Origin: a virus
Virus genome (UHGV): UHGV-0314758
Direction: 5' to 3' (one strand)
Length of the DNA stretch: 41,090 nt
The notes below the pieces were generated by a model, which did not search any database, was not told the DNA's origin, and saw only the letters and a program-made list of their open reading frames with translations. The translations under genes and the position numbers were made by a program. Of this stretch, positions 1 through 41,090 are shown piece after piece. How positions within the stretch are numbered: the first letter of the stretch is position 1; every line of letters begins with the position of its first letter.

Positions 1-552
1 ATCACTTGCCACGTAATTTCTTGCAACTACTGTCTGGTCCCAAACCTCGGTATGAACTCCCTCGCGTTGTGCGTCCTCTTCGCTGATAGTGTTCAACCGT
101 TCCACGCGCACGTCGGTGATTTCCAGCAGAATGCGGCTGGCCCAGCGCGGCATGTGGATAGATGGTCGCCAAGGGAATTCGCGGTCCTCTCGGCTTTCAT
201 TGCCCCATGCCTCTTCATAGACCGGATGCCAGTAGTTCCCGCGATGCCTCGGAATGCTTCGTGCATATCGGCGTTCGTCGACGTGCCCGTTTTCATCGCA
301 ATAGTCATGAATGGCCTGCCATGTTTCCCGCACCCAGATGCGGTCGCCGACTGCGCCAAACGGGCATGGGTGCCAAAAATCGCAAGCATGCTCTGCGTCT
401 TCGCTCCACGGCCATTTGCTACCGTCTTCGCGCTCACCAATTTCAGTGAACCGAGTCTGTTTCCATTTGATAGGCCGCCGGGTCTGCGTCTTCCGACCGT
501 CAAGAATGGCCCTCACCATCTCCCCGTTAAAAATCATTCCGCGTTCTTTCAT
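1..552 (-). CDS. ASCH-domain protein (3' end runs off window edge)
   Basis: Minus-strand ORF starting ATG at 552 (MKERGMIFNGEMVRAILDGRKTQTRRPIKW...), with no stop before position 1. The N-terminal motif is typical of prophage ASCH-domain proteins. It is missing from the ORF track because it has no in-window stop. Confidence 0.55.
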   Translation of the reverse strand, partial: MKERGMIFNGEMVRAILDGRKTQTRRPIKWKQTRFTEIGEREDGSKWPWSEDAEHACDFWHPCPFGAVGDRIWVRETWQAIHDYCDENGHVDERRYARSIPRHRGNYWHPVYEEAWGNESREDREFPWRPSIHMPRWASRILLEITDVRVERLNTISEEDAQREGVHTEVWDQTVVARNYVASD

Positions 553-707
553 GCTGCCACCTTCTTGCTATTCAGTTGTTCAGCCACGCGCTGAGCCTTC
601 AGCGGGTTATGGATAACCTGGCCGCCTGGCGCCAGCCAGCCACGGCGCAAGGACGAATAAACCAGCGTGATACTTCCTACGCGAATGCTGTCGTGTGGGT
701 TAGTCAT
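549..707 (-). CDS. small hypothetical protein (52 aa)
   Basis: ATG at 707 (MTNPHDSIRVGSITLVYSSLRRGW...). Its TGA stop overlaps the ASCH start as ATGA, a translational-coupling arrangement. Confidence 0.35.
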   Translation of the reverse strand: MTNPHDSIRVGSITLVYSSLRRGWLAPGGQVIHNPLKAQRVAEQLNSKKVAA

Positions 708-993
708 AAATCACCCCGGCGGTGGCGCAGATCCCGGCATAGCATCCCTGGCGAAGCCGGTTCCCGCGGCCAATGCACTGATCGCGGCGTATAGCGATAC
801 GGGCCCGCTCAACCTCGCCAGTTGCCGCATCCATGCACTCAAGCCAGAGGCGAGCGGCCAGGCGGTACTGGCCTTTGTTCTCGCGAGCAATAGCGCGCTG
901 CTCGATCTCCATTGCCGCCGGCGTTACGGCGACAAGAGGGGGCGCTTTTCTCTGTGAGACATAATCCGCGTGGTATTTTTCCATCCGATTCAT
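700..993 (-). CDS. small hypothetical protein, possible ANR/PerC-like regulator (97 aa)
   Basis: C-terminal part of ORF 700..1230. The likely start is ATG 993 (MNRMEKYHADY...), which has an upstream purine-rich RBS. The upstream part of the long ORF is low-complexity and overlaps the AlpA-like gene. Confidence 0.4.
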   Translation of the reverse strand: MNRMEKYHADYVSQRKAPPLVAVTPAAMEIEQRAIARENKGQYRLAARLWLECMDAATGEVERARIAIRRDQCIGRGNRLRQGCYAGICATAGVIYD

Positions 994-1102
994 CGTATCC
1001 AACCCTCTCGAAAAATGACCGCCAGCAGGAACAGCCAGGCGGATACAGCGGCCAGGTACAGAAACCATCCTGACCACCTTTCCCAGTACCTCGCCAGCGA
1101 CG

Positions 1103-1351
1103 TCACGCCGCGTTACCAACCGGGCGAAATACTCGCTGCTCAACCGGAGGCTTTTTTCCAGCAAACTCTGTGGTGCCGTTCTGCTGACGTTCATCAAGCC
1201 AGCGCTCGATCTCTTCGCTGTTCCAGGCACAGCGCTTGTCTGTGATCCAGAAACGCTTAGGGAACTCCCCGTTTTTCTCCATGCGGTCGATAGTGCTCAT
1301 CGATACAGGCACCACCGCCAGCAGTTCCTTTTTGCCTAATGCACCTTTCAT
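1103..1351 (-). CDS. AlpA/Vis-family phage DNA-binding protein (candidate excisionase/regulator)
   Basis: 82-aa ORF with a strong RBS (GAGAGGTAA) before ATG 1351. The motif ...LLAVVPVSMSTIDRMEKNGEFPKRFWITDKRCAWNSEEIERWLDER resembles the AlpA/Vis winged-helix family that partners with P4-type integrases. Confidence 0.5.
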   Translation of the reverse strand: MKGALGKKELLAVVPVSMSTIDRMEKNGEFPKRFWITDKRCAWNSEEIERWLDERQQNGTTEFAGKKPPVEQRVFRPVGNAA

Positions 1352-1399
1352 CGTTACCTCTCTTTTTTCAGTGCGGCGCGCCCGGCGCCGCGGTGGTGA

Positions 1400-2281
1400 T
1401 TACATAGGGACTTCGTTCAGTTCGTCTTTGCGGATGCCGTATACATCGGTGGCAGCGTCCAGTAACTCCTGGTTACCAGCCAGGCGGTGGGCCGCGTATT
1501 TGTAGGCCTTGTCCAGTTCTGCAACGTTACGAGCCGCCATAGCCGCAGAAGAGAAGCCAGAGAGAATGTCTTCTGGGGCGCGGTCGTCAGTCTTTTTCGC
1601 CTTCTCTTCATGGTGCTGATCGGGGTGCGAATTGATCAGCTGATTCATCCCCGCAGCGGTGCTAGCCGGTGGCGTAATGTCGCGCTCAACACGCGGTGCT
1701 GCTTCCTGCAATTCGTCAGGGGTGTAGACGCCAAGGAGAACATCAGGGGCGTGCAGGCGTGCCCAGCGCTTAACGCACAGGTAAGCCAGTTGCTGACGCG
1801 GATCCTGCTCCCAGAGTGGTGAGTTGCGCACTCCGGCTTGCGCCATGCTGATGGTCAGGGTGCGAGGCTCAGATTCGCCTTTAAGGGTTGCCCACACTGT
1901 CACTGTCAGGCTCGGAGATTTGTCGGTTTTCCCGCTTACTTTTGACCAGTCGCCATCCCATTTGTAGTTCAGGCGAGTGGCCAGAAGGTTTGAGGAAGAG
2001 ACAACCGCATTAACCAGTTGCGCTTCATAGCCCAGCGTGCCGTTAACCACATGGGTTTTCTGCGCCACCGCGAACGGGTTCATTCCCCACTGCGCCGCCT
2101 GCATAGTGACTGCCAGGCAATCAGCTGGCTTTCCAGCGAGGTGCGCCGGAACGGTGGCTTTGCTGTCAGCCATCAGGGTGGCAAATCGCACCAGGCGATC
2201 CATCCCTTCCGGGCTGAAGATTGCCGCGGCGGTGCCGACGGTAGCACCAGGCTGAGAAGTGATTGCGATATCGTTGCTCAT
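1400..2281 (-). CDS. recT: RecT-family single-strand annealing recombinase
   Basis: 293 aa with typical RecT/Bet family sequence (…NPFAVAQKTHVVNGTLGYEAQLVNAVV…). Its start overlaps the stop of the upstream exonuclease gene. Confidence 0.85.
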   Translation of the reverse strand: MSNDIAITSQPGATVGTAAAIFSPEGMDRLVRFATLMADSKATVPAHLAGKPADCLAVTMQAAQWGMNPFAVAQKTHVVNGTLGYEAQLVNAVVSSSNLLATRLNYKWDGDWSKVSGKTDKSPSLTVTVWATLKGESEPRTLTISMAQAGVRNSPLWEQDPRQQLAYLCVKRWARLHAPDVLLGVYTPDELQEAAPRVERDITPPASTAAGMNQLINSHPDQHHEEKAKKTDDRAPEDILSGFSSAAMAARNVAELDKAYKYAAHRLAGNQELLDAATDVYGIRKDELNEVPM

Positions 2282-3099
2282 ACGTACATATCCTGTTTAC
2301 GTGCCCACTCAGGGCGTTTAATAACTTCAAATCCACCCCAGTCGCCTGTTTCGCGGCACTGGTGATAGGTATTCAGATCCCGGCGGTAGAGCGCGTGTCC
2401 TGTGTCCACGTCCTGAGCATCCAGTTCGAACACCCGCACCGGGTAGCGGCCGCAGTCAATGGTTTCGCTCACTGCCAGGAAGAAGAATCCATGTGGATCG
2501 CCGGTGGTTTGCTGCGCGCCTTCGCGGTACATCGCGTCCTGTACGTGGTACCGGAATTCCTCAATGTGGCGCGAGAAACGCTCCATATCGGCAACCTTCT
2601 TCACGTCCAGCAGGACAGGGTGATTCTTCAGGCGCTTGTCCGGGCGTATGCGGCACAGCTCGCCAGTCTCCGGATCCGTCCAGTAGTGGGAGGCTTCGCA
2701 GAATCCTTCCGCCTCAAGCAGCCAGCGCGCTGCCGGGTGCGCCATTGCGCTATCACGCATCAGCTTCAACTGACGATCCTGCTCCGCCTCCATAACTGTT
2801 TTCCCGCTCCCCTCGCAATCCTTCATGAAAGCTGCTTCATCAGCTTTCCCCTGGTTTGTTCGGCGGTTAAAGGTTGGTGCCACGATGAAGCGCTTATCGA
2901 ACTCTTCCGGCTCCAGAAGAAGGCAGTGCAGAGCCGTCCCCATATCCAGAGCTTTCAACTTTTCGGTATCGACCGGTGCTGATTTCTGCCACTGCAGAAG
3001 GGCCGGGCTCAACGCCACCATATCCAGCTGCGACTTACTCACGCCGTCGCCGGCGTGGTAGTCCTCGTTGCTGATGTCGAAGTAAATGCCTGGCTTCAT
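2278..3099 (-). CDS. PD-(D/E)XK exonuclease, YqaJ/RecE-like (partner of RecT)
   Basis: 273 aa beginning MKPGIYFDISNEDYHAGDGVSKSQL, matching the YqaJ viral recombinase exonuclease family. Sits immediately upstream of RecT in the same operon. Confidence 0.8.
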   Translation of the reverse strand: MKPGIYFDISNEDYHAGDGVSKSQLDMVALSPALLQWQKSAPVDTEKLKALDMGTALHCLLLEPEEFDKRFIVAPTFNRRTNQGKADEAAFMKDCEGSGKTVMEAEQDRQLKLMRDSAMAHPAARWLLEAEGFCEASHYWTDPETGELCRIRPDKRLKNHPVLLDVKKVADMERFSRHIEEFRYHVQDAMYREGAQQTTGDPHGFFFLAVSETIDCGRYPVRVFELDAQDVDTGHALYRRDLNTYHQCRETGDWGGFEVIKRPEWARKQDMYV

Positions 3100-3500
3100 G
3101 CCGCATTCCTCGCCGTATCCAGCTGGTCAGCCAGATCCCACTTGGCAATGATGCCGGTCAGTTCCCGCTGATACGCGGCCAGGCATTCTTCAAACTCAGA
3201 GCTCATCATCAGCTCTTCCAGGATCTCGCTGCGCACGCCTTTGCGCTCCAGCTCGTAGAATGGCTTTTGCAGCTGATGAAACTTGATCGCGTCGATAAGT
3301 TCGACGTGGCGCTCGTACAGCATCTGGTTAAGCTGGTAGTCGCCATCGATGTTGTTCATGATTTTTTTCAGGTTGTTAATCTGCTGAATGTTCACTTGCT
3401 CACCCCCATACCCATTTCCGTTTTTGCTGCCAGTTTGCTGACGAACGCCCAGCTGATTGCTTCCGGCAGCGTGCGAAACTTCCAGCTCATCAGCCCGCAT
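3096..3500 (-). CDS. hypothetical protein (first gene of leftward early operon)
   Basis: 134-aa ORF. The N-terminal 50 aa are G/N/Q-rich low complexity and the start site is uncertain. Its position corresponds to lambda N. Confidence 0.4.
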   Translation of the reverse strand: MRADELEVSHAAGSNQLGVRQQTGSKNGNGYGGEQVNIQQINNLKKIMNNIDGDYQLNQMLYERHVELIDAIKFHQLQKPFYELERKGVRSEILEELMMSSEFEECLAAYQRELTGIIAKWDLADQLDTARNAA

Positions 3501-3554
3501 GCTGTAACGCAGTACCAGCCGTTAATGATTTGCCATTGCATACACACCTCACTA

Positions 3555-3568
3555 TTACCATTTGGTAA
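3555..3568. promoter_or_regulatory. operator-like palindrome TTACC-ATTT-GGTAA (OL cluster, 4-bp spacer variant)
   Basis: Direct read of the sequence. One of three sites between the repressor gene end and the leftward operon. Confidence 0.55.
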
Positions 3569-3628
3569 ATATCAGGGGTATGAGAAAGCCACCCGGTGGT
3601 GGATTTCTGGTAATTCAACGCCCTGCTG

Positions 3629-3643
3629 TTACCGTTAAGGTAA
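3629..3643. promoter_or_regulatory. operator-like palindrome TTACCGTTAAGGTAA (OL cluster)
   Basis: Perfect TTACC-N5-GGTAA followed by TAATAAT. An extra GGTAA half-site lies at 3609-3613. Confidence 0.6.
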
Positions 3644-3691
3644 TAATCTGATCAATTTATGGTTGTGTCAATAGATTTGATGAGGAAAAGT

Positions 3692-3706
3692 TTACCATTT
3701 TGGTAA
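3692..3706. promoter_or_regulatory. operator-like palindrome TTACCATTTTGGTAA (OL cluster)
   Basis: Perfect TTACC-N5-GGTAA. Confidence 0.6.
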
Positions 3707-3761
3707 GTGCATGAGGCGCGGGGAGTTATCCCACTGGCAGGAGTAACAGGTAGGTTAGAGG

Positions 3762-4343
3762 TTACTGGTTCTGGCTGACGATGAACTTGATGAAGGCGGC
3801 GATCTTGTTTTTCTCTTCCTGCGGCAGCCCGGCGTATTCATGGTGGTCATAGTCAATCAGACCAGCATTACCAGGCGGAAGGATCAGCTCATATGCATCG
3901 CGGCCGAACGCCCTGGCGATAGCCGACAGTACGCCAATGCTGGTGGAGCCTTCGCAGTTCAGGATGCGATTTACGGTCGCCTGGCCGATACCGGCCGCTT
4001 CCGAAACCTTTTTCTCTGAGTTCAGATCCGGATGCTGTCCCATCCATACACCCAGGGTAAACGCTGCCTGCTTTTCCACACTCCATTCCTGCGGGTCGAT
4101 AATCTCCGGCAGCGTCGGGGTATCTGACAGATGGTCGATATCCAGCCAGAACCGACCTTTCCCGGCGAACGACTCGATCTCGCGTGCCGCGTTGGCGCCG
4201 ATATTTTTTGTCCCTTTGCTCCACCTGTTAACGAGGTTAGCTGATTTTTTGATTCTCTCGGCAAACCGGAGTTGCGTGTTATCGAAATCCTTCCGGATTA
4301 TCTCATTGAGGTTGTCGCGTCTTATGTCGTAGATGCTTTTCAT
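3762..4343 (-). CDS. CI-like prophage repressor with two XRE-type HTH domains and no S24 peptidase domain
   Basis: 193 aa. HTH 1 is ...LRFAERIKKSANLVNRWSKG... and HTH 2 is ...VSEAAGIGQATVNRILNCEGSTSIGVLSAIARAFG.... There is no Ala-Gly/Ser-Lys autocleavage module. It is divergent from a cro-like gene and flanked by operator clusters. The start has no SD, as for a PRM-type leaderless transcript. Confidence 0.7.
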   Translation of the reverse strand: MKSIYDIRRDNLNEIIRKDFDNTQLRFAERIKKSANLVNRWSKGTKNIGANAAREIESFAGKGRFWLDIDHLSDTPTLPEIIDPQEWSVEKQAAFTLGVWMGQHPDLNSEKKVSEAAGIGQATVNRILNCEGSTSIGVLSAIARAFGRDAYELILPPGNAGLIDYDHHEYAGLPQEEKNKIAAFIKFIVSQNQ

Positions 4344-4396
4344 TTCTATTTTTTTAGCCTGAAATTGTTACCTAACTGATTAAATTTAATAGAATA

Positions 4397-4411
4397 TTAC
4401 CATAAAGGTAA
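4397..4411. promoter_or_regulatory. operator-like palindrome TTACCATAAAGGTAA (OR cluster)
   Basis: Perfect palindrome within the repressor/cro divergent region. Confidence 0.6.
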
Positions 4412-4413
4412 AC

Positions 4414-4428
4414 TTACCAAAAAGGTAA
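4414..4428. promoter_or_regulatory. operator-like palindrome TTACCAAAAAGGTAA (OR cluster)
   Basis: Perfect palindrome, 17 bp centre-to-centre from the previous site. Confidence 0.6.
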
Positions 4429-4434
4429 CAGTCA

Positions 4435-4463
4435 TTGATTTTTACACCAGATTGGTAATAATC
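4435..4463 (+). promoter_or_regulatory. candidate rightward early promoter (PR-like) with degenerate operator
   Basis: -35 TTGATT (4435-4440), 17-bp spacer, extended -10 TGGTAATAATC (4453-4463). The spacer ACACCAGATTGGTAA (4444-4458) is a degenerate half-palindrome. Confidence 0.45.
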
Positions 4464-4497
4464 AGGCTGTCTAAAGTTAGTCCGGGACTAAAAAAAT

Positions 4498-4731
4498 ATG
4501 AGCGATGTGCAAAAATTTGACTTCAAACGCTGCTGGCTCGACCTCTCGCCGGCTGAGCGAGAAGAGTTCGCAAGTGACGCCGGCACGACCAGCCACTACA
4601 TTCAGGTTCACCTGACTGGCCGTAGAAGAATTCCACGTAAGCCTCTGTTAGAAAGACTGTTTAAAGCCTGCAAATCCCGTAATTGGATCTCCGCAAAATC
4701 CGACCTGGTCCTCTGGTTCCACGAACGTTAA
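4498..4731 (+). CDS. Cro-like HTH protein (YdaS/Cro family)
   Basis: 77 aa, divergent from the repressor. The motif LSPAEREEFASDAGTTSHYIQVHLTGRRRIPRKP resembles the YdaS/Cro-type HTH. Confidence 0.55.
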   Translation: MSDVQKFDFKRCWLDLSPAEREEFASDAGTTSHYIQVHLTGRRRIPRKPLLERLFKACKSRNWISAKSDLVLWFHER

Positions 4732-4784
4732 TCCTCAAAACTCACCCTCGCCGCCACCCCCAGGCGGCTCCTGCCTCTCCCTGT

Positions 4785-4803
4785 ACACCAATTTGGTAAT
4801 AAT
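4785..4803 (+). promoter_or_regulatory. promoter-like element ACACCAATTTGGTAATAAT (degenerate operator plus extended -10)
   Basis: Same TACACCA-N-TTGGTAATAAT architecture as 4444-4463. Lies between the cro-like gene and the next gene. Confidence 0.35.
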
Positions 4804-4878
4804 TATCCAAATACGGTTGATCTTTTTTTGGCTTGCTGCAAAATTACCGTAACCACAACCAGAGTGAGACAGGAACTA

Positions 4879-5087
4879 TGGAGATCATTACTCGCGTCGA
4901 AGCGGCAAAGGCAGGACTAAAGCGCTACTACACCGGTAAGCAATGTAAGCACGGCCATGACAGTGAGCGATGGGTATACAACGGGCATTGTGTCGAATGC
5001 ACCCTCGAGACTAACCGCCGCCGCCATGCTGAGATAAAACGGCTAATGCATGAGGCCTCAAAAGGTAATGCCGTGGAGGTGATCTGA
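4879..5087 (+). CDS. small zinc-finger protein (cII-position gene)
   Basis: ATG 4879 with an AGGA RBS (MEIITRVEAAKAGLKRYYTGKQCKHGHDSERWVYNGHCVEC...). The C-X5-H...C-X2-C spacing suggests a treble-clef Zn site. Confidence 0.5.
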
Positions 5088-5854
5088 TGGCCCGCATTCG
5101 CACCATTAAGCCCGAGTTCTGGACCGATGAAGACATGGCAGAGGTATCAGAACCAGCCTGCTTGCTGGCTATTGGTCTGCTTAATTACGCAGATGATGAA
5201 GGCTATTTCAATGCAAACCCGAAGCTTATCAAAGCTGCAGTTTTCCCTATCCGAGAACCATCCGTTCCTATTCCGGTACTAATACGGGAGCTTTCCAACT
5301 GTGGTTATTTATCCATGTTTTCCACCCCTGATGGCAAGCATTTTGGGGTCATAACGAATTTCCTTAAACATCAGGTAGTGAATAAGCCAAAAGAAAGCAA
5401 AATCAAATGTTTACCCCTAGTACCGTATGAGTACGGTACTGATACGGTACAAGTACCATTAGGAATGGATCAGGGATCAGGGATCAGGGAAATAAAAACC
5501 CCTCTCTCTGCGCGCGAAGTAATTCAAGTCCCTCCGGTTGTCGTTGATGGTATCGGAGAGCCAATTGGCAAATTCACCATGCATGAAAACTGGAAGCCGT
5601 CAGAGGACTTTGTCATGCGCGCCAGAACATGGGGCCATGCGCTACCAGCTGACGGTTACAAGAAATCAGACCTGATCGAATTCATCACCTACTGGATGGC
5701 AGAAGGCAATGTGATGCAACACGTGCAGTGGGAGCAGAAGTTTGCCCGGCTGCTGATGAACAGGAAAAAAAGAGCGGCAGGAAAGCGCGGTGAAAGCTCT
5801 GACGATGAAGTACCACACTGGAACAGCCCTGAAGGCTGGAAGGATTTCTTATGA
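5087..5854 (+). CDS. replication initiation protein, DUF1376 (YdaU-like) N-terminus plus DnaT-like C-terminal domain
   Basis: MARIRTIKPEFWTDEDM... at the N-terminus. The C-terminus (...FTMHENWKPSEDFVMRARTWGHALPADGYKKSDLIEFITYWMAEGNVMQHVQWEQKFARLLMN) resembles the DnaT ssDNA-binding domain. Sits immediately upstream of the P-like gene. Confidence 0.65.
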   Translation: MARIRTIKPEFWTDEDMAEVSEPACLLAIGLLNYADDEGYFNANPKLIKAAVFPIREPSVPIPVLIRELSNCGYLSMFSTPDGKHFGVITNFLKHQVVNKPKESKIKCLPLVPYEYGTDTVQVPLGMDQGSGIREIKTPLSAREVIQVPPVVVDGIGEPIGKFTMHENWKPSEDFVMRARTWGHALPADGYKKSDLIEFITYWMAEGNVMQHVQWEQKFARLLMNRKKRAAGKRGESSDDEVPHWNSPEGWKDFL

Positions 5855-6636
5855 GTAACGTATTCGCAGCAATTCAGAATCGTGATGCCGGCGCCCTGGC
5901 TCGCATGATGGGGCCGGACAATCACCAGGCTCAGCAAGACAATGTTGTGAACATCAGCGCAGAGAGACTTGTCGATGCCCTGTTTAAACAGCTCAAGCAA
6001 CTGTTTCCGGCAGCAGAGCAGACCAACCTTAAGACCGCACAGCAGGAGACCGACGCTAAGCGCCAGTGGATCGCCGCTTTCGCCGAAGGTGGTATCCGTA
6101 CCCGCGAGCAGGTATCAGCAGGAATGCGCCATGCCCGTGCCAGTGAATCACCGTTCTGGCCGTCACCAGGTCAATTCATCAAGTGGTGCAAAGACAGCAA
6201 GATGGTGCTTGGCGTGAGCATCGAAGATGTGATGGGGGAGTTTCACCGCTACGCCAAGGAGAAAAGCCTACAGCCTGGCGGACCAGAACAATTCCCGTGG
6301 CGCCACCCTGTCATGTACTGGATTGTGTGCGATACCAGGCGCGCGATGTACCAGCGTCAGTTAAGTGAGATTGAGGTTGAGAAACATGTGCGTAAGCTTC
6401 TTGACGAATGGGCATCAAAGGTCGCGGCAGGTCATCAGATACCTGATCCGATTCTGAGCATCCAGTCGAAGCCAGAGCCTATAAGCACCCCTCCAGACCC
6501 CGGTGGCAATACCTACCATCCACCAGGTCGAAGCTTCGGATGCATGCCTAACGCGGCGACACTCGGAGGTATAACCCCGGCACAGTGGCTGATGGAGGAA
6601 TACCGGCGAGGGAAGGCAGCAGGACTCATCAAGTAA
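5851..6636 (+). CDS. lambda P-like replication protein (DnaB helicase loader)
   Basis: RQWIAAFAEGGIRTREQVSAGMRHARASESPFWPSPGQFIKWC aligns closely with lambda P (RQWVLAFRENGITTMEQVNAGMRVARRQNRPFLPSPGQFVAWC). Confidence 0.85.
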   Translation: MSNVFAAIQNRDAGALARMMGPDNHQAQQDNVVNISAERLVDALFKQLKQLFPAAEQTNLKTAQQETDAKRQWIAAFAEGGIRTREQVSAGMRHARASESPFWPSPGQFIKWCKDSKMVLGVSIEDVMGEFHRYAKEKSLQPGGPEQFPWRHPVMYWIVCDTRRAMYQRQLSEIEVEKHVRKLLDEWASKVAAGHQIPDPILSIQSKPEPISTPPDPGGNTYHPPGRSFGCMPNAATLGGITPAQWLMEEYRRGKAAGLIK

Positions 6637-6673
6637 TACCGGCGCGGAAGCGCGTTTTTTTACGCCTTAATGT

Positions 6674-6688
6674 TTACCAAAAGGGTAA
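6674..6688. promoter_or_regulatory. operator-like palindrome TTACCAAAAGGGTAA
   Basis: Perfect palindrome, 6 nt upstream of a 16-codon mini-ORF (6695-6745, MRKTIDIDPFMVINYQ). Confidence 0.5.
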
Positions 6689-6735
6689 TAAAATATGCGC
6701 AAGACTATTGATATTGATCCGTTTATGGTTATAAA

Positions 6736-6750
6736 TTACCAATAAGGTAA
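6736..6750. promoter_or_regulatory. operator-like palindrome TTACCAATAAGGTAA
   Basis: Perfect palindrome, 5 nt upstream of ATG 6756. The GGTAA half probably doubles as the SD. Confidence 0.5.
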
Positions 6751-6755
6751 AAATC

Positions 6756-7103
6756 ATGCGAAAGACACTACAGGCACTTGGCCGGCTTAAAGCTGGCCAG
6801 ATGAACAAAACCGAAACGGCGTATGCGCAAGAGCTTGAACTGCGTAGGCGCTACGGGGAAATCGCCTGGTACCGGTTCGAAGGCATCAAGCTGCGTCTGG
6901 CTGACAACACGTTCTACACGCCTGACTTCGCCGTGATGCTGGCAAACGGCCAACTGGAAATGCACGAAGTGAAGGGGGGTTACTGGACCGAAGATGCCAG
7001 GGTGAAAACCAAAGTCGCCGCCGACCAGTACCCATTCCGGATCATCGGAGTAACGAAGCTCCCGGCAAAAGCCGGCGGCGGGTGGAAGGTCGAAGAGTTC
7101 TAA
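6756..7103 (+). CDS. DUF1064-family protein (PD-(D/E)XK-like fold)
   Basis: 115 aa containing ...YTPDFAVMLANGQLEMHEVKGGYWTEDARVKTK..., which gives D...E-x-K, matching the phage DUF1064 family. Confidence 0.55.
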   Translation: MRKTLQALGRLKAGQMNKTETAYAQELELRRRYGEIAWYRFEGIKLRLADNTFYTPDFAVMLANGQLEMHEVKGGYWTEDARVKTKVAADQYPFRIIGVTKLPAKAGGGWKVEEF

Positions 7104-7165
7104 AACAACGATCTTCATTGATATCAATTGAATCAATAAGTTAAACGGGTAAGCGGGGGTAAGTA

Positions 7166-7300
7166 TGGATTTCGATTTCGTGAATTACAGTCGTCGGTCA
7201 CTGCTGCTGTTCGTGATGGTGGCAAACATCATTGGGTGGGTGGCAATCATCGCCGTCCTGTATGTGGCTTATCTGGCGATCGAGTGGGTGGCGGCATGAA
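7166..7300 (+). CDS. small hydrophobic membrane protein (44 aa)
   Basis: RBS GGGGGTAAG precedes ATG 7166. The product MDFDFVNYSRRSLLLFVMVANIIGWVAIIAVLYVAYLAIEWVAA has one predicted TM helix. Its stop overlaps the next start as ATGA. Confidence 0.4.
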
Positions 7301-7742
7301 CATCGAAACAGTAAACGAGCTCATCGCCTCCCTGGAGTCAGCAGGCGAGCTGTCGATCAGAGAGCAGAAGTTCCTGAAGCTGGCTAAAGCGTACCAGCAG
7401 CTGGCTGCGGAGAATGCGGGGCTGAAGGCTGGCATTGCAGAAGAAATTGAAGTTATCAATCGTGGCGGTCAGGCGTACTGCGTGAAGGACGGCATGTCCA
7501 TAAACCCGATATATGCGCGCGGATGGAATGACCACCGGGCTAATTTGGCAGCGGAAAAAACCCCCGCCACCGATCGCATCGTAGCCGGGATTAAGGCTGA
7601 TGGGGTGGCGTTGGTTAAGTCTGCATTTGAGATGCATATCCAGTCTGCATCCTGCTATCAGGATGAAATTGTTGGAATGGAATCAGCGATGAGCATTGCA
7701 TGCCAAGTAGAGTCGCAGCTGCGCGAGGGGGCCGACAAATGA
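7296..7742 (+). CDS. hypothetical protein
   Basis: ATG 7296 (MNIETVNELIASLESAG...). The ORF track's 7236 start is a non-ATG upstream extension. Confidence 0.5.
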   Translation: MNIETVNELIASLESAGELSIREQKFLKLAKAYQQLAAENAGLKAGIAEEIEVINRGGQAYCVKDGMSINPIYARGWNDHRANLAAEKTPATDRIVAGIKADGVALVKSAFEMHIQSASCYQDEIVGMESAMSIACQVESQLREGADK

Positions 7743-8134
7743 GCAAGACGCTTGATATTAGAGTTGGTGATCGGTTCGAAACAGTTTACCCATTCATTTT
7801 CGTATGCACTGACCATCAGCAATGGGACGGAAATGTATTCACCGGTGAAAGGTGGATTGGTGGTTGCCGAAAGACATTCGAGCCAGCTGATTGCGGTTAT
7901 GGAGACCAGACCGTTTACACAGCTGATGCAGAAGGGAAAAGAATCCTTGAGGTTCTGTCTGTCGCTGAGATGCCTGGAAAGTGGCAGCGCCGGATTATCT
8001 ACGCCTGCCACCTCATTGACCCTGAGGGGAAAGAGAGAAAAGGCAGGAAGGCCTATACGGTAACTGAGGACAGATTCATCAAAATGTCGTCAGGGTATTT
8101 TGCGGATTATGGAGTGGAGAACAGCGATGACTGA
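7739..8134 (+). CDS. hypothetical protein
   Basis: ATG 7739 overlapping the previous stop as ATGA (MSKTLDIRVGDRFETVYPFIFVCTDHQQWDGNVF...). Confidence 0.5.
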   Translation: MSKTLDIRVGDRFETVYPFIFVCTDHQQWDGNVFTGERWIGGCRKTFEPADCGYGDQTVYTADAEGKRILEVLSVAEMPGKWQRRIIYACHLIDPEGKERKGRKAYTVTEDRFIKMSSGYFADYGVENSDD

Positions 8135-8636
8135 TATCACCGAACTGGCGCAGCGTATGAAGGCTGCTGCAGAGAAAGCGACTCCGGGTCCATGGTATGT
8201 ACATGACAAGCCATGTGAAGACGGCAACTACGGCATTGATACCAGCGATAAAGAATTTCTAGCTGAGGCTGTAGTTTGGTGGGGGTTTGCCCGCCAGAGC
8301 ATTTGGCGTGAGGAAGACGCAAAATACATCGCCCTGGCTAACCCTGCCAACATCCTCGCGCTGGTAGAGGCGCTGGAGAAGGCGCAGACCAAAGCAGATG
8401 TATACGACATGCTTCGGGATGGCTACGGTTTACGCGAAAAAGGTGTTGGCCTTGCAGACTTAGTTGACTGGCAAGCTAAGCGCATCGCCGAGCTGGAGTC
8501 CCGCACCGTGAAGCTGCCAGACTTACGGCAGATTGTATCTGGGGACAGATATGTCTGGTCTGATGGTGTTTATAACTACAGCCAGGACGTAAAGGTAGCG
8601 CTGGCCGCCGCTGGCATCAAGGTGGAGATTGAGTGA
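8127..8636 (+). CDS. Ead/Ea22-like protein
   Basis: MTDITELAQRMKAAAEKATPGPWYVHDK... The ATPGPW motif and coiled-coil layout resemble the lambdoid Ea22-like family. Confidence 0.5.
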   Translation: MTDITELAQRMKAAAEKATPGPWYVHDKPCEDGNYGIDTSDKEFLAEAVVWWGFARQSIWREEDAKYIALANPANILALVEALEKAQTKADVYDMLRDGYGLREKGVGLADLVDWQAKRIAELESRTVKLPDLRQIVSGDRYVWSDGVYNYSQDVKVALAAAGIKVEIE

Positions 8637-8803
8637 TGTGGGTGCTCATTATCTGGATGTTCGGCGGTTACGAAAACCCGACCATTACCACTCAAGAGTT
8701 TCAAACAGAATCCGCCTGTCGAGCTGCATTTGCCGAAGTGAAAAAGGTAAACAATGCCGACGTTTCTCTACGTGGCGTATGCACGCCTAAGGGTGACCAA
8801 TGA
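8636..8803 (+). CDS. small membrane-anchored protein (DUF1482-like)
   Basis: 55 aa with an N-terminal hydrophobic segment. Start and stop are both ATGA-coupled. It is a paralogue of 9393..9584. Confidence 0.35.
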   Translation: MWVLIIWMFGGYENPTITTQEFQTESACRAAFAEVKKVNNADVSLRGVCTPKGDQ

Positions 8804-9396
8804 CCAAATCAACCATAACCAGAGAGCGCGCACAGCAAATTTTCCTGGGCAACGGACCAGAGCCGAGCGCATCAGAAGAACGAGAGCTGGCCCGCATGGC
8901 GCTGGCCGCAATGGACAGCGAGCCGGATTGTAATGAGCGAAAGCTTTTCTGTTCAACCGATACAGCGAGGATGAGGAAGGTAGTTTCTGCCTCAGACGGG
9001 TCCGGGACAACACCGCTCTATCACCGCGCCGCCATGCTCCAGGCTGGAACCCTCACCAATGAGGATACCAAACAAGCATGGACTGGCATCCCTGATATCG
9101 ATAACGCCATCAACATGCTCGACCGCATCGATACACTGGAAAGTTGCGATGATGACCGTATTGAGGCTGTTAAGACCGTTTTGCGCGGACTGGCTGGCAA
9201 CCCTCCGGTAATTCCGGATGGTTCAGCGGACATGCTTCGGCGCTGGCTGGCATTTGGCCGCGGTATGCAAAATGCAGGAAGTCAACTGCCACACAACCTG
9301 ATTGCGGAAACTGAGTCCATGCTCGCAGCCGCCCCGCAGGAGGATATTAACGCATTGATTCCGTTAGTATCGCGGGATGAGCAGGAGGTGAAGTGA
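8800..9396 (+). CDS. hypothetical protein
   Basis: 198 aa, coupled to both neighbouring genes. Confidence 0.5.
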   Translation: MTKSTITRERAQQIFLGNGPEPSASEERELARMALAAMDSEPDCNERKLFCSTDTARMRKVVSASDGSGTTPLYHRAAMLQAGTLTNEDTKQAWTGIPDIDNAINMLDRIDTLESCDDDRIEAVKTVLRGLAGNPPVIPDGSADMLRRWLAFGRGMQNAGSQLPHNLIAETESMLAAAPQEDINALIPLVSRDEQEVK

Positions 9397-9584
9397 TGGC
9401 GTACATCTTCCTGATTTTCGTCATCAGCAGCAATACATCGAATATGCAGGTGGTCCCCATGCAGAGTATGGAGCAGTGCAAAGCAGCCATTAAGGCGATG
9501 AAAGTTGCAGATGATAAGAGGTCCTGGGACGACGTTTCGCCGAGCGTAGATAATATTCAATGCGTAGAGGTAAAGGGTGCCTAA
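9393..9584 (+). CDS. small membrane-anchored protein (DUF1482-like)
   Basis: 63 aa with an N-terminal TM segment and the pattern EQCKAAIKAMK...C, shared with the 8636..8803 product. Confidence 0.4.
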   Translation: MMAYIFLIFVISSNTSNMQVVPMQSMEQCKAAIKAMKVADDKRSWDDVSPSVDNIQCVEVKGA

Positions 9585-9915
9585 ATCCCCCGCAGAACGC
9601 AAAGCTGCGCAGCGCGCGCGGCAGTCCGCCGCCGGTGAGCGTAAGCTTGAACTGGTGCTGGATGAGCAGGAGCAGGAAATGCTGGCGCGGAACTGCGCCG
9701 CCCGGCGCCCTGGTCGTGCGCCGTATGAAATGGCAGAGTACATCGCGCTGCTGATCCGTCAGGATGATGCCCGGGTGCGCGGCCGGATTAACGCCATCAG
9801 CAAACGGAGCTGCGGCAAGTGCGGCGATCAACTGCCGGTGGCATCCTGCCCGCACTCAGGGGAAGCCGCATGCTGGGTGATGTACGGCTGGCACGAAACA
9901 AAACTGCCGCTGTGA
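9577..9915 (+). CDS. zinc-finger protein, possible regulator
   Basis: GTG start with a GAGGT RBS. 112 aa with a basic, helical N-terminus and a C-terminal C-G-K-C-G...C-P-H cluster. It is the last gene before the late region. Confidence 0.45.
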   Translation: MPKSPAERKAAQRARQSAAGERKLELVLDEQEQEMLARNCAARRPGRAPYEMAEYIALLIRQDDARVRGRINAISKRSCGKCGDQLPVASCPHSGEAACWVMYGWHETKLPL

Positions 9916-9923
9916 CATGTCAC
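9912..9923. repeat. 12-bp perfect palindrome GTGACATGTCAC (copy 1 of 3)
   Basis: Read directly. It overlaps the stop codon of 9577..9915. Confidence 0.6.
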
Positions 9924-9952
9924 GGGAGATTGACTAAATCCTCACACGATTA

Positions 9953-9972
9953 TACTGTTTAAATATACAGTA
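9953..9972 (+). promoter_or_regulatory. LexA (SOS) box TACTGTTTAAATATACAGTA
   Basis: Matches the CTGT-N8-ACAG consensus with both half-sites intact. Lies 17 nt upstream of ATG 9990 and just downstream of a TTGACT -35-like hexamer at 9930-9935. Confidence 0.7.
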
Positions 9973-9989
9973 TTTTAGGGGTGAATATC

Positions 9990-10247
9990 ATGGGTGGCAA
10001 AGACCGTAATTATACTGTCGTTTACCGCGGGGATTTTATCGACGCCGTACCTGATGGCCGATGGATGATGATCCAGCGTGGCAAGGAGTACGGCGGCGGC
10101 TACTGGTTTGGTCGAGCTTATGCCGACTGCTTCTGGCTTGAGTTTGAGCGGCCAATGCCTCTATCAAGCTGTGTTGAGTACGTCGTGCTATACGACCATG
10201 TCGCTGCCAGAGCTCATGAGTTTGAGGATGAATTTAAACTGGAATGA
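9990..10247 (+). CDS. small SOS-regulated protein (candidate antirepressor/induction factor)
   Basis: 85 aa (MGGKDRNYTVVYRGDFIDAVPDGRWMMIQRGKEYGGGYWF...), RBS AGGGGTGAA. It lies directly downstream of the LexA box and is followed by a rho-independent terminator. Confidence 0.5.
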   Translation: MGGKDRNYTVVYRGDFIDAVPDGRWMMIQRGKEYGGGYWFGRAYADCFWLEFERPMPLSSCVEYVVLYDHVAARAHEFEDEFKLE

Positions 10248-10252
10248 CCGCG

Positions 10253-10279
10253 GCCGCCGACTATGGCGGCTTTGTTTTG
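10253..10279 (+). terminator. rho-independent terminator
   Basis: GCCGCC-GACTAT-GGCGGC stem-loop followed by TTTGTTTTG. Confidence 0.6.
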
Positions 10280-10289
10280 CGTGTTACTA

Positions 10290-10304
10290 TTACCTAAAAG
10301 GTAA
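10290..10304. promoter_or_regulatory. operator-like palindrome TTACCTAAAAGGTAA upstream of the late operon
   Basis: Perfect palindrome 20 nt upstream of the terminase small subunit start, immediately after the terminator. Confidence 0.5.
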
Positions 10305-10324
10305 TTATTTTCGGGGTGTTTACC

Positions 10325-10915
10325 ATGCCAAAGGATCCGAAGCGCAAATCAACTCAGTACAAACCGTTGACGGTGATGCAGGAAGCCTACGCCCAGGAGT
10401 ATGTGAAATGCCCTGAAAATCAGACGCAGGCGGCCATCAATGCGGGGTTCTCCCCAAAGTCTGCCCACGTCAAAGCCAGCACGATGATGCGTGATGAGCG
10501 TATCCAGAAACGAATCGCTGAGCTGATGGAGGAGCGCAATAAGCGCCTGCGCGTCAGCGCCGATTACGTGCTGCTGCGCCTGGTGGAAATCGACCAGATG
10601 GATGTGAGCGACATCCTCGACGATGAAGGCGGACTGAAGCCGATTAGCCAGTGGCCTAAAGTCTGGCGAACGTCGATCAGCGCAGTGGATATAAACCGCA
10701 TCAGGATGGCGATGAAGGATGACGAGGAAGATATCGAGTCCACGCTGCAAAAAATCAAATGGCCCGACAAGGTGAAGAACCTCGAGCTCATCGGCAAGCA
10801 CGTCGACGTGATGGCATTCAAAGAGCGCATGGAAGTTAACGTGAAAGTCACCATTGCCGACCGTATGGCCGCCGCTCGGCTCCGCCTGAAAGAGCACCAG
10901 GGTGGTGACCAGTGA
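10325..10915 (+). CDS. terminase small subunit
   Basis: MPKDPKRKSTQYKPLTVMQEAYAQEYVKCPENQTQAAINAGFSPKSAHVKAS..., of the P27/Terminase_2-type small-subunit family. Located immediately upstream of TerL. Confidence 0.75.
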   Translation: MPKDPKRKSTQYKPLTVMQEAYAQEYVKCPENQTQAAINAGFSPKSAHVKASTMMRDERIQKRIAELMEERNKRLRVSADYVLLRLVEIDQMDVSDILDDEGGLKPISQWPKVWRTSISAVDINRIRMAMKDDEEDIESTLQKIKWPDKVKNLELIGKHVDVMAFKERMEVNVKVTIADRMAAARLRLKEHQGGDQ

Positions 10916-12387
10916 CAGGCGCCGCTTTATCCCCGGAAGAACAGCTGATCGACGATATCGCCAGCTTCACCCATGACCCGCTGGGCTATGTGCTGTATGC
11001 GTTTCCGTGGGGCGAGGATGGCACAGAACTGGCGCACGCCACTGGTCCGCGCCAGTGGCAGGCTGACGCATTCCGCGAAATAGGCGAGCACCTGCAGAAT
11101 CCCGCGACACGTCACCAGCCGCTGATGATTTCCCGCGCATCCGGCCACGGCATCGGCAAATCTGCGTTCATCTCGATGCTGATTAACTGGGCCATGTCCA
11201 CCTGTGAAGATTGCAAGGTGGTGGTGACCGCTAACACCGACAACCAGCTGCGCACGAAGACCTGGCCGGAAATCATCAAATGGTCGAACATGGCTATCAC
11301 GAAAGAGTGGTTCACCTGCACCGCCACCGCGATGTACAGCAACGATCCTGGTCACGACAAACGCTGGCGCGCCGATGCTATTCCCTGGTCTGAGCATAAC
11401 ACCGAGGCGTTTGCTGGCCTGCACAACGAGCGTAAGCGCATCGTTGTGGTGTTCGACGAAGCATCTAACATCGCGGATCTGGTCTGGGAGGTTGCCGAGG
11501 GTGCGCTGACGGACGAAGACACCGAAATCATCTGGGTGGCGTTCGGTAACCCGACGCGCAACACCGGGCGATTTCGGGAATGCTTCCGCAAATACAAGCA
11601 CCGCTGGAAGTGCGCGCAGATCGACAGCCGCACCGTAGAGGGCACCAACAAGCAGCAGTTGCAGAAGTGGGTGGACGACTACGGCGAGGACAGCGACTTT
11701 GTGAAGGTCCGCGTGCGCGGGATCTTCCCTGACGCATCAGAGCTGCAGTTTATCCCTACCGGCCTGACCGACGAGGCAATGAAGCGCGTTGTGACAGAAG
11801 CGCAGGTGGCGCATGCCCCGCGGATAATCGGCGTCGATCCGGCGTATTCCGGCGTCGATGACGCGGTGATTTATTTCCGTCAGGGGCTGCACAGCAAAGC
11901 GCTGTGGACCGGCAACAAGACCACCGACGATCTGATTATGGCGAAGCGTATCGCTGATTTTGAGGACCAGTACCAGGCTGACGCGGTGTTTATCGACTTC
12001 GGCTACGGCACCGGCCTGAAGTCCATTGGCGACGGCTGGGGCCGGACGTGGCAGCTTGTGCCGTTCGGCGGCGCATCAGCAGACCCGCAGATGCTGAATA
12101 AGCGCGGCGAGATGTTCAACGCCTGTAAGACGTGGCTCAAGCTCGGCGGAGCGCTGGACGACCAGGAGACGGCGGACGACCTGTCCGCGGCAGAGTACAA
12201 GGTGAGGGTGGACGGCAAGATCGTCATGGAGCCGAAGGAAGATATCAAAGAGCGTCTGGGGCGGTCGCCGGGCAAAGGCGATGCTCTGTTGCTGACGTTT
12301 GCCTACCCGGTGACGAAGCGTTCGGATTTCCCTGCTGCCGGCGGCAAGCAGCCTAACGTGATCAGCGAGTACGACCCGTGGGCGTAA
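10912..12387 (+). CDS. terminase large subunit
   Basis: 491 aa with a Walker A-like SGHGIGKSAF motif and a typical TerL ATPase/nuclease layout. Confidence 0.85.
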   Translation: MTGAALSPEEQLIDDIASFTHDPLGYVLYAFPWGEDGTELAHATGPRQWQADAFREIGEHLQNPATRHQPLMISRASGHGIGKSAFISMLINWAMSTCEDCKVVVTANTDNQLRTKTWPEIIKWSNMAITKEWFTCTATAMYSNDPGHDKRWRADAIPWSEHNTEAFAGLHNERKRIVVVFDEASNIADLVWEVAEGALTDEDTEIIWVAFGNPTRNTGRFRECFRKYKHRWKCAQIDSRTVEGTNKQQLQKWVDDYGEDSDFVKVRVRGIFPDASELQFIPTGLTDEAMKRVVTEAQVAHAPRIIGVDPAYSGVDDAVIYFRQGLHSKALWTGNKTTDDLIMAKRIADFEDQYQADAVFIDFGYGTGLKSIGDGWGRTWQLVPFGGASADPQMLNKRGEMFNACKTWLKLGGALDDQETADDLSAAEYKVRVDGKIVMEPKEDIKERLGRSPGKGDALLLTFAYPVTKRSDFPAAGGKQPNVISEYDPWA

Positions 12388-12414
12388 AAAAGCCCGCGCG
12401 TAGGCGGGCTTATT
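12386..12414. terminator. bidirectional rho-independent terminator
   Basis: AAAAAAGCCCGC-GCGTAG-GCGGGCTTATT, with T/A runs on both sides. It serves TerL on the plus strand and the moron unit on the minus strand. Confidence 0.6.
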
Positions 12415-12426
12415 GTGACATGTCAC
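12415..12426. repeat. 12-bp perfect palindrome GTGACATGTCAC (copy 2 of 3)
   Basis: Read directly, adjacent to the bidirectional terminator. Confidence 0.6.
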
Positions 12427-12430
12427 GACG

Positions 12431-12871
12431 TTACATTAACTCTTTCCAGTCAACCCATTTTCCCGTTCTGCGTTTAACTTCCTCTCGCTTAAGGAATAGC
12501 AGCTCTCGACAACGCTCGCATCCATCAAATTCATCGCTATTCTTCTTAAATGGTGCTCCGCGCCGATATGTGTAAATTCCGCAAACACATCTGACAACGT
12601 AACGCGCGCCTGATTTCCCGCCGCCTTGCTGTTCAGCCAGACCGATAACCGTAAGCCATCCACGCTTTCTTCCGATCATTGATTCAACCTCTCGGCGATG
12701 CTGAGGGTTTTTGATGTTGTAGGTTGGAAAAATAGGAAGTGGCAGATCGCTGTCGCCAGTTTGAATAACTTTATTTGGCGTCCAATCCACGCCCTTACCA
12801 ACAACTCTCGCAGCAACCCGGTCAACCGGAAGGCGCTTCATGTCGAACAGGTCTTTACTCATTCTAATCAC
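12431..12871 (-). CDS. moron protein with C-terminal Cys-rich zinc-ribbon-like motif
   Basis: 146 aa on the strand opposite the late operon (...RYVVRCVCGIYTYRRGAPFKKNSDEFDGCERCRELLF...). It is co-oriented with the upstream tRNA. Confidence 0.45.
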   Translation of the reverse strand: MIRMSKDLFDMKRLPVDRVAARVVGKGVDWTPNKVIQTGDSDLPLPIFPTYNIKNPQHRREVESMIGRKRGWLTVIGLAEQQGGGKSGARYVVRCVCGIYTYRRGAPFKKNSDEFDGCERCRELLFLKREEVKRRTGKWVDWKELM

Positions 12872-13068
12872 CTTAAAAAAATGCCCGGCGAACCGGGCGA
12901 AACAGGGATGATGGAAAGTGCCGTCCTTGGCTGGGTGTCACAGGGTTTACAGCATGAAGTCATCGCAATGGCGTCCTGCTGTAAAAAGGGCGGTGGTCAG
13001 AAAGGGAATAACTGCCACCGCCAAACTTGCTCTGGAACTACGGGTATCACGGTCCTGAGGCGTGATTC

Positions 13069-13145
13069 TGGTGCAGCATGCAGGATTCGAACCTGCGACC
13101 AACCGCTTAGAAGGCGGTTGCTCTATCCTACTGAGCTAATGCCAC
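13069..13145 (-). tRNA. tRNA-Arg (anticodon UCU)
   Basis: Minus-strand sequence GTGGCAT-TA-GCTCAGTAGGATAGAGC-A-ACCGC-CTTCTAA-GCGGT-TGGTC-GCAGGTTCGAATCCTGC-ATGCTGC-A-CCA. It has a standard cloverleaf, a TCT anticodon and an encoded CCA. The acceptor stem carries two G-U pairs. Confidence 0.8.
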
Positions 13146-13460
13146 AACGAAGAGAGCACTGATTACCACAGTGGACCACCCGGCGAGGGAGGCGTTGCTT
13201 CCGCCAATGCTCTCATCGTTGCATCCTCGTCTCTTCCGAGGTGTCACACCGTACCGCCACGATGGTGAGTCGCTGTCGTGCATGCAGGGCATGGCTTGCA
13301 CATTCCGGCTACCCGCTGGGCCATGTACCAAGGAGCCCCCGGACCGCTATCGACGCATGTGCCATACGCCGGATGCTTTCACACCTGGAAGCGCACTCCG
13401 CCATCTGAGTAACGACAAAGCCACCAATGGAAGGGAATGGGGTGCGCTTTCATGTTGTGT

Positions 13461-13475
13461 TTACCAAAAAGGTAA
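13461..13475. promoter_or_regulatory. operator-like palindrome TTACCAAAAAGGTAA (divergent late/moron promoter region)
   Basis: Perfect palindrome followed by TAATTT. It is preceded by TTGTGT, which could serve as a -35. Confidence 0.5.
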
Positions 13476-13530
13476 TAATTTATCGGCAAAAGGTCAATAC
13501 ACTACGACAAATAAATCATATGTGGTTAAA

Positions 13531-13541
13531 TTGGTAATAAT
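13531..13541 (+). promoter_or_regulatory. extended -10-like element TTGGTAATAAT
   Basis: Same element as at 4452-4463, 4793-4803 and 33322-33332. Lies 24 nt upstream of the 13565 start. Confidence 0.35.
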
Positions 13542-13564
13542 TTAAACGCGTATGGAGTATCGAT

Positions 13565-13771
13565 ATGTGCATTGGCAGCAAGCCTTCAGTACCTGCGGCA
13601 CCAGAAGTTCAGGCAGCTCCACAGGAACAGGATCAGGCTGTAGTCGATTCCCGCGATGAAGAAACCAGGCGCCGCCGGGCGGCCGCCGGGCGTAGCTCTA
13701 CGCTGCTGACCGGGGCGCAGGGTGATACCTCCGCCGCAAATACCAGCGGCAAAACGCTGCTCGGTCAGTAA
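13565..13771 (+). CDS. small hypothetical protein (68 aa), first gene after the moron
   Basis: GGAG RBS 8 nt upstream. The product is Pro/Ala/Gln-rich. Confidence 0.4.
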   Translation: MCIGSKPSVPAAPEVQAAPQEQDQAVVDSRDEETRRRRAAAGRSSTLLTGAQGDTSAANTSGKTLLGQ

Positions 13772-13785
13772 CTGGAGCGCGGAAG

Positions 13786-15468
13786 ATGGCAGCGGAAACC
13801 CTGAAAGAGCAACTGCAAAAGCAGCAGGCACAGCTCACTAATGATCGCTCATCGTTCGATCCGCACTGGCGCGAACTGAGCGACTTCATCAATCCGCGTG
13901 GCTCCCGCTTCCTGGTCACCGATGTAAACCGGGATGACCGCCGCAATACGAAAATTGTTGACCCTACCGCCACCCTGGCAGCGCGCACGCTATCGAGCGG
14001 CATGATGTCGGGGATCACTTCTCCTGCTCGCCCGTGGTTCAAGCTGGCAACGCCTGACCCTGACATGATGGACTACGGCCCAGTGAAGCTGTGGCTTGAA
14101 GTCGTTCAGCGCCGCATGAACGAAGTGTTCAACAAATCCAATATCTACCAGTCACTGCCTCTGCTTTACGCCAGCCTGGGGAATTACAGCACCGGCGCTA
14201 TGGCTGTTCTGGAAGATGACAGCGACGTTATCCGCACGATGATGTTTCCGATCGGCAGTTACTACATGGCGAACTCTGCGCGCGGCAGCGTTGACACCTG
14301 TTTCCGCAAATTCTCCATGACGGTGCGCCAGCTGGTAATGGAGTTTGGCCTCAATAACGTCAGCGATTCAGTGAAGGGCATGTGGGATTCCGGCAACTAC
14401 GAAAGTTGGATCGAAGTTATTCATGCCGTTTATCCGAACATCGACCGCGATACCGCCAAGCTCAACAGCAAAAATAAGCCGGTCAAATCGGTTTATTACG
14501 AGGTTGGAGGCGACAGCGATAAGTTGCTGCGTGAGTCTGGTTTCGATGAATTCCCGATTATGGCGCCGCGCTGGGAAGTGAACGGCGAGGACGTATACGG
14601 CTCATCCTGCCCGGGTATGATTGCCCTCGGCCAGGTTAAAGCTCTGCAACTGGAGCAGAAGCGCAAAAGCCAACTGATCGACAAGGCCACCAACCCGCCG
14701 ATGGTTGGTCCGTCATCACTCCGCAACCAGCGCGTTTCCCTTTTGCCTGGCGATATCACCTATATCGATCAGGTCACCGGCCAGGAAGGATTTAAACCCG
14801 CCTATCTGGTTAACCCGAATACCGCCGACCTGCTCGCCGATATCCAGGATACCCGGCAGATCATCAACAGCGCCTACTTTGTCGACCTCTTCATGATGTT
14901 GCAGAACATCAATACCCGCTCGATGCCGGTTGAAGCAGTGATCGAGATGAAAGAAGAGAAGTTGCTGATGCTTGGGCCTGTTCTTGAGCGCCTGAACGAC
15001 GAATGCCTGAACCCGCTTATCGATCGCACCTTCTCCATCATGGCGAGAAAAAACCTTCTCCCGCCGCCGCCGGACGTCCTGCAGGGTATGCCGCTGCGCA
15101 TCGAGTACATCTCTGTGATGGCGCAGGCTCAGAAATCTATTGGGCTATCCAGCCTGTCATCCACCGTTGGCTTCATTGGCCAGCTGGCACATGCCAAGCC
15201 GGAAGCGCTGGACAAACTCAACGTGGATCAGGCCATCGATGCATTCGCGGAGATGTCCGGTGTCTCGCCGACAGTCATCGTTCCACAGGAACAGGTTGAG
15301 CAGGTTCGCGAGCAGCGCGCTCAGCAGCAGCAACAGCAGCAAATGGTGGCTATGGGCATGGCTGCCGCTCAGGGTGCCAAGACTCTCAGCGAAGCGCAGA
15401 CGGCGGATCCAAGCGTGCTGACAGCTCTTTCTAACGCAGCAGGTGCTCCTGCAGGTGGCCAGCAATGA
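13786..15468 (+). CDS. portal protein
   Basis: 560 aa. Its position after terminase, its size and its C-terminal poly-Gln tract fit a podovirus-type portal. Confidence 0.65.
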   Translation: MAAETLKEQLQKQQAQLTNDRSSFDPHWRELSDFINPRGSRFLVTDVNRDDRRNTKIVDPTATLAARTLSSGMMSGITSPARPWFKLATPDPDMMDYGPVKLWLEVVQRRMNEVFNKSNIYQSLPLLYASLGNYSTGAMAVLEDDSDVIRTMMFPIGSYYMANSARGSVDTCFRKFSMTVRQLVMEFGLNNVSDSVKGMWDSGNYESWIEVIHAVYPNIDRDTAKLNSKNKPVKSVYYEVGGDSDKLLRESGFDEFPIMAPRWEVNGEDVYGSSCPGMIALGQVKALQLEQKRKSQLIDKATNPPMVGPSSLRNQRVSLLPGDITYIDQVTGQEGFKPAYLVNPNTADLLADIQDTRQIINSAYFVDLFMMLQNINTRSMPVEAVIEMKEEKLLMLGPVLERLNDECLNPLIDRTFSIMARKNLLPPPPDVLQGMPLRIEYISVMAQAQKSIGLSSLSSTVGFIGQLAHAKPEALDKLNVDQAIDAFAEMSGVSPTVIVPQEQVEQVREQRAQQQQQQQMVAMGMAAAQGAKTLSEAQTADPSVLTALSNAAGAPAGGQQ

Positions 15469-15764
15469 CAGATTTTGATGATGACCAGTTGGCTGCTGAA
15501 TCGGCACGCGAGAAGGAAATCCTTCAACAGCGTGACATTGAAGATATCCGTTTCGTCATGGGTAGCGAGCATGGCCGCCGGGTGATCTGGGGGGTACTGG
15601 AGCAGGGCAAGGTGTTTTCTGCCTGTTTTGCCGGTGATCCGCAAGTGACTGCTTTCAACGAGGGGCAGCGCAACCTGGCGCTGGCATTATTCCAGCGCGT
15701 TATGGCGCACTGCCCTGAACAGTATCTGAAGATGGCCGCAGAGGCTAATGGGGTAATCAAATGA
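15465..15764 (+). CDS. hypothetical head-assembly protein
   Basis: 99 aa, ATGA-coupled to the portal. Confidence 0.5.
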   Translation: MTDFDDDQLAAESAREKEILQQRDIEDIRFVMGSEHGRRVIWGVLEQGKVFSACFAGDPQVTAFNEGQRNLALALFQRVMAHCPEQYLKMAAEANGVIK

Positions 15765-16084
15765 CTCAGATCCAAAAACAGCGCGTAGTCCGTTTCGATG
15801 GCAATAAGCAGATCGTTGAAGTTCCCGATCCGGCGCCGGCGGTAATTGGCGCGCCCACGACCACTGACTACGGCGGCGTAAAGCTCGGAGCCTCCATTGC
15901 CGCCGCTGCGGCAGCTACCGCAACCGCAGATACCGCATCCAGTGCAAGCGATGTGGCTGGTCTCCTTGTTGATCACAACGACCTGGTGACGAAGTACAAC
16001 GCGCTTCTCAATGATGCCGCGGCTCTTCGTACCACGCTGAATGCTGTCCTTACGCAGCTGAAAGCCAAAACAATTCCTGTTTAA
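15761..16084 (+). CDS. hypothetical head protein
   Basis: 107 aa, ATGA-coupled. Confidence 0.5.
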   Translation: MTQIQKQRVVRFDGNKQIVEVPDPAPAVIGAPTTTDYGGVKLGASIAAAAAATATADTASSASDVAGLLVDHNDLVTKYNALLNDAAALRTTLNAVLTQLKAKTIPV

Positions 16085-16095
16085 GGGGATGAGCA

Positions 16096-16785
16096 ATGAC
16101 TTTGTTTGAACGTTTGTTACACCGCCGTCTTTGCAATGAGCAGCCCGCTGATGGCGGCGCAGCACCGGCGGCATCTGAACCATCTGCACCAGGCACAGGT
16201 GCTTCCCCTCAGGGCGATCAGTCTGCACAACAGGATGGTGAAAACCCTTCCGTTGATGGTGAAGGCCAGCAAGAAAAGACTGAAAACCAGGACGGAGAGC
16301 AGCAAAAAACTGAGAAAGAGCAGAAGCAGGAAGGCGCGCCGGAGAAATACGAATTCCAGGCAGGTGAAGGCGTCGAGCTGGACGCTGAAGCACTGAAGGA
16401 CTTCGAGCCGGTTGCCCGTGAACTGAACCTGACCAATGAGCAGGCGCAGAAGCTGGTGGATGCATACCCGAAAATTCTGGCCGGTGTGCAGCAGCGTCAG
16501 GCAGATGCATGGCAGGCGCAAACTGAAGAGTGGGCAGCAACTGTGAAGGCCGATAAAGAAATCGGTGGCGACAAGTTGACGGCCAACCTCGGCGTTGCTC
16601 AGCGCGCCCTGGACACCTTCGGCACTCCGGCGCTGAAAGAGTATCTGAACGGCACAGGGCTGGGCAATCACCCGGAGCTGGTGAAGGCGTTCGTCAAAGT
16701 AGGAAAGGCCATGTCAGAAGATGGCGTGGTGACAGGAAAAGAAAGCGGTCAGCGTAGTGCGGCCGAAGTGCTTTATGGCAAATAA
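16096..16785 (+). CDS. scaffolding-like protein
   Basis: 229 aa, acidic and Gln/Glu-rich with predicted coiled coils. Sits immediately before the major capsid gene. Confidence 0.5.
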   Translation: MTLFERLLHRRLCNEQPADGGAAPAASEPSAPGTGASPQGDQSAQQDGENPSVDGEGQQEKTENQDGEQQKTEKEQKQEGAPEKYEFQAGEGVELDAEALKDFEPVARELNLTNEQAQKLVDAYPKILAGVQQRQADAWQAQTEEWAATVKADKEIGGDKLTANLGVAQRALDTFGTPALKEYLNGTGLGNHPELVKAFVKVGKAMSEDGVVTGKESGQRSAAEVLYGK

Positions 16786-16799
16786 GAGAGGATATAACC

Positions 16800-17786
16800 A
16801 TGGCTGTTAAAGGCATTACTGCGCTGACGCTGGCAGACTGGGGTAAGCGCATCGACCCGAACGGGAAAGTCGATAAAATTATCGAACTCCTTTCCCAAAC
16901 CAACCCGATCCTGCAGGACATGCTGATCGTTGAAGGCAACCTGCCGACCGGTCATCGTACGACCATTCGCTCTGGCCTGCCGTCGGCGACCTGGCGTCTG
17001 CTCAACTACGGCGTCCAGCCGAGCAAATCGACCACTGTGCAGGTTACCGATGGCATTGGCATGCTGGAAACCTATGCGGAGATTGATAAATCTCTGGCAG
17101 ATCTGAACGGAAATACCGCTGAATTTCGGCTGTCAGAAGATCGCGCTTTCCTCGAGGCGATGAATCAGCAGATGGCTCAAACGCTTTTTTATGGCGACTC
17201 CAGCGTTAACCCGCAGCAGTTCATGGGCCTGTCTTCTCGCTACTCCGACCTGACGGCTACCAACGCGCAAAACATTATCGACGCCGGCGGTACTGGCACC
17301 GATAACACTTCAATCTGGCTCATTGTATGGGGCGAAAACACCGTTCACGGTATCTTCCCGAAAGGCCAGAAAGCAGGTCTGCAGATGGAAGATAAAGGCC
17401 AGCAGACTCTGAAAGATGCCAGCGGCGGCCAGTATGAAGGCTACCGCACCCACTATAAGTGGGATAACGGCCTGTGCCTGCGCGACTGGCGCTACGTTGT
17501 CCGCATCGCGAACATCGATATCAGCGACCTGTCCGATCCTGCTGCGGCAGCAAACATCGCCAAGCTCATGGTGAAAGCGCTGCATCGCATCCCTAACCGT
17601 GGCATGGGGCGCCCGGTGTTCTACATGAACCGCACTGTTGCCCAGGCTCTTGATCTGCAATCTCTGGAGAAATCCTCTCTGGCGATTAGCGTCAAAGAGA
17701 CTGAAGGCGATTGGTGGACCAGTTTCCGCGGCGTTCCGATTCGCGAAACCGATGCGCTTCTGGAAACTGAAGCTCGCGTGGTTTAA
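16800..17786 (+). CDS. major capsid protein
   Basis: 328 aa with a strong RBS. Its position and size fit an epsilon15-like MCP. A stem-loop follows at 17797-17822. Confidence 0.65.
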   Translation: MAVKGITALTLADWGKRIDPNGKVDKIIELLSQTNPILQDMLIVEGNLPTGHRTTIRSGLPSATWRLLNYGVQPSKSTTVQVTDGIGMLETYAEIDKSLADLNGNTAEFRLSEDRAFLEAMNQQMAQTLFYGDSSVNPQQFMGLSSRYSDLTATNAQNIIDAGGTGTDNTSIWLIVWGENTVHGIFPKGQKAGLQMEDKGQQTLKDASGGQYEGYRTHYKWDNGLCLRDWRYVVRIANIDISDLSDPAAAANIAKLMVKALHRIPNRGMGRPVFYMNRTVAQALDLQSLEKSSLAISVKETEGDWWTSFRGVPIRETDALLETEARVV

Positions 17787-17839
17787 CCCCTGACTATAAC
17801 CAGCGGCCCGGTAACGGGCTGCTAAATGGAGAAATGAAG

Positions 17840-18277
17840 ATGATCCTCGACAAACTGTTGATGTTCTCCGAAGCGCAGGCGGTTACGGCTACTGCTGCTT
17901 CTACCGATGTGATTGACCTGGCGCCTGTCGACGGCACCCGCCGTGATATCGGCGTTGGTTATCCGCTGGAGTTCTGGGCTCTCGTTAACACCACGGCTAC
18001 CGCTGCTGGCGCCGCTACCGTCAACGTGCAGTTGCAGACCAGTCCTGACAACAGCACCTGGACGACCATTTATGACAGCGGCCCCCTGGCTCTGGCAGCG
18101 CTTAAAGCTGGTAAGCGCGTTGTGTCGGCGAAGGTACCGGCGGGCGTTCAGCGCTATCTGCGTGTGAACTACTCCGTAGCCACCGGCCCGCTGACTGCTG
18201 GCGCGTTCACCTCCGGTATCAACCTGGACGTTGATGCGAATACCCTGTACCCGACCCGCTCTAAAGTGACCGGCTAA
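17840..18277 (+). CDS. hypothetical virion protein (possible capsid decoration/staple)
   Basis: Could also start at ATG 17834, but the GGAG spacing favours 17840. The product is Ala/Thr-rich. Confidence 0.45.
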   Translation: MILDKLLMFSEAQAVTATAASTDVIDLAPVDGTRRDIGVGYPLEFWALVNTTATAAGAATVNVQLQTSPDNSTWTTIYDSGPLALAALKAGKRVVSAKVPAGVQRYLRVNYSVATGPLTAGAFTSGINLDVDANTLYPTRSKVTG

Positions 18278-18287
18278 GGAGATATCG

Positions 18288-18629
18288 ATGTCAGCTGAAA
18301 AAGCAAAATACCGCGTGCTGCGTCTGTCCCATATCCATAACAACCTCTGGCCGGAGGGTTCAGAGATTGAGTATGACGGGGTGCCTGGCTCGGCGCTGGA
18401 GCCGCTGAACGAAGCGGCGAAGGAAGCAAAGGCGAAGGCAACGCAAAAGGTTGTGGCTCCTGCTGTTGTTAAACCTGAGCCGCTGAACGAAGGCGGTGGT
18501 GGCGATGACGAGCTGGATAAGCTCCGCGAAGAGTACGAGTTGCTCTTTAACGAGAAGCCGCATCACAACACCAAAGCCGAAACGCTGCGCGAGAAGATCG
18601 ACGAAAAGCGAAAAGATTTAGGCGTCTGA
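18288..18629 (+). CDS. hypothetical virion protein
   Basis: 113 aa with a GGAG RBS. Followed by a terminator. Confidence 0.5.
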   Translation: MSAEKAKYRVLRLSHIHNNLWPEGSEIEYDGVPGSALEPLNEAAKEAKAKATQKVVAPAVVKPEPLNEGGGGDDELDKLREEYELLFNEKPHHNTKAETLREKIDEKRKDLGV

Positions 18630-18644
18630 GCCTCAGAATAAACC

Positions 18645-18667
18645 AGGGGGCTTCGGCCCCTTTCTTG
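18645..18667 (+). terminator. rho-independent terminator (UUCG tetraloop)
   Basis: GGGGC-TTCG-GCCCC followed by TTTCTTG. Confidence 0.6.
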
Positions 18668-18679
18668 TAGGAGCGTTCT

Positions 18680-19003
18680 ATGGAAATGGTCAATCTCAAA
18701 ACCGGCACCGACAGCTACCAGGATGAAAGCGGCCAGACCAAAACCCGCGACGAATATCCGTGGGGGCTGTGCATCACGCTGAACAATGACACCCTGAACA
18801 AGCTGAAAGCGCAGCCACAGAATGTAGGCACTGAGGTGATGATCACCGCAAAAGCAGTGATTAAGGGTATTTCGGCGCGTGAAGGCGACGATGGCACTTT
18901 CCGCAGCGCGGATCTGCAAATCACCGATATGGCGCTGGCACCTGTTTCAGGTGAGGCACCGAAGACGGCGGCGCAGACGCTTTACGGTGAAGGGGGCGAG
19001 TAA
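18680..19003 (+). CDS. hypothetical virion protein
   Basis: 107 aa with an AGGAG RBS. Confidence 0.5.
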   Translation: MEMVNLKTGTDSYQDESGQTKTRDEYPWGLCITLNNDTLNKLKAQPQNVGTEVMITAKAVIKGISAREGDDGTFRSADLQITDMALAPVSGEAPKTAAQTLYGEGGE

Positions 19004-19608
19004 TGGCCTCTGTCATTGAGATCTGCAACCGGGCGCTGAGCAACATCGGTAATAACCGGAGCATCAACAGCCTGGAGGAAGCCAGCAAAGAAGCCGGGCA
19101 ATGCTCCCTGTATTACGAGTCGATTCGTGATGCTGTCCTGGCCGATTTTGACTGGAATTTTGCGACCAAGAATATCGCGCTGGCTGACACCAATAACCCG
19201 CCGCAGGACTGGGATTATGCGTATACCTATCCCACTGACTGCCTCCGTATTATTGAGATCCCGCTGCCTGGCGTACGGTATCCGACGGCTGCTATGCGCG
19301 TGCAGTACGTGGTCGGCGCGGACAGCGCCGGCACGGGGCGCCTGATTTACACCGATCTGCCGCAGGCCTGGCTTCGGTATGTTGCCCGCATCACCGACGT
19401 GAACATGTTCGATTCCATCTTCCAGGAGGCTCTATCCTGGCGCCTGGCCGCGGCTATTAACATGGTTCTCACGGGTAATGCCGACCTTGGCAATAATGCC
19501 CTGAGCATGTATAGCCGGATCATCCTCAGCGCTGGCTCTCACAGCATGAACGAATCGCAGGAACCGCAAATGCCTGACGATCCGTTTACCGTAGCGAGGA
19601 TGTGCTGA
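19003..19608 (+). CDS. hypothetical tail/adaptor protein
   Basis: 201 aa, coupled to its neighbours. Confidence 0.5.
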   Translation: MASVIEICNRALSNIGNNRSINSLEEASKEAGQCSLYYESIRDAVLADFDWNFATKNIALADTNNPPQDWDYAYTYPTDCLRIIEIPLPGVRYPTAAMRVQYVVGADSAGTGRLIYTDLPQAWLRYVARITDVNMFDSIFQEALSWRLAAAINMVLTGNADLGNNALSMYSRIILSAGSHSMNESQEPQMPDDPFTVARMC

Positions 19609-22085
19609 TGGCTGTTAGCTGGATACAACCGAGCTTCTCAGGTGGAGAAATTGCTCCATCGCTCTATGGCCGCATCGATATGGCCAAGTACCAGGTGGCG
19701 CTGCGCAAGTGCGATAACTTTATCGTGCGGCAGTATGGCGGGGTAGAGAACCGCCCGGGCACGCAGTTCATCGCCGCGGCGAAATACCCGGATCGCAAAT
19801 GCCGCCTTATCCCTTTCCAGTTTTCGACGGTGCAGACCTATGCGCTGGAGTTTGGCCACAATTACATGCGCGTCATCAAAGACGGCGGCCTGGTGCTGAC
19901 CACCGGCAATGTAATCTACGAGCTGGCGACACCTTATACAGAAAATGATGTTTTCGGCCTGAAATTCACCCAAAGCGCCGATGTGATGACGATCGTGCAC
20001 CCGTCCTATCCGCCTAAAGAATTGCGCCGGTATGCGCATGACAACTGGCAGATCGTCGATGTGCAGACAACTAACGGCCCGTTTGAAGATATCAATGTCG
20101 ACGAGTCCAAAACTGTCTGGGCCAGCGCCACTACTGGCACAATCACTCTGACCTCGAGCTCTGCAATATTCGGCGCCGAGCAGGTCGGAAAGCTGTTCTA
20201 CCTCGAGCAGCCAGCCGTTGACTCTGTACCAGTATGGGAAACCAGCAAGAGCACATCGATCGAGGATATCCGGCGCGCCGACAGCAACTACTATCGCGCC
20301 AATACCGAAGGAAAAACCGGGACGTTACGCCCATCACACACCGAAGGTATGGCGTGGGATGGCTGGGGCGGAACCGGCGATGATGATACAGGCGTGCAGT
20401 GGGAATACCTGCATAGTGGTTTTGGCATTGTGCGGATCACTGCCGTCGCCGGTGACGGCCTGACTGCAACCGCTGATGTGGTTTCTCGTATCCCTGAGAA
20501 CGTTGTCGGGGCTGACAAGGCCAGCTACAAGTGGGCACGCTATGCGTGGAACAGCGTCAATGGCTATCCGGCGACGGTCGTCTACTACCAGCAGAGGCTG
20601 TACTTCGCTGCATCCCCTGCCTATCCGCAAACCATCTGGGCCAGCCGTACCGGTGACTATAAAGACTTCGGCAAGAGTAACCCGACGCAGGACGATGACA
20701 GGATCGTTTATACCTACGCTGGCCGGCAGGTTAACGAAATTCGCCACCTTATCGATGTTGGATCGCTGGTTGTTCTGACCTCCGGCGGTGAGTTTGTTGT
20801 GACCGGTGACCAGAATAAAGTGCTTACGCCTTCTGCATTCTCCCTGAGTTCTCAGGGCTCAAACGGCTGCAGCGATGTCCCACCTATCGCAGTTTCGAAT
20901 ATCGCGCTCTTTATCCAGGAGAAGGGCAGCGTCGTGCGGGATCTGGCCTACTCGTTTGATGTGGATGGATTCCAGGGCAACGACCTGACAATCCTTGCTA
21001 ATCACCTTTTCCAGAAGCGCAGCATTGTCGACTGGGCGTTTTGTATTGTCCCGTTCTCCAGCGCGTTCTGCGTGCGTGATGATGGAAAATTGCTGGTGCT
21101 GACCTATCTGCGCGATCAGCAGGTTTTCGCCTGGTCTCCGCAATCCAGCGCCGGGAAATATGAGAGCACTTGCGGTATCAGTGAAGGCAGCGAGGATGCG
21201 ATCTATTTCGTGGTTAACCGCACTATCAACGGCCAGACGAAACGCTATATCGAGAGGCTGGCAAGCCGCCAGTTCACCGATGACCTTGACGCTTTCTTTG
21301 TCGACAGCGGACTGACCTATGACGGACGCAACACCGGCAGCCGGGCGGCGACTATAACCGGTGGAAGCGGGGACTGGAGTTATCAGGTGCCGTATACCCT
21401 GACGATGAGCGGGGCCAGCTATTTTACCGCAGGAGACGTCGGCGCACAGATCCAGTTCCCCTACACAGGAACCGATCCTGAAGATGGTAGCGCCGTTGCC
21501 ATGCAGCTGCGCTGCGACATTATTTCGGTTGAAAGCGGCAACTCGGTAACCGTCACAGCCAACCGGAATATTCCTCCTGCCCTGCGCAATACCGCCACCA
21601 CTAACTGGTACATGGCCCGCCAGACATTCGCCGGACTCGATCACCTCGAAGGACAGACCGTGAATGTACTGTCTGACGCCAGCGTAGAGCCGCAGAAAGT
21701 CGTCACCGGCGGCGCCGTTACGCTGGAGAAACCCGGCGCCGTGGTCCACATCGGACTGCCGATTAACGCCCAGTTTGAAACCCTGGACATCAATATTAAC
21801 GGGCAGGAGACGCTGCTCGATAAGAAACAGCTGATCAATACCGTGACACTAGTGGTCAACGCCAGCCGCGGCATCTGGGCATCAACTCCAGGCGGCCAAT
21901 GGTACGAATACCCTCAGCGCGAGTTTGAGTTTTACGACGATCCTGTTGATGACGCCACAGGCAAAGTAGAGGTCAAGCTCGACAGCAACTGGGATAAAAA
22001 TGGGCGGGTAAAAATCCGTCAGACTGACCCGCTGCCGCTTTCTGTGCTGGCGGTGATCCCCCGCATCACCGTGGGAGGTTTTTAA
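19608..22085 (+). CDS. large tail hub/tube protein
   Basis: ATG 19608 overlapping the previous stop as TGATG, with a GAGGA RBS. About 825 aa and beta-rich. Confidence 0.55.
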   Translation: MAVSWIQPSFSGGEIAPSLYGRIDMAKYQVALRKCDNFIVRQYGGVENRPGTQFIAAAKYPDRKCRLIPFQFSTVQTYALEFGHNYMRVIKDGGLVLTTGNVIYELATPYTENDVFGLKFTQSADVMTIVHPSYPPKELRRYAHDNWQIVDVQTTNGPFEDINVDESKTVWASATTGTITLTSSSAIFGAEQVGKLFYLEQPAVDSVPVWETSKSTSIEDIRRADSNYYRANTEGKTGTLRPSHTEGMAWDGWGGTGDDDTGVQWEYLHSGFGIVRITAVAGDGLTATADVVSRIPENVVGADKASYKWARYAWNSVNGYPATVVYYQQRLYFAASPAYPQTIWASRTGDYKDFGKSNPTQDDDRIVYTYAGRQVNEIRHLIDVGSLVVLTSGGEFVVTGDQNKVLTPSAFSLSSQGSNGCSDVPPIAVSNIALFIQEKGSVVRDLAYSFDVDGFQGNDLTILANHLFQKRSIVDWAFCIVPFSSAFCVRDDGKLLVLTYLRDQQVFAWSPQSSAGKYESTCGISEGSEDAIYFVVNRTINGQTKRYIERLASRQFTDDLDAFFVDSGLTYDGRNTGSRAATITGGSGDWSYQVPYTLTMSGASYFTAGDVGAQIQFPYTGTDPEDGSAVAMQLRCDIISVESGNSVTVTANRNIPPALRNTATTNWYMARQTFAGLDHLEGQTVNVLSDASVEPQKVVTGGAVTLEKPGAVVHIGLPINAQFETLDININGQETLLDKKQLINTVTLVVNASRGIWASTPGGQWYEYPQREFEFYDDPVDDATGKVEVKLDSNWDKNGRVKIRQTDPLPLSVLAVIPRITVGGF

Positions 22086-22549
22086 TGATTAACGCTCAGA
22101 TAGTCCCTGCCACCGCAGAGCACATCGCTGAAATTATCCCCCGCGTGCGCCTGGCAGACATCGAAGAGTTTGCCGCCACGAATGGCTGGAGTGCTTCCCG
22201 TGTTCTGGAATGTGGCCTTCGCACATCAACCTTCTGCTGTGCCGGTTTGATAAACGGCCGCGTTGTCACCGTCTTTGGCGTGGCGCCCGCTTCAATGATT
22301 GGCGGCAGCGGGATCCCCTGGCTTGTCGGCACGGATGATCTGGAGCGCTATCAGCGCACATTTCTGCGCCGCTGCCGGAAGGTGGTTGCTGCAATGCTGT
22401 CTGTCTATCCGTATCTCGAAAATTATGTCGATGCCCGTAACCACGTCGCAAAAGCGTGGCTGCACTGGCTCGGTTTTACCCTGGAAGACCCGGCGCCGTA
22501 TGGTGTGCTCGGCCTGCCGTTCCACCGCTTTTACATGGAGAAAAACTGA
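22085..22549 (+). CDS. hypothetical virion protein
   Basis: 154 aa with a GGGAGG RBS. Confidence 0.5.
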   Translation: MINAQIVPATAEHIAEIIPRVRLADIEEFAATNGWSASRVLECGLRTSTFCCAGLINGRVVTVFGVAPASMIGGSGIPWLVGTDDLERYQRTFLRRCRKVVAAMLSVYPYLENYVDARNHVAKAWLHWLGFTLEDPAPYGVLGLPFHRFYMEKN

Positions 22550-23088
22550 TGTGTGATCCGACTATCGCCGCGGGCGCGACTTTAGCGCTCAGCGGCCTGT
22601 CTGCATATAACCAGTATCAGCAGGGTAAATATACTGCCGCGGTTGCTCAGCAGAATGCTGATGTCGCAACTGCCCAGGCTAATGACGCCATAAATCGCGG
22701 TAACGCGGAGGCTGATCAGCGTCGTCGTGAGACCAGGCAGCGGCAGGGCACGCAGGCGGCAATAATGGGCGCAACTGGTGCTGATATGAGCTCAGGATCT
22801 GCGCTGGATATATTCGGGGATACGGCGCAGTTTGGCGCACTGGATGCTCTGACGACCGTCAATAATGCTCAGCGAGAAGCATACGGATATCAGACGCAGG
22901 CGGCTAACTATGAAGCGCAGGCCAGCGCGGCTAAAAGCTCAGGAACTATCGGCGCGGCGACAACGCTGCTTACTTCGCCACTGAATGCCTATGGTGCATA
23001 CCATATGTTTGGCGGGACATGGAATCCTTTCACTCAGAGTGAACCCGCTCCAATCTCAGCCGCTGTCGGCACCAAAACCGGTAGATAA
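22549..23088 (+). CDS. hypothetical Ala/Gln-rich internal virion protein
   Basis: ATG 22549 (MCDPTIAAG...), overlapping the previous stop. Confidence 0.5.
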   Translation: MCDPTIAAGATLALSGLSAYNQYQQGKYTAAVAQQNADVATAQANDAINRGNAEADQRRRETRQRQGTQAAIMGATGADMSSGSALDIFGDTAQFGALDALTTVNNAQREAYGYQTQAANYEAQASAAKSSGTIGAATTLLTSPLNAYGAYHMFGGTWNPFTQSEPAPISAAVGTKTGR

Positions 23089-23098
23089 GGAGAAAACT

Positions 23099-25720
23099 AT
23101 GCCAGTAGTACCAACCGTAACCGGTCGTCAGGTTGAAAGCCGCGGCGTGCAGACCGGAGGTTTTCAGGCCGTCGCTCAGCCAAATATCAGCGATGCGCTG
23201 GGCGCCGCTGGCACCCAGGCGCTTGATGTGTTCGGACAGGCAAAGCAGCAAGCTGACCTTGCTCTAACCCAAGATGCGACTCAAAGGCTTTATGCTGCTG
23301 GAAGTGGATTGATGGATGATCCCAAAGAAGGTTTAATGACTCTCCAGGGGAAAAATGCTATTGGTCAGGCTCCTGGGTATATCCAGAAATTTGATAACGA
23401 GATACAAACTATTGCTGGCACGCTACCTGAGTCCGCACGAAATGTGTTCTTAAAGCAGGCTCAGCAGCAGCGAATGCAATTTGCCACTCAAGCAGAGCGG
23501 CATGAATTAGGACAACGCAGGCAGTATGAGTCCGGTCAGCAAGACGGTTATTTATCCTTGCAAGCTCAGCAAGCTATATCTAATCCACAGTTGTTCAACC
23601 AATCAGCTTTGAATGCCAGAGCCTCAATTATGGCTTATGGACGAGCTCATGGACAAAGCCCTGAAGAGATCGAGGCAAACTGGGTTCAATGGCGTGAGCA
23701 AGCAGGAAAGCAGGCAACTGACGCTATCTATACTGCCCTGTACCAGAGAAAAATGGGGCCGGATGGCAGAATTGAAGTCACTAATACCGCATCAGAAGGC
23801 CAATTATTTTCTGCGATGATCTGGCATGAAAGTGGCGGAAATCAGTTCAGCAAAGACGGCGCACCGCTGGTATCTCCGAAGGGGGCTGCTGGCGTAGCGC
23901 AGGTCATGGAAGATACCGGGCCGGAGGCTGCGCGGCTTGCTGGCGTCGAGTGGGATCGTGATAAATGGCTGAATGACCCACGCTATAACGCAACGCTTGG
24001 CCAGGCCTACTTCGGCGCACAAATGAAGAAGTATGACAATAACCCGGTTCTGGCGGTGGCGGCGTATAACGCTGGGCCTGGTGCAGTAGATGGATGGATC
24101 AAAAAGTTTGGCGATCCGCGCACTGGTGCTATCAGTAATGAGCAGTTCGCTGCTGCGATCCCATACGATGAAACCCGAAACTATGTGGCGAAAGTCACTG
24201 GCAGCGCTGTAGGTATTCCGCAGGATGCAACAATGGAGAGTTTAATGTCGCTTCCATCATGGAACGCCATGAATCCTTCAAATAAATCAGCAATGTTAAG
24301 TAAGTGGGCTGGTCTCTATGATATGCAGGCCGCAGCAGGTCGCGTTTCATTGCAGAGTCGTATGCAGGATGACATGGCGAAACTGGAGGCAGGGAAAGAA
24401 GTAACCCCCATCACTGAACATGAATGGGCTGCGGTTATGCCGTTGCAGGCCAGCCCGGCGGAACGCATTCAGATGCGCGAGACCTTCCAGCAGTACCAGC
24501 AGGCGATGACGCTACAACCTGTTTATCAAACTATCATGCAGGGTTCCGCACAGCAGGGTATCGCAGCGGTCCAGTCGATGGTGCCACAGGAAGATGATCC
24601 GGACTTCAAATTTAAGCAGAGCCTTTATGCGACTGCGCAGGCCAAACTGAATCAGGTGATGAAGGCGCGGGAGTCTGATCCTGGTGCGTGGTTGCAAACC
24701 AACTCTCCGGTGGTCAAAAACGCCTTTGAGCAGTACCAGAATAATCAGGCGTCAGGTGAATATCTGGTTTCCCGCCTGCAAGCTGAGAAAGACCGCCTGG
24801 GTATCAACAGCAAGAAGGTCCTGCCTGACTCCATGGTCAATAGCCTGATTTCTAAGATCGACAACAATAAGGAATCAAGCGTTACCGCCATTCAGTCGGT
24901 GGCGCAGTCATTCGGTAAATACTCTGATCAGGTTATGCAGCAGGTGCAGAAAAGCGCGTACCCGGCGTTGCAGGTCATAATGGCGACCAATAACCCGCGA
25001 GCCGCAAACGCCCTCTGGCAAAACCGCAGTGTTAAAACCTCTGACCTCCGCGGAAGTTTTGAGAAGACCGATGCCGACAGTGCAGATTCATCTTGGAATG
25101 ACCAGGCCAAAGACTTTGCCGGGACGATGGTTGTACAGCCTGGCGGGGCAGCCGTGTGGAACAATTTCAACGAGCAGGGTAAGCGCCTGACCTATATCTA
25201 TATGCAACGTGGCATGTCGTCTGGCGATGCTGCGAAAAAGGCCTATCAGGACGTTCTCGGCGAACAGTATCAGACCAGCGGAACATGGCGTATTCCGAAC
25301 ACTGCTGGGCAGGATATACGCGACGTGAGAGACGGCGCCAATGTGTACCTGAAAAACCTGTCGGCGGATCAAATCATGCCGCTTATCGGCGATTCACGCT
25401 TGCCCGATGAGGTTAACCGCGAGCAGAGCATTTCCCGCATCCGTGATAATGCGCAGTGGGTTACCAACAGTGACGAGACAGGGCTGACTCTGATGATGAA
25501 CGGCCTGCTGATCAACAATGCACAGGGGCAGCCGATAACAGTTCCGTTTGCTGACCTGGCTAAACTTGGCGCTGGCAACCGCACCCCATGGAACAGCCTG
25601 ACCAAATTCGTGCAGACTCCGGTTAAGTACACTCCTGGTCAGTCGAAGAATTACACGGCGGAAAGCCAACGCGACAACTTGATCAACATTATCAAGAACG
25701 GCCAGCAGGCGGGACGATAA
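23099..25720 (+). CDS. internal virion/ejection protein with lytic transglycosylase (SLT) domain
   Basis: 873 aa with an AAGGAG RBS. The region ...GAAGVAQVMEDTGPEAARLAGVEWDRDKWLNDPRYNATLGQAYFGAQMKKYDNNPVLAVAAYNAGPGAV... matches an SLT domain. Confidence 0.7.
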   Translation: MPVVPTVTGRQVESRGVQTGGFQAVAQPNISDALGAAGTQALDVFGQAKQQADLALTQDATQRLYAAGSGLMDDPKEGLMTLQGKNAIGQAPGYIQKFDNEIQTIAGTLPESARNVFLKQAQQQRMQFATQAERHELGQRRQYESGQQDGYLSLQAQQAISNPQLFNQSALNARASIMAYGRAHGQSPEEIEANWVQWREQAGKQATDAIYTALYQRKMGPDGRIEVTNTASEGQLFSAMIWHESGGNQFSKDGAPLVSPKGAAGVAQVMEDTGPEAARLAGVEWDRDKWLNDPRYNATLGQAYFGAQMKKYDNNPVLAVAAYNAGPGAVDGWIKKFGDPRTGAISNEQFAAAIPYDETRNYVAKVTGSAVGIPQDATMESLMSLPSWNAMNPSNKSAMLSKWAGLYDMQAAAGRVSLQSRMQDDMAKLEAGKEVTPITEHEWAAVMPLQASPAERIQMRETFQQYQQAMTLQPVYQTIMQGSAQQGIAAVQSMVPQEDDPDFKFKQSLYATAQAKLNQVMKARESDPGAWLQTNSPVVKNAFEQYQNNQASGEYLVSRLQAEKDRLGINSKKVLPDSMVNSLISKIDNNKESSVTAIQSVAQSFGKYSDQVMQQVQKSAYPALQVIMATNNPRAANALWQNRSVKTSDLRGSFEKTDADSADSSWNDQAKDFAGTMVVQPGGAAVWNNFNEQGKRLTYIYMQRGMSSGDAAKKAYQDVLGEQYQTSGTWRIPNTAGQDIRDVRDGANVYLKNLSADQIMPLIGDSRLPDEVNREQSISRIRDNAQWVTNSDETGLTLMMNGLLINNAQGQPITVPFADLAKLGAGNRTPWNSLTKFVQTPVKYTPGQSKNYTAESQRDNLINIIKNGQQAGR

Positions 25721-25721
25721 G

Positions 25722-27428
25722 ATGCCAATTTATACAGATGACCCGGGGCAGGGTATTAACCAGCCGTTGTCGAATGCCCCGGCAGGGCTGGGTGAATCGC
25801 TTCTTTCCTCACTAAAAGAGGGGTTCAACGAAGGGCCTGTCGTATCAGGCTATCGGTTTTCCCAGGCCGAGAGGCTGGCGAATGATCCCAATTCGACCAT
25901 TGTCGCCAAATCGGATGCCGATGCTCGCCTGAAAGAGTACGGCGTGAAAAGCATTAACGTACCGGAAAGTGGCGTCACACAGTCGTATCTTGACCATGTG
26001 ATCAGCGAGCGCCGGGAATCGCTGGCGAAACAGCAGATCGCCATGTCGGCCCCGTCCGGATGGGTAGCCACTCCGCTTAACTTTGCAGCAAATCTTGCCG
26101 GTTCCATGGCTGATCCAGGAAACGTGGCGCTGGCGCTGGTCCCGTTCGGTGGAGAAGCGAAGGCGGCAACCATGCTTGGGCGTTTCGGCGAGCGTTTGGC
26201 TACCGGCGCGCGGCTTGGCGCTGGCCAGGCCATTGCCACCGTGCCACTCACGGCACAGGCAGCAGCAGCAGAAGGCGACGACTTCACCTATGGCAATGCG
26301 CTGGAGAGCACCTTCTTTAATACCCTGGCTGGCGGGCTGATGCACGCAGGCGGCGGGCTGATCGCTGATGTAGTGCGTTCCCGCAGGGCGGCCGCTGGTG
26401 AAAACCCTGCCACCCCGGCAGACGCTCAGCCCGTAACTGATGCTCAGCCAACGCCGGTGGTCACGCCTGACAACATCCCGGCAGGTGTCAATATTCCTGA
26501 GTCCGGCACCAACGCTGACCTGTCAGCGGCAATCGCGCGGGATGCAGAGGCCTATGCCTACAGCCGCGCCTATGATGATGTCGTGCCGGAATATCTGGCC
26601 CGTCAGCAGGAGGTACAGACCGGGCGCGTCGACAACGTGGCCGATCTGCGCACTGAGCTGGCGGCCAACAACCGGCAAAGTGAAGCGCTTGACGCTACGC
26701 TGGCCCAGCGTACAAAAGAGTACCAGGCGCAACGTATGAACTTCAAAGCGGCGCGTGCCAGGGCACAGCGTGATATTCAGGGTGAGAAAGACACTATCGC
26801 CGCGCGTAATCAGGAAATTAACCAGACGCTTGAGCGCAACGCCGCCGCAGAACAGGCGCGCGGCAGAGAGTCGCAACTGTCACGAAAAGAGATCCCCGAC
26901 GACCTGGCCCCATTAATCGACCAGCGCGCACAGCAGATCCGCGAAAGCATGCTGATGTCGCCGGTCGCCGGTGCCGTTCGTACAGCGTCGGCAGCAGTGC
27001 GGGAGGCCGACTGGAGCGTAAACCAGCAGGCTTACCGTGGCGCGCTGGCGCACATGATGGAAGGCCGCTCGCCTGACCTTGAGCCATTCTATGACCTTCA
27101 CAAACCAGCGCTACGCGAGCGTGCTATCCAGCGCATCCAGAACCCGGTGCGGCAAGCTGATGAAGGTTCACGCACCGTCAGTGAAATCGCCGATCGTGTG
27201 TGGCAGGATACGCAGAAGGCTGACCATGAAATCACAGCGGCCACTGCCGATCTGGAAAATGAATTTAATATCAGTGACGCGCTGCTGAACGACATAGCCA
27301 CAGATAACCCTGAGCTGGCAGCGTCAATGCGCAAGAACATTGCCGCGATCCGTGCAGAGGCCAGTGATGACTCTATCGGCAAAGCGTATCGCGCTTTCGC
27401 CGCCTGTATGATTAACCGGGGGCTGTAA
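25722..27428 (+). CDS. injection/internal virion protein
   Basis: 568 aa, Ala-rich with coiled-coil segments. Confidence 0.5.
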   Translation: MPIYTDDPGQGINQPLSNAPAGLGESLLSSLKEGFNEGPVVSGYRFSQAERLANDPNSTIVAKSDADARLKEYGVKSINVPESGVTQSYLDHVISERRESLAKQQIAMSAPSGWVATPLNFAANLAGSMADPGNVALALVPFGGEAKAATMLGRFGERLATGARLGAGQAIATVPLTAQAAAAEGDDFTYGNALESTFFNTLAGGLMHAGGGLIADVVRSRRAAAGENPATPADAQPVTDAQPTPVVTPDNIPAGVNIPESGTNADLSAAIARDAEAYAYSRAYDDVVPEYLARQQEVQTGRVDNVADLRTELAANNRQSEALDATLAQRTKEYQAQRMNFKAARARAQRDIQGEKDTIAARNQEINQTLERNAAAEQARGRESQLSRKEIPDDLAPLIDQRAQQIRESMLMSPVAGAVRTASAAVREADWSVNQQAYRGALAHMMEGRSPDLEPFYDLHKPALRERAIQRIQNPVRQADEGSRTVSEIADRVWQDTQKADHEITAATADLENEFNISDALLNDIATDNPELAASMRKNIAAIRAEASDDSIGKAYRAFAACMINRGL

Positions 27429-29962
27429 TGGCTAACGAATTTCTGACGCAATGCGAAATGACCGTCAATACAGCTGCCGGGCGCAAGCTGTCTGAGGACG
27501 AAATGGAATCGCTGGTGCGTGACATGAACGACACCACCAACCGGATCCTGGCTGGCAATGAAGCCCTGACGCTGGAAGAGGCTGCGATGCGCGCCGCGCA
27601 AGAGCTTGGCAACCGTGATCAACTGGCAAAAGTAATCGAGGCACGCAACAAAGCTATAAACACGCGCATTGCAGCGCAGCGCCTTGGCGAGCTTCGTAGG
27701 ACTTGGAAAGACAGACCTGACATCGGGCTTGAGGCAATGCTGGTTGGCCGTAATGACGCGCGTACCGGATCACGCCGATCTGTATCGTCTGAGGTGGCCC
27801 AACTGCGCGGTAAGTATCACGCCGGTATCAACTACGATTTCGACCAGGCCGGACTGGTTAAATTTATTGCCAGCGGCAGCAACGACCGGGAGATCGCAGA
27901 CGCTATGTGGCGCATCGGTCGCGGACAGAAAACGGACGGAATGACACCGCAATCAGTAAGCGCCGCTAAGATCATCATGAAGTGGCAGGAAACTGCGCGC
28001 GTGGATGAAAACCGTGCTGGTGCGTGGATTGGCAAGATGCCCGGCTATATCGTCCGGCAGTCTCATGACATCCTGAAAATCCGTGCCGCCGGGTATGAGT
28101 CCTGGCGCAATGCCATTCTACCGCGGCTGGATGATGCCACCTTTGACGGGATCTCAGACCGAGAAGGGTTCCTGCGTGGTGTCTACGACGGCCTTGCCTC
28201 CGGTGTTCACCTGACATCTGAAAAGCCTGACTGGATGAATGGCTTCAAGGGATCTGCGAATGCGGCGAAACGCGCCAGCCAGGAGCGCGTGCTGCACTTC
28301 AAAGACGGTGTGAACTGGCACGAATACAATGAGCAATTCGGGACCGGCAGCCTGCGAGAAGCTGTATTCGGTGGACTGAACAGTGCAGCGCGCACGACGG
28401 GCATGATGCGCGTGCTGGGCACCAACCCGCAGAACATGTTCAAGTACCTGACTGACACCATCGCAAAAGACGTGAGCAAGCAGAGCAACCCGGCGGCGCT
28501 GGCAGACTTCATGACCAAAGTGCGTCGGCTGAATCGGACGGTGATGCCCCAGGTTGATGGGTCGCTGAATATCCCCGGCAGTGTCGGCTGGGCAAATGCC
28601 TCCGCTAATGTTCGCGGCTGGCTGCGCATGAGCCAGCTCGGCGGCGCAGTTATTTCGTCTTTTAACGACGTACCGATCTCGGCGACAGAAATGCGTTATC
28701 AGGGCCAGAACTTTATGCAGGCGCTGACCGGCGCAATGAAGGGCCGCTTTTCCCGTTATACCAGTGATGAGCAGAAGGAGATCCTGTCGTCTATCGGTGT
28801 TTACTCCGACACGATGACCCAGGAAATCATACGCCGCATGTCCGGCGACGACAGCATGAGCGGGAAGATGGGACGCGCACAGCAGTTGTTCTTCAAATAT
28901 AACCTCATGAATTTCTGGACAGAATCCGGGCGTAACAGCAATGCCATGATGATCACCAACTGGCTGGCGAAGAACGCCGATCAGCAGTTCACTGCGCTTC
29001 CGGAAGACCTGCGCCGCGTTCTTGACCTGCACGGTATCGGTGATGCTGAGTGGAACATATACCGCAAAATGGACATGGCAGACAGCGAAGGGCGCAAATT
29101 CATGACGACCAGCGGTATCCGCGCTGTGCCGGATGAAGTGATTGGTGACTATGTGGCGTCAAAAGGCCTGAAGGTCACCGAGCGCTCTATTGCCGACGCC
29201 AGAGAGACGCTGGAGAGCCAGCTGCGGGGTTACATTCTGGACCGACTTAACATCGCCATGTCAGAGCCTGGCGACCGCACGCAGGCGTTTATGAAGATGG
29301 GCACGGTGCCGGGCACGGTGGCGGGGGAAGCGGTGCGCTTCGCAGGGCAGTATAAATCTTTCACCGCCAGTTTCATGCAGAACGTTCTGGGGCGTGAGGT
29401 GTTCGGACGCGGATACACTCCCGCCGGGCTTGGTGAGTCTAAAACCGGATCGCTGACCAATGCGTTGTTACGGAATGGAAAGGGAGCCTTCCTTGGAGCT
29501 GCAAACCTCTTTGTCTGGGCAACTATGTTTGGTTATATCTCCATGCAGGCAAAACTCATGCTGAAAGGGCAGACTCCACGCCCGGCAGATGCCAAGACAT
29601 TTCTCGCAGCCGCATCTCAGGGGGGCGGGCTTGGCATCTTGGGCGACTTCATGTTTGGCGAAGTAAACCGCATGGGAGCAGGGCCTGTTACGTCGCTGAT
29701 GGGGCCTGCAGCATCGAACGCTGACAGTATTATCACGCTGCTCCAGCAGACCACGCGCGGCGATGCGGACCTGGGTGACTGGTATCGCACAGCTCTGGAC
29801 AATACTCCTTTCCTTAATGTGTTCTGGCTGCGTACGGCGATGAATGGTTTAATATTAAACCGTATACAGGATGCTCTGGACCCAGGATCGCTTGAGCGTT
29901 ATCAGCGCCGTGTTGAACGTGAGCAGGGCAATGACTTCCTGATCTCACCATCGCAGTTCATG

Positions 29963-29966
29963 CTAG
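29963..29966. repeat. IS5 target-site duplication CTAG (left)
   Basis: CTAG is present on both sides of the element, at 29963-29966 and 31163-31166. Confidence 0.7.
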
Positions 29967-31162
<1,196 letters not shown>

Positions 31163-31166
31163 CTAG
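31163..31166. repeat. IS5 target-site duplication CTAG (right)
   Basis: See the left copy. Confidence 0.7.
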
Positions 31167-31176
31167 GTAAATAATA

Positions 31177-31737
31177 ATGAAGAAAATTATATTTTTTGTT
31201 TCAATAATGATGTCTGCATTTTCTTTTGCAGGGCAAAATGTCAAATGCGAACTTAAATACTTTGGGGATAGCGATAAATTCAAGGTAACTGAGTTTTCTT
31301 TTATGGGGATTCCATCTGATTCATACCTTTATACCTGTGCAGACTGTGGAGATATCCAGATAAACGTGTTCCCATCTATTCAGTCTGTCGCTTCCTACTC
31401 ATTTGAAAACAACATTGATTTTGAAAGGAAAATCAATGCTGAATACAACAGGAAAGACATAGCTAAACTTGAAATGGAAAATGTTACTCAAGGTGGGAGA
31501 ATAAATTACTCAATCACCGATACTGGTTTGGCAGAGTTCTACCCAGAAGGCAAAAAAACAAGTTACCTATACTTTTTAGCAAAGCAAAAAAAAGGTAAAG
31601 AACAAGTAGGTTATTCAGGATTTGTTACTTCTAACGGTGATAAGTCATGCTCAATTATTGCGACATATCCAGGAAAAGAAATATCTTCTCAGGGAAGTAA
31701 ATCGCTAAGCTACTTTATGAACCATATCTCAATGTAG
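31177..31737 (+). CDS. AT-rich moron: secreted protein with signal peptide
   Basis: 186 aa. MKKIIFFVSIMMSAFSFAGQ is a Sec signal. The GC content is far below the phage average. It originally abutted the stop of the upstream virion gene as TAATAATG and is now separated from it by IS5. Confidence 0.55.
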   Translation: MKKIIFFVSIMMSAFSFAGQNVKCELKYFGDSDKFKVTEFSFMGIPSDSYLYTCADCGDIQINVFPSIQSVASYSFENNIDFERKINAEYNRKDIAKLEMENVTQGGRINYSITDTGLAEFYPEGKKTSYLYFLAKQKKGKEQVGYSGFVTSNGDKSCSIIATYPGKEISSQGSKSLSYFMNHISM

Positions 31738-31738
31738 C

Positions 31739-31750
31739 GTGACATGTCAC
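31739..31750. repeat. 12-bp perfect palindrome GTGACATGTCAC (copy 3 of 3)
   Basis: Read directly, 1 nt after the moron stop codon. Confidence 0.6.
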
Positions 31751-31762
31751 AACGCTACCCAT

Positions 31763-31786
31763 TAAAAAGCCCGCTATGCGGGCTAT
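31763..31786 (-). terminator. rho-independent terminator for hicBA
   Basis: On the minus strand: AGCCCGC-ATA-GCGGGCT followed by TTTTTAAT, directly after the hicA stop. Confidence 0.55.
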
Positions 31787-31983
31787 TAAAAATACTTATC
31801 TAAACCAGCGTCTTTCAATATGTTATTTGCTGTGTGTTTCGATTTCACAGTAAACGGAACAGAAAAATTCCTTGATGACAATGGACTATACCATATCTCA
31901 TGACTGCCTTTTCCTTGCCTTACAAAATAACAATTTGCAGACTTAAGGATATCAACGAGCCTGGGGTATAGTCCTGTACCCAT
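31786..31983 (-). CDS. hicA: HicA-family mRNA interferase toxin
   Basis: 65 aa (...FVRQGKGSHEIWYSP...NILKDAGL...) with the conserved G-S-H motif of HicA/YcfA. Confidence 0.7.
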   Translation of the reverse strand: MGTGLYPRLVDILKSANCYFVRQGKGSHEIWYSPLSSRNFSVPFTVKSKHTANNILKDAGLDKYF

Positions 31984-31986
31984 ACA

Positions 31987-32244
31987 CTACAGTGCCATTC
32001 TGTCAGTGAAGTTCTGTTCCTGAATGAAGGATAAATGCAGCCGTTTGAGGTTGCCTTTGTATCCGTTCATTTCATATAGCTCAGGAGCTATCTCCCACAC
32101 TCTTTCGGTAAGATCTTCGTAAGAGTCAGCTTCAGTGGAGAGCCCAAGATCTTCACAGTATGCCACCCATACATTCTCTTCTGTATCGTGACACACGTTT
32201 ACTTTGAAAAGGCTCGAGAATTTCAACACATCATCAGTTCTCAT
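31987..32244 (-). CDS. hicB: HicB-family antitoxin (short form, N-terminal domain only)
   Basis: ATG 32244 with a perfect AGGAGG RBS. ...NVWVAYCEDLGLSTEADSYEDLTERVWEIAPELYEM... matches the HicB/UPF0150 N-terminal fold. The ORF track's 32292 start is an unsupported extension. Confidence 0.55.
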   Translation of the reverse strand: MRTDDVLKFSSLFKVNVCHDTEENVWVAYCEDLGLSTEADSYEDLTERVWEIAPELYEMNGYKGNLKRLHLSFIQEQNFTDRMAL

Positions 32245-32258
32245 AGTCGCCTCCTGTT

Positions 32259-32273
32259 TTACCTTATTGGTAA
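32259..32273. promoter_or_regulatory. operator-like palindrome TTACCTTATTGGTAA at +1 of the hicBA promoter
   Basis: Minus-strand promoter: -35 TTGACG (32300..32295), 16-bp spacer, -10 TAGTAT (32278..32273). The palindrome lies immediately downstream of the -10, and the AGGAGG RBS follows it. Confidence 0.55.
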
Positions 32274-32336
32274 TACTAAGCCACCCATGCAATCCGTCAA
32301 GAATTATTTTAAAAGCGCTTCCCTGCGCCAGCAGCC

Positions 32337-33041
32337 TCAGTAACCCTTGGCCTTAGCCACCACGTACTGTGCGTGCGTCTCTATGTCGCGCAGTACGGCG
32401 CCGATACCAACAATGTAGCTGAGCATGGCCGTGACCTCTGCGGCGGCGCCGGATACATCATGCCCGTCAGCATCGAGTTCCCGGAGCAGCTTCATTACCA
32501 TTGAGCTTTTGGCCAGTTCACGCAGGCCATCAGGTGAATGGATATGATCCTGATAGCGTCGGTTAAGAGGGAAGGTGTAATGCTTCTGCTCGACCTGCAA
32601 TGCATCCATGATCGCCGGCAACATGCTGCTGGTCATCTCCTGCGCCAGCATGCGGGCTTTATCAGTCTGGGAGAGTTCTTCCCGAACGTAGCGGCCAGTC
32701 TTGCGGATCTGCGGCAGCACCTCGCTGGTTACCCATTTGCGGAAGCGGTAGGGTATAGACCCTTTTTTGGTAGCATCACGGCAGCGTAATATCATAGTGT
32801 AAAGGCCTGGTTCAGATATCACACTCAGGCTTTGAGGCCCAATTCCAGGCTGACTGTCGGTTAAACCGACGGTATCTTTTTCATCATCATCAAGCTTGAG
32901 AAGAGCATCGCGGTTGTTAGAAATTCCCAATGCATTACACACATCAATAGCAACAAACCATGGCTCACCGTTAATGGTAAATGTGCGAATTTTAACCGTA
33001 GAGTCGAAAGAGAAAATAGACAGTGCATTTTGTGCAGTCAT
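32337..33041 (-). CDS. Bro-N domain antirepressor
   Basis: ATG 33041 with an AAAGGTG RBS. MTAQNALSIFSFDSTVKIRTFTINGEPWFVAIDVCNALGISNNRDA... matches a Bro-N domain. The C-terminal roughly 75 aa are paralogous to the 33361..33621 product. Confidence 0.7.
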   Translation of the reverse strand: MTAQNALSIFSFDSTVKIRTFTINGEPWFVAIDVCNALGISNNRDALLKLDDDEKDTVGLTDSQPGIGPQSLSVISEPGLYTMILRCRDATKKGSIPYRFRKWVTSEVLPQIRKTGRYVREELSQTDKARMLAQEMTSSMLPAIMDALQVEQKHYTFPLNRRYQDHIHSPDGLRELAKSSMVMKLLRELDADGHDVSGAAAEVTAMLSYIVGIGAVLRDIETHAQYVVAKAKGY

Positions 33042-33200
33042 AGTGATCACCTTTGTAGTTAGGTTAATCACCACCGGAGGTTCCAATCTCTGAGGTGGTG
33101 AGACGTACAGGGTTGGAACTACCGGCTACAAAGGACCCGGCGCACCTTTCGGTGCCCCTGCACGCCCCACCATAATTCGAATGTGGCCGTGCTGAACGCA

Positions 33201-33221
33201 TAAAAAAACCGCTTACGCGGT
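33201..33221 (-). terminator. rho-independent terminator (minus strand)
   Basis: Minus strand ACCGC-GTAA-GCGGT followed by TTTTTTT. It lies between the small SOS gene and the Bro-N gene. Confidence 0.5.
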
Positions 33222-33313
33222 AAAGCGCCTCTGTAGTCATCCGGGGTTCCAATCCCGGCACCGGATTTTGCCGATGCCCGATCACTATGGCACAATGGGA
33301 ATGGGTTGTAAAT

Positions 33314-33328
33314 TTACCATTTTGGTAA
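33314..33328. promoter_or_regulatory. operator-like palindrome TTACCATTTTGGTAA
   Basis: Perfect palindrome flanked by TTGTAA (-35-like, 33306-33311) and TAATAA (33329-33334). Confidence 0.5.
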
Positions 33329-33360
33329 TAATAAACCCATCGTTATTTTGATTTCAATCA

Positions 33361-33621
33361 CTATCTGAGTTGCTGCCGCAACTGCATCGCGCAGAAATCC
33401 AGATGCGTTTGCAGCTCCCGCATCGACAACTGCGAGCTTGTCACATAGTTAACCAGTGCCACCAGTTCCGCCGCCGCACCGCTGACATCGTGGCCGTCTC
33501 GCTCCATCTCCCTGAGCAACTCCATCAGCTGTGATTTTACAACCAGGGATCTGACCCCTTCCGGGGTGTGAATACGATCCGCAAAACCTTCGTCGACAGG
33601 ATACTGGTACCGCTCTGGCAT
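33361..33621 (-). CDS. small protein paralogous to the antirepressor C-terminal domain; SOS-regulated candidate antirepressor
   Basis: ATG 33621 with a GGAG RBS. MPERYQYPVDEGFADRIHTPEGVRSLVVKSQLMELLREMERDGHDVSGAAAELVALVNYV aligns with the Bro-N protein C-terminus (RRYQDHIHSPDGLRELAKSSMVMKLLRELDADGHDVSGAAAEVTAMLSYIV). A LexA box lies 19 nt upstream. Confidence 0.55.
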   Translation of the reverse strand: MPERYQYPVDEGFADRIHTPEGVRSLVVKSQLMELLREMERDGHDVSGAAAELVALVNYVTSSQLSMRELQTHLDFCAMQLRQQLR

Positions 33622-33639
33622 TAGGAATACTCCCATAAA

Positions 33640-33659
33640 TACTGTATATATATACATAT
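33640..33659 (-). promoter_or_regulatory. LexA (SOS) box TACTGTATATATATACATAT
   Basis: CTGT-N8 (ATATATAT)-ACAT, a 17/20 match to TACTGTATATATATACAGTA. Lies immediately upstream of the 33621 start. Confidence 0.6.
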
Positions 33660-33695
33660 ATCAAAACGTAACAAAGTTTTCCAGAGCTCTTTTGT

Positions 33696-33710
33696 TTACC
33701 TTAATGGTAA
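33696..33710. promoter_or_regulatory. operator-like palindrome TTACCTTAATGGTAA
   Basis: Perfect palindrome in the divergent region between the SOS-regulated small gene and the tailspike. Confidence 0.5.
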
Positions 33711-33812
33711 TGTTTTTGCTCGTTTCGATCTGTTTTATTCATATATGGTTTGATGGGTAATAGAATGATCTCCAGTGTGGCGCGCCGGGCGCTGCGACAT
33801 CCGGAGATTTCA

Positions 33813-36408
33813 TATGACGGTCTCAACCGAAGTCGACCATAACGACTACACAGGGAACGGCGTTACCACATCTTTCCCGTACACGTTCCGCATCTTCAAG
33901 AAGTCAGATCTCACCGTCCAGGTCGCTGACCTTAACGAAAATATTACGGTGCTGACTCTGGATACCGATTACTCCGTTACCGGGGCGGGTACCTATTCTG
34001 GCGGGAATGTTGTGCTGATGTCCCCGCTGGCCAACGGATGGCAAATCTCTATCTCGCGTGATCTGCCAGTTACCCAGGAGACTGACCTACGCAACCAGGG
34101 GAAGTTCTTCGCAGAGGTCCATGAGGATGCTTTCGACAAGCTGACCATGCTTATCCAGCAGTGCTTTAGCTTTCTCCGCCTGGCCCTGCGTAAGCCATCA
34201 TTCATCGCGAACTATTACGACGCACTAAACAACCGCATTCGTAACCTGCGTGACCCGTCACAGGCGCAGGATGCTGCCACGAAGAATTATGTTGATGAGC
34301 AGATCGTTGACAACACCAATGCCTGGAAAGCTGGTGATGCTGTTCTTGACCAAAAAATAGATGCTAATTTTAAAAAGTCGCTACGGATACCAGAGTCCTA
34401 CATTGGTGCATTGCCATCGGTTGAAATGCGTAAAAACAAAATTATAGCTATGGATAATAATGGCAATCCTTTGATGGTATTGCCTGAAAGTGGAAGCGCA
34501 GCAGATGTAATGATCGAATATGCTAAACCCTCTGGAAGCGGGAACATTGGAGTTCTAACCGGAGGTACTGTTGAGGATGCAATAAAATACGTCACTCCGG
34601 AAATGATGAGGGTTAATGGTGAGCGATATATTCACGGCGTAACATCTGACGCAACTAAATTTTTACAGGCAGCGATAGATTACGGCAAAGCGAATAGCTT
34701 GCCTGTATATTTATCAAAAATGTATCCGTGCATATCTTCGCCAATAGAGTTTAATCTGCCATTCGATGATGGGACTGTATATCCTGGATGGATAGGGAAT
34801 GGCGATTCCAACATCGCGCCTGAAACACCAGTTAAGGCTAAAGCTTCCCTGCGCGTCTACGATGATTCAATCATTGTTGGTGAAAACCAACACACTTGTG
34901 GAATTATTGGAAATTTTTCAAAAACTGCGGGCCCTTGGAATCATACATCTGCCATGGGTCTCTACGTTGCAGGTGATAGCGGACCTGATCAATACATTAA
35001 GTATCACTTTTCTGATTTCAGGATAAGCGGATTCTTTATTGGCCAATGGGTTGATGGTACCGTAAACCGTTGTGTAGAGAATAATATGATGTACTCAGGA
35101 TGTGCCATTCCTGCGTGTTATCAAGGTTCTGACTCTTTGGCACAAACTGGGCTAACGTTGTATTGGTATAATATTACAGGCCCAGTGTTCGGAGGACGTT
35201 GGTTAACAAGAAATCACGCGTATGCATCTCAGTACCTTCCGCCGTACCCGGCATCAGATATTCATCGTGCAGGATGGAATGATTCGTATCATGTAGAGAA
35301 ATTTCATTATTATGGTGATACTGGGATGAACTGGACGCATCCAGCATATGCCGCTCTTGACTCTTGGTTTGATACATATGTTTTTAAGTCTGCAAACTGC
35401 TTGCCTACAGCCAGTGGTGGCAGGCTCTCAAATAATCAACAGCCTGGTGTATATCCTGTAGATACCTATAAAGGTGTTTCTGGTAGAGCCAGAACAATAT
35501 TTTCTCTTCCTGGGAGAGAAATACTTCATTGCAACATCCAGGAGGCTAAAGTGCTATGGTCTCCAAGAACTCCATTTCATCAGTCTGCACAATTTGTTGC
35601 CGGTTTTAAGTCATATGTGGGTAACAGCAAAATTAAGACAGCAATTATTGAACGAGTAGGCATTATAAACTATTCAGCTGGTGATGTTCCTGGAAATAGA
35701 TTCAATGTGGATAACGTAGATCCTTATGATTCTTCACAAACAACTTTCCCAGCAATGGTTACGCGCGGTAATATTTTTGCTATGGATGTCGTAAAAGGTG
35801 GGGCGGTTCAAACTGCGCCTGTAAATGAGTTTACAGGGACAAGAATTGGAGCAGGTGAGAACATAGTTTCTCAAAGGAAGCTTGGGGATACAGCGAACTA
35901 TCGTCTATTTGGTTTGCAAGAGCTTAACGGCACAAATCTGTCAGATAAGTATGTATTTAATCGCAATGATGCTTACATGCCTCCGATATCATTCCCAGGC
36001 GGTAACGCTGCTCAATTCAAATATCTCTATGGGTCATTTACCCCAACCATCACAATAGGAGGATCAAGTGTAACTCCATCATCAATTACTGGTGTTTACA
36101 GGCGATTTGGCGATGTGGTGCGTTGCGACATACGAGTCAGATCAACCTCGTTACTTATAAGTACTGCGGGTGCTATTGTTATAAGTGGACTTCCATTTGT
36201 CGCCGCTTCCATACAGGAAGGAAGCTCAAAGGGAAGCGTGATATTAAGCACGGCAACAAGTGTTTTCGTAATGCCGCTAGTTACTGCTGGAACTAATCAA
36301 GTTACAATTATTAAATCTTCTGCTCAGGAGTTATATTCACAAGCAGCAGGGACATTTGATTTCACACTTCAGTGTACATTTGATTATGTAGTTCCATTTA
36401 ATTCATGA
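33813..36408 (+). CDS. tailspike/tail fibre protein with mosaic receptor-binding region
   Basis: ATG 33813 with a GGAG RBS (MTVSTEVDHNDYTGNGVTTSFPYTFRIFKKSDLTV...). The N-terminal roughly 175 aa are GC-rich, as expected for a conserved anchor. From about 34340 the gene becomes AT-rich and beta-helix-like (...GWIGNGDSNIAPE...). The ORF track's 33775 start is a non-ATG extension. Confidence 0.7.
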
Positions 36409-36413
36409 GGTGA

Positions 36414-36689
36414 ATGATGTCATTTAAAGTTAACCAATCTACTGATAAAAAAATAGCATATCCTGCATTGGGTATATGGATGCCATCCGAAACTATTGAA
36501 ATTGAAGTGGAATATACTGCCACCTCATTAATTTCTGTTAGCGAAGGAAAGGCCTCGGTTAAATTTATTGTTAATGTCATTGACTGTTTGGCTCCTGGAG
36601 AATTGATCCATACTTTTGAATATTCAGGTTCAGGAAATCCACTTGCTGAAGCTGAAAACTCTTTAATGAGTAAATTGGGACAATCATAA
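36414..36689 (+). CDS. small AT-rich protein co-transcribed with tailspike (possible chaperone/accessory)
   Basis: A GAGGTGA RBS overlaps the tailspike stop. 91 aa and beta-rich, with the same low GC as the tailspike C-terminal module. I prefer it over the antisense ORF 36398..36757. Confidence 0.45.
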   Translation: MMSFKVNQSTDKKIAYPALGIWMPSETIEIEVEYTATSLISVSEGKASVKFIVNVIDCLAPGELIHTFEYSGSGNPLAEAENSLMSKLGQS

Positions 36690-36778
36690 CTATTACCATT
36701 TATCCATAAACGGTTTATTGTGTATGATGAGCTTACCAAACTAAGGAGGTTCATCATGCATAGTAAACGGTGGTCATC

Positions 36779-37183
36779 ATGTCCGCATCGCTAACCGCTG
36801 ATACAATAAATCAGGGGCTTAGCTACGGTGCGCTGGCGGCAGTTATCGCCGGTGTACCACCTGAAGTGGCGTTGGGATCGCTGGCCGGGGCGGTAATTTT
36901 TGTTACCTCCGCAGTTGAGTATCCGGTCAAGCGCCGCGTTCTCCTGGCGCTACTCAGCTTTCTCTGCGGTCTTCTCTTCTACAAACCCACAGCATCAATC
37001 CTTATCGGCGTTGCCAGCATGATCCCCACCATCACACAGGACTCGTTCGAGCGGGGTATTGTCTACTCCGCCGGCGCGTTCGTTGCGGCAATTGTCGCGG
37101 TGCGGGTCGGGATATGGCTGTATCACCGCTCTGACAATCCGCGCGATTTAATCCCGGGAGGAAAAGACGATGACAGGCCATGA
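36779..37183 (+). CDS. holin (class I-like, 3-4 TM)
   Basis: MSASLTADTINQGLSYGALAAVIAGVPPEVALGSLAGAVIFV..., with a charged C-terminus. An alternative in-frame GTG at 36770 would give a dual-start holin/antiholin. It is preceded by a 12-codon overlapping mini-ORF (36756-36794) that follows a perfect AAGGAGGT SD. Confidence 0.6.
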   Translation: MSASLTADTINQGLSYGALAAVIAGVPPEVALGSLAGAVIFVTSAVEYPVKRRVLLALLSFLCGLLFYKPTASILIGVASMIPTITQDSFERGIVYSAGAFVAAIVAVRVGIWLYHRSDNPRDLIPGGKDDDRP

Positions 37184-37475
37184 TCTGCTGCTTATCGCTA
37201 ATTCCTGCATCTGCGGCGGGATAGCGCTGCGGGTGATGTTCTTCCAGCGCAACGGATCGCGCCACCGCCGCTGGGGAGGGTGGATAGCCTATTTCCTCAT
37301 AGTGGCGGCGGCCAGTATCCCGCTTCGCACCGCGTACTCATACCTGTACCACTTCCCCATGACCGCAGATCTTTCTGAGGTCGTTATCAATGCTGTGATG
37401 TTCGCCGCGGTGCTGAAGACGCGCGGCAACGTCGTGCAAATCTTCAAGATATCGAGGTCGCAACATGGACATTAA
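37170..37475 (+). CDS. second lysis membrane protein (holin/antiholin-like, 2 TM)
   Basis: 101 aa with starts overlapping on both sides (ATGA couplings). It is hydrophobic. Confidence 0.45.
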   Translation: MTGHDLLLIANSCICGGIALRVMFFQRNGSRHRRWGGWIAYFLIVAAASIPLRTAYSYLYHFPMTADLSEVVINAVMFAAVLKTRGNVVQIFKISRSQHGH

Positions 37476-38094
37476 CGAGTTTCAGAAAGCTGCCGGAGTT
37501 AGCCTGGCGCTGGCCACACGCTGGCATCCGCACATCGTGGCGGCCATGAAAGAGTTTGGCATCGTCAAGCCGTTGGATCAGGCGATGTTTATTGCCCAGG
37601 CCGGGCATGAAAGCACTGGCTTTACCCAGCTCGTTGAGAGCTTCAATTACAGCGTGTCGGGGCTGGCGGGTTTCGTCCGTGCCGGGAGGCTGACGCAGGG
37701 CCAGGCTAATTCCCTCGGGCGCCGACAGGGCGAACCTTCGTTGCCACTGGAGAGGCAGAGGGCCATTGCCAATTTGGTGTACAGCAAACGTATGGGGAAT
37801 AACGGGCCGACCGACGGCTGGTTTTACCGCGGTCGAGGACTTATCCAGACCACGGGACTGAACAACTACCGCGATTGCGGGGCTGCCCTGAAGGTGGATC
37901 TGGTTAAGCAGCCGGAGCTGCTGGCGCAGGACGAGTATGCGGCGCGGAGCGCGGCGTGGTACTTCGTGAAATATGGATGCCTGAAGTACACCGACGACCT
38001 GATGCGCGTCACGCAGATCATCAATGGCGGGCAGAATGGCATCGACGATCGCCGCGTGCGTTACCTGTCGGCCAAGAAGGTGCTGGCATCATGA
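37465..38094 (+). CDS. endolysin, glycoside hydrolase family 19
   Basis: ...FIAQAGHESTGFTQLVE... and ...WFYRGRGLIQTTGLNNYRDCG... match GH19 signature motifs. Confidence 0.8.
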   Translation: MDINEFQKAAGVSLALATRWHPHIVAAMKEFGIVKPLDQAMFIAQAGHESTGFTQLVESFNYSVSGLAGFVRAGRLTQGQANSLGRRQGEPSLPLERQRAIANLVYSKRMGNNGPTDGWFYRGRGLIQTTGLNNYRDCGAALKVDLVKQPELLAQDEYAARSAAWYFVKYGCLKYTDDLMRVTQIINGGQNGIDDRRVRYLSAKKVLAS

Positions 38095-38591
38095 TCACGG
38101 CATTCGTGAAAGCATACTGGAAACAGTTGCTTATCGTGTCGATGCTTGCTGCTCTGGTGGCCGGCGGCGTTGTAGCCTGGAATATTCACGGTGACAGGCA
38201 GTACGACGCCGGTTATGCGCAGGCGAAGGCAGACCGCAAAGCAGAAGATGATAAAGCCAGTCAACATGACGAACAGGAGAAAGCAACCAATGAACGTGAG
38301 GCGCAGCAGAGGATCGACCAGGCGCGCAATGATGCTCTTGATGCTGCCGCTCGCGCTGGCCGGCTGCAGCAGCAGCTCGTTGCCATCCGTGAGCAGCTCA
38401 GGCAGTATAACGCCACTGTCGGCGCTGGGACGTCAGCCGCAGACACCGGAGTTTTGCTTGCCGACGTGTTCGAAAAATCTCTCGAACGAAACCGGCAACT
38501 GGCAGAATACGCTGACCGGGCAGCCGAAGCCGGAAGGGTCTGTGAACGGCAATATGACGAACTGACGAAGCGGGGCACAATTTCCCGGTGA
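38092..38591 (+). CDS. i-spanin (Rz-like)
   Basis: MITAFVKAYWKQLLIVSMLAALVAGGVVAWN... has an N-terminal TM segment followed by a coiled-coil, Ala/Gln-rich periplasmic domain. ATGA-coupled to the endolysin. Confidence 0.65.
38329..38565 (+). CDS. o-spanin (Rz1-like) embedded in the +1 frame of Rz
   Basis: MMLLMLPLALAGCSSSS... has a lipobox LAGC and is Pro/Ser-rich. It lies entirely within the Rz coding sequence. Confidence 0.55.
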   Translation: MMLLMLPLALAGCSSSSLPSVSSSGSITPLSALGRQPQTPEFCLPTCSKNLSNETGNWQNTLTGQPKPEGSVNGNMTN

Positions 38592-38595
38592 CGGT

Positions 38596-38850
38596 ATATA
38601 AAACGGTACGCAGAATTTATAGTTTCATAAACTTGTTTTCAGTCAATTAGTTACGAGCTCTGTAAATAATTGAGTGGGAATGATTAACGGCTACCTTATA
38701 GCTAATCATATCTACTCAAATTGAAATGCAACCCTCTGTTTTTACAGAGGGTTTTTCTTTATATCACATCAACACTATTCACTCTATCTCACATTTTTTG
38801 ACGGTATACCTGACGGTATTACCATTACGGTATACTCTCGTACCGTCAGA
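38596..38850. repeat. attP-like region with ACGGTA(T/C) arm-type repeats
   Basis: Direct repeats gACGGTATa (38598-38606), aACGGTACg (38613-38620), tgACGGTATacc (38799-38810), tgACGGTATtacc (38811-38823), ttACGGTATact (38826-38837), plus the inverted copy GTACCGTcag (38841-38850). They flank an AT-rich core with a terminator, immediately upstream of int. Confidence 0.45.
38732..38760 (+). terminator. rho-independent terminator of lysis operon
   Basis: AACCCTCTG-TTTTTA-CAGAGGGTT followed by TTTTCTTT. Confidence 0.65.
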
Positions 38851-38874
38851 AAAATGATGCATCACGGGTGAAAT

Positions 38875-40125
38875 GTGCTTACCGATACCAAACTCAAAAA
38901 CCTGAAACCGCAGGGCAAAATGTACAAGGTCTCCGATCGCGACGGGCTGTATGTAGCCGTGCTGATCTCAGGCACCATCTCGTTTCGTTACGATTACCGC
39001 ATCAACGGCCGCCGGGAGACGCTGGTTATCGGTCAGTATGGTCGTGACGGTATCACACTGGCTGAAGCCAGGGATGAACTGATAGCGGCTAAAAAGCTGC
39101 TGAACGCAGGCCAGTCGCCGGCTGCGGCGAAGCGTGACGGTATCAAACGGATCCGCGGCGCCGAAACATTTACGGTACATACCGACGCCTACATGAAACA
39201 TGTGGTCCTGGCTGACAGCACGCTGGCTATGAAGCAATCAGTAATCGACAGGGATATTTTGCCTGTTCTCGGAAACAAAATGATGTCCGAGATAACGACC
39301 CCTATGGTGCGTGATCTTTGCGATCGCATAGTCGAGCGCGGCGGACGTGCGACGGCGGTGCAGGCGCGTGAAATCATCAGCAGCGTTTACCGGTATGCCA
39401 ATGACCGCGGGCACGGGTTATTCAACCCAGCCGCAGATATTAAGCCGCTATCTATCGCAAAATTTGAGGAGCGAGAGCGTTTTCTTAATCCAAGGGAAAT
39501 CGGTATTTTCTTCAGAGCCCTGAATGACTTTAGCGCCATGGGGACTTTAAAAATGGCGATCAAACTAGTCCTCATAACCATGGTCCGAAAATCTGAATTC
39601 GTTAACGCAAAATGGTCTGAAATAGATTTCCATCACAGAACATGGACGATCCCGGCTGAGCGCATGAAGAAAAGAAAGGCGCACGTGATTTTCTTGTCTG
39701 ATCAGGCTATGGATCTCCTTGTCGGCTTAAACATGTGCGCTGGTGGGAGTGAATACCTTGTTCCTGGCAGATATGACATTAGGAAGCCGCTTTCTAACGC
39801 AGCGCTAAATTCCCTCATCGACAGGACAGTAAAATCAATTAACGATGCAGGTGAACCATTACAGCGTTTCACCGTGCACGATCTCAGAAGGACATGCAGC
39901 ACCAACTTGCATGAAGCTGATTATCCATCTGACTGGATCGAGATGGGACAGGCCAGAACGCAGAAAGGAACTCGAGGAGTATATAACAAGGCGAAATACG
40001 CAAAGCAGCGGGCCTACATGTTGCAGCAGTGGGCAAATATGGTTGATGCATGGATAAACGGGGAGCATTACGACCTGGTGCCGTTCTCCCCGTCTGCATT
40101 TGAAAAGTGGATGAATGAACAATAG
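38875..40125 (+). CDS. int: tyrosine integrase, P4-type (DUF4102 arm-binding N-terminus)
   Basis: GTG start (MLTDTKLKNLKPQGKMYKVSDRDGLYVAVLISGTISFRYDYRINGRRETLVIGQYG...). It has a C-terminal catalytic domain with R...H-x-x-R...Y. Confidence 0.85.
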   Translation: MLTDTKLKNLKPQGKMYKVSDRDGLYVAVLISGTISFRYDYRINGRRETLVIGQYGRDGITLAEARDELIAAKKLLNAGQSPAAAKRDGIKRIRGAETFTVHTDAYMKHVVLADSTLAMKQSVIDRDILPVLGNKMMSEITTPMVRDLCDRIVERGGRATAVQAREIISSVYRYANDRGHGLFNPAADIKPLSIAKFEERERFLNPREIGIFFRALNDFSAMGTLKMAIKLVLITMVRKSEFVNAKWSEIDFHHRTWTIPAERMKKRKAHVIFLSDQAMDLLVGLNMCAGGSEYLVPGRYDIRKPLSNAALNSLIDRTVKSINDAGEPLQRFTVHDLRRTCSTNLHEADYPSDWIEMGQARTQKGTRGVYNKAKYAKQRAYMLQQWANMVDAWINGEHYDLVPFSPSAFEKWMNEQ

Positions 40126-40141
40126 TCCACCCGGAGGCGGC

Positions 40142-40333
40142 TCATTGTGTCGCCTGCGAAGAATTCTCAAAGAGTCCGCGCAGGAACTTAACCATCGCGT
40201 TTGCAGAATCCCGCTGCTCACGGTAGCGCGCCGCTTCTCTCTGCAGATGAAGGATCTCACCATTCCTCTGGTTGATAATGGCGCGCGCCTCTTCGAGCTG
40301 TCGTATCAGCGAGGCCTCTTCGGCAATATTCAT
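40142..40333 (-). CDS. small coiled-coil hypothetical protein
   Basis: 63 aa, ATGA-coupled to the upstream methyltransferase gene. Confidence 0.4.
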   Translation of the reverse strand: MNIAEEASLIRQLEEARAIINQRNGEILHLQREAARYREQRDSANAMVKFLRGLFENSSQATQ

Positions 40334-40923
40334 GCGGCCTCCGTCTTCACTACCGGCACCGCGCAGCCTGGCAGCAACTCAACCGCTGGCGCTGTGCACT
40401 GATTACCCCACACGTCGAAACCATGTGACGACTGGCGGGCGAAGAGCTCAATGCGCGGGACATCGCCAAGCAATTGCACCAGTTTCTCGCGGATAACGTC
40501 TGGTTTGCGCGAGTTCTCCAGGCGCGGCGCCGTGACGTGCTGGCAAATTGATGCGTCCATGCGGGCCGGTAGTTTCCCGCGCACCGCAAACAGGCAGTCT
40601 TCGCTGTTCGCCCGGGTCATATGGCCCATGCCGATCGCACTGTTCCCTTTGTGCTTGTTCGTCTTGTGCCAGGTGAATCCCTTCATGGTCATTAGGCGGA
40701 ATCCCCAGGCCTCCATGACTTTCAGCGCCTCTACCGGCTGAGTCGGTACCCACCACATAGCCAGAAGGCAGTCTTCGGCGGCGAGCTCCCATACTGGCAG
40801 CCGGCAGATATCCAGAACATTCATCACTGGATACTTGAAACCGGCGCCGCGGTCACCGTCGGCTGCCTTGTCTCGGTATGTCCATGGCGGATCCGCATAG
40901 ATCAGGGTGTATTTTCCGCTCAT
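40330..40923 (-). CDS. MT-A70 family DNA N6-adenine methyltransferase
   Basis: MSGKYTLIYADPPWTYRDKAADGDRGAGFKYPVM... has the DPPW catalytic motif, as in phage Dam-like MTases. Confidence 0.75.
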   Translation of the reverse strand: MSGKYTLIYADPPWTYRDKAADGDRGAGFKYPVMNVLDICRLPVWELAAEDCLLAMWWVPTQPVEALKVMEAWGFRLMTMKGFTWHKTNKHKGNSAIGMGHMTRANSEDCLFAVRGKLPARMDASICQHVTAPRLENSRKPDVIREKLVQLLGDVPRIELFARQSSHGFDVWGNQCTAPAVELLPGCAVPVVKTEAA

Positions 40924-41090
40924 GCTGCACCGCCTTCAACGCGCCTGAACTCGATAACCCAAACCCAACCGTTGGCCTTCCAGCTTTCCTCGCCGTAGAT
41001 GGAGTCCCACAGGCTTCTGAATGAGGACCGATATAGTTGATTCATTTCTACGTAGTGGGGCATGTCATCGGACCAAAACTGGAAAAACTC
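40920..41090 (-). CDS. hypothetical protein (5' end beyond window)
   Basis: The frame ...EFFQFWSDDMPHYVEMNQLYRSSFRSLWDSIYGEESWKANGWVWVIEFRRVEGGAA* is open to the window edge. Its stop overlaps the MTase start as ATGA. Confidence 0.35.
   Translation of the reverse strand, partial: EFFQFWSDDMPHYVEMNQLYRSSFRSLWDSIYGEESWKANGWVWVIEFRRVEGGAA

Follow-up and report, generated by a model that had tools for sequence, protein, structure and literature searches.

In the 41,090-nucleotide stretch of UHGV virus genome UHGV-0314758 that was analysed here (the window), a 15-bp palindrome, TTACC-N5-GGTAA, is found not only beside the repressor gene but also at promoters throughout the phage. There are 11 perfect matches to TTACCNNNNNGGTAA in the window, at 3629, 3692, 4397, 4414, 6674, 6736, 10290, 13461, 32259, 33314 and 33696, where none is expected (zero matches in any of 100 dinucleotide-preserving shuffles). 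Allowing one mismatch adds only two sites (1770, within a gene, and 38819); a scan of spacers from 0 to 11 finds the 11 sites at N5, one at N4 (3555-3568) and none at any other length; and the everted arrangement of half-sites gives two matches only. With genes placed by homology to annotated relatives, all 11 perfect sites are intergenic, and under a deliberately over-inclusive ORF tiling, which left 6.7% of the window non-coding, 8 of the 11 are still intergenic (binomial P = 5e-8). The 17-bp consensus is A-TTACC-WDWWN-GGTAA-T, and the half-site TGGTAATAAT is found at 4453, 4794, 13532 and 33323. Thus, the palindrome at promoters across the phage is real and non-random, and the earlier note was right to call it intergenic and promoter-associated.

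The window comes from a Klebsiella phage that is epsilon15-like (Uetakevirus-type) and mosaic. Its rep gene (3762..4343, minus strand) encodes an SPC32H-type repressor, with a full-length match to PDB 5D50 (E 4.4e-76), comprising an N-terminal DNA-binding domain, a middle dimerisation domain and a C-terminal tetramerisation/Ant-binding domain. Rep is 64% identical to the Reps of SPC32H and epsilon15 and 44-47% identical to those of phiV10 and Tyrion, and the NLVNRW helix of the N-terminal domain is invariant among Reps that are just 44% identical overall. In a Pfam search HTH_3 was the sole match and Peptidase_S24 was absent. This full-length SPC32H Rep homologue is not a lambda-type self-cleaving CI: the earlier description as CI-like applies to the N-terminal HTH only, and the protein is otherwise a Rep of the tetrameric kind that a LexA-controlled antirepressor, Ant, inactivates. 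This antirepressor homologue, ant (33361..33621, minus strand, 86 aa), is 60-66% identical to SPC32H Ant and to the homologues in epsilon15, phiV10 and Tyrion, and matches phrog_450 (E 1e-44). Upstream of ant is the LexA-box-like CTGTATATATATACAT (33643..33658), which has one mismatch to CTGT-N8-ACAG and aligns with the ACTGTATAAA.ATACAGTA boxes of relatives.

Clusters of the palindrome are present on both flanks of rep, i.e., in the positions of OL and OR, as had been proposed. Of the three sites claimed per side, those at 3629, 3692, 4397 and 4414 are perfect, but 3555 has a 4-bp spacer and 4444-4458 is degenerate. To the left, the PL promoter (TTGACA-17-GATTAT, 3643..3671, minus strand; promoter scan 10/12) points leftward into OL1 (TTACCGTTAAGGTAA, 3629..3643), which begins at the final base of the PL -10 and is kept in 5/5 genomes aligned; the GTCAATAG block at PL is invariant in 5 genomes. 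OL2 (3692..3706), an auxiliary operator, lies 63 bp from OL1 (62 bp in relatives). The OL3 variant with the 4-bp spacer from the spacer scan (TTACCATTTGGTAA, 3555..3568) is probably weakened; it carries a 1-bp deletion relative to the OL3 of epsilon15 and SPC32H, which is N5 at the aligned position, and the site is missing from phiV10 and Tyrion in the multi-genome alignment. To the right, in the rep-cro intergenic region, OR3 (4397..4411; half-sites invariant in 5 genomes) and OR2 (4414..4428), which is 17 bp from it, both overlap the presumed rep promoter, whereas PR (TTGATT-16-AATAAT, 4435..4462, plus strand, from the promoter scan; -35 TTGATT invariant in 5 genomes) is overlapped by the degenerate OR1 only. 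OR1 (ACACCAGATTGGTAA, 4444..4458) reads ACACC...GGTAA, with 2 mismatches, and aligns with TCACC..GGTAA in epsilon15 and SPC32H and with TTACC..GGTGA in phiV10 and Tyrion. The half-site variants previously listed at 4452, 4793 and 13531 match TGGTAATAAT positions, but the second belongs to a degenerate full operator, ACACCAATTTGGTAA (4785..4799), upstream of the gp40-like gene, which aligns with GTACC..GGTAA in phiV10 and Tyrion. At PR and at the gp40 promoter, the degenerate operator lies within the spacer and -10. It had been suggested that many copies sit between a -35 and a TAAT(A)AT -10: this is true of these degenerate PR-type sites only. The TAATAAT flank belongs to a minus-strand promoter, as its -10, at PL, the HicB-like/HicA pair and the Ash/Bro genes, and that promoter fires into the operator.

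Operators lie on or beside the core promoter of most transcription units. Most clear promoters (PL and those of the DUF1064 gene, terS, the HicB-like/HicA pair and the Ash/Bro genes) fire into an operator that overlaps the -10 by its last base and extends over the start site, these promoters being consensus matches in regions where promoter-like hits are in total no more numerous than in shuffles. At the DUF1064/resolvase gene, the -10 of P-DUF1064 (TTGATA-18-TAAATT, 6708-6737; scan 9/12) abuts the left edge of the promoter-proximal operator (6736..6750), which has the ribosome-binding site inside it; an auxiliary operator (6674..6688) lies 62 bp upstream, past the terminator of the replication operon (6641-6656), and this pair is kept in 5 genomes. 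Between a terminator (10252-10271) and terS, the extended -10 TGTTACTAT (10282-10290) is fused to the operator 10290-10304 (together 10282..10304, plus strand); TGnTACTAT-TACC-N5-GGTAA is kept here in an alignment of 6 genomes, and the unit is a candidate Rep-controlled late promoter. On the minus strand (32259..32300), TTGACG-16-TAGTAT (scan 9/12) is fused to the operator 32259-32273 and followed by AGGAGG and the ATG of the HicB-like/HicA pair (Pfam DUF1902 and HicA_toxin). Likewise on the minus strand (33314..33357), TTGAAA-18-TATTAT (scan 10/12) is fused to the operator 33314-33328 as a candidate promoter for the downstream Ash-family and Bro-N genes (Pfam Phage_ASH and Bro-N), and an operator occupies the equivalent place in phiV10 and Tyrion.

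At three sites the nearest candidate promoter lies about 60-80 bp downstream, so that simple occlusion is unworkable there: the operator 13461..13475, between tRNA-Arg (minus strand) and the gp3/portal operon; the operator 33696..33710, between the divergent ant and tailspike genes and upstream of both core promoters (each kept in 5 genomes); and a holin-upstream site in relatives. The latter has decayed in the window, where a lysis-proximal palindrome is absent, and the lysis-proximal operator that had been claimed must be dropped. Just upstream of gp3, a half-site with a -10-like block, TGGTTAAATTGGTAATAAT (13523..13541, plus strand), has its first base exactly 62 bp from that of operator 13461, and this block is invariant in 5 genomes; the half-site partner of 33696 is 50 bp off and out of helical phase. 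The near-match before int (TTACCATTACGGTAT, 38819..38833), previously counted with the operators, is probably not a Rep operator but a different element, as it overlaps integrase arm-type repeats (ACGGTAT at 38801, 38813 and 38827). This position has GGTAT in 5/5 genomes and GGTAA in none, and the epsilon15 record annotates GTGACGGTAT four times as integrase-binding.

The extra copies are, judged by sequence, best read as further operators of the same repressor, and the probability that the dispersed palindrome is the operator of the phage's SPC32H/epsilon15-type tetrameric Rep can be put at roughly three in four. Adjacent sites in 37 loci are spaced at only 17/18, 62/63, 71, 76 or 124 bp, and almost only at 17, 62/63 or 76 bp, the 17-bp spacing being seen 24 times in related loci. 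In an IMG/VR scan, the Rep N-terminal domain was encoded in 24 of 32 loci with at least three sites, within the stretch fetched; 4 of the 8 such loci without this domain in the fetched stretch encode Ant, and 0 of 88 loci with one or two sites does so. What was observed directly is the motif statistics, positions, conservation, spacing, protein homologies and promoter-like hexamers; that Rep binds each site, forms loops and represses late and accessory promoters we infer from these. One palindrome would be read per pair of N-terminal HTH domains, and with two such pairs per tetramer the two sites 17 bp apart at OR could be filled by a single tetramer. By looping, a tetramer might likewise join a promoter-proximal site to an auxiliary one lying 62-63 bp upstream, a layout that is present at PL, the DUF1064 gene promoter and gp3. 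In the lysogen, Rep would directly silence early, replication, late and accessory promoters; following DNA damage, LexA cleavage would allow Ant to be made, and Ant would break up the Rep tetramers, freeing all of these promoters together.

In published accounts, SPC32H Rep binds palindromic DNA sites in tetrameric form, with pairs of DNA-binding domains taken from different dimers (PMC9638917). Its DNA-binding domain is N-terminal, its tetramerisation domain is p53-like and of the looping type, and the two pairs of adjacent dimerisation domains lie about 100 A from each other (PMC9986798). These accounts focus on the structure of this tetramer and its disassembly by Ant (PMC9638917, PMC9986798), and PMC9986798 says of the gene-repression mechanism that it "has not been extensively characterized".

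A second protein that might read these sites is encoded beside OR. The cro-like gene (4498..4731, plus strand) encodes 77 aa, 54-66% identical to relatives, and its product is a possible second binder of TTACC-N5-GGTAA; that it is the main or an additional binder, turning down or timing transcription units in the lytic cycle as lambda Cro shares the operators of CI, is a tentative alternative with appreciably lower odds than Rep. Its HTH segment AGTTSHYIQ.HLT is invariant in 5 phages, i.e., as well conserved as that of Rep, it matches phrog_35 ("transcriptional repressor") and it co-occurs with Rep in the listed Rep-bearing IMG/VR loci; moreover, simple occlusion by Rep leaves the sites at about -60 to -80 unexplained. 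However, the CI of an unrelated Pseudomonas phage, PseuP_224, has only the N-terminal domain in common with Rep (45% identity, E 1e-15), and this phage retains the half-sites, with three perfect and one 1-mismatch copies of TTACC-N4-GGTAA against 0.14 expected in the 31.7 kb examined, whereas its cro-like neighbour has no significant similarity to that of the window (E 0.025, 12 non-collinear residues). The quantised 17 and 62-63 bp spacing also suits a tetramer with two DNA-binding pairs rather than a 77-aa Cro, and shared binding would be an addition to the Rep model and not a replacement of it.

It is very improbable that the palindrome is the target of a late or middle activator, such as the PerC-like protein (~700-1230, minus strand), with the OL and OR copies a secondary use. 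The early-left operon does encode a phrog_868 transcriptional activator, and 13461, 33696 and the relatives' holin-upstream site stand, at their distance upstream of weak, -35-poor promoters, where activators typically bind. Nevertheless, it is rep that is flanked by the densest and most strongly conserved clusters, the site covers -7 to +8, which is a repressing position, at most well-defined promoters, and in PseuP_224 the half-sites are confined to the surroundings of cI in the 31.7 kb examined; a better candidate activator site is CATATnTGGTT, a separate conserved motif nearer the weak promoters. The late activator that the earlier note had held in reserve is thus not favoured.

Perfect copies at syntenic places number 11 in epsilon15, 10 in SPC32H, 8 in phiV10 and 9 in Tyrion. 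Because the palindrome is the same throughout the genus, the dispersed sites offer no covariation with repressor specificity that would speak for Rep. In 8 multi-genome alignments, the sites that are perfect in every genome have invariant half-sites and variable spacers, and there are no compensatory half-site changes, which fits recognition by a protein and not an RNA stem. The slimmest chance of all belongs to repeats that are not operators of a phage protein (5' leader RNA hairpins, host-factor sites, or boundary sequences marking or promoting module exchange between mosaic phages): the palindromes do stand where modules meet in a clearly mosaic genome and can fold as RNA, but the folds are weak (-3.8 to -5.9 kcal/mol), flanks vary as spacers do, some sites (e.g., the auxiliary ones) precede every transcript start, a host factor of enterobacteria is unlikely because the half-sites accompany a Rep-type HTH in a Pseudomonas phage, and a role in recombination would be a by-product of the conservation that does not explain it.

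The proposed operators of Rep can be compared with several known systems, the first being epsilon15, for which Kropinski et al. 2007 is said to be the genome paper. Its GenBank record (AY150271.2) already marks seven sites of the same motif (ATTACC-N5-GGTAAT) as "protein_bind: repressor / lysogeny", in syntenic places: three in OL and one each before terS (the homologue of 10290), gp3/portal (2931-2947, the homologue of 13461), the tailspike (19895-19911, the homologue of 33696) and the RuvC/resolvase gene. Because of this record, the claim that such sites had not been described for epsilon15-like phages fails, and the dispersed operators here are a new example of a known design. The seven annotated sites appear to be predictions; they cover 7 of the 11 perfect copies, omitting both OR sites, the holin-upstream site and the second resolvase-upstream site. 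Relative to epsilon15, with its homologous repressor, the window carries two further operator-promoter units, both on accessory genes not present in epsilon15 (HicB-like/HicA and Ash/Bro); it no longer has the holin-upstream site, and its OL3 spacer is 4 bp.

The Rep-Ant switch of SPC32H (PDB 5D50/5D4Z), reportedly the subject of Kim & Ryu 2013 and Kim et al. 2016, resembles that of the window in the full-length Rep, in Ant (64% identical), in the LexA-type box before ant and in having its 10 palindromes at the same places. Lambda-type CI has operators only at OL and OR. PseuP_224, which is of this type, shares with the window a related HTH, the half-sites and OL- and OR-like clusters flanking the repressor gene; its CI has the S24 self-cleavage domain, a 4-bp spacer and sites only beside cI in the stretch examined, whereas Rep has no S24 domain, a 5-bp spacer and at least 7 sites outside OL and OR. 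In phage P1, one immunity repressor, C1, has operators at the promoters of separate transcription units genome-wide, with an antirepressor route to induction. C1 is not known to be related in sequence to Rep, and its operators are asymmetric 17-bp sites, whereas those of the window are symmetric and their proposed reader is a tetramer with two DNA-binding pairs. The stoperators bound by gp71 of mycobacteriophages L5/L1 are asymmetric, orientation-dependent and act on elongation within transcribed regions. Mycobacteriophage repressors are described as binding multiple asymmetric operators (PMC1934351). The stoperator analogy drawn earlier fails: many repressor sites outside the immunity region are common to both, but the sites of the window are palindromic, follow terminators and overlap the -10/+1 regions of promoters.

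Scanning the window for TTACCNNNNNGGTAA returned 11 perfect matches (3629, 3692, 4397, 4414, 6674, 6736, 10290, 13461, 32259, 33314 and 33696), as against none in any of 100 dinucleotide-preserving shuffles, so the excess of the palindrome TTACC-N5-GGTAA proposed in the earlier note is real. If one mismatch is allowed, only 1770, which lies inside a gene, and 38819 are added. When the spacer between the half-sites TTACC and GGTAA was varied from 0 to 11, N5 accounted for the 11 matches, N4 for one (3555) and all other lengths for none. The spacers of the operators are 96% A/T, compared with 46% for the genome, and all sites are perfect 5+5 inverted repeats, hence without a definable orientation. 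The intergenic placement proposed for these sites also holds: 8 of the 11 are non-coding under a tiling of open reading frames (ORFs) that over-calls genes on purpose and leaves a non-coding remainder of 6.7% (binomial P = 5e-8), and the other three fall in spurious long ORFs of that tiling and are intergenic by homology with annotated relatives. Seven of the 11 (6674, 6736, 10290, 13461, 32259, 33314 and 33696) lie outside OL and OR, the operator clusters on either side of the repressor gene.

Taken together, 32 sites of the window, epsilon15 and SPC32H give the consensus A-TTACC-WDWWN-GGTAA-T, with which the published epsilon15 consensus reportedly agrees; a literature text search for the motif consensus string gave no match. 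In GenBank, the entry for epsilon15 (AY150271.2) lists seven features of the type "protein_bind, repressor, lysogeny": before terS (12-27), before gp3/portal (2931-2947), before the tailspike gene (19895-19911), three in OL (32479-32494, 32554-32570 and 32616-32632) and one before the RuvC gene (35906-35922). All seven read ATTACC-N5-GGTAAT, and perfect copies in epsilon15 total 11. The suggestion that such a network was undescribed for epsilon15-like phages was therefore wrong, at least as regards annotation. The window, too, has ATTACC-N5-GGTAAT sites at OL and OR, and likewise at the dispersed positions syntenic to those annotated in epsilon15. Perfect copies number 10 in SPC32H, 8 in phiV10, 9 in Tyrion and 8 in a 44-kb stretch of Klebsiella phage ST512-KPC3phi13.3, and the half-sites are identical in every genome of the epsilon15-like group that was examined. 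Upstream of the holin gene, the operator is perfect in epsilon15, has the variant TCACC in SPC32H, phiV10 and Tyrion, and has decayed beyond recognition in the window (36640-36790), where the upstream neighbour gene differs too.

Syntenic intergenic regions were aligned upstream of terS, gp3, the DUF1064/RuvC gene and gp40, at OL and OR, and between ant and the tailspike gene. At sites that are perfect in every genome, the half-sites are invariant while the spacer and flanks vary, and no compensatory changes between half-sites were found in these aligned regions. This pattern argues for recognition by a protein rather than for an RNA stem; a stem would also be weak (-3.8 to -5.9 kcal/mol).

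The candidate protein is Rep, the repressor of the window (193 amino acids, 3762-4343, minus strand). A phmmer search against the structure of SPC32H Rep (PDB 5D50) aligned residues 1-192 to 2-196 (E 4.4e-76), with 64% identity, so that the homology is full-length and covers the DNA-binding, dimerisation and tetramerisation/Ant-binding domains, the C-terminal part of Rep aligning to the latter two. Pfam detected only HTH_3/HTH_26 in the window Rep and no Peptidase_S24; in the same search, the CI protein of Pseudomonas phage PseuP_224 gave Peptidase_S24 with E 2.6e-22. The description of the repressor as "CI-like" thus stands for its helix-turn-helix, whereas the rest of the protein is of the SPC32H Rep type, without an S24 peptidase domain. 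According to PMC9638917, which cites the SPC32H work, SPC32H Rep binds palindromic sites as a tetramer in which the members of each pair of DNA-binding domains come from different dimers, and Ant breaks this tetramer. PMC9986798, another citing paper, describes an N-terminal DNA-binding domain and a p53-like tetramerisation domain of looping type; the middle dimerisation domains form two adjacent pairs, which are separated by about 100 A.

The N-terminal domain and the half-site appear together. The NLVNRW helix of this domain is invariant across Reps of only 44-47% overall identity, and an epsilon15-like phage with another repressor specificity, in which the dispersed sites might differ accordingly, was looked for but not found: all 36 records of the group encoding a Rep homologue have Rep at 43-100% identity, and with the half-sites constant in the genomes examined the group shows no covariation of repressor and sites. 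Phage PseuP_224 is lambda-like and otherwise unrelated to the window phage; its CI joins a C-terminal S24 peptidase domain to an N-terminal domain 45% identical to that of Rep (E 1e-15). TTACC-N4-GGTAA occurs there as three perfect copies and one with a single mismatch, all flanking cI (19922-19974 and 20797-20836), as against 0.14 expected, and no further copy away from cI was found in the 31.7 kb examined. PseuP_224 also has an unannotated ORF for a cro-like protein of 76 amino acids (19661-19891, minus strand), for which no similarity was found to the conserved cro-like protein of 77 amino acids encoded in the window; the latter may share the candidate sites of Rep. IMG/VR was scanned with ATTACCN5GGTAATAAT, and the loci were then grouped by their number of TTACC-N5-GGTAA sites. 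The N-terminal domain of Rep was encoded in the stretch fetched for 24 of the 32 loci with at least three sites, Ant was present in four of the other eight, and the domain was found in none of the 88 loci where the sites numbered only one or two. One metagenomic contig of 26% GC without a Rep homologue (L059) was set aside as probably unrelated; its 35-bp tandem repeat (1519-1603) holds TTACCATTATGGTAA three times.

At five of the promoters proposed here, the -10 runs into an operator. The hexamers concerned are consensus matches only, and promoter-like totals in the scanned regions do not exceed those in shuffles. At PL (minus strand, TTGACA-17-GATTAT), OL1 begins with the last T of the -10, and the operator begins in the same way at the HicB-like (DUF1902)/HicA pair (minus strand, TTGACG-16-TAGTAT, followed by AGGAGG and ATG), at the Ash-family/Bro-N pair (minus strand, TTGAAA-18-TATTAT), at the DUF1064 gene (plus strand, TTGATA-18-TAAATT, with the ribosome-binding site within the operator) and, in six genomes, at terS (plus strand, extended -10 TGnTACTAT, immediately preceded by a terminator). 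The placement of sites within the -35/-10 spacer, which had been supposed to be general, is therefore rejected at these five promoters, and the TAATAAT flank, taken for a plus-strand -10, is the -10 of the minus-strand promoter at PL, HicB-like/HicA and Ash/Bro. At PR (plus strand, TTGATT-16-AATAAT), a degenerate site covers the spacer and -10, and before the gp40-like gene (plus strand) a degenerate site lies beside the presumed -10. A possible minus-strand promoter at 10304-10331 (TTGGCA-16-AATAAT, 10/12) is probably a coding coincidence, because the start codons of terS (ATGCCA), read on the opposite strand, supply its -35.

Sites 13461 and 33696, and the site upstream of the holin gene in the relatives, are found some 60-80 bp ahead of weak promoters, and simple occlusion does not explain them. 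Near 13461, TTGACA is conserved in four relatives at 16 bp from the operator on the minus strand, the window having TTGACC (13492-13497); a leftward promoter could have its -35 here, and its -10 would then lie inside the operator. A tRNA-Arg gene (TCT) is located at 13069-13145 on the minus strand. A second conserved motif, CATATnTGGTT, in places the palindrome AACCATATATGGTT, adjoins many operators. It is found at 13517-13527 and 33740-33750 in the window, in degenerate form before the DUF1064 gene (about 6717-6728), in the spacer of PL (about 3652-3662), before the gp40-like gene (about 4807-4820) and before the holin gene (about 36704-36714), and also in epsilon15 (2988, 24751, 33752 and 35953) and phiV10 (24736-24749). 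In phiV10 there are 14 matches, as against 2.8 expected; the enrichment is less clear in the window. This motif may belong to a late or middle promoter, or may be bound by a further regulator, e.g. the PerC-like activator whose gene lies at about 700-1230 (minus strand).

The distances between neighbouring sites, counted up to 200 bp over 37 loci, of which many are close relatives, take only a few values: 17/18 bp (25 cases), 62/63 bp (55), 71 bp (1), 76 bp (13) and 124 bp (1), and no others. In every genome OL1 lies 62-63 bp from OL2, and the sites ahead of the DUF1064/RuvC gene form a second such pair; before gp3 in the window, the start of operator 13461 and that of the half-site/-10 block are exactly 62 bp apart. 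Since 62 bp is about six helical turns, a tetramer could bridge a promoter-proximal site and an auxiliary site at this distance. For 33696 no such partner was accepted, the closest GGTAA half-site being only 50 bp off and out of phase.

The near-match before int (38819), listed earlier among the operators, was left out of the Rep set. It reads TTACC-N5-GGTAT in five of five genomes and GGTAA in none, and its right half is part of the ACGGTAT repeats at 38801, 38813 and 38827. Such repeats cluster around int (38591, 38801, 38813, 38827, 39047 and 39137) and correspond to the GTGACGGTAT sites annotated as integrase-binding in epsilon15. In the relatives, the operator-like site stands between the arms of a 9-bp inverted repeat, TGACGGTAT...ATACCGTCA, the right arm of which is GTACCGTCA in the window.

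The homologue of ant (33361-33621, minus strand) is divergent from the tailspike gene, and its product is 64% identical to SPC32H Ant (phrog_450, E 1e-44). A LexA-type box with one mismatch, CTGTATATATATACAT, lies at 33643-33658, 22 nucleotides upstream of the start codon; it reads CTGT-N8-ACAT in the window, as against ACAG at its end in epsilon15, SPC32H, phiV10 and Tyrion. In SPC32N, a one-base change in the LexA box of ant is said to result in constitutive production of Ant, and because the box of the window is likewise altered by one base, the prophage might be leaky or easy to induce. At 9955-9970, CTGTTTAAATATACAG is a perfect LexA box, just upstream of an ORF of 88 amino acids (9981-10247, phrog_2100) where the early-right region ends; this ORF would be, after ant, a second small gene under SOS control.

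Klebsiella phages Kp4865-1 and ST512-KPC3phi13.3 share the immunity and replication region with the window at 98% identity. For the major capsid protein, identity is 98.5% with ST11-OXA245phi3.2 and 92-94% with phiV10 and Tyrion, but only 41% with ST512-KPC3phi13.3 and BUCT711, whose Reps are 99.5-100% identical to that of the window. The window is therefore a Klebsiella phage of the epsilon15-like (Uetakevirus-type) kind, and a strongly mosaic one. The operator-bearing intergenic regions fall at module junctions.

The network is real and well conserved, and we put the probability that it is the regulon of Rep at roughly three in four; Rep is proposed to bind the sites and repress the adjacent promoters. 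This regulon was already predicted for epsilon15, years ago, and the palindrome of the window is an ordinary member of it, which mainly means that the feature is accounted for. The fixed 62-bp pairs, the geometry of promoters firing into operators, the operator-fused promoters on accessory genes and the N4 counterpart from a Pseudomonas phage may be new, in a modest way. A further-reaching model is tentative, and we would sooner bet against it: Rep would be a single-tier global regulator, a p53-like tetramer directly silencing every transcription unit, including the terminase and structural promoters and each newly acquired accessory gene, via proximal operators and auxiliary sites 62 bp off (looping); disassembly by Ant would free the whole lytic programme at once, without a dedicated late-gene regulator; and accessory genes would enter or stay only with an operator-fused promoter. 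If Rep does occupy all sites, the epsilon15-like circuit would be much flatter than that of lambda, with one tetrameric repressor and one SOS-controlled antirepressor gating early, late and accessory genes jointly. It would offer a compact model of how a tetramer with two pairs of DNA-binding domains represses from operators in fixed 17-bp and 62-bp geometries, and would predict which prophage accessory genes (here, the HicB-like/HicA and Bro/Ash pairs) stay silent in lysogenic clinical strains of Klebsiella, E. coli and Salmonella.

The likeness to L5 stoperators put forward in the earlier note does not hold: stoperators are asymmetric, have a fixed orientation to transcription and lie inside transcribed regions, away from promoters, acting on elongation, whereas the sites of the window are symmetric and lie at promoters, after terminators and abutting the -10, or precede promoter-proximal sites by a constant 62 bp. 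Lambda CI has a self-cleaving LexA-like C-terminal domain and operators confined to two clusters flanking the repressor gene, whereas Rep lacks the S24 domain and 7 of 11 operators are beyond OL and OR. In its workings, the window system resembles other phage repressors with dispersed operators, P1 C1 being the closest known in logic. The defining features examined for the Uetakevirus-like Rep-Ant system of epsilon15 and SPC32H were found in the window, the LexA box with its one mismatch excepted, and the window system is a member of this family.

Follow-up and report, generated by a model that had tools for sequence, protein, structure and literature searches.

Closest described systems

The Rep-Ant switch of the Salmonella phage SPC32H was reportedly described by Kim and Ryu in 2013 and by Kim et al. 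in 2016. PDB entry 5D50, a crystal structure, shows Rep and Ant from a temperate Salmonella phage in complex, with chain A named 'Repressor' and chain E 'Anti-repressor protein'. According to PMC9638917, the DNA-bound form of SPC32H Rep is a tetramer, and two Rep dimers are bound by an Ant tetramer, which breaks up the Rep tetramer. PMC9986798 assigns to this repressor a DNA-binding domain (DBD) at the N-terminus, a middle domain for dimerisation and a CAD for tetramerisation and Ant binding. Induction of SPC32H is attributed to a LexA-controlled antirepressor and not to repressor cleavage in PMC7380047 and bioRxiv 2025.11.27.690993, and the antirepressor is described as LexA-controlled also in PMC9638917 and PMC9986798. 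LexA-controlled antirepressors are also found in coliphage 186 (Tum) and in the Gifsy and Fels prophages (GfoA, GftA and FsoA; Lemire et al. 2011, PMC3121763), whose Gifsy repressors are smaller than lambda CI and have been likened to DicA and RacR (PMC3121763). Gifsy-1 moreover carries the layout isrK-orf45-anrP (Hershko-Shalev et al. 2016, PMC4825925).

The window analysed here, that is the whole stretch of 41,090 nucleotides, is by DNA similarity a Klebsiella epsilon15-like phage (Uetakevirus), and it holds the Klebsiella-phage copy of a known system, the mechanism of which is already established in the close relative SPC32H. Most likely this phage has a lysogeny repressor of the SPC32H Rep type that stays uncleaved and is lifted by a LexA-controlled Ant, the antirepression probably being reinforced by a second protein in which a Bro-N domain is fused to an Ant-like domain. 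Beyond what is known, the locus may add only a variant LexA box, this Ant-domain fusion with its RNA control and an SOS cassette.

The repressor gene and its relatives

The repressor gene and its divergent neighbour are the following:

3762..4343, minus strand: rep, 193 aa, ATG start; lysogeny repressor, orthologue of SPC32H Rep
4498..4731, plus strand: cro-like gene, 77 aa; phrog_35 'transcriptional repressor' (E=4e-9), weak HTH_31 match

The rep gene occupies the cI position, divergent from the cro-like gene, with RecE/RecT-like genes on its left and replication genes on its right. The DNA of this region is 96-99% identical in Kp4865-1, BUCT711 and two prophages of carbapenemase-producing K. 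pneumoniae. With phmmer, Rep matched chain 5d50_A (SPC32H Rep) over residues 1-192 (E=4.4e-76), and its residues 89-192 matched 5D4Z, which covers residues 92-198 of Rep (E=7.7e-39). The global identity to SPC32H Rep (KC911856) is 64%; taken part by part it is 74% (N-terminal domain), 28% (linker), 65% (middle domain) and 62% (C-terminal tail). On this alignment Rep is an orthologue of SPC32H Rep and the repressor of an epsilon15-like Klebsiella phage. In databases the protein is named a generic XRE or helix-turn-helix regulator.

Domain organisation of the repressor

The repressor can be divided into three parts:

4134..4343, minus strand: Rep residues 1-70, N-terminal HTH, presumed DNA-binding domain; weak Pfam HTH_3 and YdaS matches
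3876..4079, minus strand: Rep residues 89-156, second HTH-like module (XRE-type), corresponding to the domain in the middle of SPC32H Rep that serves dimerisation
3765..3875, minus strand: Rep residues 157-193, C-terminal tail, counterpart of the domain for tetramerisation and Ant binding (CAD)

A sequence-only reading of this DNA had placed two XRE-type HTH motifs in the protein at the CI position, and both were recovered. Pfam HTH_3 matched the whole protein in two stretches (E=7e-10) and in the AlphaFold model (pLDDT 82) residues 4-60 and 89-154 each form a helical bundle with a disordered linker between the two, the N-terminal one being a four-helix bundle. When the halves were searched separately, residues 89-193 scored 28 bits with HTH_3 against a cutoff of 23 bits (match at residues 109-152), whereas residues 1-87 stayed below that cutoff (14.2 bits, E=0.045). 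PHROG repressor families likewise match each half separately, the N-terminal match covering residues 1-76. Pairwise BLAST of one half against the other gave no match; in a profile-profile alignment (hhalign, 19 homologues) the two halves were aligned weakly in HTH register (E=3.5e-4, probability 37%), the segments in register being NL..I...Q.R.AE....Q.LVNRW and TL..WM...SE.KVA.AAG..QATVNRI. The C-terminal part of the model consists of a short helix followed by a long terminal helix (175-192), and in the 19 aligned homologues the tail keeps the motif I-x-Y-D...LPQEEKNKI..FI.F. With Foldseek the top matches of the model were 5D50 and 5D4Z, and the rest were generic XRE/HTH_3 regulators (NHTF, DdrO, ClgR, C.BclI, C.AhdI). 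As judged from model and alignment, Rep has the three-part architecture of its SPC32H homologue, with a DBD, a dimerisation module and a tail for tetramerisation and Ant binding. By its family and its fold the second module is an HTH, but it is not known to read DNA, and by analogy it would correspond to the dimerisation domain of SPC32H. Of the proposed tandem of HTHs the two modules stand, but the second one is not described in SPC32H as another reader of DNA.

It is nevertheless worth asking whether both HTH modules read DNA, each subunit touching two DNA segments. In favour of this are the better match of the second module to Pfam HTH_3 and HTH_26, the hhalign register that sets its VNRI helix against the N-terminal VNRW helix, and the pairing of the operators described below. 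However, PMC9986798 gives the middle domain of SPC32H Rep as the dimerisation domain and places the DBD at the N-terminus, the tetramers reported in PMC9638917 already account for paired operators, and the window shows an excess of a single kind of palindrome, which makes two DNA readers very unlikely. That Rep is instead a repressor of the lambda CI/LexA type, cutting itself on activated RecA, is barely conceivable. Ala-Gly dipeptides do occur (residues 60, 117, 160 and 171), as do several Ser and Lys residues, but none of the dipeptides lies ahead of an S24 fold. Pfam gave no Peptidase_S24 match in Rep even at a cutoff of E<=10, the model is all-alpha with no beta strand, no S24, LexA C-terminal or UmuD structure was among its Foldseek matches, and the approximately 40 residues that follow the second HTH are too short for such a module. 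Moreover, the SPC32H homologue works through Ant, as stated in PMC9638917, PMC7380047 and bioRxiv 2025.11.27.690993.

The absence of an autocleavage module claimed by the sequence-only reading therefore holds, as does the domain content it predicted for the 193-aa protein, with the qualification that the N-terminal HTH_3 stretch falls below the cutoff when taken alone. As Rep has no S24 domain, RecA should be unable to trigger it to cut itself, and by comparison with the SPC32H homologue Rep would not be cleaved during the SOS response. The further proposal of an uncleavable repressor paired with an SOS-controlled antirepressor is supported in outline, by analogy, by the 64% identical SPC32H Rep. 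With lambda CI, P22 C2 and LexA, Rep shares an N-terminal XRE-type HTH, and its gene likewise faces cro from the cI position and is accompanied by paired operators. It differs from them in having neither S24 nor a beta-rich C-terminus and would oligomerise through the HTH-like domain and a short tail.

Candidate operators and switch promoters

The window contains 11 perfect palindromes of the form TTACC-N5-GGTAA, where chance would give 0.00, and SPC32H has 10 of them at syntenic places. Among palindromes this is the only kind in excess in the window, and these sites are likely the operators of Rep. Those at the switch and around ant, with the promoter-like sites beside them, are:

4396-4412 and 4413-4429: two adjacent perfect operator palindromes between rep and cro, base for base as in SPC32H
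4443..4459: third candidate operator, imperfect (TACACCAGATTGGTAAT), in overlap with the -10 and the spacer of the cro promoter-like site; also present in SPC32H
4435-4462, plus strand: rightward cro promoter-like site from the promoter scan, TTGATT-16-AATAAT
3628-3644 and 3691-3707: two operator palindromes around a leftward promoter-like site
3671..3643, minus strand: this leftward promoter-like site, TTGACA-17-GATTAT
33695..33711: operator palindrome in the gap that separates the tailspike gene from ant
33313..33329: operator palindrome directly beside a promoter-like site that reads into isrK

In the GenBank record of epsilon15 the site matching 33695..33711 is annotated as protein_bind 'repressor'. 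Further operator palindromes lie before a DUF1064 gene, the terminase genes and a hicB-like gene. Two 17-mers at 7528 and 38818 with two mismatches to the operator pattern lack the palindromic core and were set aside as chance occurrences.

The antirepressor gene and its LexA box

The gene for the small antirepressor and the site before it lie at the other end of the window:

33361..33621, minus strand: ant, 86-aa antirepressor, orthologue of SPC32H Ant
33640..33659: LexA box 18 nt upstream of ant, ATATGTATATATATACAGTA on the ant strand; one half-site is ATGT, not CTGT

Ant matched chain 5d50_E over its full length (phmmer, E=2.5e-33), while no Pfam or NCBIfam family matched it and PHROGs labels its family, phrog_450, 'unknown function'. 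As in SPC32H, ant is divergent from the tailspike gene. The likeness to the SPC32H Rep-Ant system, which is common to epsilon15-like phages, extends from the proteins (Rep 64% and Ant 65% identical) to the position of ant, the operators, the rep-cro layout and a LexA-type box just upstream of ant. The differences are the Klebsiella host, a clade-wide ATGT half-site in place of CTGT, and the presence here of a second Ant-domain protein with isrK/C4 and of an extra SOS cassette, both absent in SPC32H.

Potential LexA sites were ranked by an approximate heterology index (HI), for which the matrix was rebuilt from a set of E. coli SOS boxes. Only two sites in the window have an approximate HI <=12, at 9953-9972 and 33640-33659, in agreement with the two LexA boxes named in the sequence-only reading, and in most trials mononucleotide shuffles contained no such site. 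The box at ant matches the consensus at 17 of 20 positions and has an approximate HI of 7.4, compared with 3.1 in SPC32H and 7.9 in SPC32N, the range of the E. coli SOS-box training set being 2.2-11.9 on the same approximate scale. The SPC32N box is that of SPC32H with one base changed (ACAG to AAAG), and SPC32N is said, from Kim and Ryu in 2013, to make Ant constitutively. A canonical CTGT-N8-ACAG stands at ant in relatives from Salmonella, E. coli and Enterobacter, and the ATGT half-site in all five Klebsiella relatives. The latter variant recurs in about 65 IMG/VR loci, including some in which Ant is only 70-86% identical and the flanks have diverged; its conservation across the clade despite these flanks therefore indicates a selected state of the clade and not damage in one genome. 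We read the box as a weaker site to which LexA probably still binds. No sigma-70 promoter for ant was found in the consensus promoter scan.

That the two LexA boxes fit induction by an antirepressor is correct in part: one of them does stand at ant, with its one non-canonical half-site, but the perfect box drives an unrelated 85-aa gene. Similarly, the parallel that had been drawn with Gifsy/Fels and coliphage 186 holds for the regulatory logic, in which an uncleavable repressor is opposed by a small antirepressor made from a LexA-repressed promoter, but Ant appears to be neither of the Tum/Gifsy type nor a classical Bro protein. No similarity of Ant to the 186 and Gifsy/Fels antirepressors came up in the searches run, so that the likeness is one of logic, and ant is not in a dinI operon.

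A probable additional SOS cassette

The second LexA box precedes a short gene on the left side of the window:

9953..9972: near-consensus LexA box TACTGTTTAAATATACAGTA, approximate HI 1.8, 17 nt before the phrog_2100 gene
9990..10247, plus strand: phrog_2100 gene, 85 aa, SOS-controlled; terminator at 10252-10271

As a candidate for ant this gene was rejected, since its product does not match the 5D50 Ant chain. No match to the protein was found in Pfam, NCBIfam or any PDB chain; its model (pLDDT 85) has a four-stranded sheet and a helix, and gave no significant PDB fold match. Some NCBI records name it 'lF-82' only. Homologues occur in SSU5, the P22-like SE1, Cronobacter ENT47670, Serratia BZS1 and two P2-like phages, each of the six behind a strong LexA box, and in the P2-like phages the gene lies inside the dinI operon. 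BUCT711 has this box too, but the slot behind it is taken by another ORF of 109 aa starting GFPSPAADY, which resembles UmuD'/HumD by eye and had no match in Pfam; Rep and Ant are kept in this phage. SPC32H has neither box nor gene at this place. We regard the phrog_2100 gene as an SOS accessory cassette rather than an antirepressor.

The opposite assignment, in which the antirepressor that the SOS response sets against Rep is really the phrog_2100 protein, or in which induction needs this protein as a co-factor, appears highly improbable. It would give a role to the best LexA box of the genome and to the strong boxes before homologues in six unrelated temperate phages; the small size of the protein is like that of known antirepressors, and in P2-like phages its gene in the dinI operon lies beside the position of a tum-type gene. 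However, it resembles neither Ant nor any chain of solved structure, it is found with differing repressors (P22-like, P2-like and SSU5-like), which better fits an SOS accessory directed at the host, BUCT711 keeps Rep and Ant with another ORF in the slot, and SPC32H does without both box and gene. Somewhat more serious, and still unlikely, is the reading that ant in the Klebsiella clade is no longer under effective LexA control, any SOS signal arriving by another route and ant being silenced otherwise, for example by Rep at two flanking operators. The ATGT half-site with an approximate HI (7.4) close to that of the SPC32N mutant box (7.9), the operators on both sides of ant (33313-33329 and 33695-33711) and the near-consensus LexA box elsewhere in the genome (9953-9972) would all be compatible with such an uncoupling. 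Against it, the whole 20-mer of the ant box, with its good half-site and AT spacer, is kept in about 65 loci with varying flanks, which suggests that it is bound by a dimer having the geometry of LexA. In addition, the approximate HI of 7.4 lies within the range of E. coli SOS boxes (2.2-11.9), among which dinG and recN3 likewise lack that C. Finally, related phages exist as prophages in clinical strains, and therefore ant cannot be fully on. Control of Ant by LexA at a weakened box remains the preferred reading.

The Bro-N-Ant fusion and the isrK/C4 RNAs

Downstream of ant lies a second antirepressor-like gene with two predicted small RNAs before it:

33357..33328, minus strand: promoter-like site into isrK, TTGAAA-18-TATTAT; an operator palindrome abuts
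33202..33277, minus strand: isrK RNA, Rfam RF01394 (79.3 bits, gathering score 50), with a1/b1-type sequences AUUGGAAC and CUACAGAGG
33091..33177, minus strand: C4 antisense RNA, Rfam RF01695 (79.4 bits, gathering score 45), with a'/b' sequences GUUCCAAC and CCUUUGUAG
32337..33041, minus strand: Bro-N protein gene, 234 aa from ATG (249-aa ORF from TTG); AnrP-like

Of the Bro-N and Bro-C genes that had been proposed, the Bro-N gene is real (Pfam Bro-N, E=4e-20), but a separate Bro-C gene was not found in the regions scanned. The C-terminal 80 residues of the Bro-N protein are Ant-like: residues 167-244 of the 249-aa ORF match residues 2-79 of 5d50_E (E=8.6e-16), and the protein matches phrog_450 (E=2.7e-38). 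Because of this C-terminal domain it is probably a second antirepressor, plausibly directed at Rep or related repressors. The suggestion that Bro genes supply the antirepressor is thus partly borne out, but the cognate antirepressor is the small Ant, and the HI <=12 scan of the window gave no LexA box before the Bro-N gene.

The isrK RNA ends in a terminator and holds near-copies (CUACAGAGG, AUUGGAAC) of both target sequences of C4. The sequence CCUUUGUAG of C4 is complementary to CUACAAAGG, in the Shine-Dalgarno region 9-17 nt before the Bro ATG, and its GUUCCAA is complementary to UUGGAAC just before the same ATG. The C4 pairing is drawn from these short exact complementarities; computed duplex energies for C4 with the Bro leader and for isrK with orf45 were not clearly beyond those of shuffles and came with unnatural long duplexes. 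A 45-codon ORF spans C4, and 22 nt separate its stop from the start codon of Bro.

In P1 and P7 the immI region is laid out as c4-icd-ant. With this region and with isrK-orf45-anrP of Gifsy-1, the locus has in common the isrK/C4 RNAs, a 45-codon ORF over C4, a downstream antirepressor-like Bro-N gene and the complementarity of C4 to the ribosome-binding site of the downstream gene. It differs in that the C-terminus of the antirepressor is homologous to SPC32H Ant, that a Rep-operator palindrome abuts the isrK promoter, and that orf45 ends 22 nt short of the Bro start with no overlap. The isrK and C4 elements stand before 'anti-repressor' genes in five relatives and are absent from SPC32H and BUCT711, and the module is therefore optional in this phage group.

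It is possible, and is offered here tentatively, that in this Klebsiella clade a single Rep is the target of two paralogous Ant-domain antirepressors with different inputs. The small Ant, behind its variant LexA box, might then set a threshold different from that in Salmonella (lower, or partly LexA-independent), and the Bro-N-Ant fusion, preceded by a promoter under Rep control and by an isrK/C4 switch of the P1 type, might give positive feedback or anti-immunity on infection.

Proposed mechanism and significance

The course of events that best fits these observations would be as follows. The N-terminal HTH of Rep would read TTACC-N5-GGTAA at the rep-cro switch and at some 10 other promoter-proximal places, while the second HTH-like module would dimerise the protein and the C-terminal tail would make tetramers, as in SPC32H. 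Lacking an S24 protease domain, Rep would not undergo RecA-driven self-cleavage. Upon DNA damage LexA would leave its box at the ant promoter and Ant would be made; Ant would bind the C-terminal part of Rep, which would thereby be released from DNA. The Bro-N-Ant fusion, expressed from a Rep-operator promoter under the isrK/C4 switch, would probably reinforce or broaden the antirepression once Rep fails or on infection. The observed parts of this scheme are the homologies, the layout of the domains, the lack of S24 and the sites with their conservation. The Rep-Ant binding, the oligomeric states and the uncleaved state of Rep are taken over from the SPC32H homologue and may be expected to apply here, whereas LexA binding to the variant box and the part played by the Bro-N fusion are predicted from the features of the sequence.

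The main value of the analysis is one of annotation, as a Rep/Ant pair can be recognised under generic or 'unknown function' labels. The variant LexA box and the RNA-controlled Ant-domain protein bear on the tuning of the induction threshold and on cross-talk between prophages. The Rep-Ant pair also explains the likely induction of common Klebsiella pneumoniae prophages by DNA-damaging antibiotics. Several of these prophages come from carbapenemase-producing clinical strains.

Candidate Rep operators and the ant locus

Palindromes of the form TTACC-N5-GGTAA, the likely operators of the repressor Rep, were located by sequence pattern at the following positions.

3554-3707, 6673-6751, 10289-10305, 13460-13476, 32258-32274, 33313-33329 and 33695-33711: TTACC-N5-GGTAA palindromes

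These palindromes adjoin promoter-like sites genome-wide, including those before the terminase genes and the accessory genes, and this distribution suggests that many separate transcription units would be silenced by Rep. The antirepressor gene ant is itself flanked by two such sites, 382 bp apart. No model of the Ant family (33361-33621, minus strand) was found in Pfam or NCBIfam, and its PHROGs family, phrog_450, is labelled "unknown function" despite the Ant protein of Salmonella phage SPC32H having been characterised and its structure solved (PDB 5D50). In three related IMG/VR contigs (L058, L068 and L073) the LexA box before ant keeps only its right half: unrelated sequence takes the place of the other half and of all that precedes it, …GGGAAGACCC being joined to ATATATATACAGTAT, which looks like the breakpoint of a rearrangement or insertion within the box.

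As for rep, no obvious Shine-Dalgarno sequence was seen 5-12 nt before its ATG (4344-4360; upstream sequence AGGCTAAAAAAATAGAA), and the SPC32H rep gene likewise has none at that spacing. Translation of rep may be leaderless or weakly initiated.

The isrK/C4 module

The stretch that separates ant from the Bro-N gene, a probable second antirepressor gene, contains two small RNA elements and an ORF.

33091-33277, minus strand: isrK (Rfam RF01394) and C4 antisense RNA (RF01695), in tandem
33064..33201, minus strand: 45-codon ORF across C4, between isrK and the Bro-N gene

The ribosome-binding site of the Bro-N gene is complementary in sequence to C4. This arrangement matches that of isrK-orf45-anrP in Gifsy-1 and that of P1 immI. 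The module was found in five relatives and is missing from SPC32H and BUCT711.

Putative SOS cassette and accessory genes

9953-10271, plus strand: near-consensus LexA box, 85-aa phrog_2100 gene and terminator
L002 (BUCT711) 34-401, minus strand: alternative 109-aa ORF starting MGFPSPAADY, in the cassette slot upstream of the terminase genes
31786-32292, minus strand: HicA-like 65-aa ORF (by eye) and DUF1902 (HicB-type) ORF (Pfam, E=5.5e-10)
13069-13145, minus strand: tRNA-Arg gene, anticodon TCT

The first unit is a putative self-contained SOS cassette. Strong LexA boxes precede all phrog_2100 homologues in P22-like, P2-like, SSU5-like, Cronobacter and Serratia phages. The protein, called "lF-82" in some NCBI records, is predicted to fold as a helix with a four-stranded sheet, for which no significant match was found in the PDB. 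The BUCT711 ORF differs from the phrog_2100 gene but occupies the same slot behind the same kind of LexA box; no Pfam family was found for it. By eye, it resembles UmuD'/HumD.

The HicA-like and DUF1902 ORFs are a probable toxin-antitoxin pair, with the operator palindrome at 32258-32274 and a promoter-like site directly upstream. Between this pair and the tail genes, in the accessory region, lies a 326-aa ORF (30114-31094, minus strand) which by eye looks like an IS5-family transposase. The tRNA-Arg gene has a counterpart at the equivalent relative position in SPC32H.

Follow-up and report, generated by a model that had tools for sequence, protein, structure and literature searches.

Background

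The RNAs that come closest in position to the element described here are the put RNAs of phages HK022 and HK639. They are encoded in cis at the very start of the repressor-controlled early (PL) transcript, with terminators downstream, in lambdoid phages that lack an N-type antiterminator among the first genes of this transcript. Their suppression of terminators works in cis, needs no phage protein and is abolished by mutations in the zinc-binding domain of beta'. The put RNAs are about 70 nt long and consist of two stems, with a triple helix in stem I. put RNA is active even after its excision from the transcript (PMC9378689). The PL leader of phage lambda is likewise located early-left, directly past a repressor-controlled promoter, and contains a long helix suited to RNase III; it carries nutL (boxA/boxB) and RNase III sites ahead of N.

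Other phage RNAs offer partial parallels. ROOL and GOLLD are structurally complex non-coding RNAs of unknown function (500-800 nt, from Firmicutes and other groups, present in Rfam) that are borne by phages and prophages and often adjoin tRNA genes. In the AT-rich, virulent phage T4, 'species 1 and 2' (rnaC and rnaD) are small stable RNAs which are co-transcribed and co-processed with phage tRNAs. The immunity RNAs C4 of P1 and CI of P4 are phage regulatory RNAs freed from a leader transcript by tRNA-processing enzymes; they are antisense RNAs of 70-80 nt with known targets and Rfam families. Here these systems are compared with a locus in a 41,090-nt stretch of viral DNA (UHGV-0314758), hereafter called the window.

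Results and discussion

Layout of the minus-strand unit

The evidence supports a minus-strand unit between the terminase and portal genes that combines its own promoter and operator with a tRNA-Arg(UCU) and a cargo ORF of variable identity. Its features outside the leader are listed below.

13461..13497 (-): early promoter and operator (-35 TTGACC, -10 TACCTT and conserved palindrome)
13069..13145 (-): tRNA-Arg(UCU) with encoded CCA (ARAGORN, tct, position 35; RF00005, 68.6 bits)
12981..13022 (-): terminator T1, 3' of the tRNA, GGCGGUGG...CCACCGCC then CUUUUUAC (own hairpin and T-tract scan, -18.8 kcal/mol)
12875..12898 (-): terminator T2, GCCCGGUUCGCCGGGC then AUUUUUUU (terminator scan; own scan -11.2 kcal/mol)
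12431..12874 (-): cargo ORF and its ribosome-binding site AAGGTG (ORF list)
12386..12411 (.): T3, hairpin at which both terL and the minus-strand unit end (sequence; Rfam alignment)

The promoter has sigma70-type hexamers (-35 at 13497-13492 and -10 at 13474-13469) with a spacer of 17 nt. The operator palindrome TTACCAAAAAGGTAA (13461-13475) overlaps the -10 hexamer and the inferred start near 13462. An operator-bearing promoter region had been placed here in the initial annotation, and it is real: hexamers and palindrome are invariant in four Uetakeviruses (the window, epsilon15, a phiV10-like phage and a Klebsiella phage), and the epsilon15 record annotates the palindrome site as binding repressor and IHF. 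When the window was searched for the palindrome TTACC-N5-GGTAA, 11 perfect copies were found versus 0.56 expected. The unit therefore appears to be repressor-controlled, and the term moron, in the sense of a gene expressed from the prophage, is not supported, although the cargo ORF is variable and followed by a terminator. A simple consensus promoter scan of the window missed the promoter at 13461-13497.

The tRNA-Arg(UCU) is genuine, as its score exceeds the Rfam gathering threshold of 29 and the UCU anticodon sits in a 7-nt loop. The two G-U pairs reported in its acceptor stem (GUGGCAU/AUGCUGC) are present. AGA codons are concentrated in the tailspike and accessory genes, and core late genes contain few of them (0-1 each), which gives no support to connecting the tRNA with late gene expression.

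Transcription from the promoter through the tRNA into the ORF as one message, as initially proposed, does not agree with the two terminators that intervene: with T1 and T2 in between, the ORF is not simply co-transcribed. T1 has a homologue in Stx-type lambdoid prophages, namely the first terminator of their leader, and was missed by the terminator scan of the annotation tool because its loop is 18 nt long. T2 directly precedes the ribosome-binding site of the ORF and is conserved in phiV10-like loci, and its counterpart in epsilon15 is annotated as a rho-independent terminator. T1 and T2 stand ahead of the ORF in both the window and the phiV10-like phages, with no promoter between them. Examination of the sequence thus leaves the cargo ORF without a visible promoter of its own, the sole one seen being the operator-overlapped promoter 600 nt upstream, with T1 and T2 in between. 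The hairpin T3 had been described as a bidirectional terminator. This holds for the minus strand, where it is strong (T6 tail) and where Rfam's Trp_leader model aligns to it through its terminator portion; in the plus direction it is weaker, having no more than TTATTGTG as a tail.

The cargo ORF was found on the minus strand as annotated (12431-12871), with a visible Cys motif (CxC...CxxC). However, its likely start is ATG 12862, which gives 143 aa rather than the 146 aa obtained from GTG 12871. The protein matches PHROG 18493 (function unknown; 1e-57) and shows a weak HNH-like match (3e-4); searches of Pfam, NCBIfam, PADLOC and PDB gave no match. Different ORFs occupy the cargo slot in relatives.

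Structure and conservation of the leader RNA

Comparative analysis indicates that the leader (13371-13145) is almost certainly one copy of a conserved family of structured non-coding RNA of about 230 nt (hereafter the element). The family fold comprises helices P1, P2, P4, P5 and P6 and two pseudoknots, with an optional 5' hairpin, P0. The parts in the window are as follows.

13387..13451 (-): P0, hairpin (GAAAGCGCAC ... GUGCGCUUCC) preceding the core as an optional 5' module (minimum-free-energy fold)
13216..13376 (-): conserved core, about 160-165 nt (covariance model R1 and alignment A1)
13371-13351 (-): P1, core hairpin
13346-13306 (-): P2, core hairpin with variable tip
13301-13298 (-): PK1, pseudoknot in which GCAC of the P1 loop pairs with GUGC at these positions
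13273-13259 (-): P4, core hairpin
about 13250-13247 (-): PK2, pseudoknot in which CACC of the P4 loop pairs with GGUG at these positions
13241-13225 (-): P5, core hairpin with loop GAAGAGA
13145..13221 (-): P6, helix of 17-18 bp (CAACGAUGAGAGCAUUG / CAGUGCUCUCUUCGUUG) with variable insert (folds and covariation)

Model R1 matched the core in the window with 155.4 bits (E 1.4e-46). In two loci (L065 and L029) the P0 module likewise precedes the core; in others it comes after it. The core also contains a variable hairpin between PK1 and P4. The 3' strand of P6 reaches the first base of the tRNA, and the helix has one mismatch; we infer that P6 is a candidate RNase III site.

When 27 sequences from four phage types were aligned with MAFFT (alignment A1), 95.8% of the cells were paired, versus 27-41% with the partners slid. 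Both sides had changed in 19 of the 36 pairs, and the observed values were reached in none of 500 shuffles. Covariation was seen in PK2 (CACC/GGUG, AACC/GGUU and GGUC/GACC) and in P6, where 13 distinct arm pairs, for example GAGAGCAUU/AGUGCUCUC versus AAGAGCGCG/CGCUCUUU, have 17-19 of 20 positions paired versus 13-15 for the best chance window. About 40 positions of the element are invariant. Invariance extends to many unpaired nucleotides. The "several local hairpins" noticed at the outset do exist, but they are parts of this conserved multi-helix fold with pseudoknots.

The description of 13146-13460 as non-coding and GC-rich was borne out, with 63% GC in the core versus 53.5% in the window. 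A protein-coding role was rejected because every frame is interrupted somewhere in the family and the lengths fall into all classes modulo 3. The leader region is overlapped by a minus-strand ORF of 67 aa and a plus-strand ORF of 124 aa. When Rfam 15 was searched with the region at E<=1, the tRNA alone passed; no family covered the element, and 13146-13460 gave a weak match to mir-5985 (E 0.7). In six related loci (E<=0.05) the matches were tRNAs and unrelated C4, isrK and STnc100 elsewhere, and the element was unmatched. A degenerate tRNA or tmRNA was also considered and dismissed, as ARAGORN finds none within the element in nine loci. Literature searches that covered the conserved motifs, RNAs of the put kind, the Pas sRNAs of prophages and recent surveys of ncRNAs gave no matching RNA.

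Distribution and genomic contexts

Sequence matches place the element family widely in phages of Enterobacteriaceae, including P1 and Shiga-toxin phages; this taxonomic range rests on phage, plasmid and E. coli collections. Copies were found in 149 phage records, in 254 plasmids (mostly about 90-100 kb and non-mobilizable) and in 1976 of 5426 complete E. coli genomes. R1 detected 94 copies in 100 IMG/VR loci and gave 138 bits in phage P1, where the element lies between trnI and ban. Unrelated bacterial DNA (607 kb), used as a negative control for R1, gave zero matches. At the CPS-53 locus of E. coli K-12 (yfdO-yfdP gap) there is no copy.

The element is found in early transcripts, usually promoter-proximal and often ahead of terminators, with the virulent Klebsiella Jedunaviruses, where it runs antisense to late genes, as the one exception. 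In lambdoid and Stx2 prophages it begins 0-90 nt past a sigma70-type promoter with operator-like repeats, and a cI-type repressor gene and its terminator are located just upstream. Two strong leader terminators precede the first ORF in Stx-type prophages, and some lambdoid copies have a terminator hairpin within about 20 nt 3' of the element. The core in the window starts some 90 nt past the inferred start of transcription, and T1 and T2 follow downstream. P1 carries the element within the ban operon, which C1 controls, at a distance of 2.3 kb from the promoter; our hairpin and T-tract scan detected no terminator from the element to ban. In the virulent Jedunavirus KpV52 a promoter, the element and its own strong terminator stand alone, antisense between baseplate genes. 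When our crude terminator scan was applied downstream of the elements, no overall sense-strand excess was observed (119 sense vs 133 antisense), and the terminator evidence is therefore restricted to individual strong terminators.

A tRNA on the same strand directly flanks the element in 31 of 101 copies, and none is nearby in the other 70. The same tRNA-Arg occurs 59-121 nt downstream in 19 of the 101 loci (Uetakevirus-like placement), while in P1-like phages a tRNA ends 11 nt upstream. Epsilon15 retains only P0, P1 and part of P2, and T2 and an ORF are still there. The element is therefore dispensable in this phage, and its ORF is expressed, if at all, without the element.

Comparison with known RNAs

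HK022 putL and the HK639 putL-like RNA, the latter located from the HK639 record annotation, occupy the same position as the element, and in both cases the first downstream genes are not of the N type; for the element, no N-type antiterminator was found as the first downstream gene in six contexts. put and the element also have in common a helix CGGCG/CGUCG after CAUG and a CGG(C)AAU motif. These short motifs may reflect chance or convergence. The architectures differ, since the element has a core of about 165 nt plus P6 and two hairpin-loop pseudoknots. The element is not detectably related to the put family, as covariance searches in both directions revealed no relationship. R1 gave no match at HK022 putL and putR or at the HK639 putL-like RNA (E<=10), and the put model R2, built from 16 put sequences, found nothing in 17 element loci (the window and 16 others; E<=10), although it recovers putL (96 bits), HK639 (90 bits) and the divergent putR (33 bits). 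Likewise, blastn of the leader against HK022 revealed no similarity.

The fold of the element is unrelated to the nut hairpins. Regular-expression searches for boxA (YGCUCUUWA) were negative in 100 of 101 leaders, the sole match being in L101 and none in the window. A leader for N/nut or rrn-type antitermination was rejected on these grounds. In contrast to ROOL and GOLLD, the element has about 230 nt, is found in Enterobacteriaceae and is mostly a promoter-proximal leader. Small size, stability and joint processing with phage tRNAs are what the element would have in common with rnaC and rnaD. A C4 RNA was found in one locus (L007), elsewhere and not at the element.

Possible functions of the element

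By analogy with put, we tentatively favour, at somewhat below even probability, a reading in which the element is a put-like antiterminator that acts in cis and helps RNA polymerase past terminators; antitermination is proven for put and proposed here. In the lysogen, the repressor would keep the unit off, and the promoter would fire early after induction or infection. The nascent RNA would fold and act in cis on its own RNA polymerase, as HK022 put does. Elongation could then become resistant to Rho on the long untranslated transcript and to T1 and T2, so that polymerase would finish the tRNA and reach the ORF beyond T2 for its expression. Transcription of the early-left operon in lambdoid prophages would pass the leader terminators in the same manner. 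P6 would then be cut, probably by RNase III, and RNase P would trim the tRNA, releasing RNA and tRNA separately. As put activity survives cleavage (PMC9378689), cutting of P6 would be compatible with such a model. The position shared with putL, the terminators ahead of the first ORF in the window, phiV10-like phages and Stx-type prophages, and the lack of boxA and of N-type first genes speak for it. On the other hand, polymerase altered in this way should read through T3 as well and enter the terminase genes in antisense. Further points against it are the lack of detectable homology to put, the P1 copy far from its promoter with no terminator detected before ban, the truncated element of epsilon15 and the missing overall sense-strand excess of terminators. 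Nearly every copy of the element is closely followed by a terminator or P6, or has a tRNA beside it, and the layout of an ordinary stable-RNA gene fits equally.

The main rival is a free-standing early ncRNA which is excised and acts in trans on a host component to the benefit of the phage. We consider it possible but somewhat unlikely. One end of such an RNA would be set by the transcription start or by tRNA 3' processing, and the opposite one by P6 and RNase III, RNase P or a terminator; its target might be RNA polymerase, Rho, a ribonuclease or a defence protein. The Jedunavirus copy is just such a stand-alone gene of promoter, element and terminator, where a cis antiterminator would gain nothing. 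With 31 of 101 copies flanked by a tRNA, tRNA processing would define one end of the RNA, and the terminator hairpins close behind some lambdoid copies point the same way. The invariant unpaired nucleotides and the two pseudoknots suggest a tertiary fold that binds something, and since no phage protein gene is syntenic across four contexts, the partner would be a host component. However, in most contexts the element leads an operon with same-strand genes behind it, which intervening terminators would block unless they are suppressed. Moreover, there is no known target, and no complementarity to anything was found. It is likewise possible, though somewhat less likely than not, that the element represents a new class of ornate phage RNA, stable and early, common to temperate and virulent enterobacterial phages including P1 and Stx2 phages, that reprograms a bound host machine or is catalytic. 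Such an RNA would have been overlooked because E. coli K-12 is without a copy, at least at CPS-53.

The position of the 17-18 bp P6 against the 5' end of the tRNA, the RNase III site that the epsilon15 annotators put in the corresponding spacer and the frequent proximity to tRNAs would suit a processing or stability cassette, in which the fold and P6 would serve only to shield the 5' end and set the RNase III and RNase P cuts. The tRNA would then mature efficiently, or the mRNA further downstream would be stabilised, in the way known from RNase III sites in the early RNA of T7 and in the N leader of lambda. We regard this as improbable: a tRNA is missing from the vicinity of 70 of the 101 copies, no RNA to be processed follows the Jedunavirus copy, and a processing site can do without some 160 nt, two pseudoknots and about 40 invariant positions. 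Lower still in probability is a sensor leader (a riboswitch or factor-binding attenuator) that would tune the passage of T1 and T2 to the host state through a metabolite, an ion, a tRNA or a host protein. The complex conserved architecture, the invariant junction nucleotides and the location in 5' leaders upstream of terminators are what such a sensor would have, but the terminators are 190-320 nt downstream with P6 and the tRNA between, no alternative pairing between fold and terminator is obvious, the downstream genes are unrelated between contexts, and stand-alone copies exist. A self-cleaving ribozyme that cuts the polycistronic early RNA beside tRNAs is very unlikely. Its pseudoknotted fold, many invariant nucleotides and location exactly at tRNA-mRNA junctions would be fitting; yet the element is far larger than typical self-cleavers and matches no Rfam ribozyme family, and two serial hairpin-loop pseudoknots are not known as the topology of any self-cleaving class. 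That the leader is an ordinary spacer, a captured piece of host DNA or an overlooked gene for a small protein has in our view a practically negligible probability in spite of the overlapping 67-aa and 124-aa ORFs, as the compensatory substitutions and the lack of a frame open across homologues both refute it. Among the ideas offered initially for the leader, a processed ncRNA or tRNA-linked regulatory RNA comes closest, whereas capture of host DNA fails: matches are confined to phages, prophages and phage-plasmids, with conservation and covariation, and the yfdO-yfdP locus of K-12 CPS-53 lacks the element.

Significance for phage biology and annotation

If truly undescribed, the element would be among the commonest unannotated structured RNAs of mobile DNA in the E. 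coli group, as its reach extends to about 36% of complete E. coli genomes, Stx2-converting phages, P1-type phage-plasmids and Klebsiella phages of the therapeutic type. Because it occupies the first transcribed position after release of the repressor, its role bears on prophage induction, including expression of the early-left operon of Shiga-toxin phages. Should the cis-antiterminator reading be correct, the element would be a second RNA solution to processive antitermination beside put, and unrelated to it. For annotation, the element accounts for long 'empty' gaps such as the 286-nt gap between trnI and ban in P1, and spurious hypothetical ORFs over it in several phage records can be removed.

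Detection and distribution of the leader RNA

When the 315-nt leader was compared with phage records using blastn, 149 were matched in part, far beyond the Uetakeviruses, among them lambdoid (mEp390), Stx2a, Stx2c, P1-like SJ46 and Klebsiella Jedunavirus records. Of 5426 complete E. coli genomes, 1976 also had matches, in every case with no annotated feature beneath. Further matches lay in 254 plasmids, most of them non-mobilizable and as large as P1-type phage-plasmids (about 90-100 kb). A search of IMG/VR with a 14-mer taken from the conserved centre retrieved more than 100 loci. R1, a covariance model of the structured part of the leader (the element; window 13371-13145, minus strand), scored 155 bits on the window copy, detected 94 copies across 100 IMG/VR loci and gave no hit in unrelated bacterial DNA totalling 607 kb; E-values from our own covariance models are rough. 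On phage P1 (NC_005856), R1 scored 138 bits at L374 11020-11207 (record 71,019-71,206), and this copy lies within the 286 nt that separate trnI from ban, a gap left without annotation.

No Rfam 15 family was found over the element, whether in the window copy (E ≤ 1) or at six further loci, and its conserved motifs had no match in the literature searched, the coverage of which was incomplete, so an earlier description elsewhere is possible. The family is new to Rfam 15, RefSeq annotation and the very detailed P1 record, being absent from all three. Judged from sequence, the leader represents a pseudoknotted phage RNA family that is widespread and has covariation support. The initial annotation had described an unexplained, hairpin-rich non-coding leader; the unit is indeed real and unusual and the leader non-coding, but its local hairpins are those of a conserved pseudoknotted family fold. 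Short 'hypothetical protein' genes called over the element in several deposited phage genomes (L004 2341-2583, L006 2463-2582 and others) are probably spurious. In L030, an IMG/VR prophage-like contig, two tandem copies (3991-4157 and 4798-4962) lie on the same strand about 640 nt apart.

Structure and covariation

Structure statistics were taken from A1, a MAFFT alignment of 27 diverse element copies; A2 was set aside because it had been fitted to the model. A1 contains the invariant blocks GCACAUG, AGCGG, CCGGAAUGUG and GGCG, while hairpin tips are variable. Element lengths differ in all classes modulo 3, and no reading frame is open across the family. The proposed structure consists of:

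P1 and pseudoknot PK1: P1 loop GCAC pairs with an invariant GUGC about 85 nt downstream
P2: long helix with a variable tip
Variable hairpin between P2 and P4
P4 and pseudoknot PK2: P4 loop pairs with GGUG downstream
P5: hairpin with loop GAAGAGA
P6: long covarying helix CAAC...GUUG after P5 in most members

Standard pairs occupy 95.8 % of cells in A1, versus 27-41 % after a shift of the 3' partners by 1-3 columns. Changes on both sides were seen in 19 of the 36 pairs, and none of 500 shuffles reached the observed pairing values. PK2 is backed by three compensated variants, whereas PK1, which never varies, is no more than compatible with the data. In the window, the last base of the P6 3' strand is also the first of the tRNA. 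The P6 loop of L007 (3100-3150; Stx2a phage WGPS2) and L013 contains an inserted piece resembling a tRNA 3' half (GGTTCAATTCCAGACAGTCCCA); L013 still has a complete tRNA-Arg(UCU) beyond P6.

Genomic contexts of the element

In the temperate phages examined, the element lies in repressor-controlled early transcripts, in most of them directly after the promoter. In lambdoid/Stx2 prophages a cI-type repressor gene and its terminator come first, then a sigma70-type promoter accompanied by operator-like repeats, then the element, which begins 0-50 nt past the inferred start and is followed by a long non-coding leader and same-strand genes. The window and phiV10-like phages have an operator-covered promoter, an optional 5' hairpin (P0), the element, P6, tRNA-Arg(UCU), terminators T1 and T2 and a variable ORF. 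In P1-type phages the element is within the C1-controlled ban operon, where 11 nt separate it from tRNA-Ile2 upstream and 83 nt from ban downstream. In Jedunaviruses, which are lytic Klebsiella phages, a 286-nt gap separating baseplate genes holds, in antisense orientation, a consensus-like promoter, the element and its own strong terminator. Of the element, epsilon15 (L001 2216-2295) keeps no more than the 5' third (35.6 bits), with P0, P1 and part of P2, and it has lost the tRNA; the complete element and the tRNA are thus dispensable for a viable Uetakevirus. Elsewhere in WGPS2 (L007 628-829), the Rha-type regulator gene in the right operon contains or adjoins a cluster of Rfam C4 antisense RNA, isrK and the c4 target a1b1, a predicted P1-immI-like antirepressor control module.

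The window itself is a Uetakevirus (epsilon15/phiV10-like) genome with Klebsiella and Salmonella phages as nearest relatives. As in related records, terL (10912-12387) lies on one side of the slot and the portal gene (13786-15468) on the other; in relatives, an operator region and a non-coding stretch are found there together with a terminator and an ORF on the reverse strand. The epsilon15 authors marked this slot with a rho-independent terminator, an IHF site, a repressor site and a site labelled 'RNaseIII'. Between operator region and portal gene, a lipoprotein-like 68-aa ORF (13565-13771; PHROG 831; N-terminus MCIGSKPS...) is conserved as gp3 in epsilon15.

tRNA, cargo ORF and terminators

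The tRNA-Arg(UCU) was confirmed by ARAGORN (tRNA-Arg(tct), 13069-13145, minus strand) and Rfam (tRNA, 68.6 bits), including the two G-U pairs of its acceptor stem (GUGGCAU/AUGCUGC), and CCA is encoded at its 3' end. The initial annotation had the unit run on from the tRNA into a 146-aa ORF. The ORF exists, but its likely start is ATG 12862, giving 143 aa, in view of the ribosome-binding site AAGGTG, and two intrinsic terminators intervene:

13022-12981, minus strand: T1, intrinsic terminator between tRNA and ORF
12898-12875, minus strand: T2, intrinsic terminator leading directly into the ribosome-binding site of the ORF

No promoter was seen in this tRNA-ORF interval. The hairpin at 12386-12411, proposed as a bidirectional terminator, is strong on the minus strand but weaker on the plus strand. 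The ORF product matched PHROG 18493 (function not assigned there) and, weakly, an HNH-like family; Pfam, NCBIfam, PADLOC and PDB gave no match. AGA occurs at 4.4 per 1000 codons (41 greedily chosen ORFs in the window) and is concentrated in tailspike-like and accessory genes (9, 6, 5 and 5 copies). Since core late genes have 0-1 each, the suggested check of AGA usage indicates that the tRNA is not obviously tuned to the surrounding late operon.

T1 (12981-13022) and the terminator that comes first in the leaders of Stx-type lambdoid prophages (L019/L081, at about +205 to +255 past the element) are homologous, sharing UUUGGCGGU...ACCGCYCUUUUUACA. The element and this terminator therefore move as a single cassette, which is what an antiterminator and its gate would be expected to do.

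Promoter and probable operator network

The promoter TTGAC(C/A)-N17-TACCTT is invariant in four Uetakeviruses. The palindrome TTACC-N5-GGTAA has 11 perfect copies in the window versus 0.56 expected; they are intergenic, one being 12 nt upstream of the terS ORF:

13461-13475: operator palindrome TTACCAAAAAGGTAA, covering the -10 and start of the minus-strand promoter
3629, 3692, 4397, 4414, 6674, 6736, 10290, 13461, 32259, 33314, 33696: TTACC-N5-GGTAA copies

Such a distribution suggests a dispersed network of operators, of the P1-C1 type, that would control many promoters including late ones. The unit had been taken for a moron; since its -10 and start lie under a palindrome present 11 times, we infer that it is shut off by repressor rather than expressed from the prophage. 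The -10/operator string TACCTTTTTGG(TAA) recurs at 4417-4427, upstream of a 193-aa ORF (3762-4343, minus strand), possibly in the immunity region.

Possible mode of action

Our leading, still tentative, reading is a cis action on elongation, in which the nascent element RNA would render its own polymerase termination-resistant, as put RNAs (polymerase-utilisation antiterminators) do. This fits the strong intrinsic terminators between element and first ORF in Stx-type leaders, those between tRNA and ORF in the window without an intervening promoter, first downstream genes that are not N-type, and leaders in which boxA is absent. The element-terminator layout could equally be that of an RNA gene with its own terminator, and the stand-alone Jedunavirus copy, the tRNA-flanked copies and those with a terminator hairpin immediately 3' all argue for a discrete RNA acting on its own; a free-standing trans-acting RNA is the main rival, somewhat less likely than the cis reading. 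We consider a processing or stability cassette improbable, a sensor leader more doubtful again, and a ribozyme very improbable.

Comparison with put RNAs

HK022 putL and the HK639 'putL-like antiterminator RNA' (record annotation) occupy the same position as the element. When membership of the put family was tested, profile searches were negative in both directions: a put model sensitive enough to recover the divergent putR found nothing in 17 element loci, and R1 had no match at put loci. The features in common are limited to short motifs, namely a helix CGGCG/CGUCG after CAUG, and CGG(C)AAU.

Follow-up and report, generated by a model that had tools for sequence, protein, structure and literature searches.

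Our analysis of the virus genome UHGV-0314758 (41,090 nt, analysed as a whole and called the window below) suggests that its hicBA toxin-antitoxin cassette has probably handed its transcriptional control to the phage that carries it. Judging from sequence and synteny, the cassette would be a member of the regulon of the phage repressor Rep and would be repressed or, more likely, throttled by it. A palindrome, TTACC-N5-GGTAA, overlaps the hicBA promoter and is found as well in the immunity region and at about ten further promoters of the phage family. The cassette itself is mobile, a moron that occupies the 3′ end of an immI-type operon in an ε15/SPC32H-like (Uetakevirus) Klebsiella prophage.

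Table 1. Features of the window that bear on the control of hicBA, in order of position.
Feature	Position	Strand	Remarks
OL	3555..3706		Candidate operator copies at 3629..3643 and 3692..3706 (63 bp apart); N4 variant at 3555..3568
rep	3762..4343	minus	193-aa SPC32H-type repressor with N-terminal HTH, middle dimerisation and C-terminal tetramerisation domains
OR	4397..4428		Tandem candidate operator copies at 4397..4411 and 4414..4428, between rep and the cro-like gene at 4498
Candidate operator pair	6674..6750		Two copies 62 bp apart, upstream of the DUF1064/nin-like block
Candidate operator copy	10290..10304		Just upstream of the small terminase gene
Candidate operator copy	13461..13475		Upstream of the head/portal gene block; syntenic in ZX5, PAT1 and SPC32H
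Intrinsic terminator closing hicBA	31768..31784	minus	7-bp stem with 6 GC pairs, T-run
hicA	31786..31983	minus	65-aa HicA toxin, dsRBD-type mRNA interferase family (PF07927)
hicB	31987..32244	minus	85-aa stand-alone HicB-fold antitoxin (DUF1902), without DNA-binding domain
hicB Shine-Dalgarno	32250..32255	minus	AGGAGG, read from the sequence; invariant in 7 diverged promoters
Candidate Rep-type operator copy	32259..32273	minus	TTACCAATAAGGTAA; about −7 to +8 of the hicBA promoter
hicBA promoter	32273..32300	minus	Sigma-70-type, TTGACG-16-TAGTAT; 9/12 consensus matches
Bro-N antirepressor-like gene (large Ant)	32337..33041	minus	PF02498, 72.5 bits; directly upstream of hicBA
C4 antisense RNA (P1/P7 immI type)	33091..33177	minus	Rfam RF01695, 79.4 bits (gathering threshold 45)
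isrK-like Hfq-binding RNA	33202..33277	minus	Own terminator; Rfam RF01394, 79.3 bits (gathering threshold 50)
immI promoter	33314..33357	minus	TTGAAA-18-TATTAT, 10/12; ends on the first T of the candidate operator copy 33328..33314
Small Ant (antirepressor)	33361..33621	minus	86 aa; listed ORF extends to 33657; homolog of the crystallised SPC32H Ant
LexA-box-like site	33640..33659	plus	TACTGTATATATATACATAT, in the small-ant promoter
Candidate operator copy	33696..33710		Between the divergent small-ant and tail-fibre promoters; syntenic with the SPC32H site at 20013

A Class 2 hicBA module with a bare antitoxin

The initial annotation had proposed a hicBA-like pair with a G-S-H motif in HicA, and profile searches bore this out. 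HicA matches the Pfam family HicA_toxin (PF07927) with 33.9 bits (cut-off 27; residues 8-61, model positions 3-58 of 58), and the histidine of its G26-S27-H28 motif aligns, in a weak match, with that of the HicA-family structure 1WHZ. According to established work on HicA, a histidine in a Gly-x-His context is catalytic. HicB matches DUF1902 (PF08972) with 40.2 bits (cut-off 22) and, at the sequence level, TTHA1013 (PDB 1WV8; E=2e-5). Only 3 nt separate the hicB stop (31987) from the hicA ATG (31983), and the two genes are taken to be linked in translation. In sequence terms, the cassette is a genuine, compact Class 2 hicBA module.

The AF2 model of HicB (pLDDT 79.9), based on an alignment that left out the SEN22 row, has a β-β-β-α-β topology with a 70-residue core, and a Foldseek search returned the stand-alone protein 1WV8 as its best PDB match, from end to end (TMt 0.80, E=1.3e-4). 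No DNA-binding module was detected by Pfam, and the model contains no HTH, RHH or Phd-type element. As modelled, HicB is a bare HicB-fold protein, unable to bind DNA by any known module. The absence of a recognisable DNA-binding domain, which had been taken as a departure from the norm, was thus upheld by Pfam, the AF2 model and Foldseek, but it is not unusual, since it defines Class 2, the commonest hicBA class and HicA context, whose regulation without a DNA-binding antitoxin is explicitly described as open (Gerdes, mBio 2024, PMC10865869). PADLOC-DB v2 contained no family matching HicA or HicB at E<=0.01, and PADLOC reported no defence-system match for the Bro-N Ant, the small Ant or the adjoining 186-aa ORF.

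The hicBA promoter ends on a palindrome

Reading of the sequence confirmed the layout first noted, a promoter followed by a palindrome and an AGGAGG ribosome-binding site. The −35 hexamer (32300..32295) is followed after a 16-nt spacer by the −10 hexamer (32278..32273), whose last T is at the same time the first T of TTACCAATAAGGTAA. The palindrome is followed by AAC, the AGGAGG, CGACT and the hicB ATG at 32244. The identical 15-mer is also found at 6736. At hicBA the site is single, whereas the tightly controlled immunity promoters have paired sites 17 or 62-63 bp apart. A lone palindrome of this kind may be weakly occupied by a tetramer that uses paired sites elsewhere.

The palindrome is very probably the operator of Rep

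The window contains 11 perfect copies of TTACC-N5-GGTAA against 0.56 expected (the largest shuffle gave 3), and 13 copies with at most one mismatch. In a de novo count of all 5-mer inverted repeats in the window, TTACC/GGTAA ranked first with 11 copies versus 4 for the runner-up, and it likewise ranks first in ST512-KPC3phi13.3, ZX5, PAT1 and SPC32H (10-11 copies per genome). Its positions are syntenic and promoter-proximal in five ε15-like (Uetakevirus) genomes, with conserved spacings of 17, 62/63 and 76 bp; the 62/76-bp spacing of OL recurs in SPC32H and PAT1. A literature search for the palindrome as a sequence string returned no match.

The hicBA arrangement is shared by two promoters of the immunity region. 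The PL-like leftward promoter (TTGACA-17-GATTAT, 3671..3643; 10/12 matches) ends on the first T of the copy at 3643, and a −10 box ending on this T is common to the PL (10/12), immI (10/12) and hicBA (9/12) promoters. Some −10-like hexamers at palindromes are probably a by-product of the extended consensus A-TTACC...GGTAA-T, e.g., an antisense match at 10304; PL, immI and hicBA additionally carry good −35 hexamers at the correct spacing. The palindromes at 13461, 6674 and 33696 show no −10/+1 overlap of the hicBA kind, so that the effect of the site may vary between promoters.

Copies of the palindrome flank the rep gene. Its product matches chain A of 5D50 over its full length (residues 1-192, E=4.4e-76) and shares 63.5% identity with Rep of Salmonella phage SPC32H, which has been crystallised, and 45% with ORF21 of phage ZX5. 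Overexpression identified the ZX5 homolog as a repressor, with holin and endolysin mRNA reduced by 99.97-99.99% (PMC9782041). According to secondary literature, SPC32H Rep binds palindromic sites as a tetramer, which is disassembled by Ant (PMC9638917, PMC9986798); the layout of N-terminal DNA-binding, middle dimerisation and C-terminal tetramerisation domains follows PMC9986798. A single-sequence AlphaFold model of Rep (pLDDT 36.7) was discarded, the homolog of known crystal structure making a model unnecessary.

In IMG/VR, the viral loci with the tandem palindrome pattern have a Rep homolog 53-62 bp away in 80 out of 80 cases. Moreover, a Rep homolog from Proteus that is 33% identical and has a different N-terminal recognition helix is flanked by a changed palindrome, TAACC-N5-GGT(T/G)A (9 sites versus 1.03 expected). 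These sequence patterns make TTACC-N5-GGTAA the very probable operator of the SPC32H-type Rep, and the earlier proposal that the hicBA site matches the prophage operator gains support from copy number, synteny in relatives and linkage to Rep homologs.

The partner of Rep is present as well: the small Ant matches chain E of 5D50 over 83 residues (E=4.8e-33). In its promoter, TACTGTATATATATACATAT has 3 mismatches to the 20-mer LexA consensus (0 such sites expected by chance) and a CTGT-N8-ACAT core; at this position SPC32H has cactgtataaacatacagta. OR is adjoined by a cro-like gene (4498..4731, 77-aa product) that is conserved there in 77 of the 80 loci; the protein has no Pfam HTH match.

Half-sites are invariant in diverged hicBA promoters

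We compared seven hicBA cassettes whose HicB proteins are 55-100% identical and whose promoters have a mean identity of 58%. The invariant columns are the two half-sites and the Shine-Dalgarno sequence; the central 5 bp of the palindrome vary among these cross-genus cassettes, and the −35 box is conserved in five of the seven. The distance from operator to start codon is constant while the surroundings diverged. One variant from IMG/VR has an unrelated promoter, and here too a nearly perfect palindrome stands at its end. Members of this cassette family that reside in other phage families (Photorhabdus, Xenorhabdus and SEN22) lack the palindrome.

Outside phages, hicBA promoters have kept the palindrome on plasmids of Enterobacter and K. 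variicola and on the chromosome of a Pseudescherichia, in each case without a Rep gene in the vicinity; in L131 it is present in duplicate. The strains with such non-phage copies are E. hormaechei GCA_030732205.1, K. variicola CP063918 and the hosts of L131 and L133. On the Enterobacter plasmid there are no homologs of ant, tail-fibre or Rep genes within 10 kb of hicBA, and no Rep homolog anywhere on the plasmid. At these Rep-less locations the palindrome is either a recent relic, or a target of Rep acting in trans from another prophage, or the site of another binder. A model in which the cassette is simply held silent by a resident repressor, as initially envisaged, does not explain the cassettes outside phage.

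hicBA is a moron at the end of an immI-type operon

The cassette is the last unit of an isrK-C4-ant immI operon, with the SPC32H-type small ant gene, whose promoter has the LexA-box-like site, upstream. The large Ant is related to the small one through its C-terminal 80 aa, which are paralogous (39% identity to orf98, E=1e-23). The C4 RNA, encoded on the strand of the Bro-N gene and immediately ahead of it, is conserved in ZX5, ST512-KPC3phi13.3, L130 and L135. A terminator scan predicted none between the stop of the large ant gene (32337) and hicB, so that read-through from immI/ant is a second route of expression.

hicBA has the marks of a moron, i.e., its own promoter, its own terminator, and a slot and cargo that vary among close relatives. 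It follows the large ant gene in the window and in L130/L135, and the small ant gene in ST512-KPC3phi13.3, where promoter and palindrome moved along with the cassette and an equivalent hairpin follows hicA. In ZX5 the slot is occupied by other moron cargo, also with a palindrome downstream of a promoter-like element, and in SPC32H there is no cassette in it. Six loci, which represent at least three phage types, have hicBA as the next gene pair downstream of Bro-N/ORF6N antirepressor genes.

Proposed control by Rep and other readings

The promoter-operator build shared with the PL-like and immI promoters would place hicBA in the Rep regulon. We infer that Rep binds the hicBA copy of the palindrome and lowers hicBA transcription. 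In the lysogen, Rep on this site would block RNA polymerase, as it would at the PL-like and immI promoters, given their identical build. Upon DNA damage, LexA cleavage would release the small Ant, which would dismantle the Rep tetramer so that all operator-bearing promoters (PL, PR, nin-like, terminase, head, tail-fibre, immI and hicBA) fire together, and read-through of the immI/ant transcript would provide a second input into hicBA. Repressor control as such, which we infer from the shared sites, appears well supported. In type II systems the antitoxin is labile and the toxin stable, and tight shut-off after lysogenisation would therefore free HicA, which argues against complete silencing. 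As complete shut-off of a type II operon normally frees the toxin, throttled is at least as likely a state as silent.

It is possible, although rather unlikely, that Rep serves as a surrogate for the missing antitoxin autoregulation. Partial occupancy by Rep would then set a low, steady level of HicB-HicA in the lysogen, with the complex available for a lysogen-phase role, e.g., anti-phage defence or post-segregational arrest. The Rep-operator step is common to both readings; expression in the lysogen is predicted here. Several observations fit: the hicBA site is single while the tight immunity promoters have paired sites, as suits a tetramer with two DNA-binding pairs; full shut-off would run counter to the logic of type II systems; expression from the prophage is typical of morons; anti-phage roles have been proposed for HicA modules by Gerdes (PMC10865869); and the cassette persists on plasmids without Rep, indicating that its unrepressed expression is tolerated. 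However, the −10 overlap has the geometry seen at PL-like and immI, two promoters that a lysogen has to keep tightly off, and PADLOC gave no match.

A more elaborate and doubtful extension regards the cassette as a three-component sensor of repressor state, with Rep as the transcriptional arm of a toxin-antitoxin pair that lacks its own. If Rep were stripped, by the resident Ant or by the antirepressor of a superinfecting or co-resident phage, and then re-established, a burst of hicBA expression would be followed by shut-off and arrest by freed HicA; cells would arrest after the return of Rep because HicB is expected to be labile and HicA stable. Like a ratchet, the arrest could commit induced cells, or it could trigger abortive infection when a phage attacks Rep. 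If this were true, it would be by function and not by accident that hicBA recurs directly behind antirepressor genes of unrelated phage families.

Another phage protein that shares the Rep operators, such as the Cro-like product of 4498..4731, could be the main binder at hicBA, in which case hicBA would be down during lytic growth and not in the lysogen. CI and Cro are known to share operators in lambdoid switches, the position of the cro-like gene beside OR is conserved, and palindromes precede late operons, which would be sensible for a lytic-phase regulator. We nevertheless consider this improbable: the protein lacks a Pfam HTH match, and the half-site change in Proteus tracks a change in the N-terminal recognition helix of Rep. 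Binding by a Cro-like protein would in any case be compatible with Rep binding, not exclusive of it.

Classical autoregulation, in which HicB or HicB-HicA binds the palindrome through an unrecognised surface and the likeness to phage sites is mimicry or coincidence, could explain why the palindrome travels with the cassette to Rep-less plasmids and chromosomes and is duplicated in L131, and the regulation of Class 2 HicB operons is an open question (PMC10865869). Yet the palindrome occurs 10 times each in SPC32H, PAT1 and ZX5, all of which lack hicBA, so that the phage must have a binder of its own. Moreover, the match of the HicB core to TTHA1013 spans its whole length and includes none of the HTH, RHH or Phd-type modules, and the Photorhabdus, Xenorhabdus and SEN22 cassettes do without the palindrome. 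With the same 10 sites present in phages without hicBA, HicB as the palindrome binder was rejected as the main reading, and we regard it as very unlikely.

Equally hard to sustain is the proposal that the hicBA promoter and operator are irrelevant, the palindrome being a hitch-hiking relic and expression coming only from immI/ant read-through gated by the C4 RNA and by Rep at 33314. The lack of a predicted terminator ahead of hicB and the six loci with hicBA directly behind Bro-N/ORF6N genes would agree with it, but the −35 box, the −10 overlap, the half-sites and the Shine-Dalgarno sequence have been conserved while the rest of the region diverged, the promoter accompanies the cassette to its other position in ST512-KPC3phi13.3, and the independent promoter variant in IMG/VR rebuilds the same layout.

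Finally, a role of the palindrome as an RNA 5′ stem-loop (UUACC/GGUAA) that stabilises transcripts, prompted by the three promoters at which it starts the transcribed region, is extremely unlikely and was rejected. Across 41 sites the loops differ, whereas the stem sequence is constant and shows no compensatory changes. Many copies precede a promoter, fall within a promoter spacer or form tandems in the rep-cro intergenic region. In addition, a −10 box ending on the first T puts the predicted start inside the palindrome, leaving the RNA hairpin incomplete.

Implications

Control by Rep would make this locus a concrete and testable answer, for one lineage, to the question of Class 2 regulation, namely that control is outsourced to the repressor of the carrying phage. 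If confirmed, it would represent a new class of toxin-antitoxin regulation, trans-control by the master repressor of a mobile element, and it would mean that morons can plug into the lytic regulon and are not only expressed from the silent prophage. It would also link a toxin both to the antirepressor operons of Klebsiella prophages of clinical relevance and to the plasmids that captured them. The system is tractable, since Rep and Ant of a 63%-identical relative have already been purified and crystallised.

Comparison with known systems

As in other Class 2 modules (PMC10865869), hicB precedes hicA, HicB is a protein of 63-103 codons without a recognisable DNA-binding domain (85 here), HicA has 60-85 aa (65 here), and the genes nearly abut (3-nt gap here). 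In contrast to these, the promoter in the window bears the presumed operator of a repressor that is encoded 28 kb away by the carrying element, at a site conserved across genera. Canonical hicAB loci of Classes 3 and 4 (E. coli K-12, Burkholderia pseudomallei, Streptococcus pneumoniae) share the HicA toxin, the HicB-fold antitoxin and a palindromic operator overlapping the promoter. There the toxin gene comes first, whereas here the order is reversed, the DNA-binding domain is absent and the palindrome is that of a phage regulon.

The closest immunity system is the Rep-Ant switch of Salmonella phage SPC32H, reportedly worked out by Kim & Ryu in 2013 and Kim et al. in 2016 (PDB 5D50/5D4Z). Both phages have homologous Rep and small Ant proteins, a LexA-box-like site at ant and the TTACC-N5-GGTAA palindromes in syntenic places (10 in SPC32H and 11 here). 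SPC32H lacks hicBA, the Bro-N Ant and the isrK/C4 RNAs; the phage in the window thus differs by three layers added downstream of the small ant gene, i.e., the sRNAs, a second antirepressor and the toxin-antitoxin cassette.

These layers recall the immI region of P1/P7, where c4 RNA, icd and ant form an operon with the C1-controlled operator Op51, and where, in P1, C1 operators are dispersed over the genome. Both have a C4-family RNA ahead of an antirepressor gene, a primary-repressor operator in the operon promoter, many such operators scattered over the genome, and within the operon a growth-inhibiting gene (icd in P1, predicted for hicA here). The repressor family and its operator are different here, and the presumed growth inhibitor is part of a type II toxin-antitoxin pair that has its own promoter and lies after ant, not before it.

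Resident repressors are known to restrain toxic prophage genes, as in RacR-YdaS/YdaT of Rac, DicA-DicB of Qin and lambda CI-kil. There, as proposed here, a repressor keeps a growth-inhibiting prophage gene off and its loss is harmful. Those toxins are ordinary early genes without a dedicated protein antitoxin, whereas here a whole toxin-antitoxin pair would have been put under the repressor. Lambdoid morons, lastly, consist of a promoter, a gene and a terminator between backbone genes and are classically expressed from the repressed prophage, independently of the lytic circuitry. hicBA resembles them as an autonomous unit that occupies differing slots in close relatives and is replaced by other cargo in ZX5; in contrast to them, its promoter carries what is very probably a lytic-cycle operator.

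A Class 2 hicBA cassette with a phage palindrome at its promoter

The minus-strand hicBA cassette at 31786..32300 has its own promoter and terminator, both called by a consensus scan (see table). The hicA product belongs to HicA_toxin (33.9 bits, cut-off 27) and contains G26-S27-H28, and the hicB product belongs to DUF1902 (40.2 bits, cut-off 22) in Pfam. Thus, the anatomy read from the sequence, the Pfam placement and the G-S-H residues show that the initial annotation, which had placed the palindrome TTACC-N5-GGTAA between the −10 box and the ribosome-binding site of a hicBA operon, was accurate in every detail.

It had also stated that HicB lacks a recognizable DNA-binding domain, and sequence match, structural model and structure search all agree. 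By sequence, the closest relative with a solved structure is TTHA1013 (1WV8, 73 aa; E=2e-5), and an AlphaFold model built on an alignment of 12 sequences (pLDDT 79.9, core >90) predicts a β-β-β-α-β fold plus a five-residue helix, matching 1WV8 end to end (TMt 0.80). A structure search with this model gave no match other than 1WV8 below E=0.001; as modelled, HicB cannot act as regulator through any known module. What did not hold is the premise that this lack is odd. In Class 2 hicBA loci as defined by Gerdes, the gene order is reversed and HicB, 63-103 codons long, has no DNA-binding domain; such loci are the most common hicBA arrangement, and their regulation is stated to be an open question (PMC10865869). 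The window hicBA agrees exactly in gene order and in its small HicB without such a domain, so that the missing domain is typical of its class. The unusual point here is that a candidate regulator of a Class 2 hicBA can be named.

Between the ejection-protein genes and hicA lie an IS5-family transposase gene and an ORF with an N-terminal signal-peptide-like sequence, for which no Pfam or PADLOC match was found. Relatives carry a different small ORF at this place (stretch L001), and 30114-31737 is therefore a variable accessory slot.

Features of the hicBA cassette, the immunity operon and the palindrome copies, with neighboring genes
Feature	Position	Strand	Remarks
hicBA −35 TTGACG	32300..32295	minus	direct sequence reading; 16-nt spacer; TTGACG-16-TAGTAT, 9/12 consensus match
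hicBA −10 TAGTAT	32278..32273	minus	direct sequence reading
Palindrome at hicBA, TTACCAATAAGGTAA	32273..32259	minus	first T is last base of −10
AGGAGG	32255..32250	minus	AAC between palindrome and AGGAGG; five bases to hicB ATG
hicB	31987..32244	minus	ATG at 32244; 85 aa
hicA	31983..31786	minus	65 aa; starts three bases past hicB stop
Terminator	31784..31768	minus	GC-rich hairpin and T-run after hicA
LexA-box-like site	33640..33659		3 mismatches to 20-mer, none expected by chance; first in operon order
Small ant	33621..33361	minus	after LexA-box-like site
immI promoter with operator copy	33328-33357	minus	TTGAAA-18-TATTAT, 10/12; after small ant
isrK-like Hfq-binding RNA	within 33091-33277	minus	79.3 bits; after immI promoter
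C4 antisense RNA	within 33091-33277	minus	79.4 bits; tandem with isrK-like RNA, ahead of Bro-N gene
Bro-N antirepressor-like gene (large ant)	32337-33041	minus	followed by hicB, hicA, terminator
Leftward PL-like promoter			TTGACA-17-GATTAT, 10/12
N4 palindrome variant	3555-3568		third site of left operator group (OL); one spacer base lost
Palindrome copies	3629 and 3692		63 bp apart; left of repressor gene
Tandem palindrome pair	4397 and 4414 (4397-4428)		between repressor and cro-like genes
Palindrome copies	6674 and 6736 (6674-6750)		62 bp apart; ahead of nin-like block
Palindrome copy	10290		ahead of small terminase gene
Palindrome copy	13461		ahead of head genes
Palindrome copy	33314		at promoter ahead of large antirepressor gene
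Palindrome copy	33696		between divergent small-ant and tail-fibre promoters
Second LexA box, TACTGTTTAAATATACAGTA	within 9953-10247		2 mismatches
85-aa ORF	ATG 9991		no Pfam match
tRNA-Arg (TCT)	13069-13145	minus	phage-encoded
IS5-family transposase gene	30114-31094		326 aa
ORF	31177-31737		186 aa

The palindrome is a likely Rep operator

The window is a Klebsiella prophage of the ε15/phiV10/SPC32H type (genus Uetakevirus). Its 193-aa HTH protein (3762..4343) matches, over the full length, Rep of Salmonella phage SPC32H, a repressor of known crystal structure (5D50 chain A, E=4.4e-76; 63.5% identity), and the 86-aa small ant product matches that phage's antirepressor Ant, also crystallised (5D50 chain E, E=4.8e-33). 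A Rep tetramer binds palindromic DNA with DNA-binding pairs whose members belong to different dimers; Ant, itself a tetramer, breaks the Rep tetramer up into dimers (PMC9638917). From N- to C-terminus, Rep has a DNA-binding domain, a dimerisation domain and a p53-like tetramerisation (looping) domain (PMC9986798). In the E. coli relative ZX5, whose Rep homolog is 45% identical to the window Rep, overexpression of this homolog abolished free phage and lowered holin and endolysin mRNA by 99.97-99.99%, and the Bro-N protein promoted lysis (PMC9782041).

The window contains 11 perfect palindrome copies in 41 kb. With up to one mismatch, 13 sites were observed versus 0.56 expected (shuffle maximum 3), and among all 5+5 inverted repeats with spacers of 2-9 nt the palindrome ranks first (11 copies versus 4 for the next); its frequency is not due to chance. 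The copies are promoter-proximal, and at the PL-like, immI and hicBA promoters the −10 box ends on the palindrome's first T. In SPC32H, PAT1, ZX5 and ST512-KPC3phi13.3 it is likewise the top inverted repeat, with 10-11 copies each at syntenic positions, and the centre-to-centre distances of paired copies (17, 62-63 and 74-76 bp) are conserved in these genomes and the window, in keeping with a Rep tetramer that forms loops and holds its two DNA-binding pairs apart.

When viral contigs were searched for the tandem pattern of the right operator group (OR), 107 stretches were obtained; 80 of these were retrieved, and each has a Rep homolog (60-100% identity) at a distance of 53-62 bp from the tandem. 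A Samsonia prophage keeps TTACC-N5-GGTAA although its Rep is only 38% identical. A Proteus homolog (33% identity), with PSMISRY instead of ANLVNRW in the N-terminal recognition helix, is flanked by TAACC-N5-GGT(T/G)A (9 sites versus 1.03 expected). In the consensus pooled from 41 sites, A-TTACC-(A/T-rich N5)-GGTAA-T, the half-sites do not vary and the centres are free; this is the signature of a protein–DNA site and not of an RNA stem. A literature search for the palindrome as a text string gave no match, and the papers cited here on Rep, Ant and ZX5 do not state the operator sequence. Taken together, the palindrome is very probably the operator of Rep.

hicBA closes an immI-type immunity operon

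hicBA is the last unit of a minus-strand immI-type operon. Two antirepressor genes are present in the window, encoding an SPC32H-type small Ant behind the LexA-box-like site and the Bro-N protein. The C-terminal 80 residues of the latter are a paralog of small Ant (39% identity, E=1e-23), which points to a fusion of a Bro-N domain with a Rep-binding module that is controlled separately, by the C4 RNA. The isrK-C4-Bro-N block is kept in ZX5, ST512-KPC3phi13.3 and the Superficieibacter and Samsonia prophages, and is absent from SPC32H. The consensus scan called no terminator in the interval from the large ant stop to hicB, so that read-through from ant into hicBA is possible.

At six loci, which represent at least three types of phage, hicBA directly follows a Bro-N or ORF6N antirepressor gene. 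This placement is suggestive, and could also merely reflect a permissive moron slot.

Elsewhere in the window, the second LexA box, a better match than the site at 33640..33659, overlaps the −10 of TTGACT-17-TATACT and precedes the 85-aa ORF, which looks like an SOS-controlled gene; a terminator and the operator ahead of the small terminase gene follow. The tRNA-Arg gene is conserved in ZX5, SPC32H and ST512-KPC3phi13.3.

The cassette moves together with its putative operator

hicBA is a mobile moron whose probable operator is carried along. In ST512-KPC3phi13.3 the cassette lies one slot upstream, between small ant and the immI promoter (HicB 66%, DNA about 74% identical), and has its own promoter (TTGACG-16-TAAGAT), palindrome (TTACCACAAAGGTAA), SD and terminator. 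Prophages of Superficieibacter (66%) and Samsonia (55%) share the arrangement of the window, with a perfect palindrome at −28/−29. When seven promoters are aligned, mean column identity is 58%; ATTA-C, GGTAA and AGGAGG essentially make up the invariant columns, and each lineage has its own central five bases in the palindrome. In IMG/VR, one variant has a 99% identical HicB and an unrelated promoter, TTGCAA-17-TATATT, again ending on a one-mismatch palindrome. In ZX5 (L013 155-1000), the slot after ant is taken by two unrelated cargo genes, an ORF of 108 aa without Pfam match and a gene for a DUF2335 membrane protein (167 aa); ahead of them lie a promoter-like element and, at 978, a palindrome copy. 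Thus, hicBA appears not to be the only accessory cargo placed under the palindrome.

The palindrome is absent from cassettes of the same HicB family in other phage families, in Photorhabdus (myovirus-like and siphovirus-like prophages), Xenorhabdus and SEN22, and these cassettes have a conserved leader of their own. In the Photorhabdus/Xenorhabdus prophages hicBA directly follows ORF6N/Bro-N antirepressor-type genes (L014 9101-10454, L015 9342-10454, L142 9483-10210), and two unrelated Photorhabdus prophages share a different, conserved leader of about 85 nt. In SEN22 (Salmonella, P22-like; L011 4578-5432) hicBA adjoins the mnt/arc/ant immI region, and its HicB (217 aa, DUF1902 at residues 147-205) resembles Gerdes Class 7. 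The palindrome, found in related phages' cassettes and missing from those of other families, therefore tracks whether a cassette resides in the family of phages that uses this site.

ST512-type cassettes also occur outside phages: with a perfect palindrome on plasmids of Enterobacter hormaechei and K. variicola, where the surroundings resemble a defence island (AbiEii, SNIPE, Zeta toxin); with two tandem copies beside a glycosyltransferase gene on a Pseudescherichia chromosome; and with one mismatch beside an MFS transporter gene on a Klebsiella sp. chromosome. An Erwinia cassette has lost the palindrome. Since the non-phage cassettes share 85-94% DNA identity with the phage-borne ST512 type, recent escape from phage is the simplest reading, and the one-mismatch and lost palindromes look like decay. 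The hicBA-bearing plasmids carry no Rep homolog; non-phage palindromes may be controlled in trans by a prophage at another place in the same genome, or may have a second binder. On the E. hormaechei plasmid a second perfect TTACC-N5-GGTAA (L016 11061-11075), 1.1 kb from hicBA, sits in the spacer of TTGACG-17-TAATAT, with a 50-aa hydrophobic ORF adjoining on the other strand.

hicBA as a putative member of the Rep regulon

In the best-supported model, hicBA would belong to the Rep regulon; the anatomy and the comparative palindrome evidence support the interpretation of the initial annotation in part, by favoring the repressor control that it proposed. In the lysogen, Rep at −7 to +8 of the hicBA promoter would hinder RNA polymerase. 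The SOS response would release small Ant, Ant would dismantle Rep tetramers, and hicBA would fire together with the lytic promoters.

Rep might, however, throttle hicBA rather than silence it and so stand in for the missing autoregulation. When a type II toxin–antitoxin operon is fully shut off, the antitoxin decays and the toxin is normally freed, and tight repression after lysogenisation should therefore be harmful. Moreover, the hicBA operator is single, whereas those of the immunity promoters are paired. Together, these points make a throttle a serious alternative. A less likely reading is that hicBA acts as a deliberate ratchet of burst and then shut-off. The PADLOC defence-system models matched neither HicA nor HicB.

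With hicBA as a candidate Rep target, the acknowledged open question of Class 2 regulation becomes simple to test at this locus. The kinds of components, a Class 2 hicBA, a Rep/Ant switch and a moron, are already known. The RNA layer of the window is similar to that of P1/P7 immI and Gifsy-1 isrK, and is here grafted onto an SPC32H-type Rep/Ant switch.

Follow-up and report, generated by a model that had tools for sequence, protein, structure and literature searches.

Ant of phage SPC32H is said, in work by Kim and Ryu (2013, J Virol) and by Kim et al. (2016, PNAS), to be a LexA-controlled antirepressor of a non-cleavable repressor, Rep; the abstract of Kim and Ryu reportedly describes it as a distinct class, and no sequence relationship to the Tum or Gifsy antirepressors is expected. 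PDB entries 5D50 and 5D4Z belong to this SPC32H switch. In such phages, synthesis of Ant follows self-cleavage of LexA (PMC7380047), and SPC32H Ant is a tetramer (the behavior of the Rep and Ant tetramers is summarized in PMC9638917). The same logic underlies the LexA-controlled antirepressors of 186 (Tum) and Gifsy prophages (Shearwin 1998; Lemire 2011, cited in PMC7380047): the SOS response induces a small protein that inactivates a non-cleavable repressor, and cross-talk among prophages is possible.

The isrK-orf45 (STnc1160)-anrP locus of Gifsy-1 has an IsrK whose terminator is leaky, then a C4-like RNA and then the antirepressor gene. In immI of P1, loops a and b of the C4 RNA pair with a' and b' over the ribosome-binding site, copies of a'/b' lie on both sides of c4, specificity classes are a few loop bases apart, and an operator of the main repressor is found at the operon promoter. 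The P1/P7 operon consists of the c4 antisense RNA, icd and ant (Citron & Schuster 1990, as cited in PMC7313666). In Gifsy-1, and in no other known system, some transcripts read through the IsrK terminator, and IsrK activates translation of the antirepressor AnrP in trans (Hershko-Shalev et al. 2016, PMC4825925). In vB_EcoP_ZX5, overexpression of ORF4 promoted the lytic state and reduced lysogens approximately 1000-fold (PMC9782041).

Results

We analyzed a stretch of 41,090 nucleotides, UHGV virus genome UHGV-0314758 (the window), which is an epsilon15/phiV10-like prophage. We put at roughly 70% the probability that it carries two adjacent but separable antirepressor units, with a common Rep-binding domain and a different signal for each. 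The elements listed in the initial annotation were all found where it had placed them, far above chance (Table 1).

Table 1. Features of the two antirepressor units and of rep in the window
Feature	Coordinates	Strand	Evidence
rep, 193-aa repressor, probable target of both Ant-domain proteins	3762..4343	-	Homology, flanking palindrome clusters
Bro-N::Ant-like protein, 234 aa	32337..33041	-	Pfam, 5D50_E, PHROG
Bro-N gene leader with C4 targets	33050..33086	-	C4 x leader pairing
C4-family antisense RNA	33091..33177	-	Rfam RF01695
IsrK-family sRNA with intrinsic terminator	33202..33277	-	Rfam RF01394
Predicted sigma-70 promoter of the isrK-C4-BroN operon (TTTACA, 17 nt, TG-CATAGT)	33284..33312	-	Consensus scan; prediction
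Probable Rep operator TTACCATTTTGGTAA, immediately adjacent to the isrK -35 element	33314..33328		1 of 11 exact sites
ant, 86-aa small antirepressor (very probable), SPC32H Ant orthologue	33361..33621, stop codon included	-	Homology
LexA-like (SOS) box ATATGTATATATATACAGTA, overlapping the ant promoter region	33640..33659	-	17/20 to consensus
Probable Rep operator TTACCTTAATGGTAA, ~35 nt upstream of the LexA-like box, between divergent ant and tailspike	33696..33710		1 of 11 exact sites

The small ant gene starts with the ATG at 33621, 8 nt downstream of a GGGAG ribosome-binding site, and stops at 33361-33363; the gene first called with 87 aa was present at this locus, its true coding sequence being 86 aa long. 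Its product matched PDB 5D50 chain E ("Anti-repressor protein") over residues 2-84 (phmmer, E = 2.5e-33), was 65% identical to the annotated ant of SPC32H (tblastn) and matched PHROG 450, while no Pfam or NCBIfam model was matched. The order of tailspike and ant is common to the window and SPC32H. A longer, 98-aa reading from the ATG at 33657 was rejected; this start falls within the LexA-like box and is without counterpart in SPC32H Ant. No promoter of ant passed a simple consensus scan. The palindrome 3' of ant was also rejected as the intrinsic terminator of this gene, as it lacks a U-run and the terminator scan was negative.

Rep matched PDB 5D50 chain A ("Repressor") with an E value of 4.4e-76 and contains only an HTH_3 domain; no Peptidase_S24 (autocleavage) domain was found in Rep (3762-4343). 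Exact TTACC-N5-GGTAA sites numbered 11 in the window versus 0 expected and were clustered around rep, which is flanked by palindromes at 3556-3706 and 4397-4428. This motif is the probable Rep operator. One such site is the "operator palindrome" that had been noted between the small gene and the terminator. It would be centered near -44 of the isrK promoter (PisrK), a position that allows repression or activation, and the GGTAA-AT-TTACA arrangement at this promoter is conserved in the related loci L002, L004 and L007. The palindrome between ant and tailspike is also found at this position in SPC32H, epsilon15, phiV10, Tyrion and Klebsiella phages (imperfect in phiV10 and TL-2011b, TTACCTTTCAGGTGA), and in the epsilon15 record it is annotated as a repressor binding site.

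The LexA-like box upstream of ant was present as initially described, with 17 of 20 positions identical to TACTG(TA)5CAGTA. Sites with three or fewer mismatches numbered two in the window versus an expectation of 0.00 in shuffles; the other LexA box, at 9953-9972, is canonical. The right half and the spacer of the box at ant are perfect, and the left half-site reads ATGT instead of CTGT on the minus strand. The strict palindrome CTGT-N8-ACAG was thus not matched (ATGT-N8-ACAG), which weakens the claim to a canonical SOS box but is still compatible with LexA binding. With a position weight matrix (PWM) made from functional Escherichia coli boxes, which themselves span 12.5 to 26.6 bits, the box was the second-best site in the window (19.1 bits, the next one reaching 10.8), scoring lower than the boxes of relatives (25 to 28 bits; SPC32H, 25) and close to the SPC32N mutant box (18.4 bits). 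SPC32N differs from SPC32H by a single nucleotide at this box (ACAG to AAAG), and, according to Kim and Ryu, this mutant reportedly produces Ant constitutively. Because the left half is ATGT and not CTGT, the box is predicted to be weaker than those of relatives, and its score near that of the SPC32N mutant indicates that LexA control may be weak or modified here.

These properties raise the question of whether the AT-rich "box" of the Klebsiella-type clade serves primarily the promoter and is ineffective as a LexA operator. Repression of ant would then depend mostly on Rep bound to the operator nearby, or on another factor, and induction would not be classically SOS/LexA-gated. The lost C of the critical CTG and the SPC32N-like score would agree with this, as would several -10-like hexamers that can be seen by eye within the (TA)n run and the conserved probable Rep operator 35 nt upstream. 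We nevertheless consider it improbable. The half-site and spacer that remain are perfect, and 19.1 bits falls inside the range of the functional E. coli boxes. Moreover, its position, equally far from the start codon, is exactly that of the validated LexA operator of SPC32H, TACTGTATGTTTATACAGTG. All 20 positions are identical in three diverged Klebsiella-type lineages with differing flanks, as would be expected of a site bound by a protein and equally of a promoter, and the canonical box at 9953-9972 shows that the phage uses SOS control.

The proposal that the small protein is the SOS-triggered antirepressor is very probably correct, given its orthology with SPC32H Ant, a box at the position of the SPC32H LexA box and a Rep that lacks an S24 domain. 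From homology, position and motif statistics, we infer that the first unit (33361-33710) would work as an SPC32H-type induction switch. LexA would occupy the box in the ant promoter and be removed upon DNA damage, after which the 86-aa Ant would be made. By orthology, Ant is predicted to bind the non-cleavable Rep and release it from its operator, taking apart the DNA-bound Rep tetramer so that the lytic genes would be turned on. An SOS-triggered small Ant is biology already published and no new inference. The likeness to SPC32H extends to the orthologous Ant and Rep, the adjoining tailspike gene, the equal distance between box and start codon and the palindrome ~35 nt upstream. In contrast, SPC32H has a single Ant-domain gene, without isrK, C4 or a Bro-N unit, and lacks the ATGT half-site (25 bits versus 19 here).

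The repressor-binding module had been proposed to be encoded twice, and exactly two Ant-domain copies were detected in the window (tblastn). Formal pairwise alignment of the small Ant with residues 153-232 of the Bro-N protein gave 39% identity over 80 aa, ungapped (E = 7e-24). The paralogy of the two copies is real and old. A recent duplication or gene conversion was discarded as an explanation, with nucleotide identity of 50%, a longest shared run of 5 nt and no excess identity within phages. Across phages, the paralogues are 37 to 50% identical and do not covary within phages. The pair of small Ant and Bro-N protein is also present in phiV10, TL-2011b, Tyrion, ZX5 and many Klebsiella prophages, and SPC32H and epsilon15 carry the first unit only. 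In L002 and TL-2011b, hicAB or another gene lies between the units. Elsewhere, an exhaustive HMM search found the Ant domain fused to Bro-N, AntA, Rha or ORF6N heads; a word-indexed protein search with the C-terminal domain returned mostly fragments and split open reading frames, and the architectures were seen by the exhaustive search. The modular split, which the initial annotation had called unusual, is therefore not so, as the same domain occurs on four types of head and the same pair in several related phages. We found no paper in the literature that describes this split into a bare and a fused copy.

The Bro-N domain (PF02498) of the fused protein spans residues 17-110 (32712-32993; E = 3.8e-20; 72.7 bits versus a cutoff of 25.6), and the SPC32H-Ant-like domain spans residues 152-229 (32355-32588; E = 7.5e-16 versus 5D50_E). 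The protein also matched PHROG 130 ("anti-repressor Ant") and PHROG 450 and was 56% identical to ZX5 ORF4, a full-length orthologue. By the homology of its C-terminal domain to a structurally characterized Rep binder and by analogy with ZX5 ORF4, it is a candidate antirepressor. It was rejected as an orthologue of Gifsy-1 AnrP, to which it has no similarity and whose head is ORF6N. Could the shared domain serve the Bro-N protein mainly for oligomerization, so that putative mixed tetramers with the small Ant modulate, and possibly damp, antirepression, instead of binding Rep independently? SPC32H Ant is a tetramer (PMC9638917), the invariant residues that the two paralogue groups share are distributed over the full length of the domain, and both proteins would coexist after induction. 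However, overexpression of the ZX5 orthologue alone promoted the lytic state (PMC9782041), and an effector role agrees better with a domain that is found behind four different heads of classic antirepressors. We regard this alternative as highly unlikely.

Upstream of the Bro-N gene, two RNAs were identified that are absent from the initial annotation. IsrK scored 79.3 bits with covariance model RF01394 (gathering score, 50), and C4 scored 79.4 bits over the full RF01695 model, positions 1-87 (gathering score, 45); both exceeded the Rfam gathering thresholds in the window and in 11 related loci. The predicted -10 ends 7 nt ahead of the first base of the isrK match, and the terminator scan located the IsrK terminator as a hairpin with its stem at 33208-33221 followed by U7. 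C4 loop a (33113-33119, GUUCCAA) and loop b (33126-33134, CCUUUGUAG) are complementary to a' (33246-33252) and b' (33228-33236) of IsrK and to a' (33080-33086, UUGGAAC) and b' (33050-33058, CUACAAAGG) of the leader, the latter including the Shine-Dalgarno sequence AAGG.

Both pairings were supported by compensatory changes. For isrK x C4, 96.8% of positions were paired across 10 loci versus 32 to 48% in slid controls, with 6 pairs changed on both sides; helix a was 100% paired, with 3 covarying columns. For C4 x leader, pairing was 90.5% versus 27 to 53% in slid controls, with 13 double-sided changes, and none of 500 shuffles scored as high; in helix a, three columns covaried (CG/GC/UA and others). 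Three covarying specificity triplets were found (AAC/GTT, CGT/ACG and TCT/AGA), together with compensating changes in loop b. Cognate C4-leader duplexes were predicted to be more stable than most non-cognate ones. As this matrix of duplex energies was only partly clean, the Tyrion leader binding all C4s well, we relied on column covariation. The IsrK x C4 duplex is stronger than leader x C4 (approximately -40 versus -27 kcal/mol). On inspection, no conserved, translationally coupled ORF (icd- or orf45-like) ends at the Bro-N start, and an AUG at the 5' end of C4 opens, by eye, a frame of 15 codons only, which ends inside C4.

C4 loops that pair with both the Bro-N ribosome-binding site and IsrK, with compensatory covariation, therefore identify a riboregulated operon of the P1-immI/Gifsy-1 isrK-anrP type. 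The terminator by which the fused gene was thought to be insulated is that of IsrK, and this gene belongs to a separate P1-immI-type operon with its own predicted promoter, probable Rep operator, IsrK and C4. In this second unit (32337-33328), IsrK would be transcribed from the promoter beside the Rep operator, and most transcripts should end at the IsrK terminator, C4 and the Bro-N::Ant-like gene being carried on read-through transcripts. C4 loops a and b would pair with a' and b' of the leader and cover the Shine-Dalgarno sequence, so that the fused antirepressor would stay untranslated; the second copy of a'/b', on IsrK, could titrate C4. With this block and its titration, the timing we infer is that the fused protein would be made when Rep and/or C4 are absent or outnumbered, as when the phage enters a cell that is naive or heteroimmune, or once Rep is inactivated.

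The initial annotation had suggested that the fused version may act in trans on other prophages. Instead of being mainly a trans-acting or infection-time factor, the fused protein might chiefly be a feed-forward amplifier acting on the resident Rep: once small Ant had cleared Rep from the PisrK operator, IsrK and read-through transcripts would be made in a burst that overwhelms C4, and the second antirepressor would lock the lytic state. The probable Rep operator abuts the -35 of PisrK, and as the scan found no terminator from the ant stop to isrK, SOS-driven ant transcripts could also enter isrK. The stronger pairing of C4 with IsrK than with the leader points the same way, and natural chimeras, in which the C-terminal half of the small Ant is replaced by a Bro-N-type half, hint that the halves are interchangeable against the same Rep, though such chimeras may be non-functional. 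On the other hand, other genes and terminators separate ant from isrK in L002 and TL-2011b, so that coupling by read-through is not conserved, the paralogues are only 37 to 50% identical without covariation within phages, and SPC32H and epsilon15 are induced with the first unit alone. We consider amplification possible but somewhat unlikely as the main role and retain the reading of two separable units with different signals.

Discussion

The finding of twin antirepressors is genuine but largely ordinary, as both units are systems described before, and it does not overturn current models. Parallels to the second unit are P1/P7 c4-ant and APSE c4/isrK/Bro-N (PMC7313666). With P1/P7 immI it shares a C4-family RNA (RF01695) that would be co-transcribed upstream of an antirepressor gene, loops a/b that pair with a'/b' over the ribosome-binding site, copies of a'/b' on both sides of c4, specificity classes a few loop bases apart and, probably, an operator of the main repressor at the operon promoter. 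It differs in that there is no icd-like coupling ORF, C4 covering the Shine-Dalgarno sequence of the antirepressor gene itself, in that the a'/b' copy upstream of C4 forms part of a terminated IsrK sRNA, and in its effector, Bro-N with an SPC32H-Ant-like domain. Gifsy-1 has the same order of elements, an RNA cassette that is ~70% identical at the DNA level and an IsrK complementary to the downstream RNA, whereas its AnrP has an ORF6N head and is dissimilar to the Bro-N protein, the orf45 frame is not conserved here, and its locus adjoins antQ and not a LexA-controlled ant. In APSE, likewise, a Bro-N gene with a' and b' in its leader is immediately preceded by C4 and isrK (Rouil et al. 2020, PMC7313666), but no small LexA-controlled Ant is described there (PMC7313666). 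ZX5 belongs to the same phage group and has the same neighboring small Ant beside ORF4; the ZX5 paper, however, treats ORF4 as the sole anti-repressor, and the small Ant, the LexA box, the RNAs and the paralogy go unmentioned in it (Pathogens 2022, PMC9782041).

As SPC32H-type Ant works as a tetramer, free and Bro-N-tethered domains could co-assemble or compete for Rep. The two Ant-domain proteins would then be non-redundant, with induction integrating DNA damage (LexA) and the state of RNA immunity (IsrK, C4); the Bro-N head would add a function, e.g., DNA tethering or reach to heterologous Reps, and in the Klebsiella clade the ATGT box, weakened but conserved, would adaptively shift weight between the inputs. 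This more elaborate scheme seems to us distinctly improbable. A bare and a Bro-N-headed domain in one genome are a clean natural control for what the Bro-N, AntA, Rha and ORF6N heads add.

Hundreds of ant genes in Klebsiella, E. coli and Salmonella prophages, including this one, are called "hypothetical," because the small Ant family is without a Pfam or NCBIfam model and PHROG 450 is labeled "unknown function"; their start is also often wrongly placed within the operator, which gives 98 aa. The Bro-N protein of ZX5-type phages has been regarded as the sole antirepressor. The three C4/IsrK specificity classes suggest that the epsilon15-like prophages found in clinical Klebsiella and E. coli show heteroimmunity of the P1/P7 kind.

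Layout of the locus

On re-examination, the elements listed in the initial annotation (box, small ORF, palindrome, terminator and Bro-N gene) were all present and in the correct order, except that the small gene encodes 86 rather than 87 aa and that two RNAs, of the IsrK and C4 families, had been overlooked. In nucleotide comparison, the region was 72 to 94% identical to Klebsiella prophage-like phages and phiV10-type Uetakeviruses.

Features of the locus (33710 to 32337) in minus-strand order, and palindrome sites in the window
Feature	Position	Strand	Remarks
Palindrome TTACCTTAATGGTAA	33696-33710		First in minus-strand order
LexA-like box ATATGTATATATATACAGTA	33640-33659	minus	Followed by GGGAG ribosome-binding site
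Small ORF (ant), 86 aa	33621 (ATG)-33361 (stop)	minus	Preceded by GGGAG ribosome-binding site
Palindrome TTACCATTTTGGTAA	33314-33328		Between small ORF and promoter-like element
Promoter-like TTTACA-17-TGCATAGT	33312-33284	minus	Predicted
IsrK-family sRNA	33277-33202	minus	Rfam 79.3 bits; 3' end, hairpin plus U7
C4-family antisense RNA	33177-33091	minus	Rfam 79.4 bits
Leader, 50 nt		minus	Between C4 RNA and Bro-N gene
Bro-N protein, 234 aa	33041-32337	minus	
TTACC-N5-GGTAA, eleven exact sites	3556-3706, 4397-4428, 6674-6750, 10290, 13461, 32259, 33314, 33696		

Directly downstream of the Bro-N gene lies a HicA-toxin (PF07927)/DUF1902 HicB-like pair (31786-32300), the promoter of which (TTGACG-16-TAGTAT) shares positions with a Rep-type palindrome (32259-32273); Klebsiella phage ST512-KPC3phi13.3 instead has the hic module between ant and isrK (L002 2588-3050). 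An ORF that by eye resembles the IS5 transposase InsH separates the last virion gene from the accessory region; its neighbor is a 186-aa ORF that has no Pfam match and begins with what looks like a signal peptide (30114-31094 and 31177-31737).

The small protein is an SPC32H Ant orthologue

The small protein matched chain E of PDB 5D50, the "Anti-repressor protein" of Salmonella phage SPC32H (E = 2.5e-33), and was 65% identical to the annotated ant product of SPC32H and SPC32N; searches of Pfam and NCBIfam returned no model for the shared Ant domain. The ORF at 3762-4343 (rep) matched the SPC32H repressor (5D50_A; E = 4.4e-76), and a domain search of Rep detected HTH domains only, the S24 peptidase domain being absent. 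Kim and Ryu in 2013 and Kim and coworkers in 2016 are said to have found that SPC32H Rep is not cleaved but inactivated by the small Ant, that the ant promoter is under LexA repression, and that in SPC32N a single LexA-box mutation renders Ant constitutive. A review (PMC7380047), a structural paper (PMC9638917) and the phage records, in which SPC32H and SPC32N differ by 1 nt inside the box (ACAG to AAAG), are consistent with this account. The two 5D50 matches, the SPC32H switch and these three sources thus bear out the proposal: the small protein, an SPC32H Ant orthologue facing a Rep without an S24 domain, is very probably the SOS-triggered antirepressor, which is already published biology.

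The closest homologues (e.g., P0001 and P0002 from K. pneumoniae) are publicly annotated as 98 aa, corresponding to an in-frame ATG at 33657 within the LexA-like box. This start is disfavored, as the SPC32H structure and the ribosome-binding site point to the 86-aa start at 33621.

The LexA-like box upstream of ant

By chance, 0.00 matches to a LexA-like box with up to 3 mismatches were expected in the window. When the ant upstream regions of SPC32H, SPC32N, epsilon15, phiV10, TL-2011b, Tyrion and one Klebsiella phage were aligned, the window's box coincided exactly with that of SPC32H, which we take to be a validated LexA operator, with equal spacing to the start codon and the upstream palindrome. 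In every relative from E. coli, Salmonella or Enterobacter the box read canonical CTGT-N8-ACAG, and in the window and the Klebsiella-type clade it read ATGT-N8-ACAG. With a position weight matrix derived from E. coli LexA boxes, which gives approximate scores, the ant box scored 19.1 bits, compared with mostly 25 to 28 bits for those of relatives (Tyrion, 22.3), 18.4 for the SPC32N mutant box and 12.5 to 26.6 for functional E. coli boxes; the next-best site in the window scored 10.8 bits. The 20-mer is invariant across three lineages with diverged flanks and Ant proteins 72 to 100% identical, which argues that the ATGT form was selected and did not arise by decay. By these comparisons the box qualifies as a genuine operator-like site, probably bound by LexA, at uncertain strength.

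The ant box ranked second in the window. The top-ranking site was a canonical box, TACTGTTTAAATATACAGTA, at 9953-9972 (27.0 bits), which overlaps a TTGACT/TATACT promoter and is followed by an 85-aa ORF (9990-10247; sole match PHROG 2100, of unknown function; no Pfam match) and then by a Rep-type palindrome at 10290. From its upstream sequence, this ORF is predicted to be a second SOS-controlled phage gene.

Palindromes mark the probable Rep regulon

The exact palindrome TTACC-N5-GGTAA occurs 11 times in the window against 0 expected, in addition to one N4 variant. Palindromes flank rep on both sides in pairs (3556-3706 and 4397-4428), and single ones lie upstream of a number of transcription units (ant, isrK and the hicB-like gene among them). 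Upstream of ant, the position is kept in every relative aligned (imperfectly matched in phiV10 and TL-2011b), and the epsilon15 record annotates this palindrome as repressor binding. Given the clustering at rep, the positional conservation and the epsilon15 annotation, the palindrome is most likely the Rep operator, and its copies probably outline the whole Rep regulon. At PisrK, the predicted promoter of the isrK-C4-BroN operon, it spans about -51 to -37, where Rep is likely to repress but may instead activate. Sites 33314 and 33696 flank ant, 382 bp apart, and a Rep tetramer could loop between them. A tRNA gene (13072-13145, minus strand; Rfam tRNA, 68.6 bits) lies within the prophage near the palindrome at 13461.

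The Bro-N gene belongs to a predicted IsrK/C4 operon

Loop a of C4 (GUUCCAA) has its complement, UUGGAAC, in the leader, and loop b (CCUUUGUAG) is complementary to CUACAAAGG, which includes the Bro-N Shine-Dalgarno sequence; both targets occur again in IsrK. Across ten loci, the variable triplet of loop a covaried with both target copies (GTT/AAC, ACG/CGT and AGA/TCT), and loop b showed compensating changes, including a 1-nt indel. Pairing of C4 with the leader reached 90.5%, versus 27 to 53% in slid controls (0/500 shuffles as high), and that of IsrK with C4 96.8%, versus 32 to 48%, with helix a 100% paired and containing three covarying columns. Cognate duplexes were calculated to be stabler than most noncognate ones. 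The isrK/C4 cassette was found in 173 phage records.

The regulatory logic is that of P1/P7 c4-ant and of Gifsy-1 isrK-orf45-anrP, although, unlike in P1 and Gifsy-1, the window's operon lacks any conserved coupling ORF of the icd or orf45 type, and the Gifsy-1 effector AnrP, whose head is ORF6N, shows no relation to the Bro-N protein. Read-through of the IsrK terminator and trans-activation have been demonstrated in Gifsy-1 (PMC4825925), and an identical c4/isrK/Bro-N arrangement has been described in APSE phages (PMC7313666). The Rfam matches, the loop covariation and these parallels identify the terminator once thought to insulate the Bro-N gene as that of IsrK itself, within a known regulatory device; judged from sequence, the Bro-N unit is an immI-type operon under RNA control.

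The Ant domain is encoded twice, by an old split

The proposed residue-by-residue paralogy held in pairwise alignment, in which the small protein and residues 153-232 of the Bro-N protein were 39% identical in an ungapped stretch of 80 aa (E = 7e-24). The module is indeed encoded twice: tblastn found no further copy in the window, and Bro-N protein residues 152-229 also matched SPC32H Ant (E = 7.5e-16). We found no paper describing this paralogy. SPC32H and epsilon15 carry only the small gene, and phiV10, TL-2011b, Tyrion, ZX5, several Klebsiella phages and many metagenomic/genomic contigs carry both units, which are separable modules, since other genes intervene in ST512-KPC3phi13.3 (hicAB) and TL-2011b (a reverse-strand gene). 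Paralogue identity was 37 to 50% in every phage compared, with no within-phage excess, and the window's two DNA segments were 50% identical with a longest shared run of 5 nt, so the split is old. Nor is it unusual, as had been supposed: an exhaustive profile search of 1.84 billion proteins yielded 65 Ant-domain clusters, mostly stand-alone, and in about ten the domain ends larger proteins with Bro-N, AntA, Phage_pRha or ORF6N heads, which is classic antirepressor head shuffling.

Two homologues, P0035 and P0114, are chimeras of a small-Ant N-half and a Bro-N-type C-half joined at the shared DGHDVSGAAAE (chimeric ant genes at L008 1907-2161 and at L009 and L010 1371-1625). In their contigs, the chimera is preceded by a LexA-like box, which is predicted to drive it, and is immediately followed by the hicB-like promoter. 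From this structure, the chimeras arose by apparent recombination between the paralogues, with loss of isrK, C4 and the Bro-N head. In phiV10 (L001 3334-4013), the Bro-N gene is frameshifted inside the Ant-like domain into PhiV10p23 (194 aa) and PhiV10p22 (29 aa), which jointly encode the DGHDVSGAAAE...THAEY segment; this copy is either defective or a sequencing error. In TL-2011b and HEMP4, tblastn returned a third Ant-domain match, which may lie in a gene annotated "anti-repressor Ant" that is found slightly farther downstream on the other strand (L004, TL-2011b, 6774-7246).

A two-unit model

ORF4 of phage ZX5 is 56% identical to the Bro-N protein, and its overexpression lowered prophage numbers about 1,000-fold in a study that makes no reference to the small Ant, the box or the RNAs (PMC9782041); by analogy, this result lends the fused protein experimental support. 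The best-supported model comprises two units, all components of which belong to already described systems. Unit 1 (LexA-like box and ant, 33361-33710) would be an SOS-gated induction switch. Unit 2 (the isrK-C4-BroN operon, 32337-33328) would be an immI-type antirepressor, with Rep acting at the promoter and C4 at the ribosome-binding site to keep it silent, and with release expected once either Rep or C4 is absent or outnumbered. The fused protein may act on the resident Rep or on foreign Reps, or may assemble together with small Ant. In the window and loci L001 to L018, at least three C4/IsrK specificity classes can be told apart at loop a (GTT, ACG and AGA), and L013 and L018 differ further in loop b. 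The classes are reassorted with respect to the types of Ant and Bro-N protein, which suggests that epsilon15-like prophages may fall into P1/P7-like heteroimmunity groups.
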